Shown in pieces: positions 1-38,888 of a stretch of 38,888 nucleotides of DNA. A program made the translations under genes and the position numbers. How positions within the stretch are numbered: the first letter of the stretch is position 1; each line of letters starts with the position of its first letter. The notes under the pieces are model-generated. The model did no database searches. It was not told the DNA's origin and was given only the letters and a program-made list of their open reading frames with translations. Source of the stretch: Asterionella formosa (Eukaryota). The stretch covers positions 1-38,888 of the forward strand of contig NKIB01015011.1 in NCBI GenBank assembly GCA_002256025.1, in the 5' to 3' direction.

Positions 1-1231
1 GTTGCTGCATTTGAACCCCTAGGCAAAAATTAAAATATTGCTTAGGGTTGCGAAAAATCCCTGGAATTAAGAATTTAATTAGCTATTTTTGAATGACGTG
101 ATTCCATTTGAAATATTTGAATCAGTGGAAATTTGCGAATACGTACATAGATTCCTTGTCAAAATCGCTAAATATATATATTGACACTCTAAGTCGCTGA
201 ATGTATATATATGCTAAAAATACGATCAACATGTATGCATGGACACTCTATACTCCGATTAACTTTTTTATGTAATATGCATTGAATCCGTTCGACACAT
301 TCAAATCGTTTAATATATACATATATATATATATATTTAGGTTCTACATCGCTTCATGTGCATACACCAGTACTACAATGTATTCTCCTATCGACGAATA
401 TGGGTCATGTATACGACCCGGCGGCTTGGCAAATATTTAAAAGTGCACCCAAGGAGCGGTACGCGTACCGGTATGTCCAATGATGATCATCTACTGGTAC
501 CCGTCGTGAATATAGCACCGGACTGTCAGTACACCCAAGAATATGTTACATGTTAATCCAATGTGGCCAGCGTGGGTTTGCACGACCTCGCAAACCAGGC
601 CAATCAAACAGAGGAATGTACTTCATGCTCACCAATCACCATATTATGTATGTGGAAGCGGGTACTTACAATGGAATTTTTCGGACAGGAGATTTTAGGA
701 CTAAAAATTCCGGCACACGACTGCCATTCCAATGATGACGTTTCGGCACTTAATAATTCTGATTCCGATATTTTGGCGACCGTAGAAAAGGCCGATTTTG
801 TCGAGTTTTTGGACGACGATAGCTAAACGTTGGCTGGGTCTGACGGCGATTTAGATACATAGGTAACTTTCAAATAGCACCAGATATATAACTTCTGGCG
901 AGAAACTGCAGAAAGGAACTTCGGTTTTTTTACTATGCCAAATAAACAGATTTCCCCCGAAATTTCGAGTCTTTTTAGCATAGCTAAAAAACCGAAGTTC
1001 CTTTCTGCAGTTTCTGACCAGATCCTATATACTGACGATATATAGAGTGAACCTACACCCCTACTTTGTCCGAAGACAGTATTTAAGCATATGGAAAGGG
1101 TGTCTATTGGTGAAAGCTCCGTTGAGCGTTATACATTTTTAATTTACACTTGTAAAGTACGTGTTTGATTAGTCTGACTGAATATTATTTTATTAACCCT
1201 ACCTCGAGCTAGGGGTTCAAATGCAGCAACC
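1..1231. mobile_element. Non-autonomous DNA transposon, family A copy 1 (Kolobok-like: TTAA target, GG..CC ends)
   Basis: GTTGCTGCATTTGAACCCCTAG (1-22) is the exact reverse complement of CTAGGGGTTCAAATGCAGCAAC (1209-1230), followed by C and TTAA (1232-1235). The left end is clipped by the window. No transposase ORF. Confidence 0.8.
901..1015. repeat. Perfect 30-bp internal inverted repeat of family A
   Basis: AGAAACTGCAGAAAGGAACTTCGGTTTTTT (901-930) pairs with 986-1015 across a 55-bp spacer. The homologous IR lies at about 3722-3836 in copy 2. Confidence 0.9.
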
Positions 1232-1235
1232 TTAA

Positions 1236-1463
1236 ATGCTAATAATTTAATTACAGAAACCGAGTGTATGTTCACGTCTATGTAACTCATAAAAAAACGG
1301 GATTTTTTCGAGTAAGCCGACCCTCACGTAGAAATTTGGTATGTTGGCTACATAATCCTTCAAATGCGAACAGTAAAGACACTTGTGGTGCCGGCGAATC
1401 TATGCAAGTGTTACTAGACAAAGGGAGTACCAGGTACCCCCTGGTACCAGGGGTACCTGGTAC
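1236..1463 (+). repeat. Family B remnant, interrupted at TTAA by family A copy 1
   Basis: 1236-1435 aligns by eye with 4723-4921 (shared TTTTTTCGAGTAAGCCGA and GGTATGTTGGCTACATAATCCTTCA). It ends in a 37-bp near-perfect palindrome at 1427-1463. Confidence 0.8.
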
Positions 1464-1764
1464 GTGGTACGGTACCTGTGCCATTTCTGTACATTGTGCA
1501 GGCGATGTGCAAGGTACCTCCTGATTCCTTTACTTGGGAATTCTGATGCCTTCTCTATTATAACGTACCCGGTATGTACACCTAGACGCAAGTGTGCGTA
1601 CGAGGTCGGTGGTGTAAATAAAAGTTGTTGCCGATCAGAGCTGGCGTTGTGGCAATCAAGGCTGTCGTTGACAGCTCCGCCGGCATGCTGATCACAATCT
1701 AAAGAACCTCCTCCATGCTCCGTCCTTTTTCCTTTTAATACTATTCTGTGAGTGGCAATCAATC

Positions 1765-2190
1765 ATGTCAAAAGTCCCTAGAATGAGATCAGCTTTGCGG
1801 CATCTGATCAACTTTGGTGAAGACGCGCTGAAGCCTAAAAAGATTGACGAGAAGGTGTGGCGCAAGCCTCTGATTTCCAATCGCGTTGCTGGTGTTTTAC
1901 GTAAGCAAGCAGTTAAAGAGGGCTCCTATGGATCCTTCGATAATCAAACTGGAATTGGATGGGATCGCAAGTGGGACGCTGTTGGCCAAGTTGGAACTAG
2001 TGCCTATAAGCCACCCAAGGGAACAAAGGCCGAGAGATCTCGAGAGGGTCGAGCCCTGAAGATCGAAGCAAAGATGGAAGGAATGGACGATAGGATTGAT
2101 GAGCATCTCCGAAAGAGAACTGCAAACCGGCCTCCTATTGGATTTGAGGTCAGATACAAGCGATTGATTCGTCGTGCTCGAAAGAAGTAG
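1765..2190 (+). CDS. MRPL25: Mitochondrial large-subunit ribosomal protein mL59 (MRPL25-like), 141 aa
   Basis: Basic ORF with W-R-K-P-L-I-S-x-R and K-G-T-K-x-E-R...R..KI...M..M..RI motifs typical of mL59. Coding-like GC content. Confidence 0.7.
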   Translation: MSKVPRMRSALRHLINFGEDALKPKKIDEKVWRKPLISNRVAGVLRKQAVKEGSYGSFDNQTGIGWDRKWDAVGQVGTSAYKPPKGTKAERSREGRALKIEAKMEGMDDRIDEHLRKRTANRPPIGFEVRYKRLIRRARKK

Positions 2191-2759
2191 GTCTCAGTAA
2201 GGTGAATGTCGTTGTTGTGGCAGCAAGTCAGAAATACTTACATTTTAATCATCTACTTAATCAAATATTGACGAATCTGGGAGTCATGATGCTGGGTTAT
2301 TACGTGTCATTGCCGCGGTCGACTATACTGTCAGAATGGCGATCTAGCAGTAGTGTAATTCATGAAGTTCACACGAATATACTCCTGTGTCTGATATCTT
2401 GCATAGGCTTGCTACTACTCCTAGACGAGCTCTATGCACTCTTCTAGCTAGATTGTGGCCACTGTTACTCGCTATGTAGCGAGAACATCTACGAGAGCTC
2501 GCTCCTGTGTGCGCAATGGTTGTGGGAGCTATTCTAAGAAATAATGATCTCCTTCATACTCTTCATTGTCTTTTTCAGTTTCAATCAGGATACTGGGACA
2601 GGCTCCTTCGTACAATTCATTGTCTTTTTCAGCTTCAATCAGTATACTGGGACAGGTAGTTGATGTCATTCATTTGTTCAATTCATAGTTGACATGGACC
2701 TTGTAATGGCCCTGGGCGAAACAAATACGTCAATTTGGAGCGACTCCAGTGCTGAGCAG

Positions 2760-2857
2760 CATTTTTGCTTTAGGACGAAATTCGTCGAAAACATACAATT
2801 TTCTACGTGGTTGAGGGCGGGTCAGCTTCCTCGAAAAAAATCGTCGTTTAATAGATG
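2760..2857 (-). repeat. Diverged family B remnant, left part (continues at 5304-5530 beyond the family A insertion)
   Basis: ACATACAATTTTCTACGTG...GGGTCAGCTTCCTCGAAAAAAATC matches the reverse complement of about 1300-1345. Confidence 0.6.
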
Positions 2858-2861
2858 TTAA

Positions 2862-5299
2862 GGTTCCTGGATTTCAACCCTAGGTTAGAGGTAGGGTTAA
2901 AAATTTAATATTGATGCATCAAACACGCACTTTTCACGTGTAAAATAAAAATGTATATCGCTACCACTCGGAGTTTTTACCATTGGACACCCTTTCCATA
3001 TGCTCAGATACAGTCATTGATCGAAGTAGGGCAATGGCTGGATGCAATTTTTGGGGCACCGGGTAGACCCGCCCAGTAGGCCTAGTATTAGCATAAATCC
3101 TAAACCTGTGGTATATAATATTTGCGCCTGGATTGGCATGTTATTATCACATCCACCATGTTGTTCTTATTCTGTTGTTTTACTCAACAATAGAACATTC
3201 TCCCGTGCCGCTTCAAATAGATTTCTTTCCTCCATGAGTAGCGCTACTATTAAACACCGGAAGCGGCACAGGATGACACAATTTGCTTTATATATGAACT
3301 ATTTTTTGTTGGGCAAGGAGATCCACGCCTACATGACCATTGGTTTCACACTCTTGAGCTTGATACTGGGCAAGCTGGAGTTGAAACTGTATAGGAATGT
3401 CTCAAATAAGATCATATAGTAGTTGCAATGAAGATACAACAACGATTTCACACCCATCGCTGCACAATGGACTTCGATTTCATGTTCGCCATGAATGAAT
3501 GCAACGACAACAACAAGGAGATTGCGGATTCATGTGTATATAAACTTTATGCATATGTGTGTCATTTATATAGAACATTTTACTTAAGCTAAAATCATGT
3601 TGTGCTGGTAGCTAGAATTATTTTGTACTGGTAGCTATGATGGTTACCCAATGTAGTTTCATGATGGATCCAGCCATATGATATGCCAACTCAATATAAT
3701 GTCAGTATATAGGATCTGGCCAGAAACTGCAGAAAGAAACTTCGGTTTCTTAACTATGCTGAAAATAGTGGATTTTACCGGGCCAACTCATTTGTTTGGC
3801 CTATTAAAAAAACCGAAATTCCTTTCTGCAGTTTCTCGCCGAAAGTTAACTTCTGGGGATATATGAAGATTACCAACATACTCAATCCTTCTTCAATTTG
3901 TGCCAAAGATGAGCTATCGTTGTCCAAAATTCAACAAAATCGGCCTTTTTAACAGTCTCCAAAATGTCGGAATCAGAATCACTTATCGCCGAAACATCAT
4001 CATCGGAATGTTGGTCTTGTGCTAAACATTTTAGTCGTAAAATCTCCAGTACAAAAAGTTCCATTACGACGAGGGTTCGCTGCATTATTCATATTCTGAT
4101 TGGTTATACTTACATCGGTTCGATTGGACCGGTTTGCAAGGTTTTGAAATACCACGCCGGCCACACTGGATGCACATGCAACATTTTCTTGGGTGTTGGC
4201 GGATGCGTATATCCACTACTACCTGGTACCACCTTGGAGAGAGTTGGAGTAATGAGTACCGGGTGGTCGGAGTGCCTGGTACTCCTCCCTCTGGTTGAAA
4301 ATAATTGCGGCAATTGTTAAGATTTCTCCGGCTCAATTTTGGTTCCTACGATTTTTTCTGGCTCAATTGCCCTAATGTGCGCAATCGCATAAGCTACAGA
4401 TCCATTTATAATATATATAGCAAATTTAAAACTGGCAAATACATATCAAAAAAAAGTTTTTGGGCTTTTTCGATTTTCACTTGTGGCTATCTCGAGCAAA
4501 ATGCGGATGCATGAGGACCCGTGGTCAATGTAAGTGCAATAACTGTAGAAAGCATACGAAAAGACAGCTACTGTGTTCATGGTATAATTATGATAGTGGC
4601 TCGTTCTATTTGGTTTCCTGCAAATATTTGAGTGGCCGGCCAATATAAAACGGCATTTGGCGATATGCATATGTAAATAATTAATAGATGTATGTTAAAT
4701 TGGTTTCGAATAGTTTATTTAGATGCTATTAATTTAATTACAGAAACAGAGGGTATGTTCACGTCTATGTACCTAATAACAAACGCATTTTTTCGAGTAA
4801 GCCGATCCTCACGACGAAAGATGGTATGTTGGCTACATAATCCTTCATATGCGAACAGTAAAGACACCAGTGGTGCCGGCGATTCGACGCAATTATTTTC
4901 AACCAGAGGGGGAGTACCAGGTACCGGTAGCTGATTTTTGGTTATACCGATAGCAATGTAGTAGTATGCGTACCGGTACATTACTAGAATGCATTTTCAA
5001 ATATTTTTCCGAGCCGCCGGGTTGTAAGTATGACACATATTTGTTGATCGGAGTATACTACTGGTCGAGTAGATATATATATATATATATATACATTTAG
5101 CGATGACAAATCTCTCTATATATATTTAGGGCATTTGAGTAGTAATCTATGAAAGTACACGAAAATTTCCACTGATTTGAATATTTCAAACGGAATCATC
5201 GATATTCAAAATTAGCGCATAAAAGTTCTTAGTTACAGGGAATTTCGGCAACCCTAAGCAATATTTTAATTTTTCCCGTAGGTTTAAAATGCAGCAGCC
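2862..5299. mobile_element. Non-autonomous DNA transposon, family A copy 2 (Kolobok-like), inverted relative to copy 1
   Basis: TTAA at 2858-2861 and 5300-5303. Imperfect TIRs GGTTCCTGGATTTCAACCCTAG / GTAGGTTTAAAATGCAGCAGCC. Both ends and about 3690-4160 are reverse-complement homologs of copy 1. It carries extra segments at about 3060-3680 and 4275-4921. Confidence 0.8.
4275..4921. mobile_element. Family B MITE-like element nested inside family A copy 2
   Basis: 33/34-bp inverted repeat: CCTGGTACTCCTCCCTCTGGTTGAAAATAATTGC (4275-4308) with 4889-4921. Absent from family A copy 1. Related fragments at 1236-1435, 2760-2857 and 5304-5530. Confidence 0.6.
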
Positions 5300-5303
5300 T
5301 TAA

Positions 5304-5530
5304 GACTTGATTATTAGTAGCTCGCAATCACTAATTGAAATAAATTGATCGAACCCAAATTTACCATTTACCACCGGTACACATACATATTGATAGCGTA
5401 CATGGCTGTAGATTTCGTCAAATGCTGTTTTACATCGGCCAGCCACTCAAAAAATTTCAGGAAACCAAATACTTACAACATGTAACTATCATAATTACAA
5501 GAACATGAATGCAATAACTGTCATTCAGAA
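5304..5530 (-). repeat. Diverged family B remnant, right part
   Basis: CAAATGCTGTTTTACATCGGCCAGCCACTCAAAAAATTTCAGGAAACCAAATA matches the reverse complement of about 4606-4660. Confidence 0.65.
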
Positions 5531-6618
5531 TATATTCTATGGATGTTATATTTACATCGACCATATCTCTGGATATTCAATGGTTCCAAGTCTCAAAACA
5601 AGCATACCCTCGATTTCTTCCTTCCCATGCATCATCTGTCTCTTTTGCGGTTGCGCATTCCATGTCTCTACTTTGGATATTTCTTCAAAAAATTGAGCAC
5701 ACTTGTCTTTTTCATGTAGTCCCTAGGGTTCATGGGGGTGCGCCGGCTGAAGAAAAGACAGGTCTCGTTGTGCCGTACGGATGAACAAAACCGGTGTTAA
5801 TTGTTTCCATTGAGAATGTGGGCACAAGTGCGATTATTGGATAGCTTTAAAGTACTATAAAATTTAATTACAATTTTTTTGCTATCATTGTCACAACCAG
5901 GGACCGGTATCTTATTCTGGATGACTGTCGAGTACAGTGCAAAAACAAATGGCAAACTTGTGTACACCTGTTAACCTTAAACCACTGGTACACTGGTAGG
6001 CGTGATGCTGCCAGCGCGAACCATATTTTAAACCAATAGAAATGCACATTGATGCATTATGACTGGGGGCTTAAATGGGCTTGGATTTTGTTAAATAGTA
6101 TGTACATGCAGTTGAATTGAGATGCCCTACATAACACTAACTAAAATCCAGTGCATACATTCAGATAGTAAGTATATGTATGCGTTGAGCATGTTTGTTT
6201 AGTCAGCTGGCAATAATAGATCCATATAGTTACATATATGTACCTGTGATATATGTACTAAATTTGAATGCATACGAGCATACCGGCATTATCTACAGGG
6301 CATTTGTACAACAAAAATAATACATAAATACTCAGGTCATAAGAAGGATGTATGTTTGTAATTCGTAAAATTGACTGATGGTGTGTTTGAGAAGTAGACG
6401 AAATCAAACAAACACAGTTTTTCAATGATAGCACTCAAATTTATAATTGCTCTTGTTCGCTCAAATTTCGGAGCATGCACAAAGTTGAGGCACCATTAAA
6501 ACCGTAGCAACCTGTTTGGTCAAAGAGAAATGTAACAATAACATTAGTAGCTCCATTCAATAAAAAGTAATATAGAAACAATTTTAGTCATACCTTCTTC
6601 TGTGCTAGCTATTGCCGC

Positions 6619-6768
6619 TATGTATGTATGTATGTATTCAAACATGTATATATATGTATGTATGTATGTAAGAATGTATGGAGGATGTATTGAGTATGTA
6701 TGGAGTTTGTTTGGAGTATGTATGTATGTATGTATGTATGTATGTATGTATGTATATATGTATATATA
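6619..6768. repeat. (TATG)n microsatellite, imperfect
   Basis: Runs of TATG at 6619-6637, 6653-6670 and 6717-6755. Confidence 0.95.
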
Positions 6769-6809
6769 AATTGTTTTTTTGCTTGTTCGTGTACATACTT
6801 CCTGTTTGT

Positions 6810-6887
6810 AAGGGAATGACTTAGTGCTTTAGCACAGCCATGTTCCCTTTGATATGGGGTTGTGAGGTTCGATTCCCGCAATTTTTT
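6810..6887 (+). pseudogene. Decayed tRNA-like or Pol III (SINE head-like) relic
   Basis: A-box-like TGACTTAGTGC (6817), perfect B-box GGTTCGATTCC (6866-6876) and a T6 run at 6882-6887. The cloverleaf stems pair poorly. Confidence 0.3.
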
Positions 6888-7489
6888 GAGAAGCAATTGC
6901 TGTGTTAAACTCCCACACTTTGCTAGATATCTAGTCAGAAAAAGTAATCACGCATTCCCTGGACTAACTCATTGTGCTTTTTCGGGAAAATTTGTGCAAA
7001 AATTGTAATGGATTGAGAAGGGCGTACCCCTGTATGATATTATACATGCATTGGCCTTACACCATCAATCTATGAAGGTCTAGCTAGTGAAGGACATATT
7101 GTACCAGAAAAGAAAGAATACAATTCTTGCAGAAAATTGTCTGAAAATGGTGCACAAGCTGTCAGTCAGGGGAATTCATGACTATTCAGGCGTTGCGAAT
7201 TTTCTAGTCGCCTAAAGAACAAACAGTGTATTCTTGCATGTCTATAAAACTTTGAAATGAACTAATCAAGATTGCATTGGAGCATGAACCACGGCATGAA
7301 GTACATAGATGAAGATTAGTACAAATAGTATGTTAGCTGTTGCAAACCATCCTTGTGCACATGGATAAAATTTGCACTTAGATTCACGTAGATAGCTAGT
7401 GAAGAAGGTATTTTTGGCTTTCAAACTTGTATGCCGTATCCTGAATGCCATTCAACAATGATAATCCATTGCCAGCATTTGGCATATCA

Positions 7490-7990
7490 TCAAAAGTTTC
7501 CGATCTTTCGATCATCTGACACATAGTGTAATTGCTCTGTCCCCAAACCAGCCAGTGAGGATAGAGTCTTCAAATTTTCAGAGACATTGGTGCTACATTT
7601 GACAAACTCATTAACCTGCTTTTCCCAGATTCTTTCTTGTGTCTTTGTCAGTTTTACGGGTGGATCATTTGGTTTTGCCATGACTGGTACTAACTCCAGA
7701 TTCTCAACAACAAGCCAAATATCCCCACCATATTAGTTTTTATTTCCAACTTTTTCTCCAATATCTTTTTTGTCTTCATAAACATGTCTGACTGTCTTGC
7801 ATCAGAACAGTCATAGATGTGACCCTCGAGATCTTCACATTTGCTCTCAAACTTGGGCTCCTGTCTTGGTATCAGCATGTACTTGTGGTACTACCCATAT
7901 TTCTGCGGCTACTTGCCCGTTTCCACCGATTCCTTCTTCTCCTTTTGGTGGAGTGCTGGAAACAACAGAATCAGGAGAATGTTCACATAT
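7490..7990 (-). pseudogene. Ty1/copia (CoDi-like) gag N-terminal relic, frameshifted
   Basis: Across frames: PKFESKCEDLEGHIYDCSDARQSDMFMKT / YGGDIWLVVENLEL..MAKPNDPP..ERIWEKQVNEFVK..ENLKTL / VWGQ, which resembles the diatom copia gag start. Contains stops and frameshifts. Confidence 0.7.
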
Positions 7991-9613
7991 AGTGGTTTTT
8001 TCAGTTGTAAACCAGATAATTAAGTAAAATGAGCATTCGATGTGACAATCAGGCCACATACAATGAATTCTACACACGAGTGTACCACAGGACGGAATCA
8101 AGAATCCGTTCATATGCCATACTAGATGTCGAAATACGGCAACACATTATAAAATACACAATGCATGCATGAAATCGTGCATGGATTTGTACGGGTCACC
8201 CGGTATACATAGTACACTCAATGCACCATGTGACTAGCATTTTGAGTTAGTTAGCAGTACCAATGTCATGCTATTTCGAGGTGGTGTTGGATATGATCTC
8301 ACATCATGACAATAAATAGCAATTCGGATCCAAAAATTTTGGCCTGCTAAGATTTAACTGGGACCAAAAAGTACAAAATTTACTGTTTGATTTGCTAGGT
8401 AATTAGGTCATTTTGAGGAACAACTTGTTTGAACAAGGACCAGCATTGTTATGTTTTGAGTTGTTGGAGAAAATCTATGATCACAATGAATAATAATAAT
8501 TTATATGGTCTGGAAGCAAACAAGCAAAAACTAATTTGGGTAAGCTGACAGATCATTTTAACAATCAACTCTACTTGAGTCGAGCTTTGTCTGTCAAAGT
8601 ATCGCCATGACAAATAATAATTCACAGGGAAAGAGAAATTCAATTTGGATCCAGTGAGCATTCAATCGTAAACAAACAGTTCGGTCAGGTTTGTGTCGAC
8701 TCGTTCGAAAAGTGCGTACATACTGTTTGTTGTACATGATATTTTATCATCAAATGATGAAGACTAGTGATGATTCATATGGAAAGAAAAAATCGACTGG
8801 GGTCTACTGAGAGTTAGACCAAATGAAATGATGAGGTCTTCGTCGACTAGTTTTTACACAGCTTTGTTGTGTTGGATAATCAAGGGGGTCATATCATGAA
8901 AGCTAATGATTCATTTTAAAATTTAGACTCGGTTTGGGTCTGCTGAGAGTTCAACTCAATATAAAAATTCATTTTATTTTTGGTCGAATAATTTAACATG
9001 CGAATATGTTGTTTTGAGCACAATGAAAGACTTGCCTACAAATAGGGGAGTACAAATAGGCTATAAAACATACTATCCTTTTTGATTTGTAGGATAATTT
9101 AATCATCATGATGTCAATATTGCTCCCAAGCAATCCTTTTCTTGTGCTAACTCGCTTTGCTACATTTCTACTACGAGTTCGTATCAGAAGCTATGTACTA
9201 TATTCAGCTAGAGGGAGTCGATAGTGCTGGAGCAGCCTGGCGATTATACTGGATTGGAATGGAATGATGATTGGGGTTGTTTGGTGGGAGGAACGACTGT
9301 GGGCGGAAAATTACTTAGACACCCACAGTTCTCATCGAAAAGCAAGACGATTGCTAGGGTGGGGATTGCCTTCAGGAGACTCCACCGTACATATTTCGGT
9401 ACATGGTACCAAGTACCATCATTGTACAGCCATTTATCAAATACAGGTATTGTACACGATATCGAGTAGGCAGAGAGATACCGACCTCGATGAACAGACG
9501 ACGACCACCTTCCATGCACACCCAAGATGCAAGGCAGACGATGATCATGGAGGACGGCATAATGATTAGCAATACTGAACTAGTAGTTCACAAATTCTAG
9601 GTCATCGCTCATC

Positions 9614-10643
9614 ATGGTCCATTCAGTTCGAGCTACTCTGCTTTCATTGCTCATTTGCATTTCCCACGTCAAGGTTGTATCATCATTTTCAACTGCAAAT
9701 CAAGACAATTCTCGCCAACGCTTGGTTAACATAGAGGATCCAGTATTTAAACGTACTTGCAGCAGTAAAATTGGGGAATATCCAACACACATTGTTTTCC
9801 CTGGCGGGGGAATTTTCTTTTATTGGCAAGCTGGAGTGGTCACGTATTTGCGAGAGGCTGGTTACGATCTTTCAAAATTCAGCATGTCTGGGGCCTCCGC
9901 AGGGGCCCTCACTGCAACTTTGGCAGCAGCTGATGTGGACTTCTACGATGCGACTAAGCTGGCATTGAAGCTTGCAGGAGACGGGGGAGTTTGGGACAGG
10001 CGAGGGGGCTTGCAGGGCATTTGGGGGCCAATGATTCAGACTTGGCTGGCGGAGTTGTTGCCCCCGGATGTACTGGAAAAAGTGGAGGGAAGAGTGAGTC
10101 AAAACAGTATGAACTTGAAGGGCAACAAACTGGTAGATGCTTCCGATCAGAATCTTACCCCCTCCCACATGTAGCTCCAAATTCTTATCACACCGATTCC
10201 GTCTTTCGGGAAGTCTCGGATAGATTCGTTCAAGGATAGGTCAGATTTGATCGAATGTAATATGGCGAGCGTGCATCTGGTAAGAATTCGTATGAAAGAG
10301 ACTGAAATGTGGACTGGTTATTTTATCACCAATTTGCCTAATTTCAAGTACTGGACGCCTGGACTTACAGCCATTTTTCATGGACGGAAGGTTGACTCAT
10401 GACTTCCGAGGATCTCCGTTCATCGATGGAAGTTTTTTATCCAAAACCAACGACTACTTGCCTCCGAGAACGCCAAAAAATATAGTGCGCATTGATTGGC
10501 AAATAGATCCAGAAATGAATGGACGGGCGCTAGAATTTGTCACGGCAGTCTCTGAGAAGTCTATCTGGAATATAGTTGAACAGGGAAAAGCCTACGCCAG
10601 AAAACTCGATAAAGAAGGAGGGTTCGAAAAGATTCGTTCTTGA
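9614..10643 (+). CDS. Patatin-like phospholipase, about 285 aa, 3 exons (9614-10093, 10175-10279, 10371-10643), probable plastid bipartite targeting
   Basis: FPGGG..FYWQAG glycine loop, GASAG nucleophile elbow, ASVHLPFF and IDGS motifs. Phase-0 GT-AG introns at 10094-10174 and 10280-10370 restore the frame. Hydrophobic N-terminus ending VVSS/F. Confidence 0.88.
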
Positions 10644-11278
10644 AAGGTGCACTGCGTAGCCGCACACGTGTAATATGTCATTAGAATCCCCCTGCAAGGT
10701 GATCCATAACTTTTGATCTTCTGATCAACTGCACATGGAATCGCCTTGCCTATAGATAGATTTTCCCATCTGCCGTGGAATTTTGCCTATTTTCTTTCTA
10801 ATGATTCCAAGGTATTTTGCTTGGGAGAATAGTCTTGAGATATCTGAAAAGAAATGGTAATTAGCATCGGGGAGCTATTGGCCCCACTAGAGCAAAAAAG
10901 TTGGAACGTTTCCGTGACGTCAATACTCCCTGAATAACTTTCGCTGCCTTTCCTACAAAATTGCATGGCCGCAAAGGGAGCCAAGGGGTCGACAACACCA
11001 TCCCCGCATATTGACACTGTAGCAGTACTGTTAAATGGTTATTTACGTGCATGAAGCATTACAATGGACTGGTGTTTGAAGAATTAGGATGTTACGCGTT
11101 TGCACTTTTGCGGCTTACCCTGCCGAATGCCATAACAAGAATATATCTCAAGGAGGTCAAATTCCTTGTAGGGACAGCTGCTCCCTTTGATCGTGCAACG
11201 TGGTGTAAGAGTATTACAAAGGAGTAGTCTATCTGACAAAAGTCTAGTGCCCGAACGATTTGAGTTTAAAAGTGCAAT

Positions 11279-11614
11279 TCAAACCGTCAACATGTTTCTG
11301 TCTGTTTCAATTTGAACACAATCAAAATGATAAATAGTTGGATGAAGGTATGCAGGTGGGGAGCACATGGTGAGTGCCGCTCTGACATAGTCAATATCTC
11401 GATTGGGGCAAAGGAGAATTGCGAATGAACCACGAGTTTCCAGCACCGACACTTGGCAACCGTGGGGTTCACATTCACCAAAAAGGCTTTTTAAAGAAAA
11501 CAATAATATGGTTTGAAGTTCACGAGGATCACTGATAATGGGGTTCGATTGGATCAATAAATACGATGATTCCATATCGATGATTGTCCTTCTGAAGTTT
11601 ATTCGTTTTGTCAT
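11279..11614 (-). CDS. Rpp14/Pop5/Pop8-like RNase P/MRP subunit (putative), up to 111 aa
   Basis: Pattern L..SLKSLFGE...VSVLE..GSFAILLCP.....VRAALT resembles the Rpp14/Pop5 family. The true start may be the second Met. Confidence 0.55.
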   Translation of the reverse strand: MTKRINFRRTIIDMESSYLLIQSNPIISDPRELQTILLFSLKSLFGECEPHGCQVSVLETRGSFAILLCPNRDIDYVRAALTMCSPPAYLHPTIYHFDCVQIETDRNMLTV

Positions 11615-11665
11615 TTTCCTATGTTGTAGACGGAACAGTCAAGCCAGTATCGTTTTCCTCCGATA

Positions 11666-12540
11666 GCAATCCCCACCCTATCTATCGTCTTGCTTTTCGA
11701 TGAGAACTGTGGGTGTCTAAGTAATTTTTGGTTTCTTTAAGTAATTATTATATTTTATTTAGGGGCAATATGGGGCACATTGGATTTTTCGGCAATTCCC
11801 GCTCCAGCTATCGTCTTGCCATTCGGGTACTTCTAAGTAATTTTTAGTCTCTAAGTAATTTCTTAAGTAATTTTTATTTAAGGGCAATATGGGGCAAATC
11901 GAATTTTTCGGCAATAAAATTGCAGATTTTAGCATGACAAACAAAATAACGGTAATATGCATAGAGATGGTACAACAAGCGTAAAACACACGAGAATGAT
12001 TGTAACATGCAACGTCAACGAAAATTGAACATGATGTTTGGAGCTGGAGCGGGAATTGCCTCAACAATACCCTTCTCGGCGGCTGCTTGCCTTCTCGTAT
12101 ACATGTGTACTTGGCTGGGATGGCACTCGTAGGGTGACCTTCTCGCAGTGCCGGGGGCACCACTCGTATGGTCAACCTACTCGTGCCACCCAGCCTCGAA
12201 CACATGTATACTCGCAGGCAAGAGACCACCTCGGGTGTGTATTGCCTTCAGCAGTCAATTTTAGGTTTGAGCAGGAGGGACCATCGAGCAATGTCAGGAG
12301 TAGAATTTTCATGGGAAAAAGTTTAGAGACATCAAAAATGCATGGACCACCGAATATAATGGTACCGGTATGCATGAAAAATAGTCACACAAGAATGATT
12401 GTAACAAGCATCGAAAATTCGACACGATGTTGTTAAGCAACCAAAGTATGAAACAGAAATCGAAAGGTAAGTCGTGAAAATGACAAGCAGGGAGTAGAGT
12501 AAAACGTGAAAAAGAAAATGGGTCAGAGGAAAAATCGTGT
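11666..12540. mobile_element. Family C repeat, copy 1 (GGCAAT-rich tandem subunits, inverted motif, central hairpin)
   Basis: About 125-bp tandem subunits at 11666 and 11791. GGCAATTCCCGCTCCAGCT (11791-11809) is inverted at 12042-12060. 11792-11957 is nearly identical to about 36053-36218, and 12385-12500 is homologous to about 36285-36410. Boundaries approximate; no TSD seen. Confidence 0.65.
12065..12244 (-). other. 180-nt imperfect hairpin with periodic symmetric 2x2 internal loops
   Basis: Stems CAATAC/GTATTG, CTTGCC/GGCAAG, GTATACATGTGT/ACACATGTATAC, GGCTGGG/CCCAGCC, TGGCAC/GTGCCA, GTAGG/CCTAC, TGACC/GGTCA and GTGCC/GGCAC, punctuated by CTCG opposite CTCG. Confidence 0.85.
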
Positions 12541-13561
12541 GAAATTTTGTCAACGCATATTCATTAACAATTGTCAACTCACACTTTTTGTCGTTGCAAC
12601 GAAATTTCAAAACTTTTCAGATCAGGCCTGGCGGATCAGAAACCGATGCCTGAATGGATTAAGAGGCAATGCTGGTTTATGAATTGATTTGGACTTGTGG
12701 TTGAGGAGGTGTTGGAGGAGCAACAGCTTGATAGCGGAGGTTTCTTGGTGCTGGCGGTGCAGAATTCTGGCAGTATCCGGCAGGAGGAGGAGCAGGATGC
12801 GTCGAAAATTTACTGGCTGATGTGGAAGTTTGTGAATTGGAAAATTGAGGAGGAAATTTTCGATTAGGTTGATAGGGAGCAATGGAGTGATATGTTGTTG
12901 GTGCTGCACATTGATGGCTTCATTACCTTAAACATACTACTTCATCCGCCCTTTGAACAAGGCGCAATGTGTCGAAGCCACAATGTTTTTCGTTATTGAG
13001 TAAACTTTTCCTTTCTTGTCATGTGCTTTACTCCGATATTTCTTTTCATAAAGCAGGCATTATTTGTTAACATGACAGAACGATTTCAAATATATTTGCC
13101 ATGTATATAGTTATAAAATTTGTAAATATATAAATATATGAAGTGTCATACATTTATAAAAATCAAAGGCACTCTCAATATGGAACATCTGGTATTGTTG
13201 AAATGATCATATTTGCATATAGATAATTCGAAAACATTCAATGCATTATATGTCCATTGTTTTCCACAACTTCCTGTACCGGTAGTGTTTTTTTGAAAAT
13301 TGTTTGCATCAATTTTTTCTACGTCCGTTGGAACTAATTATTTAGACCATTCAATTGGTGTACTAAGTCATAACCCATTTGTATCATTATTTATATGCGA
13401 GGATTTTGGTAGCAAACTGTTTAAGCCCCTTTTTTGGTCGGGAGTTCTTCATGTGTACTGGTACATCATACGACAATAACATTTTATCAAATATTTACCA
13501 CAGAGTACCAGCAGCAGGTAGGAAGTGATAAACTGGGGGTACCAGGTAGTCAGAGTACCAG

Positions 13562-13895
13562 GTAGTAAGCGAGCAACAGAACACCATATGTTCATGACAG
13601 TTGCTACTGCAGTGGGACAGTAAATCATCTTAGGTTTAGGATGGTATGATCATAAAATTGAAAAAGGATAGTCGGAGTAGTGAGCACGCAACAGAACACC
13701 ATATGTTCATGACTGCTGCTACTGCAGCAGGACAGTAAATTATCATAGTTTCAGGATCATATGATTGTAAAATTGAAAGAGAGTAGTCGGAGTAGTAAGC
13801 GAGCAACAGAACACCATATGTTCATGACTGCTGCTACTGCAGTGGGACAGTAAATCATCACATTTTTAGGATTGTATAATTGTATAATTGAAAAC
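13562..13895. repeat. Tandem repeat, about 3 x 115 bp
   Basis: Units start at 13562, 13677 and 13792 and share GCAACAGAACACCATATGTTCATGAC...TGCTACTGCAG..GGACAGTAAAT. Confidence 0.95.
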
Positions 13896-14100
13896 AAGAT
13901 ATGCTATTACTCAAACTCGGTTCTGATTTTGTATATGATAATGTAAATAGCACTGTTGGTTTTAAGGTATCATATCTAGACAGCGTAAAATATTGTATGT
14001 AGTGGCTGATGATTCATTTCATTGTAGCTTGCAACACCTGATTTTAAGATCGTCAAACTTTAAGGAAGAGAACGACAACAGTTATCCAGTAGTACAAGCA

Positions 14101-14760
14101 ATGTCTTCAAAAAACCATAAAGAGGTTCATGGAAACAAGAGACATGTGGCGAATACTGCCTGTATGGAACAAAGAAGCAAGTACCAAAATGAGATAACAA
14201 AGAAAAAACGAATAGGCGATTATCCAAAGGAACCCAATTGGCGACAGGGAGTTAGTGGGGGTACTACCCATCGTCGATGGGGACACCATCAGCTACTAGT
14301 ACAAAGGCTCCCGTAATTGACACTGAAAGCGATGATGACGATTCTTTTTCAGTTGTTGATACAAGAAAAATGGCTCCTGTCGATGATACCATTAATAACT
14401 CCTGGATGGAGATGGACAACATGGTACCATATCATAAACTTTCTAATCGCACGGAAAAACAAGTACATGACAAACTGAGGGAAAAACATTTTGCACTTGC
14501 CAATGGATATTATCAATTGGTCAATGAACTCAATCACTACAAAGGTCGTAATTCGGTTCAAAACTTGCTTGTCCATACGAGGTTATCAAGAATCTTCAAT
14601 TTCAGCAGCCTTATCAGAACGTCATTCCCGCTTAGCTGAAATTGAACCATCAAACTATGATGTAAAACAGTGCAAGGGAAACGAGGAGCTAGCTTTTTGC
14701 GGCGCTTGTGGAGGTGCAGCTGGTGTGATGGTAACCTAGTGTAGTAATTGCTTGTTGAAC
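14101..14760 (+). pseudogene. Frameshifted coding relic of unknown family ending in CxxC..CxxC
   Basis: Three overlapping ORF pieces (14101-14316, 14277-14639, 14491-14739) read as one protein-like chain ending FCGACGGAAGVMVT*CSNC. Confidence 0.3.
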
Positions 14761-15419
14761 AGAGCACAGCAGTGTAATATGCATGTTCCGCCAGCGTAGT
14801 GTTTACACAATAAACATCGTCTGTAAATAAAAAATATCATGAAAATATGATCAAGGGTATTGTACGCTAAGTGGCACAGGATTTTCACATATATGATAGT
14901 TTTTCGATCAAAAATATGATCAATGTATCATATAATTATGATCATGCAGTAAACTTTTACCGAGCTTGAAGTATGATGAGACTATCATAGTTATAATACC
15001 ATTGCATCATATAATTAGTTAAACATGGCCATATGATGTGTATACTTTTGCATGCCGGCATAAATACAGCTATAACAAGGAAAAACGACACAACGATGAA
15101 CGTGATGGCTGGTTGTTGAGGATACCGGTATGTGATATGCATCAATCCATATCACAAATCATATTATAGCGATGTACATATCAACGCATCCGTATACTTA
15201 GATCCTACACACCATATAATACTATCATATTAACTGTTGCCTTTTATTGTATACATTAAAAGTCGAATTTATATATTAAGTAACATACATTATGACTTAC
15301 TTTTTTATTTATTTTCTGTGATGTATTGATAACACTTGCGCACATATTTTTTCGTATTTGTTTGTCATTGTATTATTTTAACATGATCATATTTTGATCA
15401 AAATTAAATCACAAACATT

Positions 15420-16580
15420 TTAAAAAATCATCATAGTTCTATGATCAATGTATCATAGTTATGTGATATACTTTATTCAATATTACGGATCATACTTTGG
15501 TGATGTATGCATCGATGTAACCCTATCGTGATATCACATTATCATCTTATCAATCATGATGAGATGATTGGGAACTGTAATATTCTGCATCGTACTACCG
15601 AGTATGATATTATAACACGCACTTTAGTAGCATCCACTCCTGTAATGTACACAAGTCGACAGTGCACATACACACACGCTAATCAGGTTTGAGGCAACGG
15701 ACAGTGGTTCCAACAAGCGAATGACGATACCACGGGTACCAATTTTTCCAGCGGCAAACCGCAATGAGCGATGAAGGACGCTTGTCCCTCTATTGATGAG
15801 GATGACACGGACACCGACTTTTTCAGGAGCAAACAACAATGAAGAGAGCCAGGCCGCTTGTAGCTCTATTGATGGTAACAAAGATGCGGACAAGTTCAAC
15901 ATTGAAACGAATACAAGAACAACATACCAATGAAAACAAGTCGGCAGTGTGTGTACGCACACGCCAAGCAGGTTTGAGGCAACGGACAGTTCCATCATAA
16001 ATATTTTAAGAAATCATCACAGTTCTATGATCAATGAATCATAGCTATGCATGTGATATACTTTATTCAATATTACGGATCATACTTTGGTGATGTATGC
16101 ATCGATGTAACCCTATCGTGATATCACATTATCATCTTATCAATCATGATGAGATGATTGGGAACTGTATTCTGCATCGTACTACCGAGTATGATATTAT
16201 AGCACGCACTTTAGCAGCTACGTCACTCCTGTAGTGTACACAAGTGGACATTGTACATAGACACACGCTAATCAGGCTTGAGGCGACGGACAGTGGTTCC
16301 AACTAGCGAATGATGATACCACGGGTACCAATTTTTCCAGCGGCAAACCGCAATGATGAAGGACACTTGTCCCTCTATTGATGAGGATGACACAGACACC
16401 GACTTTTCCAGGAGCAAACAACAATGAAGAGAGCCAGGCCACTTGTCGCTCTATTGATGGTAAAAAAGATGCGGACAAGTTCAACAGTGAAACGAATACA
16501 AGAACAACATACCAATGAAAACAAGTCGGCAGTGTGTGTACGCACACGCCAAGCAGGTTCAAGGCAACGGACAGTTCCAA
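15420..16580. repeat. Direct tandem duplication, 2 x about 585 bp, with internal ~285-bp subrepeat
   Basis: 15425-15995 and 16011-16579 are nearly identical (e.g. GTGATATACTTTATTCAATATTACGGATCATACTTTGG). The ACAAGTCG...GGCAACGGACAG block occurs 4 times, and a diverged partial unit lies at about 16580-16715. Confidence 0.95.
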
Positions 16581-17394
16581 CAAGCAAATGACAATACGGA
16601 TATCAAATATTTCCTATGAGCAAACAGCAATGAAAAGAGCCACTTGCTTTCGCTCTCTTGATGGTATTAAAGATGCAGACAAGTTCAATAGTAAATACAA
16701 GTACAGCATGCCAAATGCAGAAACGAGCGACATGAAAAAGAAATTGTAATCAGAATCATTCTATAACTATAGGTATGTGGACAGTAGTCTGTTACATTTT
16801 CGTATCTCCTTCTATGCTGAATCTCAATAGTAGATGTAGTATTATTTGAGAATTTAAAAAGTCAACAAGAACAAGTAGAATGTGTTTGTTCACGGGTTGA
16901 TTGGCAAGATTGTAATGCTGGTGGTCGACGAAACGGATTCACAATGTGCACTGTGTGCGGAACCATTACGAGTTCGAATGATTTCTTCTCTGTAAACTCT
17001 TAATTGAATGATTATGAACAAAGGTTCACTGCACATGACAATTACTCAAAGATATAATTATCAAATGACCAACAATTGAAGACGTTGTTATCGGAAACAA
17101 TCATTCCACTTGTCATCGCTAGAATTTCGTTGTTGTTGCAAAAATCAGAGTGATGACGGATGGAAATGACGAGCCAAATTACATTACTTAAGCTGGCACA
17201 TTATCCTACCAAGAAATTCGAATACAGGAATCTAATAGAAACAATACATATAATAATTAAATATATGTAGTCAAAAGGGTTACTATTTAAATTACAAGGG
17301 CATTTATCAAAATTATTAGATGATATAACGAAAAATTATGATCAGATGATCATACTAATCTTATGATGCATCATGGAAATATGATAGTTTTTAT

Positions 17395-20300
17395 TTGCAG
17401 ACGGACCTTTCAGTCACGGGGTCTACAATGACAGTTAAAAAAGGTCGCGGAGGACATATTTCATTTAACAGAGAGACCAATGGAGTTCTCTATTATTTTG
17501 AAGCAAGTCGCGCGAGTTATGCCGATGTCGTATCCATGGCTATTGCCCCATTGTCCCAGGGGGCCGATAGTACCAAAAACTTGTCTACAAACACCCATAC
17601 AGTTATGAGTGGGGAGGACAAAATGAAGTCACAGGACATCAACGAGGCACACGATATCTACGGGCATATTGGGGAAGCCGCACTACGTGCTACGTTCAAA
17701 GCACTGAAGATAGAACTTACTGGTACCCTCCAGTCCTGTGACGGATGCTCTAAGGCAAAGACGAAAGCAAAGGCGGTTTCAAAAGTGTCGACTGTACAGG
17801 CTGTACTACCCGGTGAACGGATTTTTGTGGACACTTCAGGGCTGTACAGAAAGTCCATTGTGGGAAGCAATTACTGGATACTTGTGGTTGATCAATTCTT
17901 TGGAAAGTCATGGAGCTTTTTTGTTAAGAAGAAGAGTTTACTATCCAAAATTGTGGACGAGCTACTCATCAAGCTATTTGCAGCAAAATATGTCATCAAG
18001 TATCTACGATGTGATAATGCAGGTGAAAATCTCGAAAATTTGTCATCTGTATGCACCAAGCATGGTATTCAGATTGAATACATGGCACCAAATACACCTC
18101 AGCAGAACAGTGTTGTTGAGCGCAAGTTTGTCACCATATGTGATAGAAGCTGTGCTGCTATGATCAATGCAAAGCTAAATGATGAGTTTCAAGGACTTCT
18201 TTGGGCAGAATGTGCCAACACAATGACTCGAGTGACAAATGTGGTTTCGAATTCAAGAAATATCAAGTGTTCTGATTGGCTATGGTATGGGAAACAACCT
18301 ACAATCTATGAACATTTGATCCAATTTGGACGAATTGGATATGTCACCATAAGAACTCCTGTGAATAAGCTTGATGATAAAGCAATTAAATGTGTCATGA
18401 TTGGATACTCTGAAAACCACTCAGGTGATACCTACCGACTCTTTAACCCTATAACCAAGAAGGTGATTCAGAGCCGTGATGTAAAATGGATAGAATGGCA
18501 TGGAGAAACGAAACCTACCGATGATCTGACCATGTTCAAGACTGGGATTGATGAAATTGAGTTTGAGGAGGAACTTGACCAACCTGTTGCACCAGCTCCG
18601 ACTGTCATCCCAGATGATGAGACTGGATCACTTTCGACTCTTAATGACTAGCAGGTCTCTGAAGCAGGGAGGAATGAAGCTTCAAATACTTTAAAACCTG
18701 CTATTACAAGAGCTGAACGAGAGCTCAAGAAACTTGGTCATGAAACTGGTGCTCCAACGATGTCTGCACTACGTTCTGGAAGATTGCATACTATTGTAGA
18801 TGATGATCATCATCTGGATTCTAAGCCTACTTCATCCATGGAGGTTCATTACATCTACAGCTCTACACTTGCATCAGATCCAGGTGAACCCAAGACCTAC
18901 AGTGCGGCACTGAAAGCAGATGACAGAGAAAATGGATTCCAGCAATCAAAAGTGACATTAATAATTTTATAAAACGAAAAGTCTGGTCAAAATTCCCACG
19001 ATCAGAATTGCATGGACGCAAACCACTTGGGAGTCGATGGGTCTTCAAGAAAAAGAAGGAACAAGACTTGACTACACGCTACAAGGCACATGTGGTCGTC
19101 AAGGGATATGTCCAAATCCCCTGTGTCGATTTTACCGACTCGTTTGCACCTGTGGCTACAGATACAAGTATCAGAGTTGTCTTTGCAATCACCATGCACA
19201 AGAAGACATGGACTTTGGAGGTCATTGATGTCAAAACATCCTTTCTTGTTGAGTTTGGCTTTGACGACAACAAGGTTGTCTCAGAATATTGTATTCTTCT
19301 AAGTAAAGCCATGTATGGAACGGTGCAGGCTGCACGACAGTGGTACAAGAAACTTGTGGAGCGTCTGATTCTCATTGGAATGAAACAAAGCAAAGTGGAT
19401 CCATGCATTTTCTTCTTGAAACGTAATTTGAAATTGGTTCTAATTGTTTGTATCTATGTTGATGACTGCATTGTTGCTGGAGAACAAGCCGATTTTGACT
19501 GGCTTAAGGCTGAAGCCAAGAAGCTTTTCACCATAAAGGAACTCGGACCAATCAAGAAACATTTAGGAGTTTGGTATGACTGGGGAGAGGATGCTGATGG
19601 AAGATTTCTTGAAACTACTATGGAGGATTTCGTTGAAGGAATGTTCGAAGATTATAAGAATCTCTTTGGAGGTTATCCCGCAATTGCACCAACTCCCGGA
19701 TTGCCAGGTACAAGTTTGTCCAAGAATGATGCCCAAACTGTTCTACATAGTGAATACAGATCCATGGTTGGAAAAATCGTATACTTTGTAAACAAGATAT
19801 CTCCAATTTGTGCCAATGCATGTCAAGAATTGTCTCAGCATCTGGAGAATCCAGGAGAGGCTCATTGGAAGGCAGTTGAACGTCTGTTGGGATTCTTATA
19901 TGCAGACAAGAAACATCGGCGTAGTATGAAGATGCGAACCCCAAAAGAAATGCGCCCAATGGATGTTGTTGACAGTGCATTTGCAATTAACCCTGATACT
20001 CGCAAAAGTACAAGTGCATATCTCGGAACTATTGGAGCACACTCCTTGGTGACTTGGTCATCCAAAGGACAAAACATTGTAACAACATCAAGCACGGAAG
20101 CCGAGTATGTCAGCCTAAGCGACGGTGTCAAGGATACAATATTTGTTACAAATCTATTGGATGAGGTCTGCCTACTATGTGGAACTGCCAGCAATAATTG
20201 CTGAGGATAACACTGGAGCGATTTTCCTAAGCAAAAACAAACAAGTTGGATCAAGGACAAAGCATATTGATGTCAGATATCATTTTATACGTGAGAAGAC

Positions 20301-20466
20301 TGAAGATGGATATGTTGTTGTAGTCTATGTACAAACATGTGAAAACCCTAGTGACCTGGTGCTGTCAAAGAATGTAACTCAGAAGGTGCATGAATTGCAT
20401 GCATATGATATTTGCAATGGGACAATGGATTGTTGGAACTGGAACAGGGAGGATGTCAAGATTTAG
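17395..20466 (+). pseudogene. pol: Copia pol pseudogene (pre-integrase HHCC, rve integrase, RT, RNase H)
   Basis: H...GH..CDGC; VDTSG / RCDNAGE / VERK (DDE); WVFKKK; YVDD; SSTEAEY; RTKHIDVRYHFIRE. In-frame stop at 18649-18651, frameshifts near 18930 and 20170, and an apparent deletion after DVKTSFL. Confidence 0.93.
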
Positions 20467-20892
20467 TACTGCGTGCATATTAGTTCAGTCGAACTAATCA
20501 ATCTTGAATAATATTCCAGCCAAAATCCTGTATTGAAATGTTGTGAGAATTTGAACAGCATAGATTGCCAAGAACTATATCAGCAAACCAAGGTAAATAT
20601 TCGAATGGAGAATGTTCTAAGTAATCAATATTTCAATGAAGAAGGAAAGTATATATTCAATGCAGATAGCATTGAATATTCACGATTGTTCTACTAAGTG
20701 AGTGGAGTTGAGTTGTCAGTTGAGAATTGAATGCTATCTAACAACACAATGACTATATATATACAAATTTGGGAAGAGAACCTTAATAATTGGTCATGTG
20801 AACGATTACAAGATAGATCAAATAAGCTCACAATAAGGTGAGATTAGAACAGAAAGTTTTAATACACTGAGCTTGTCTAGAAAGAGCTAGCA
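20441..20892 (+). repeat. Polypurine tract (20441-20453) and putative 3' LTR (TG at 20454 to CA at 20892)
   Basis: GGAACAGGGAGGA is directly followed by TGTCAAG. The right end ...TCTAGAAAGAGCTAGCA is tentative because no second LTR is available for comparison. Confidence 0.6.
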
Positions 20893-21430
20893 TTGCAGTC
20901 AGACTGCAGAAGAATGTAACAGGTTGCAACTATACCAGAACAGAGTAAGTACAATATGATGTACCGGTAGTCGGATTATTTTACATGCCGGGCATTCTTA
21001 GGGTCTTCGTCGCAGCGGTAGTACCCTGTAGTATACACATCATTGATCAATAGTTTTATGTACCGGTAGGTATTAACATACCGGTAGATACATATACTGA
21101 CGCACGTTGTGCACAGAGAGTTGTCCTGACGGGACTGCCTAAACCGGTATAAAACGGTATTTATTACCAGGAGAGCACTTGATGCAACACAGCAACAGAG
21201 CATGCATGCTTTCCGTTGTTTGTTACACCATTTCCTACTCCGTCGTTAAGATGATTCCAAGCGTCCTATAAAGAACACAATGCTGGCGGCTGATGTTGAA
21301 GGTACCAACCTATACTACGAGAACAACCCCTTTAGAAACGACCAAAGCCCGATGATCGCACCTAAGTAACCGAGCACCAATAGTTTGATTACATTAATTT
21401 CGAAGAGAAATTCGAAGCACCCGACAACAA

Positions 21431-23126
21431 ATGATCAAGTACGTCTCAGGGGCATACGGATTCAGAATTCTCTTGCGATTGCATGGGTCTGCAGCATTCA
21501 AAGCGTTGACTCCAGCACTCCTTTCGACGGCAGTATATGTCGCCTTTTCCTGTGTATTTCCTAGGCTGCATGAAGACGACACACAAGTCTTCGACCATCC
21601 TTATCCATTGGCGGCTTTGATTTCAGCGTTCAGTTTTATGTTGACATTCAAGGCATCGTTTTCTTACAACAGAGTAAGTTATGTGGGCAAAGAATTAGTC
21701 CATTCTTTGTTGTTGTTGTTGTCTTATACAAGATTCTGGTCCCTCCTCATCTGGATTTGTTTGTCTGCCTCGCTAGTACTGGGAAGCAGTTACCTCTGTG
21801 CACATAATGCATTCAAAATGGCTCGACGTCGGGATGGAACTGGCAGCATTTCACCTTCAAATGAAGCGGTACACGAAGCCCCCTAGCTTCGGTGCACACC
21901 CAGAGGTCAAGTGCTTAGAACGGGAGCGACAAAGATTGAACGAAATGACAAATGAGCAGTATCACCAATTGTTTGACATGGGCTCAGATCAATCGAAATG
22001 GCCAAACAGACTCAGATCGTTTTTCAAAAAGTCGAAAGCAAGAAAAGTTGTAGAGTGCGACATCAATAATCACCTTAGTTTCAGGTCAACCAGAAAAAGC
22101 ATCAATAAAGTCGCGAAACAGAATCCTTCAACCACGACAGTGAGCCCAAGTCGAAATTTTGCATCAATGTCGCTCTCATCACCCATGACTAAAATTGTAT
22201 CAACCCGAATTCAGAACGGAGGGATGGAAGCAATCCAGCCACCTCTATTTCTGCAAGAATGTGCGCACTTATTGTCGCTTTTATCTGCAGTTGCCATGTC
22301 CACTTTGCGAAATGATATCGAAGCTGCCGAATCGCCGCTGGCTACGTTTGCGCCGAACGCACCTTGGCCTCACGTTGACCCCGACGCTTACTCTGCAGAT
22401 GTTCGAAAGGATTGGGCACGCTCAACTCATAGAAGCTGGACCTTGCTCCGATATCTTCTTGGTATTTCGAGATCAGAAAAGGACCGAACTCTCTACAATG
22501 CTGCTCGCCCCTTTCGAGTCGTTGGCGGAGTCTCTGATGCGGAAGTAGAATTGCTTCAAGCTGCACGAGGACCATCAGCGAAAGTCGCTCTTTGCTCTAT
22601 GTGGTTGCAAGAATTTATTTGCCGTGAACACCTAGCAGGGTCTTTGGGTGCAGTTCCAGATCCTATTATATCGCGTCTTTATCAATTTACTTCCGATGGG
22701 ATGACAGGATACAATCAGGCAAGAAAGGTTGCCTATATACCCTTTCCATTTCCTCACTCTCAAATAGTCAGTATCTTCGTACTGGTTACAGTAGTTTACA
22801 TTCCAGTGCTGATGCTGACGTATGTGACAAATGTTTCCTTTGGAGCTGTTCTCAATCTTCTTACAGTTATGTGCTTCAGTGGTCTGCACGAAGTTGCGAG
22901 AGAGCTAGAGGACCCATTTCAAAATGTACCTAATGACATTCCTGCCAACAACTTCCAGGCGCAGTTTAACGAAGCGTTGATGACCATGTATATGGGATAT
23001 CACCCTGACTCTTTCTGGGAAGTTGCTCAAGTTGATGTTGATGCTACTACCGATCCTGCAACAGAAATGGGAATCTTTGATGATGACAGTGTGAAGGATT
23101 TATCTACCAGACAGATTCCTCCATGA
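21431..23126 (+). CDS. Bestrophin-family (RFP-TM) anion channel, about 530 aa, 2 exons (21431-21673, 21777-23126)
   Basis: Splicing the GTAAGT...CTAG intron (21674-21776) creates the hallmark SYNRYWEA. Also PFPFPHSQ, RELEDPF..PND and hydrophobic TM segments. Confidence 0.9.
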
Positions 23127-23589
23127 GCTGATATTTAATGAAGCTAAATTGTGAGCACTTGGATTGAAATGAAGACTATAAGACAGCAATGTGTATTGAA
23201 TAGAGTGGCCACCAAAATCTTCTGCACTGTGACTCATGGAGCAATGTTACTACCTTATAGTTATTATTTATGATAATGCAGTTGATGGCAGTAAAGTCAA
23301 CAAAGCAAATAAGATTCCAAGTGTCCATATGGAGCATCACATCAACATCCTATGAGGACAAGACAGTGATACATCATTTTGCATTTTTCAGCTGTTGGAA
23401 AAGAAGCATCATTTAATTTTTGATTAACATGGATGAAGATGCACCATGATAGGCAAACTATGACCTCAATGAGATGAAATAAACTGGTTACTTGGTACTC
23501 AATGCAACTCAAATAAACAATACCATACCAGATACAAAGGTATACACCCTTGGTTAGTCTTTTTCAGTTTGGCTACTTACATTATAAGT

Positions 23590-23800
23590 TCATTCAAACA
23601 AGTTTAGTCTGTCCATCATTTTAAGTATGTCAACAAGGAGCTCTGCCATTATTGATAGATTCTCAGAACAGCAACAGCAGGTTGGGACTTGATTCCATTG
23701 ATCAAACATGAAGGGCCCATTGGATAGGTTTTGTTTCTCCCTATGTTTGCTTCAATATTGTTTTCAATCCCTTCCAATTCTACTGTAGGATCGGAGATGG
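23590..23800 (-). pseudogene. DDE (pogo/DDE_1-like) transposase relic
   Basis: ANIGRNKTYPMGPSCLING / VPTCCCCSENLSIMAELLVDILKMMDRLNLFE* (one frameshift) resembles the segment preceding the LLLDGH catalytic motif in diatom transposases. Confidence 0.5.
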
Positions 23801-25299
23801 GTTGATAATTAGGGCAGACTTCACAGCTGACTTTGATTCACATGCCTTGGCCATGGGGCTTGCCAAACTATGGGAGCATGGAAAGACAATGATGGACAAT
23901 GAATATCTTTCTACTGAAAAACATGTTCGTTATTTCCACAGCAGGGGTGCGCATGGCGTACAGAGATTCCTGGTAATTCACAAGCATCTGTTCCTTGTAG
24001 ATTAGATCGATATGAAAAAGGGCTATTCTTGAGTGCATCTGTTGATTGAATTCGACCATATAACTTTTCAACAACATGGACTTCAGATGCTCCTTCGTTT
24101 TCTACTCCAAACTTAGCTAGAGAAGATACATCTTTGTGAATATTGCATGTTGCTGCTACCTTTGGAGGTAAAGGGATCAATTCTGGAGGGTTAATGAAGT
24201 GTCTGGAGATGTCAGCTGCTCTCTCTGATGAAATTTCGGCATTAGATTTTTCAGTGCATTGGTTCTACTGATTGATCACTGGTAGAGGGCAAGGAATACC
24301 TGTACTTGACTTATTGTCTGCCGGAAAATTGTGTGACATTGCATCAGCCCCAATGCCAAACAGATCAAAAATCATTGCTGAATCCATTGTCATTGACAAT
24401 TCCTGCAAAGGAATCCAGGATCACTTGTTCTCTTCTCATGCCTACTTGTTATTACAACATCTTTCTTTGAGCAATTGATATAGTAAATTTCTTCTCCTGA
24501 ACTTACAGAAGAAAAAACTTTTTCTTGAGAGAAAAAGCAAAGCATCAAATGATTAAAAAATCAAAAATAATGTAGATGACTATAGAATGACTTGGCATGC
24601 AATGACTGTTAACAGCAATGCCAGTTCGATACTGAAGGGAGACTACCAAAATGTTTTAGTGACTAACTTTAACTGAAAATGCTATTCAAAGGTAGAAATG
24701 GCACAGTATGCACTTGTCAAAGCTCCTGACTGGGATTTGGATCTCTTTTTACATTCTATTATTTGTATAAAAATATGTCCCCTTTCTTCTAATTCATCTT
24801 AATCAACTTCGACCAATTTGATGTTATCTTAATTATCTTCATCGAATTCGATGTTTTTTACTGTTGTCATGAAAATCAGAGAATGTTTTTCTTTGCCTGT
24901 AGCCTTTGTAACAGTCTTCAACTTTATTGCCTGATGTTTTAATGCCACAGAATGGGTGAAACATTTCTAAACAAATGATACAATAATTCAATTGAATGGT
25001 GACCCTACACATAACAAACAGGCTGTTTGTCATCAATGTTGAATTGTATAAAGAATCAATTTTGGAAACTTTGGCTACTGAAATTGCTTTAGTAATGATT
25101 CCAAATGTAGTTTGTGGAATATGATCATTTTTTGCAGGTGGTTTAGCTGTCAATTCAAATGCAACTGCAAGTTTGATGATAGTTTTTGATTTAACTGCAG
25201 GCATGTCAGTGGTTGATGGAGAAGATGTCAAACCTTAATCAGAAATTTTCAATACTAGATGGTCGAATTTTGTTTTCAGATGCTGCTCGATGTTTGGCA

Positions 25300-26385
25300 T
25301 GGTAAGCATTTTCAAAATCAAGCTGCTTAAGGAATCATCGACAACATGCAGAATAATTGTTGATTTTTGTGTTTGTCTTCAAAATGAAGGCTTTGATGAG
25401 CTTAACAACAAGCTTGATTCTTGAAAATCGTTTGTTTCTGTGACTGTAGTGAAATTTAAACGCCATTGGTTATGAATTTGTTTCTAGCTGGGAAATTCTG
25501 CCCTGGAAGCATTGTAGATTATTTTTATTGTCAAAGAAGTGTGTGCCAAACCATTCATGCCAAATCGACATGCATCTCAAATGATTCTTATAGAGTTCAT
25601 ACCTCGGAAATCTATTTTCATTTTTCTTCATATAAATGGCACTTAAAGGCGTTGATTCACTTGGAAGATTCAAAGATTTGTTACTTTCCATTGATGATGA
25701 GGACTTTGCAGAGGATGAAAAATTGAAGATTGACAAATGATTCAAAATGGTCTGTAGGTGTTGTTGTCGAACTAAGCCATCAACTCTGTTGTTCAACTGT
25801 GAAAAGTTTGCTCTCAGTTCAGGACGAAAGTTTGTAAATCGACATCTGAAACAGGCAAAATACGGTCAATTCTTAGATCCACTGGAGAGCAAATTAAGAA
25901 AAGTAAAGGCGGCAGAATTGGTAGCTGGGTCAATAGATTCAGTTTCTTTTTCGATAAATGGAAATGTTTGTTGCAGGGTTGTTGAAGGTTTGATGTGATC
26001 TCATGGAAAAAACTTCTTTTTTCACCTGGATGGCCAGCCTTAATATTCATGGCTTTCATTGGTAGCTTAGCTGATCAAACATCAAGTCAAGTATCCACAT
26101 TCCAATTTCCAAGGTTGTTGATGTTATAGCCATTACTTTAATCCAATTCTACTTGAACTGAACCAGCCCATCGACCAAATTGCACGAAATGTTTTGAATT
26201 AGCTAATGCCAAGATGTCTGCAATTATTCTTCATGTTACTTTCATATGACTGATCAGTTACTGCAATGGTATTGTCGAGGCGCTGAGAATCTTTTAACAA
26301 CTTAATGTTGAACTAAGCTTGGATTGAAGTAAAATCAAAGGATTCTGCTTTTCCACTCTGCATAGATCTTGCCATTAAATAAAAC
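25300..26385 (-). pseudogene. Crypton-like tyrosine recombinase relic (Ndc10 domain II + GCR1_C)
   Basis: FYLMAR..FDFT...*FNIKLL..DNT..Y..LGI / SKHFVQFGRWAGS...LGNWN...*SAKLPMKAM...AGH / FPFIE..AAFTFLNLL, then YEL..H....IWHEWFG..ISQLE / WR / RFSRIKLVVKLIK. Many stops and frameshifts. Confidence 0.75.
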
Positions 26386-26689
26386 CACAGCACAAAATGA
26401 AGTCTGACGCGTCGTTTGAATACCGGTATAATAATAATGACCTCTTCTACTGTACATAATACATAAAGTTCTTCACAGATATTCCCATCATATATAAATA
26501 TTTAGATAATAATGTTCATCACGAACAAAAAGTCGCTTCCTTCTTTCCATCCTATTTTATCCATCTTCTTTTGAAGGTCGCCGTCAATTACATCGCTCGT
26601 CGTTTCTATCCTTTGGTCCCGAGGAACAGTGATTGATCTCTGAGCACTCATATAAAATACAATACTATACAAAGGTCTTCATTCGAAAT

Positions 26690-28378
26690 ATGATAATTTC
26701 AGAAATCCATGAGAAGATTCTCGCTCGGAATGCGAAAGAAACGATTCCATTTGTTGCTGTTCATGAAGCAAACGCGATGTTATTGAACCAAATCGATGCG
26801 CTTCGATTCAAGTGCGAAAATATGGAGCGTGAGAATTCTTCCCAGAAAGTCGTTCTGGACGAAATGACACCAGGAGGAAAAGGGTCAACAAATGCGGCGC
26901 TGAAAAATGAAGCGCGGCTTCGTCAGAAGGTGGAGAAGCTCCAAGAGGAGCTCAATGACAAGCTTCGAATATATTCAGAAATAAGTGCCAGTGCACTCAA
27001 GACAGCAAAAGAGTTGGCCTCTGCAAAGGATCTAAATACATCACAAGAAGCTACAATTTCTATCCTAAAGCATGAAAATGCTCGCAACGAAAATGTCATT
27101 GAGCATATCACGAATGAACTTGACGAAGCCAAAAACTCAAGAAGACTAGCAGAGCTGCAATATGAAGGATTAAAGGAAACAATCAGAACACTTCAAGAAG
27201 AGAACGATTCGTTAAAGAAGGAGAACCGTCAGCTGATAGACCGTATGGTATCCGGAAAGGAACAAACCTCCGACGAGATCAATATCCTCAATGTGATGGT
27301 TGAGCATCTCAAGAAGGAAGTGGACATGCTACGGACTCTAAAGATACAGGATGAAAAAAGACGTATTTGGTTTGGCAAGTCAGCTGTGTTTGAATCAGAA
27401 AATGGTACAGAAGCGTTGGAAAAGGGTCCTCCATCATCGCGGAAATTTGGATCTATTGGTACAGTTGTTCCTCAATCTCCAAAGTACAAAATTGAGGCCC
27501 ACAAAGGGGAGGCGACAAGTGTTCGATATGATGGTACCGGAATGGACTTGGTGGCTACTGCGAGCAACGATTCAACTGTGAAAGTTTGGGACACGAATGG
27601 AATTTTAAAAGCTACTCTGCGAGGAACAAATGGGCATGTTATAACAGCTTGTGACATCTCAGGCGGGCTTGCCGTTGGCGGAGGGAGCGACAAGATGTGC
27701 AGAGTCTGGAATCTAAAAACAGAGCGAATGGTACATCAACTGATTGGTCACGCCAACAAGATAACTTGTGTACGACTATTTGGTGGCGAGAACGCAGTCA
27801 TCACTGGAAGTGCAGATCGCTCATTGAAAATTTGGGATATTTCGCGCAAGACTTACCGGCAGACGACAACTCTTCGGCACAGTTCCACGTCTTGTTGCGT
27901 AGATGTAGCGTCTGACGCTTGCACAGTTGTTTCAGGTCATGTAGATGGAGGTCTCCGATTCTGGGATGCGAGGACAGGGGATAAAACAGCTGAAATTCAA
28001 GGTTTACACGAAGGAGGTATCACATCTGTACAGTTCCATCCTAGCATAATGACTCAAGTCCTAACGACTGGAAGAGATTCTACTGTAAAGTTGGTCGACA
28101 TTCGAACGTGCGTGGCACTTGAGACCATGAGCCATAACGACTATCGTATCAGCTGCAGTTGGTCATCCTGCGCATTTAGCCCTGATGGAGTGTATGCTGG
28201 TGCTGTTTCAAGCACCACAGGAGAAGTGTTTGTGTGGCGAACAGTAGATGGCTCACTGGAGGCCAAGTTAAGTGGTCACACAAATGGTGCCGCAGGGTTT
28301 GCGTGGGGCCGAGGTGGCGCCAGTGGCCAACAAGTTGCATCTGTGGATCGAGGTGGCAATCTAATCCTTTGGGCATAG
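26690..28378 (+). CDS. ATG16: Autophagy protein ATG16(L)-like: N-terminal helix, coiled coil, C-terminal WD40 propeller, 562 aa
   Basis: I..K/R I L.RN..E...F N-terminus, long coiled coil ending LKKENRQLIDRMV.GKE....IN..N, and multiple GH..WD repeats. First ATG at 26690; intronless. Confidence 0.85.
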   Translation: MIISEIHEKILARNAKETIPFVAVHEANAMLLNQIDALRFKCENMERENSSQKVVLDEMTPGGKGSTNAALKNEARLRQKVEKLQEELNDKLRIYSEISASALKTAKELASAKDLNTSQEATISILKHENARNENVIEHITNELDEAKNSRRLAELQYEGLKETIRTLQEENDSLKKENRQLIDRMVSGKEQTSDEINILNVMVEHLKKEVDMLRTLKIQDEKRRIWFGKSAVFESENGTEALEKGPPSSRKFGSIGTVVPQSPKYKIEAHKGEATSVRYDGTGMDLVATASNDSTVKVWDTNGILKATLRGTNGHVITACDISGGLAVGGGSDKMCRVWNLKTERMVHQLIGHANKITCVRLFGGENAVITGSADRSLKIWDISRKTYRQTTTLRHSSTSCCVDVASDACTVVSGHVDGGLRFWDARTGDKTAEIQGLHEGGITSVQFHPSIMTQVLTTGRDSTVKLVDIRTCVALETMSHNDYRISCSWSSCAFSPDGVYAGAVSSTTGEVFVWRTVDGSLEAKLSGHTNGAAGFAWGRGGASGQQVASVDRGGNLILWA

Positions 28379-28493
28379 CGAGTTACGCGACAAGAAGAGA
28401 AGGTCCATGCCATTTATAATCATTTGTATTGAGATGGCCCAATCAAGTGTTGTTCCTTATAATGTATGTCGATTAGTTTGTAGAATAAAAATC

Positions 28494-29052
28494 TTAAGCC
28501 AAAATGATGCCAAGGGCAAGCGCCATGTCCTTGTTGACTTCGATGGCAATCTGAGCTTCAGCAGCCGCAATGCTTCCGGATTCAGCTGAGTTGAATTGAG
28601 CCTTGGCAGCTTCATAGTTACTGGCGATAACTGCGGCATCAAGATTTTCCAACTTGACAGCTTCTGGGCAAGAAATCTCCTGCGAGCAATAGAATTGGTG
28701 AGATTGGAATACGGCAATGGCTCATTTAGTGTATTCCAGGACTTACAGTGTGCGAGTCCGGATGAGTAAATGCAAAGCCCCCGGCAATAAAGTACTTTTC
28801 CGTTTCTCCGTCTCCATGGTCAATCTGAACGACTCCAGGAGCAAGCTCTGAGACAGTTGGAACGTGGTCAGCAGTGACTCCGTACTCTCCTTCCGTTCCA
28901 GGAAGGATCACAGATTCCACTTCAGCGGACTTGTAGATGGTGTCGTGCGGCAAAGCAAAGCTCAGGGTCATCTTGTTGGCAGCGACGGCTTCTGTCGACA
29001 TGAATCGCGCCACACTTCGGCGAATGATCGGAGCGGCGATTCTGGACAACAT
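28494..29052 (-). CDS. ATP5F1D: Mitochondrial ATP synthase F1 delta subunit, 163 aa, 2 exons (29052-28747, 28679-28494)
   Basis: Transit peptide MLSRIAAPIIRR; VILPGTEGEYGVTADHVP..ELAPGVV; YFIAGGFAF. A 67-bp GT-AG intron (28746-28680) leads to EISCPEAVKLENLD...AEAQIAIEV. Confidence 0.95.
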
Positions 29053-29529
29053 GGTGAAGCAAGACAGACAGGCAAGCAAATGCACTGGTGTGGAGTGTGG
29101 AGTATAGAGTGTACCGGTACTATGTATATTATTAAATACTAATTCCTGTACGACCAATAAATATATAGCCATACTGTGTACCGGTATGTGTAAGCGTGTA
29201 AGGTATATCTGTTTGTAGTACGAGGTAAATACTGTATGTAGAATGATTGATTGTTGATTTTTCTTACCAACAGCCACTATGTAGCTACCGGTATGTACTG
29301 CACAGTACATAGGAAGGAGTCCGGGAGTCTCCCGGTGGTCTAATGAATCGGAGCGAGATGTTCATTAACCCCAGACAATTTGATTCGTGACGTCAGCATC
29401 CACAGGGTCAACCCACGTAGAAATCAACGTCCTTGCGCTTTCCTTCTGGGATCTTCGTTCGCCGCTGCCGTTGTCGGAAGATGCGTTGCTTGTAGCGCAA
29501 ATTGTAGCAGGTGTATTTAACGTTTGACG
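29053..29529. promoter_or_regulatory. Bidirectional promoter region between ATP synthase delta and beta
   Basis: 477 bp between divergent start codons. Contains 3 x TACCGGTA, TGACGTCA (29388-29395) and several palindromes. Confidence 0.6.
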
Positions 29530-31337
<1,808 letters not shown>

Positions 31338-31554
31338 GCGACGGGCGTTGCAGCAGATACCACTTATCATGTCAAATTCCCCCAAAAAGTCTAGAATATT
31401 TTCAGCTTATAGAATTCTATCTGTTGATCCATGATACTGATACAGTCTTCAAAATTTATAGTTTCAATCAACACACACCTCACAGTGAATTTCAGTTACC
31501 TGCTGGTATCAAATAATCCATCTGACCCCATGTTGTTTAGTTCCAGGTACCTGG

Positions 31555-32295
31555 TACCACTTTATGAATTCTGGCTGGACTGGTCGTACCACTTAAAAAC
31601 TGCAAACCACCACTATGATGACTTTTGAACTGTAAGGGAAACACACGGTTTGAACTTAGGTGGCAAGATAGTTTGATTATTGTCATGAAGGCAAGCCACC
31701 ACTATGATGACTTTTGAACTCTAAGCCACCCCTTAATGGAGTTAACACACGGTTTGAACTTAGGTTGCAAGATAGTTTGATTATTGTCATGAAGGAGTTG
31801 TTCAGATTTATATAGCAAGTAAATACTTGCGAACTTTTATTGTTGCATTGTGCAAGTTGTTACATACTTATTAACGCCCAAAGGTTGCTGTCAATGCGAA
31901 ATTGCGAAAAATGGATATTTTCACATTTAATCTATTGAGCTGGCATCGCCTTTTCTATATGTGTATATGTACAACAAGGATAATAATATTCTTCTAATAG
32001 AATTAGGTTAGTAAAATTAAATGTGGGTCCGACGTCATTGTGCTTTCTAATACACTATGCATCAGAAGAATTTGGTGATGATGCAAGCGCAAAAACCATA
32101 CCAAGTACTGTACCACGCATAACAGGCACAGTAATACGAAAAGAATTTCTGTAGTATAAATGGAGTAAAAATAATGACGGTTTGGGGGGGAGGGGAAATA
32201 TATTCATGTACAGATGGAAAAATAAGCACTGCAAGCTACCACTATGTCACAATCTTTATGAATTTGAAAATTAGATCTCATTTGAGTATACTAAA
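31555..32295 (+). mobile_element. Family D repeat, internally deleted copy
   Basis: 31555-32050 is homologous to 33270-33690 and 32140-32295 to 34545-34700 (AATTCTGGCTGGA, CGCCCAAAGG.TGCTGTC.ATGCGAAA, CGGTT+poly-G). Internal ~90-bp duplication starting near 31600 and 31691. Confidence 0.75.
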
Positions 32296-33269
32296 TTAAT
32301 TGCTCCTTAAGTTAAAAATAAAAAAGCATGGTGCTTACTCACGGGAGTGAAAATTCCAACGCAAATGCGTTATTTGCATTACTAATAGGAGATTCCATGC
32401 CTATAGTATGCATCCCAATAAGTTTTACCTAAACGCGTTACCACTTTGTTTATGAACCTTTTTTCCAAAGTTACCTACATGACGTAGGATTCTGTTTTGA
32501 CTTCTTAGAATGTCGCAAGCACAAAACGAATTATTCTGCTCATCTTTGAGTTAGTATATATTGCGTACGTGTATTAATATACCAGTATATACCCTGCACA
32601 CTGACCCTTGAGACAGTAAAGGTATACCGGTACCGGTATAAGTCATCATTCATTCGTTATTATGACAGCAACAACTATAACAAATCATTCACAATTTGAC
32701 GACAGTGATCATGTCATCTCTTTCCCTCATTTATCATGGTATACTGACAAATTCCCAGATAGGAATCACACTATTTTATTTGTAAAAATACCAGTAGCCT
32801 AATAAAAATATTTTGCATTTTTATTATATTTTTGTTGTCCTACATCTTAGTCGATGGGCTGACAAGAACATTTAGGTTTTCCTGGAAACTCTTATTTCTG
32901 AACACTGCTGTCGTTTCGTTGTATGATGGCTCCCCTTCCTACCGGTACCTGGTACCGGTAGGCTGAAAAATTAAGACATCTCCTAACCCTAATGTAATTA
33001 GAAGTTTGTTGGCTGCTTAAGTTTTAGAAAGATGTCATTTTCCTGCTTAATTTTAAGCAAGACCTCATTTTCCTGCTTACGTTCAAAGTTTCCTCAGTGG
33101 GAAGGCCGGCTTGCATGCATTTTACACCCCATCCCAAAGGACATAAACGTATACCGCCTTTAGTTTTGCGGCGAATTTTGAAACGTGAATCGAAAATTCA
33201 CTTTCATGTGAACAAGCACCTTTTCTGTATGTCCCTAGTACCCCGGTATCCGATATAACCATTGTACCA

Positions 33270-34700
33270 TACCACCGTATAAATTCTGGCTGGAATCATG
33301 CTGCTCAAGGTGGTTGTACCACCTAAAAACTGCAGGCCACCGCTATGGCGACTTTCGAACTGTAAGCCACCGCTAAACGGAGTAAACGCACAGTTTGAAC
33401 TTAGCTTAAAAGATACGCTATTTATCATCAAGAACGAATTGTTCAGATTTATTTAGTGAGTAAATACTTACCTACTTGTATTGTTGCATTGTGTACATTA
33501 CTCATTATGTATTATCGCCCAAAGGCTGCTGTCCATGCGAAACGGCAAAAATTGGATATTTTCACTATTACTCTATTGAGCAAGCATGACCTTTTAGATA
33601 CATATACATGTATGAGAATATTGCTCAACTAGAAAACTAGTTAAGTATCCCCAATTTATTAATATGGCTATGATGTCATTGCGCTTTCTCTCGTTTGATC
33701 ATATTCACTGATGGTAAAATTCAATTAGGAATTCCTGGCACGCCTGAATTATTAGTATAAAAATTATATGCAAACACAACAATCACTCATCATCCATCAC
33801 AATACTAATCATCATGACCTAGAAAGCACCTTGACAAGGCAAAGACTTGTCTCAAAAGAAGGTGACACCTGAAGAGCTAGCTAATCAGCGTTCAGATTTG
33901 TCTTAATAATGTGATTAGCTAGACGATAAGAAGGCTAGCAATGGTGGCAAATGCCTTATGGTGCTTTTTCTGGGACAGTATTAGCTAAGCAACGCATTTT
34001 CCCTTGGATATCTGTTAACCAAGTGAAAAATGAATTAAAACGAAGTGCTAAACTAGAAGGTATGGCTAGTATTCTGTGTACTACTTCTTGTTCATCCCTA
34101 ATTCAACCATCATCTGCAACCATCATGTCTACATTGTGCGACACCTGAACTTTGTGGCCCTACTAAACCACTTTTCTTGAACGCTGATGGCAGCTTTGCC
34201 TTGCTATTTCCCAGCAAACTCATTCACAATTCATACAAACGATCAGGTGATTTACCGGTTCCACAAACAAGGCAAGCTCTAATTACATGACTTGACAACA
34301 CCAATCACTGTGGTGGCCAGAAGCCGCCATCCCCACTCCATACACCTCCTCCTACTGTGGTTGTTGTTGCTTAACCTCCTCCTGTTGCTATTCTGTCTCC
34401 TGCAACGACTGCTACTGCCGATCCACAATTCCATGATGAAAATTTGAGACTCCGCATGTAGTAATTGGAAGCGAAGTTTGTGATTTATGTAATGCACTTG
34501 AAGAATTCTCTAGCAAAAGTGTAAAATGTTAAGTAATAAGAATAGAATTTTTGTTCAGTAAACAGAGTAAAAATAAGCACGGTTGGGGGGGGGGGGGTAA
34601 TATATACAGACACAGATAAAAAATATGCACTGTAAGTCACCGCTATGCGACAATCGTAGTGACTTTGGAAAAATTAAATCTTCATGTCTCGAGACACTAA
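33270..34700 (+). mobile_element. Family D repeat, longer copy with transposase N-terminus-like relic
   Basis: Homology to 31555-32295. The internal NGG(K)MPYGAFSGTV..RIFPWISVNQVKNELKR (about 33940-34050) resembles N-termini of diatom DDE transposases. No clear TIR or TSD. Confidence 0.6.
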
Positions 34701-36052
34701 ATCAAAACCTTAATAGTGCAGCAAAGAGAATCGTCTCACATACACTTAGCACTTTTTGCATCGATTTTTAATCTTTGTATTACATAAATATTTGTAGTCA
34801 GAGGATAGAGTAAAATAACAGTGGCTTACAGGTTTTACGTGGTACCGAGGTTGCACTCAAAGAGCGATCATATAATTTTTTAGCTATGATTATTCTATTC
34901 TTTTGTATGTATGTATATAATCCAGTATAGCACTACGGCTTACGATGAAGTTATTGTGAGTGGCTGGAGAATGCATGGTGCATCATGTCTTCTCAGCCTT
35001 GACCATGACGAAAATTATGAATATCTCAATGAAAATTTAGAACGAGGACGCTTTGCTATTAGGTACATATATTGAAAGCAACATAGAAATACAATCGTAA
35101 AAGAATAGTTTTAAGAACAATAATATTGGCAATGAAAATTGAAATAGCTGATGGCGCATTTTTTAATGAAATTTATCGATTCACAATTCAAAGCAATGAT
35201 GCTATCAGCATATTTGACACTTTCACAGTGGCTGTACAACCACTACAAATACTAAAACAATAACATGATTAATTATAGAAAAAGATGTCAAACAAGTTAT
35301 TTATTAGCTGAGATATGATTGCTTATATTGATACTGCAAAAATGATCCATTGTGACATAGGGATGATGGAAGCTTGATGGTGATGAGATTTCAAAGTCTT
35401 TTGCTTACCAGTATAAGTACCAGTATACTATGTGTTTTCTTCATTAGTGGCCTTCTTCTTATGCTTAGGCTATTGACTAGCTAACAAAGGGTCAAAGAAA
35501 AAAAGGGGGTTCCAGAGCAAACATTCCAATCGGGGCGCAATTCTACGAAAAACGCGCAAGAAAAAAACGAAGTCAGGTTCACCGTATTGTAGACTATTTA
35601 GAACATATATTACATGCACCATTATGTTCAGAATAATTATGAAATAGGAGGGGCTACCAGACGGAGAATTATTGGAAGTTTCGTTTCTTGTGAGGCAGTG
35701 ACCTAAAGTTTGTTTGCAACTATACCGGAACAGAGGGAGTACATACATACACGGTAGTTTATAAAAGTTATATCACGTTTTTGGTATGATGATGCTGGCA
35801 GTTACGAATTTCCATTCCCAATGACTTTGAAACCATTAATTAAGATAGGGCGGTTGTTTTCATCACTTCGGCTAGAAAAGGATAAAGATTTTGAGTTTGG
35901 AAAGAATAAAGCAAAGGAAGCATGACTTACTTAATTTTTCTCCGGGCCGCCCTTCTATTGCCCTGGTCATTGTTGTCTTATGCTTGATGTTTCCTTGTTC
36001 GGAAGAATGAAATTAACATAAAACCTATGTAACGCACTATGTGGTTATCATA

Positions 36053-37800
36053 GCAATTCCCGCTCCAGCTATCGTCTTGCCATTCAGGTACTTCTAAGTA
36101 ATTTTTAGGCTCTAAGTAATTTCTTAAGTAATTTATATTTTAAGGGCAATATGGGGCACATCGAATTTTTCGGCAATAAAATTGCCGATTTTAGCAAGAC
36201 AGCCAAAATAACGGTAAATGTTGGTTTTTTCAATTGGTCAAAGAACACCACGGAGAAGAGAAAATTTGTGACCATAAAAAAAATCACACAAAAATGATTG
36301 TGACATGCGAATGTCGAAAATTGCGCATCATGTTTCTTTTTGCAACCAAAGTATGATTCATCAACAACAAAGGTAAGCAACGAGAAGATTGTTCAAGTAG
36401 GGAGAGAGCAAAAAAGAGAGAAGGAAAGGAATATAGATTGGGTGAGAAGATCGTTAACAAAATATATGTTTAAAACTTCAATGTCACAAAAAACTTACAC
36501 TCAGATTTTCCGTCATGTAATCACAGGCAGAAAATGAATTTTTCAATATGAAGGAGAAGTTGGGGTAATTGTATGTGCCGCTGGAAGTTGGTGATGTTGT
36601 GGTGGATGGGTGGATGGGTGGATGAGTGGGTGCTGATGATGGAGTTGGCTGGTGGTGGTAGTAGACCGGTGCTGGTTGACTGCTGGCTGGAGGCGGCATA
36701 TGATAGTATCCATGAGGAGGAGGAACAGGAGGAGGAGCATGGGAGTAGTAAATTTGTTGTGGTGGCGCCAGTGGAGGATGAAAATATGGCTGCTTGCACT
36801 TTGCGCTTAGTAGTATTTGTCACTGCTCTTTGAGAGAAACGACGGCTTCTAGTTCCCGTTGTCATTGTAGAATAATCAGTATAATAGAATTGTAATACGA
36901 TTGAATTAAAACAGAGGAACTATGTATATTAGAGTATCATAAAAAGCACCCTCAAACATGCTTCCGAGACATCATATCTGATCTTCACATAGAAAACATA
37001 CTAAAAAATAAATTTTTGAATAATAAGTGAACATAATGTCTGAAAATAGCACCAAAAATGTGACAACGATGGCGCGAAATTGACTTCTTACCCGCGCAAC
37101 CCATGAATCTTGTTCCCCAACAGTCCAATCAACGATATTATCGATGAGCAATCATCCGATTCGTCAGTATCATCCAACAGATCAGATGATGAATAATGAA
37201 ACTTTTTGAGATCAATTGAATTGGGAACAATGATTTTGGCACCACTGCGACGAAGTAGGTTTGATGTCACAACATGAATTCCACAAGAAGACAAGTCGTC
37301 CAACAACCAACCACATCCGTTTGAAGATGAATCGCTACTAGAGTCATCAAGGAACACATTTTGCTTCAAATGAGGCATGATGGTGAATGATTTTCTGTGT
37401 CAAAGCTGTATTTCCGCTCTCATATTTTAGGAAACAAACAAAATCGATATATACAACAGATTGGTGAATACTGGCTGGATATATTATAATCAAATCTGTA
37501 TAATATATAAAATGGTTTCCTTATGTACTAGACCCCTTGCCGATTTCAGCAATCCCAGGGCTGGAAAACAGAGGGGCAATCGGCATCAGTTGTCTTGCCA
37601 AAATGCTAACATATGAAATATTGAAAATATATTTTAATGATGGGCAATATCAGACCTTTGGCAATTTTCGAGGTGAAGATAGGAAATAAACCAAAATTTT
37701 TTTATATGATTGGCAATAGTAGGCTAAAATTGACATTTATGCTAAATTTGTGGGCAGTAGGTAAGCGAATGACGCGACGATAGCTAGAGCGGGAATTGCC
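36053..37800. mobile_element. Family C repeat, copy 2, bounded by a 24-bp inverted motif
   Basis: GCAATTCCCGCTCCAGCTATCGTC (36053-36076) versus GACGATAGCTAGAGCGGGAATTGC (37776-37799), one mismatch. The left part is homologous to 11792-12500. Confidence 0.65.
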
Positions 37801-38013
37801 TCAACAATACACGCCCGAGGTGGTCTCTTGCCTGCGAGTATACATGTGTTCGAGGCTGGGTGGCGCGAGTAGGTTGACCGTACGAGTGGCGCCCCCATAA
37901 ATGTCAATTTTAGCCTACTATTGCCCATCATACAAAATATATTTTGTATATTTCCTATCTTCACCTCGAAAATTGCCAAAGGTCCGATATTGCCCATCAT
38001 TAAAATATATTTT
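37624..38013. repeat. About 118-bp inverted repeat enclosing a flipped half-hairpin
   Basis: 37624-37741 is the near-exact reverse complement of 37896-38013. The spacer contains 37805-37896, which equals the reverse complement of 12153-12244 at 88/92 positions. Confidence 0.9.
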
Positions 38014-38888
38014 GATTCACCTCGTTTTTGTTCGTCTCCTGAAAAGTGGACTCCGGCAATTCACCTTTCACCATGCCAATCGTCGTCCATCATGACCGGT
38101 TTGAAGCGAAATCAGTTCCGCGATGACGCCAGTAGCAACTCTTTGCCTAACGGATGCGGTTGATTGTTGGATTGCTTGTCTTCTCGAGGTATTCATGTAG
38201 TCGCATCGTCCATATTTCGTCGGACGAACGATGATATCGATACATCTGATGTTGGTGGCAAATTTTTGCTCCGGTCATGTATGTAATGATGCTTAACGGA
38301 TATTCTACCGGTACTGGCAGTCATCTACCGGTAGTCAACATACGTACGTGGTACTAAAAACAACCATGCATGGTCTAAGCTATACTTTAACGCTTACTTT
38401 GAACACGTTATAATATTATCTCTGTAGACTCGGTATTATTTTTACGAGACCTGAAATGTTGAATTATATGGTTGACATATTCATTAATTTTACGTACCGT
38501 ATGCCCGATTTCGTCCTCACAAATATAGTTCTCACTCTATCTTGCCTGCCTTTGCTCTATTCGGGCTTGCAATAGGCAACGTTCGTCTTTCTTTTATCCC
38601 ATAGTCTGCTGCTTGTTATGCTAGCTAGTTAGAGCGGATCGGTGAGTACAACAGTGAAATACTGAATGTGGATTGTAGATCCTATTTATCGACTTTCCGA
38701 TTTGATTGCTTCCGTGGTTTGTTTTGATCGCTTCCATCGTTGTTTGTCGCTACGCACTGTCGTTTTGTTTCGATTGTACATATCTACATAAGAACCAATG
38801 CATTTATCAATGACTACTCATTGAAGATGTGGTATTGTGCCGTTGTTGATCGTATTTGTTGATTTGTATAGTCGTTGACAATGATGTC

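Follow-up and report, generated by a model that had tools for sequence, protein, structure and literature searches.

An over-represented TA-bounded palindrome in Asterionella formosa as the probable excision footprint of resident pogo-like transposons

Tc1/mariner transposons excise to leave footprints that consist of the first or last 2–4 nt of the element between two TAs, those of Sleeping Beauty being TACAGTA or TACTGTA (PMC6943129, in the text available). Footprints of ZB span 0–3 bp (PMC7913693) and those of Passer, a member of the pogo family, 0–4 bp (PMC9976928, available text), and heterogeneity is the rule among published footprints (PMC1925063, PMC4423477, in the portions accessible). 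The pogo-like DD groups 33–40 include Fot1, as set out in the accessible part of PMC7325037. For the cyanobacterial palindrome HIP1, section 3.4 of PMC4390886 describes a model of biased point mutation with near-matches that deviate at outer positions. The promoter motifs ATACCGGTAT/GTACCGGTA are described for oomycetes in the available text of PMC10031896. Among the matches listed in a literature search that left subscription journals mostly outside, we find no paper on TACCGGTA in diatoms or on genome-wide footprint words.

Abundance of the palindrome and its gain at TA

We analyzed a 38,888-nt stretch of A. formosa DNA (contig NKIB01015011.1, the window), in which an initial annotation had counted 19 copies of TACCGGTA against a rough expectation of about 0.5. 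All 19 are recovered at the same coordinates, and on one strand the expectation is indeed 0.5 at order 0; Markov backgrounds of orders 1, 2, 3 and 4 give 0.2, 0.4, 0.7 and 4.4. The excess drops to 1.35-fold only at order 5, where the 6-mers of the model consist of the motif itself. The spaced variant TACCWGGTA does recur, with eight copies in the window (1428, 1454, 4220, 4915, 13540, 13556, 31548 and 32946), one coordinate having been given as 4916 rather than 4915. Genome-wide we find 28,528 copies of TACCGGTA against 1,718 of the reversed word as control, and 26,886 of TACCWGGTA against 902, together ≈55,000 copies; TACCGGTA, at about one per 2.4 kb, is the top over-represented 8-mer in the sampled DNA. 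As had been described, copies of TACCGGTA lie in unrelated repeats and in unique DNA, and they do not literally trace to a single TE family; their production by TE excision is most likely.

Comparison of paralogous sites reveals a bare TA, that is, an allele 6 nt shorter, at 20 of the 68 TACCGGTA sites for which a paralog exists versus 12 of 1,212 control TA-N4-TA sites (p = 2e-19; these sites are drawn from repeats and not all are independent), and among 79 distinct 6-nt indels the 14 that create TACCGGTA form the top class. Alleles shorter by 7 nt are found at 5 of 24 TACCWGGTA sites, and alleles shorter by 5 nt at 4 of 12 TACSGTA sites versus 1 of 37 for TACWGTA (p = 0.01). The filled allele is frequently the rarer state, with one filled copy against 20, 8, 8 and 6 empty ones. 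Since paralogs carry a bare TA at the position of the motif, gain is a 6- or 7-letter insertion, and what enters the single TA is a fixed word for each motif, CCGG or CCWGG, along with a second TA.

The window itself bears this out, as a check for new gain of the motif, suggested in the initial annotation, finds bare TA in paralogs at 466, 32625/32631, 38326, 13540 and 13556 (motif sites carry no strand). The copy at 466..473, in a dispersed repeat, is a 6-nt insertion at a TA that is single in three paralogs, while the two TACCAGGTA at 13540..13564 are clean 7-nt insertions at TA, both absent from L165 and L149 and present in L133. In TACCGGTACCGGTA (32625..32638), two units with a common TA, one unit is missing in L074, L075 and other paralogs, and at 38306..38333 the copy at 38326 is empty in L151 and L118, that at 38306 being decayed in L151 and absent from L118. 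Paralogs of a repeat copy at 12363..12370 differ, with the motif doubled in L012 and absent in L159; that at 13277..13284 is intact in L165, CpG-decayed in L133 and L149, and missing in a second L149 copy. The copy at 4971..4978 is common to two paralogs and predates the copies, that at 15123..15130 is ancestral to its repeat family (present or mutated in four of four paralogs), and of the three units with common TAs in TACCGGTACCTGGTACCGGTA (32940..32960) the last is also found in paralogs. TACCTGGTA at 4220..4228 has no informative paralog.

These alleles bear directly on the initial reading of the motif as a HIP1-like highly iterated palindrome. A ratchet of that kind, in which a methyltransferase and biased mismatch repair turn near-matches into TACCGGTA by point mutation, would suit a CG-core palindrome at this spacing, and PF00145 is found at four loci in the genome, of which two have full-length domains of bacterial type and one is HhaI/Dcm-like by sequence, a candidate methyltransferase. 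However, the gains are 6–7-nt insertions at TA, substitution cannot make the length variants, and the near-matches are mostly CpG decay rather than outer-position precursors, the commonest being the internal C>T/G>A product (150 versus 20 expected). Nor is methylation decay of CCWGG seen, as TACTAGGTA occurs 9 times, like other neighbors. The empty-site insertion alleles and the CpG-peaked spectrum contradict the ratchet, which we regard as very improbable; the data do support the broader suggestion of a sequence-directed mutational or repair process, the process being insertion of CCGG and a second TA at TA rather than HIP1-like substitution. The nucleosome signal also proposed finds no counterpart, with pair distances declining smoothly to 600 nt and showing no nucleosome-scale periodicity. 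An origin of TACCWGGTA by CpG decay of TACCSGGTA was considered and rejected, the sister product TACCCAGTA occurring once against 176.

Slippage or template-switch duplication of local sequence might be read from chains such as TACCGGTACCGGTA, which make up 53 of 381 tracts, but the other 328 are single units, the empty alleles have no nearby CCGG to copy, the inserted letters are not derived from the flanks, and adjacent W units are random in orientation (18 same, 15 opposite). Slippage is largely refuted for first units and scarcely credible as the general source, although some chain units may still come from it.

Resident TA-targeting families and the origin of the scars

The inner letters of the scars are those of resident TA-flanked element ends, CCGT/ACGG for family A and CCAS for family B. 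A PF13358 profile search gives no match. Family A (TA|CCGT...ACGG|TA, 2.46 kb) is present as many near-identical copies and MITEs and encodes a DD35D transposase that matches PF03184 (1e-22) with D-(35)-D spacing. Ten copies are ~99–100% alike, with different flanks, all at TA, and with single-TA empty paralogs; exact ends number 116 versus 5 for a control. A second ORF of 145 aa has no Pfam match, and a second MITE family is likewise CCGT-ended. Family A is a recently active element, with TIRs, TA duplication and a DDD/E transposase. Family B has TA|CCAS... ends (530 versus 40 for a control), a GG|TA target and an ORF that appears DD37D-like by eye. The nearest atlas clusters of its protein are DDE_1, at 0.94; at E ≤ 1 the ORF is without a Pfam match, and BLASTP shows no similarity to family A. 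The DDD reading of family B, made by eye and from the atlas, is thus weaker than that of family A. Two family B left ends with their TA lie on the plus strand of the window, TA|CCACTTAAAAAC at 31587..31602 and, in a second element, TA|CCACCTAAAAAC at 33317..33332; a TACCTGGTA in GG|TA context (31548..31556) immediately precedes a family B end.

Flank context links each motif to one family. GG|TA flanks 5 of 34 family A insertions and 49 of 434 TACCGGTA (p = 0.57, a match that amounts to absence of difference at n = 34), and 33 of 49 family B insertions and 200 of 352 TACCWGGTA (p = 0.17), whereas the cross-matches between each family and the other motif fail (p = 2e-6 and 4e-17). The pattern stays without scar-adjacent flanks (family A, 3/32; TACCGGTA, 22/401; family B, 19/34; TACCWGGTA, 90/232). 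A scar-like word adjoins 16 of 50 family B ends versus 1,294 of 64,703 TAs, and a minor variant in the window, TACCCGGTA at 1566..1574, has a family-A-like flank context. GG|TA is also the context of 16 of 24 CTCCC MITEs, so that context alone fails to single out family B. In the window, a Stowaway-like MITE with CTCC(C) inverted ends (4282..4914) has CCTGG-TA as its left flank and TA-CCAGG as its right, with a nested TA-CCAGG-TA-CCGG-TA (4915..4929; sites 4915 and 4922) on its TA duplication, and a chain of TACCWGGTA units (1428..1462) lies on the TA that ends a CTCCC-ended (Stowaway-like) MITE.

We consider it probable that TACCGGTA and TACCWGGTA are excision footprints of these two resident TA-targeting, pogo-like DNA transposon families. 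The product series, together with the available text of PMC6943129, suggests that excision, by staggered cleavage, would leave 3-nt 3′ overhangs, the element's first letters, on both flanks. The terminal CGs of the family A overhangs, CCG, would pair perfectly, so that repair by NHEJ would nearly always yield TA-CCGG-TA. Minor products would be TACCGGG(G)TA and, where the full 3 nt overlap as in Sleeping Beauty, TACSGTA. CCA overhangs cannot pair, and therefore the A would be retained and GG added, giving TACCWGGTA and a G-stutter series. The one-sided series comprise 208 TACCGGTA, 17 with an added G and 4 with GG, and 158 TACCAGGTA, 27 with G, 7 with GG and 1 with GGG, with no TACCTGGGTA. As the family B scar would create CCWGG|TA, the preferred target of B itself, chains would grow and arrays would self-seed. 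Old TACCGGTA scars outside promoters would decay through CpG transitions, and a yield of ≈55,000 scars, when exact ends number a few hundred, would presuppose long cumulative activity. Against this reading, family A insertions of today lack the upstream bias of scars (away 6, toward 5, none 10, versus 175:47; p = 0.07, small n).

A host enzyme or repair pathway could instead stamp a fixed word into TA breaks without an element, the likeness to element ends being secondary or the transposase merely nicking or cutting. The very uniform product and very large copy number are consistent with this, as is the finding that, among the paralogs of element flanks examined, none pairs an element in one copy with a scar in another at the same site, where few are expected. 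So too are the few scars from other TA elements: resident CAGT- and CTCCC-ended elements give only a weak signal (TACATGTA, 15 versus 16 expected; TACWGTA, 1.4-fold; TACTAGTA, 4-fold), and high fidelity and scale therefore require family-specific explanations. We find stamping unlikely, as the two words each follow the end letters and target context of a different resident family, and the canonical 3-nt footprint for CCG ends is present as the minor 7-mer; we know of no enzyme with such a template.

Position relative to genes

No copy lies inside any Pfam-supported coding frame of the window, in line with the initial claim that genes are free of the motif; the copy at 12363 is within a 133-aa frame inside a repeat, a frame left out of the Pfam scan, and those at 29112, 29179 and 29286 are inside the stop-to-stop frame of ATP synthase delta, ahead of its likely ATG. 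A coding proxy of 169 kb contains 7 TACCGGTA and no TACCWGGTA versus 203 and 175 in 351 kb, a TACCGGTA density of 41 versus 578 per Mb. Three of the 7 are within 20 codons of the ORF start, and the other 4, all translated and 3 of them Pfam-scanned, show no demonstrable 2-residue insertion. HIP1, by contrast, is abundant in coding DNA too.

The clusters that had been noted upstream of genes hold for bestrophin and the ATP synthase pair, with three TACCGGTA each, and not for ATG16, which has a single copy (26421..26428, 270 nt upstream of its ATG at 26690). Those of bestrophin (20962, 21061 and 21079; 20962..21086), without a paralog, are 350–470 nt upstream of the ATG at 21431. The divergent promoter of ATP synthase delta (likely ATG 29052, minus strand) and beta (likely ATG 29530, plus strand, with an intron at 29564-29850) holds 29112, 29179 and 29286 (29112..29293), 60–234 nt upstream of the delta ATG and 244–418 nt upstream of the beta ATG. 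With gene starts approximated by ORFs, TACCGGTA occurs 18.5 times per 1,000 TA in the 1 kb that precedes long ORFs versus 4.9 downstream (p = 2e-9), and TACCWGGTA is likewise enriched (16.2 versus 3.6). Scars are really about four times denser upstream of genes, and a promoter role is only a candidate.

Selection on a promoter element, as proposed for M94 of Phytophthora infestans, might by itself uphold the abundance of TACCGGTA, and is compatible with a footprint origin as co-option. Beyond the upstream enrichment, intact and decayed copies number 110:40 upstream versus 93:101 elsewhere (p = 2e-6), and TACCGGTA is over-represented in oomycete promoters (PMC3597505 and PMC10031896, available text). 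Contigs of runs X8, X16 and X18 were compared by length and gap counts only, and by this arithmetic the ATP synthase promoter copies appear common to strains ~2% diverged, X16 and X18 allowing at most 0 and 1 missing TACCGGTA. The X8 contig over 25976-26580, around 26421, differs solely by 6 missing letters, and the X18 contig is 12 nt shorter over the bestrophin stretch 20962..21086; these gaps are not localized, and the copies are possibly absent. A metagenome search with ATG16 found three distant loci (41–57% identity), with no orthologous promoter among them. However, TACCWGGTA, differently spaced, is equally enriched upstream, which suits open-chromatin targeting, and Passer, a pogo element, shows a preference for TSSs (PMC9976928, available text). 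Many copies are in old repeats and copy-specific, slower upstream decay would also be expected if promoters are unmethylated, and the main-text tests of PMC3597505 cover six motifs, of which M94 is not one. We consider selection quite unlikely to be the principal explanation.

An excision origin recasts what looks like a HIP in a eukaryote, or a universal promoter motif, as a cumulative record of transposition, ≈55,000 scars versus a few hundred exact element ends, and offers a concrete rule from end sequence to scar, CG self-pairing. If true, DNA transposon activity is far above what surviving copies suggest, and it contributes heavily to the small indels in promoters of this clonal freshwater alga. 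Motif discovery in stramenopile promoters may pick up scars, and caution is warranted, as work on oomycetes has put TACCGGTA forward as a candidate factor site. More tentatively, a main origin of the TA-bounded palindromes prevailing in stramenopile promoters could be high-fidelity transposon scars, with the terminal letters of a lineage's own pogo/mariner families dictating its top word, one family here self-seeding and some promoter copies perhaps co-opted.

Comparison with known systems

TACCGGTA resembles HIP1 (GCGATCGC) in being a palindromic 8-mer found genome-wide at ~1 per 1–2.5 kb. It differs from HIP1, the gain of which is modeled as substitution with a cognate methyltransferase (PMC4390886, available text), in arising by insertion, in avoiding coding DNA and in decaying at its CpG. 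Oomycete M94, from a different lineage of stramenopiles, matches TACCGGTA letter for letter and is likewise enriched upstream of genes, and M93, TACATGTA, is a sister word with two different central letters (PMC3597505, available text); the oomycete papers interpret the word as a transcription factor site, and the string 'transpos' is absent from their accessible text (PMC3597505, PMC10031896). Two observations touch on the stramenopile-wide reading, that TACWGTA occurs in a contig of a distant relative and that TACATGTA and TACCGGTA are both listed as oomycete 'binding sites'.

Family A, placed without a tree, is like the pogo-like DD35D elements in its TA duplication, short TIRs and DDE_1 domain (PMC7325037, accessible part), but has the additional 145-aa ORF, and family B, DD37D-like by eye, escapes Pfam. 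Re-insertion at or beside an old footprint, giving nested scars, is described for Stowaway in Triticeae; there the available text of PMC1925063 concerns one intron in plants and varied footprints, whereas here fixed words occur genome-wide. As in Tc1/mariner footprints, TA, the element's terminal letters and TA stand at a former single TA, and TACSGTA, the 7-mer, is exactly what CCG ends should leave by a Sleeping Beauty-type excision. Unlike the products of Tc1/mariner assays, the dominant 8-mer, and the 9-mer of the second family, are far more uniform, and unlike published Tc1/mariner footprints they exist as ≈55,000 heritable copies, with the scar of one family apparently seeding its own target.

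Abundance and gain of the two words

All 19 copies of TACCGGTA, the 8-letter palindrome with CCGG between two TAs, that were counted in the initial annotation are recovered by an exact count of the window, and the over-representation claimed there holds against Markov backgrounds, with 0.2–0.7 copies expected at orders 0–3 and 4.4 at order 4. The motif is real and genome-wide, with 28,528 copies in the 68.4-Mb assembly versus 1,718 for the reversed control, as is its one-letter-longer cousin TACCWGGTA (26,886; control, 902); sequencing runs that match this assembly are labelled algae, freshwater or lake. We find 217 copies of TACCGGTA where 4.2 are expected (order 2) in a 535,650-nt sample comprising the window and 60 stretches, most taken from long contigs. 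Across 520 kb of stitched contigs, the 169 kb in ORFs of at least 200 codons contain 7 TACCGGTA and no TACCWGGTA, versus 203 and 175, respectively, in the 351 kb outside. The 535-kb sample is also 2.6-fold enriched in TAGCTA, with CTAGCTA a top 4-nt indel span, and these may reflect another TA-bounded insertion or slippage unit.

The initial annotation proposed a HIP1-like process, after the cyanobacterial highly iterated palindrome; gain by substitution fails here, since paralog alignments show TACCGGTA gained as a 6-nt insertion at TA. Of 79 distinct 6-nt indels whose flanks match well in all-against-all locus alignments, 14 convert TA to TACCGGTA, more than fall in any other class. The paralog comparison suggested in that annotation bears out gain of the motif: with alignments of at least 99.5% identity dropped as the same place, a 6-nt-shorter allele is found for 20 of the 68 TACCGGTA sites with a paralog versus 12 of 1,212 other TA-N4-TA words (p = 2e-19), these sites coming from repeats and not being fully independent. 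Among these 68 sites, 23 are also intact in some paralog and 16 are one base different in some paralog; the inserted letters are absent from the flanks of empty alleles, and filled alleles are in many cases outnumbered (1 versus 20, 8, 8 and 6 empties).

Within the window, clean empty paralogs exist for the copy at 466, one of the two units at 32625/32631 and the copy at 38326, and for both 7-nt TACCWGGTA units at 13540 and 13556. The copy at 38306 is missing from one paralog, those at 4971, 13277, 15123 and 32953 are common to paralogs, and 4922 and seven promoter sites are without a paralog. Other strains give indirect hints. A contig from one of their sequencing runs differs from the window solely by six letters missing somewhere within 25976–26580, a stretch that includes 26421; gap counts in the ATP synthase promoter indicate that its three copies are all or mostly common to strains ~2% diverged. 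The commonest near-match of TACCGGTA in the 535-kb sample is its CpG transition product (150 versus 20 expected), and alignments show this product in paralogs of intact copies.

Two resident transposon families as probable sources

We consider it likely that TACCGGTA and TACCWGGTA are excision scars of two pogo-like, TA-targeting families, A and B. A PF03184 profile search of the genome returns 93 places. Ten family A copies are ~99–100% alike, every one ending in ACGG|TA with flanks all different; a full copy spans 2,464 nt with TA at both sides and TIRs that start CCGT, exact ends number 116 genome-wide versus 5 for the control, and a second MITE family likewise starts CCGT. The transposase has a D-(35)-D spacing, included within pogo groups 33–40 in the available text of PMC7325037. 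The family A element of contig C2689 also carries, opposite to the transposase, a second frame of 145 aa (L066:1673–2107, +) that includes a Cys/His cluster, GRSCEQHACCG, and is unmatched in Pfam at E ≤ 1.

Family B starts CCAC or CCAG and has 530 exact ends genome-wide (control, 40), two of them at window positions 31587 and 33317. The family B protein matches 154 places in the genome, one of them an open, transposase-like 779-aa frame with a CCAG end (L217:353–2689, −; contig C14068); the protein finds no match in Pfam, is placed beside DDE_1 clusters (0.94) by a protein-cluster map, and has a putative DD37D triad, as read by eye. A TACCGTA 7-mer at window 38495–38501 has a −5 paralog, and in a paralog (L194) a family B element sits at the adjoining TA. 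A third pogo-like family (L025–L027) has TA|CAGT ends and TIRs of ~31 nt; its expected scars, TACATGTA and TACWGTA, are hardly enriched.

Flank contexts pair each word with one family. GG precedes TA at 5/34 family A ends and 49/434 TACCGGTA flanks (p = 0.57), and at 33/49 family B ends and 200/352 TACCWGGTA flanks (p = 0.17), while comparison of each family's ends with the other word's flanks gives p = 2e-6 and 4e-17; the contrast persists once scar-like flanks are removed. TACCSGGTA shows the A-type context and TACCAGGGTA the B-type. The GG context is also that of CTCCC-ended MITEs (16/24), although CC cannot derive from the letters at their ends. Against the scar reading, paralogs of element flanks reveal no site with both an element allele and a scar allele, CAGT- and CTCCC-ended TA elements give little comparable scar signal in the 535-kb sample, and the footprints described in the literature generally vary (PMC1925063, PMC4423477).

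Proposed excision scheme and promoter bias

In Tc1/mariner excision the cut ends carry 3′ overhangs, and the footprints left by end-joining retain the element's first or last 2–4 nt between TAs (PMC6943129). For family A, 3-nt CCG overhangs on both flanks would pair through their terminal CG, and one fill-in base per strand would then give TACCGGTA. Full overlap would instead give TACSGTA, which occurs 82 times versus 38 expected (535-kb sample) and has −5 alleles at 4/12 sites, compared with 1/37 for TACWGTA. The CCA overhangs of family B could not pair, and retention of the A with two templated G would give TACCWGGTA; we infer both the cleavage offset and the repair pathway. Extra G falls solely on the strand carrying the third base in both words: in the 520 kb of stitched contigs, forms with 0, 1 and 2 added G number 208, 17 and 4 for TACCGGTA, those with 0, 1, 2 and 3 number 158, 27, 7 and 1 for TACCWGGTA, and TACCTGGGTA has 0 copies. 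A 4-nt CCAG overhang would account for the 9- and 10-mers as well. A family B scar would end in CCWGG|TA, B's own preferred context; since 16/50 family B ends adjoin a scar-like word (2% of all TAs), 53/381 tracts are chains and adjacent units show no preferred orientation (18 to 15), such scars may act as self-seeding hot spots.

In the 1 kb upstream of long ORFs there are 18.5 TACCGGTA and 16.2 TACCWGGTA per 1,000 non-coding TA, compared with 4.9 and 3.6 downstream and 5.0 and 4.4 elsewhere; the decayed form is flat (6.7 upstream, 5.4 downstream and 5.4 elsewhere). Open-chromatin targeting, which is reported for Passer, an element of the pogo type (PMC9976928), combined with unmethylated promoters would yield this upstream excess of intact words, as would selection. 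Such an upstream excess is not seen among present family A copies (6 away, 5 toward, 10 none; p = 0.07 versus scars), which counts mildly against simple targeting.

In the window, the genes for ATP synthase delta and beta, both of mitochondrial type, lie head-to-head (29052–29530) with a 477-nt shared intergenic region, and beta has an intron at 29564–29850. A copia-type pol (17359–20466) occupies three consecutive frames with breaks. Inverted repeat copies flank both an Rpp14/Pop5-like small gene below the Pfam cut-off (11279–11638, −) and the small gene for mitochondrial ribosomal mL59 (1765–2190, +).

Comparison with known systems

Every defining feature of a Tc1/mariner/pogo footprint that is testable here is found, save a three-state allele. 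HIP1, as described in the available text of PMC4390886, is characterized by gain through substitution, which TACCGGTA does not share. The genome contains four C5-methyltransferase loci, one predicted from sequence to be HhaI/Dcm-like; two nuclear genes (L021:451–1935 and L022:937–2940) encode full-length bacterial-like C5 DNA methyltransferase domains, the nearest structures to the former being M.HhaI and Dcm-like. A different TA-bounded word, TACWGTA, of the Sleeping Beauty footprint type, is enriched in another alga, a distant relative whose 9.2-kb metagenome contig (L071; ATG16 relative, 41% identity) holds 8 TACAGTA/TACTGTA versus 1.7 expected (p = 4e-4).

TACATGTA is a Tc1-type footprint. 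In Phytophthora infestans it is promoter motif M93, listed alongside M94, which is TACCGGTA (PMC3597505); the six motifs tested in that paper's main text include neither, and its supplement contains oligonucleotides labelled M93. ATACCGGTAT is reported as a promoter motif in Plasmopara (PMC10031896), and the string 'transpos' is absent from the available texts of both papers. Searches of openly accessible papers list no report of TACCGGTA in diatoms, nor of any genome whose leading word is a footprint. Events of this kind are already known; what is new is the scale, the fidelity and the family-by-family match with a pairing rule, together with a possible re-reading of the oomycete motifs.

Follow-up and report, generated by a model that had tools for sequence, protein, structure and literature searches.

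A long hairpin with oriented tandem mismatches at the 3' end of a high-copy transposon family with HLE2-like ends

The DNA at 12065–12244 of the window, which is the whole 38,888 nt stretch that was analysed, forms a long hairpin that belongs to a repeat family, is situated at the end of the repeat unit and contains oriented mismatches that are the majority state in that family. It is considered moderately likely that this hairpin forms the palindromic 3' terminus of a non-autonomous DNA transposon with HLE2-like ends and a very high copy number, and that it serves as a strand-discriminating single-stranded DNA (ssDNA) signal, the class, the ssDNA form and the role being the conditional parts of this reading.

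The 180 nt of this region fold as a single hairpin of approximately 85 bp, centred on 12154, on both strands. The RNA minimum free energy (MFE) of 12055–12254 is -95.0 kcal/mol for the + strand (z -7.9) and -114.3 kcal/mol for the - strand (z -11.2), with none of 200 shuffles folding as well on either strand. The left arm (12065–12152, + strand) carries CTCG-type sites starting at 12075, 12094, 12110, 12126 and 12142, that at 12110 being CTTG here and CTCG in the family. The right arm (12156–12244, + strand) carries CTCG at 12163, 12180, 12195, 12211 and 12230, and is 95.7% identical, in inverse orientation, to 37805–37896. Between the arms lies an apical loop, 12153–12155, which is GGG on the + strand and caps a 5 bp stem formed by 12148–12152 with 12156–12160. 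There are therefore nine CTCG and one CTTG on the + strand of 12065–12244, with no CGAG on this strand of the same interval. Going by the remainder of the window, 0.35 CTCG would be expected in 180 nt (Poisson P(>=9) = 1.5e-10), and the richest other 180 nt windows contain at most 3. An earlier note made from the letters had described these sites, their opposition and the long hairpin, all of which were confirmed by this motif count and by the folding of both strands.

In the fold, the sites face each other in the pairs 12075/12230, 12094/12211, 12110/12195, 12126/12180 and 12142/12163. On the - strand this generates 2x2 loops that are CGAG/CGAG in four places and CGAG/CAAG in the fifth in the window copy, as the earlier note had read them. 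The tandem U.G/G.U wobble that it placed next to the apical stem is likewise supported, on the - strand only, by hand pairing of the letters and the dot-bracket structure, the fold output itself listing no wobbles. Several CTCG sites have a neighbouring 1x1 mismatch, so that the motif extends beyond four letters, and CCTTCTCG is present three times in the left arm. The ten CTCG-type sites are direct repeats spaced by about 15–21 bp, or roughly 1.5 helical turns. The spacers between them share no common repeat, except for one 12 nt pair (D17) that contains a CTCG core, which means that the sites did not arise by duplication of a single unit.

Since the CTCG sites are oriented alike in both arms and are exactly opposed in the fold, the two DNA strands form chemically different hairpins. 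In the predicted fold, the + strand has T.C/C.T bubbles and the - strand pairs almost without interruption, its helix containing five tandem G.A steps in C-GA-G context as well as G.T wobbles. C-GA-G is the classical and optimal context for tandem sheared G.A pairs in both RNA and DNA, based on thermodynamic and NMR literature. Among the transversion-type oppositions of the window copy, 14 of 16 are pyrimidine.pyrimidine on the + strand and hence purine.purine on the - strand (binomial P 0.004). The RNA MFE of the hairpin is -94.2 kcal/mol for the + strand versus -108.0 kcal/mol for the - strand in the window copy, and -83.1 versus -106.3 kcal/mol in L006, a majority-like metagenome copy. The absolute value of the L006 difference, 23.2 kcal/mol, is matched by 3.3% of 300 palindromes with 22 random substitutions, in support of the strand asymmetry that had been proposed. 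When the L006 hairpin is extended to include both inverted repeats (281 nt) and folded with DNA parameters, the values are -71.1 for the + strand and -77.7 for the - strand. By nearest-neighbour tables, each CGAG/CGAG loop is better than CUCG/CUCG by 2.1 kcal/mol for RNA and by 0.4 kcal/mol for DNA; the DNA table probably underestimates the stability of tandem G.A in C-GA-G context.

The oriented mismatches are the majority sequence of the repeat family. Two variants touch a CTCG core among 40 of the 75 variant rows. One of these, 12112 T>C, predominates in each of the four runs aligned and restores CTCG at the lone deviant site, and the other, 12211 C>A, is seen in one X11 contig (about 37% of the depth there) and in five X1 contigs (about 0.1% of the depth). 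The remaining majority differences, at 12149, 12159, 12169, 12184 and 12236, are CpG in the family and TpG/CpA in the window copy. Positions 12149 and 12159 are pairing partners, C-G in the family and T-A in the window copy; both have changed, so that the pair is kept. All five loops are exact CGAG/CGAG in L006. Random decay of a palindrome, which the earlier note had argued against, is not the source of a pattern that is both the family majority and complete in L006. Neither perfect arms nor arms with randomly placed mismatches were the rule in the copies or the consensus, a compensatory change was seen, and the strands differed in folding energy.

Single sites can nevertheless be lost, as left-arm site 2 of L066 has been converted to a Watson-Crick version. 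Many copies have apex-centred deletions, and in L027 the deletion junction falls in the shared word TACTCG, which suggests that the direct cores can mediate slippage. Within the window copy alone, 5 of 7 non-motif CpGs are mutated versus 1 of 10 motif CpGs (Fisher P 0.035; one copy). The copies recovered are approximately 90–99% alike, and an X11 contig covering 12050–12231 differs from the window at 7 places, which equals the count of majority differences over that span. All copies are thus close relatives, so that descent explains their conservation, and selection is not proven by it alone.

The earlier proposal that the hairpin is carried by a repeat family was borne out by the number of contigs aligning to the 601 nt of 11850–12450 (at least 80% likeness), which was 23,606 in run X1, 59 in X13, 38 in X11 and 467 in X15. 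The X1 contigs fall into likeness classes of 3358, 8953, 9550 and 1745. Part of the stretch is contained in 20 of the 24 runs listed, and the runs with element-bearing contigs are labelled as algae, freshwater, lake and estuary metagenomes (four runs were aligned in detail), shares below 0.2 being left out of the claims on habitat and expression. Single X1 contigs have depths of approximately 800–950 and summed depths are 0.6–3.6 million, from which thousands of copies are estimated, although this is rough because a summed depth is not a copy number. The summed depth of internal region A in X1 is higher than that of the hairpin, indicating that there is no excess of 3' ends, which is a point against the main reading. 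The hairpin arms seem over-represented in the RNA-library run X15 relative to X1, a DNA run, but the parts of an element cannot be ranked by contig depth, and the library may contain DNA.

A pattern scan of metagenome contigs with a 17-mer identified at least 117 loci; of those listed, 113 were chance matches and four were members of the family. In L006 (95.3% identical) the hairpin is complete, in L066 its start is missing, in L027 its apex is deleted, and L015 retains the last 65 nt only. Full hairpins therefore number two in all, window copy 1 and L006, the others being partial. Longer patterns for the hairpin and for the terminal inverted repeat (TIR), two in all, gave no matches in genome contigs or in viral contigs. 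Both candidates from a protein search with the + frame of the hairpin (P0001 and P0002) match and are consistent with conserved sites, as far as translations can speak for nucleotides.

The window carries one complete short element, at approximately 11792–12255 and roughly 460 bp in length. Its order is a 5'-tip inverted repeat (TIR-L), a body with short tandem repeats (region A and a truncated segment B), a second inverted repeat (TIR-R), a 4 nt spacer, the stem-loop of about 180 nt and a tail of about 11 nt. TIR-L (11792–11825, + strand) has a conserved core, its first 22 nt, that starts GCAATTCCC. Exact copies of this core are present at 11792 (+), at 36053 (+) and inverted at 37778–37799, as well as in 3 of the 117 metagenome loci listed (L006, L027 and L066). 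The sequences upstream of 11792, 36053 and L006:657 are three different flanks, and the start of TIR-L is therefore the 5' terminus. Region A (11826–11986, + strand) contains three short tandem repeats of the CTAAGTAATTT type (approximately 11832–11877) and several GGCAAT motifs, and is 94.5% identical to 36053–36217 and 95.3% identical to L006:654–910. Segment B (11987–12041, + strand) is shortened here, a fuller version running on at 12386–12455 and 36285–36356, and family contigs that carry B beyond 12044 appear as loose ends.

TIR-R (12042–12060, + strand) is complementary to 11791–11809 at 19 of 19 positions and adjoins the hairpin upstream. The inverted repeats are perfect over 19 nt and 88% alike over about 35 nt, and in window copy 2, L006, L027 and L066 the hairpin comes after a TIR-R of up to 35 nt. 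In all five copies for which the DNA was read (these four and window copy 1), TIR-R is followed by the 4 nt spacer and the hairpin, and no junction that parts TIR-R from the hairpin was found among the loose ends listed. The tail (12245–12255, + strand) is the end of the element. Alignments of family contigs break at 12253 in all four runs, continuation past this point is heterogeneous (agreement of 0.37–0.52), and the window, L006, L027 and L015 each have a different, unrelated sequence after the tail. These varied flanks, together with the alignment breaks, indicate that the mobile unit ends 7–11 nt beyond the hairpin. With the hairpin so close to a transposon end and directly after the second inverted repeat, the suggestion that it is an independent non-coding RNA locus or a host replication origin is not upheld.

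In L006 there is a head-to-tail junction, in the order hairpin, tail and then TIR-L. An AGCAAT-like word of 6 nt is present at both ends of the element and in a single copy at the L006 junction. No target-site duplication was seen next to the inverted repeats in the window copies or in L006. In both of the junctions that are neither nested nor tandem (11663 and 36052), a T precedes the AGCAAT start, and the last letter of the tail is T in all four copies; each T may be the host's or the element's. No 5' hairpin was found at TIR-L in four 50 nt DNA folds (the + strand of three copies and the - strand of one), for which MFE was -1.1 to -3.1 kcal/mol and z was -0.03 to 1.5.

BLAST within the window identified related pieces at 36053–36413, 37327–38157 and 9307–9369. 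The second copy of the hairpin (37766–37896, + strand) is partial, consisting of TIR-R (37766–37800) and one arm to the apex. Here the + strand carries CGAG, so that the arm runs in the inverse ('flop') direction when compared with its flank, and the copy forms the middle of an inverted duplication whose arms are 37327–37750 and 37896–38157. The sequence at 36053–36413 (+ strand), with its core match at 36053, belongs to a further member of the family, of which it is the 5' end (TIR-L, A and B). If both ends are joined in one element, a long form of about 1.8 kb may begin here and end at 37896. By contrast with the mismatched hairpin, a separate palindromic repeat family in the window (885–1031 and 3718–3840) has near-perfect arms.

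The window itself is eukaryotic nuclear DNA with sparse long ORFs. Among these are a Copia-type region coding for reverse transcriptase and integrase, genes for mitochondrial ATP-synthase beta and delta/epsilon, an ATG16/WD40 gene and one that is bestrophin-like. A tRNA scan of the window found no tRNA genes. The search for a known RNA family that had been proposed gave nothing, with no Rfam 15 matches at the gathering threshold across the whole window and none at E<=1 for 11750–12350. ORFs that cover the hairpin (11762–12247 on the - strand and 12035–12433 on the + strand) were considered as a protein-coding reading and rejected, neither matching a Pfam family, and no protein family was found in or near the pieces of the element. 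Neither Rep/helicase nor any other transposase domain was found among eight ORFs of the window, or subsequently among 80 of its 115 stop-to-stop ORFs of at least 75 aa; the other 35 overlap the Copia, bestrophin, ATG16 and ATP-synthase regions.

The arrangement of the ends can be compared with that of HLE2 transposons. Helitron2 elements have an inverted repeat at the 5' tip and, near the 3' end, a second repeat followed by a stem-loop, with a 5' hairpin also listed (Bao and Jurka, PMC3627910). The same end arrangement is described for Helentrons and their DINE-1/HINE derivatives (Thomas and colleagues, PMC4067079), and the HLE2 end layout is summarised in the HELIANO paper (PMC11417382). For HLE2 elements, the inverted repeats are given as 8–16 nt (PMC3627910, PMC11417382), the left repeat is 0–2 bp from the 5' end and the right repeat is subterminal, and insertion is between T and T without target-site duplication. 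Set against these descriptions, the element is alike in having one inverted repeat at its 5' tip, the second one subterminal and then a stem-loop near the 3' end. Also alike are its head-to-tail junction and lack of a visible target-site duplication, and, with DINE-1 included, its non-coding body with central short tandem repeats and its very high copy number.

The element differs from the same descriptions in that its stem-loop, at about 180 nt, is some ten times the usual length, the literature placing the right repeat approximately 20–30 bp from the 3' end. Its inverted repeats are 19–35 nt rather than 8–16 nt, and it is without the 5' hairpin of Helitron2. In addition, there are five periodic, oriented tandem mismatches in the stem-loop, and the GGCAAT repeats in the body resemble the subterminal binding sites of cut-and-paste transposons. 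In view of these misfits, and with no transposase domain found in the window ORFs tested, the element is filed as HLE2-like in architecture, its ends suggesting but not proving that it belongs to the class. Nor does it have the make-up of a cut-and-paste MITE, in which a target-site duplication flanks the inverted repeats and no part of the element lies outside them: no such duplication was seen, and the right repeat was followed by the spacer and hairpin in 5 of 5 copies.

The mechanism is probably strand discrimination by a single-strand-acting enzyme. A perfect palindrome folds identically on both strands, and HUH enzymes and integron integrases read folded ssDNA strand-specifically via mismatches or bulges (PMC8266576). 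Their use of such irregularities for strand choice is what favours this mechanism here. The five oriented mismatch sites would give the + and - strands distinguishable hairpins, and a transposase acting on single strands could use this difference to distinguish the two strands at the end of the element, for termination or for cleavage beside the hairpin. The mismatches may also prevent the instability that a perfect inverted repeat would bring. The pattern is not accounted for by ordinary decay, given two transversions per site and five sites that all point one way, and the position at a transposon terminus favours the folded form as DNA over RNA. If the + strand is the transferred strand, as in the HLE2 orientation, the stable G.A hairpin sits on the other strand, which counts against this explanation.

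The strand-discriminating HLE2-like end must be weighed against several alternatives. One of these is that the same terminal palindrome belongs to a cut-and-paste, tyrosine-recombinase or circle-forming transposon instead of a rolling-circle relative of HLE2. This is possible, if doubtful. Inverted repeats of 19–35 nt and subterminal GGCAAT repeats fit such an element, as do the absence of a 5' hairpin, the lack of RepHel in the window ORFs that were tested, and the AGCAAT-like word, which is found at both ends and once at the L006 junction, as in a circle junction. Rolling-circle elements, however, typically show head-to-tail junctions too, the inverted repeats lack a visible flanking target-site duplication, and a hairpin that is outside the second repeat yet inside the mobile unit fits only HLE2-type ends among the classes considered. 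A reading that accepts the terminal palindrome but gives it no function, with the mismatches having arisen once in a master copy and been copied thousands of times, is unlikely. The family is young and homogeneous, most aligned contigs being 90–99% alike, apex-deleted copies such as L027 are common, and L066 has lost a site, all of which would be expected from an accident of this kind. Such an accident would have to place the same oriented 4-mer exactly opposed at five sites, between spacers without a shared repeat (bar the one 12 nt pair), each site being two transversions away from a perfect palindrome. All five would also have to point in the direction that gives C-GA-G, the optimal context for tandem sheared G.A, on the - strand. 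The lower decay of motif CpGs (1 of 10 versus 5 of 7; Fisher P 0.035, one copy) likewise argues against it.

Another reading is that transcription of the - strand yields a long hairpin RNA, which the tandem G.A and G.U pairs would stabilise and which would act as a protein scaffold or as the precursor of small RNAs. The RNA folding model does strongly favour the - strand, to which the wobbles beside the apex are confined by hand pairing, and contigs from RNA libraries contain the hairpin, X15 having 467 contigs, one of which is 1393 nt with the hairpin inside. Contigs carry no strand information, however, and RNA libraries can contain DNA. The polyA run X22, from the same sample as the best-matching run, contains next to none of the words, although this is no proof of absence, and Rfam was negative both at the gathering threshold and at E<=1. 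That thousands of copies keep the hairpin at the same place, a transposon terminus, points to a role as DNA, and an RNA function is improbable. Even less probable is that the hairpin never forms and that the ten CTCG are an array of oriented sites at which a transposase or a protein of the host binds ordinary double-strand DNA. Direct repeats about 15–21 bp apart, at roughly 1.5 helical turns, would suit such an array, and the body bears repeated short motifs (GGCAAT) as well, but the reverse-complement spacers and the exact opposition of the sites would be left unexplained. The recurrent apex-centred deletions are consistent with folding of, or slippage in, the palindrome in vivo, without proving it.

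The recognition of the Helitron-type 3' stem-loop and the choice of strand are poorly understood, and a family of thousands of copies with a giant stem-loop provides a ready-made test case. Its sites can be counted, are lost or flipped across copies, and can be related to the success of those copies. A strongly asymmetric hairpin that resembles an RNA gene can be a transposon end, which matters for the prediction of non-coding RNAs and miRNAs in protist, fungal and algal genomes. The presence of the element in algae, freshwater, lake and estuary runs means that it may also serve as a marker of its host.

Terminal hairpins of transposons are already well known. It is the length of this one, together with its five periodic, oriented, G.A-forming mismatches, that is without precedent in the literature searched, where no printed example of a terminal hairpin of about 180 nt with five oriented tandem mismatches was found (Repbase and subscription journals being outside that search) and nothing directly relevant on Helentrons in chytrids. 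The attC sites of integrons and the ends of IS608 are imperfect palindromes in which mismatches or bulges are required for activity and leave one strand alone as the substrate. The ends of IS200/IS605 elements, REP/TnpA-REP and attC are like the element in being imperfect palindromes with cleavage or a junction a few nt from the foot of the hairpin. They differ in being bacterial, 20–120 nt long and with one or two irregularities, whereas the element's hairpin is eukaryotic, about 180 nt long and has five identical symmetric 2x2 mismatches. An ambitious reading, which is rather unlikely, would make this eukaryotic hairpin with its five sheared G.A 'rungs' a strand-selective scaffold for an ssDNA transposase and a ten-fold enlarged counterpart of attC, IS608 and REP; the inverted ('flop') arm would then hint at hairpin-primed copying-through, as in parvoviral telomeres.

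The telomeres of parvoviruses and poxviruses are imperfect terminal palindromes with mismatched bubbles and two distinguishable orientations (flip/flop). The arm of window copy 2 (37801–37896), being inverse relative to its flank, resembles these rolling-hairpin ends. Flip and flop should, however, be approximately equal there, whereas the arms beside TIR-R are in one orientation in 4 of 5 copies and inverted in 1 of 5. No site variant reached 10% of the X1 depth among 40 of the 75 variant rows, although inverted arms, at about 78% likeness, may have been missed with the threshold of 80%. Copies of the element, unlike rolling-hairpin replicons, are chromosomal insertions. Long inverted arms, a non-coding sequence, high copy number and deletions at the apex are shared with foldback elements and palindromic MITEs, but the arms described here are not made of tandem subrepeats, and the palindrome is at one end of the element instead of making up the whole of it.

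The hairpin apex is absent from many copies of the family. At L027, a metagenome locus holding one such copy, the junction of the apex deletion (337–360) falls within a 6-nt word common to two CTCG sites, therefore the direct CTCG cores appear to promote slippage deletions.

The 3' region of the element is duplicated in inverted orientation at 37327–38157 of the window, around the second, partial copy. The arms of this duplication, 37327–37750 and 37896–38157, have 93% complementarity over 118 nt. Its centre is one single hairpin arm, which stops precisely at the hairpin apex and has the inverse ('flop') orientation, with CGAG on the + strand, relative to the inverted repeat adjoining that arm. 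This inverted duplication looks like a product of palindrome-tip breakage or of a template switch. An older partial copy, 76% identical to the 5' region of the element, occupies 11663–11796 and immediately precedes the complete short element. The end of this copy is one of the GGCAAT motifs of the family, which suggests either nested insertion at these motifs or recombination between them.

Other features of the window include a perfect 23-nt inverted repeat (4287–4309 and 4888–4910, separated by 578 nt), which may represent the ends of another small transposon, and a 115-nt unit tandemly repeated in 2.9 copies with 85% matches (13562–13894). An RVT_2 reverse transcriptase and an integrase SH3-like domain mark a Copia-type retroelement at 17359–20201, which is split across at least two frames. 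Divergently arranged genes for ATP-synthase delta/epsilon-like and beta subunits are located at 28729–31334, where the GC content of the window is highest (0.49–0.53, as compared with ~0.39 elsewhere).

Another family of palindromic repeats, unrelated to the mismatched hairpin, is found in two copies at 885–1031 and 3718–3840, in mutually opposite orientation. The family is probably a MITE. The first copy has an RNA MFE of -85.9 (z -14.5). The arms in this family, 42–63 nt in length, are near-perfect, and it serves as a contrast case for the hairpin, which is mismatched at its facing CTCG sites.
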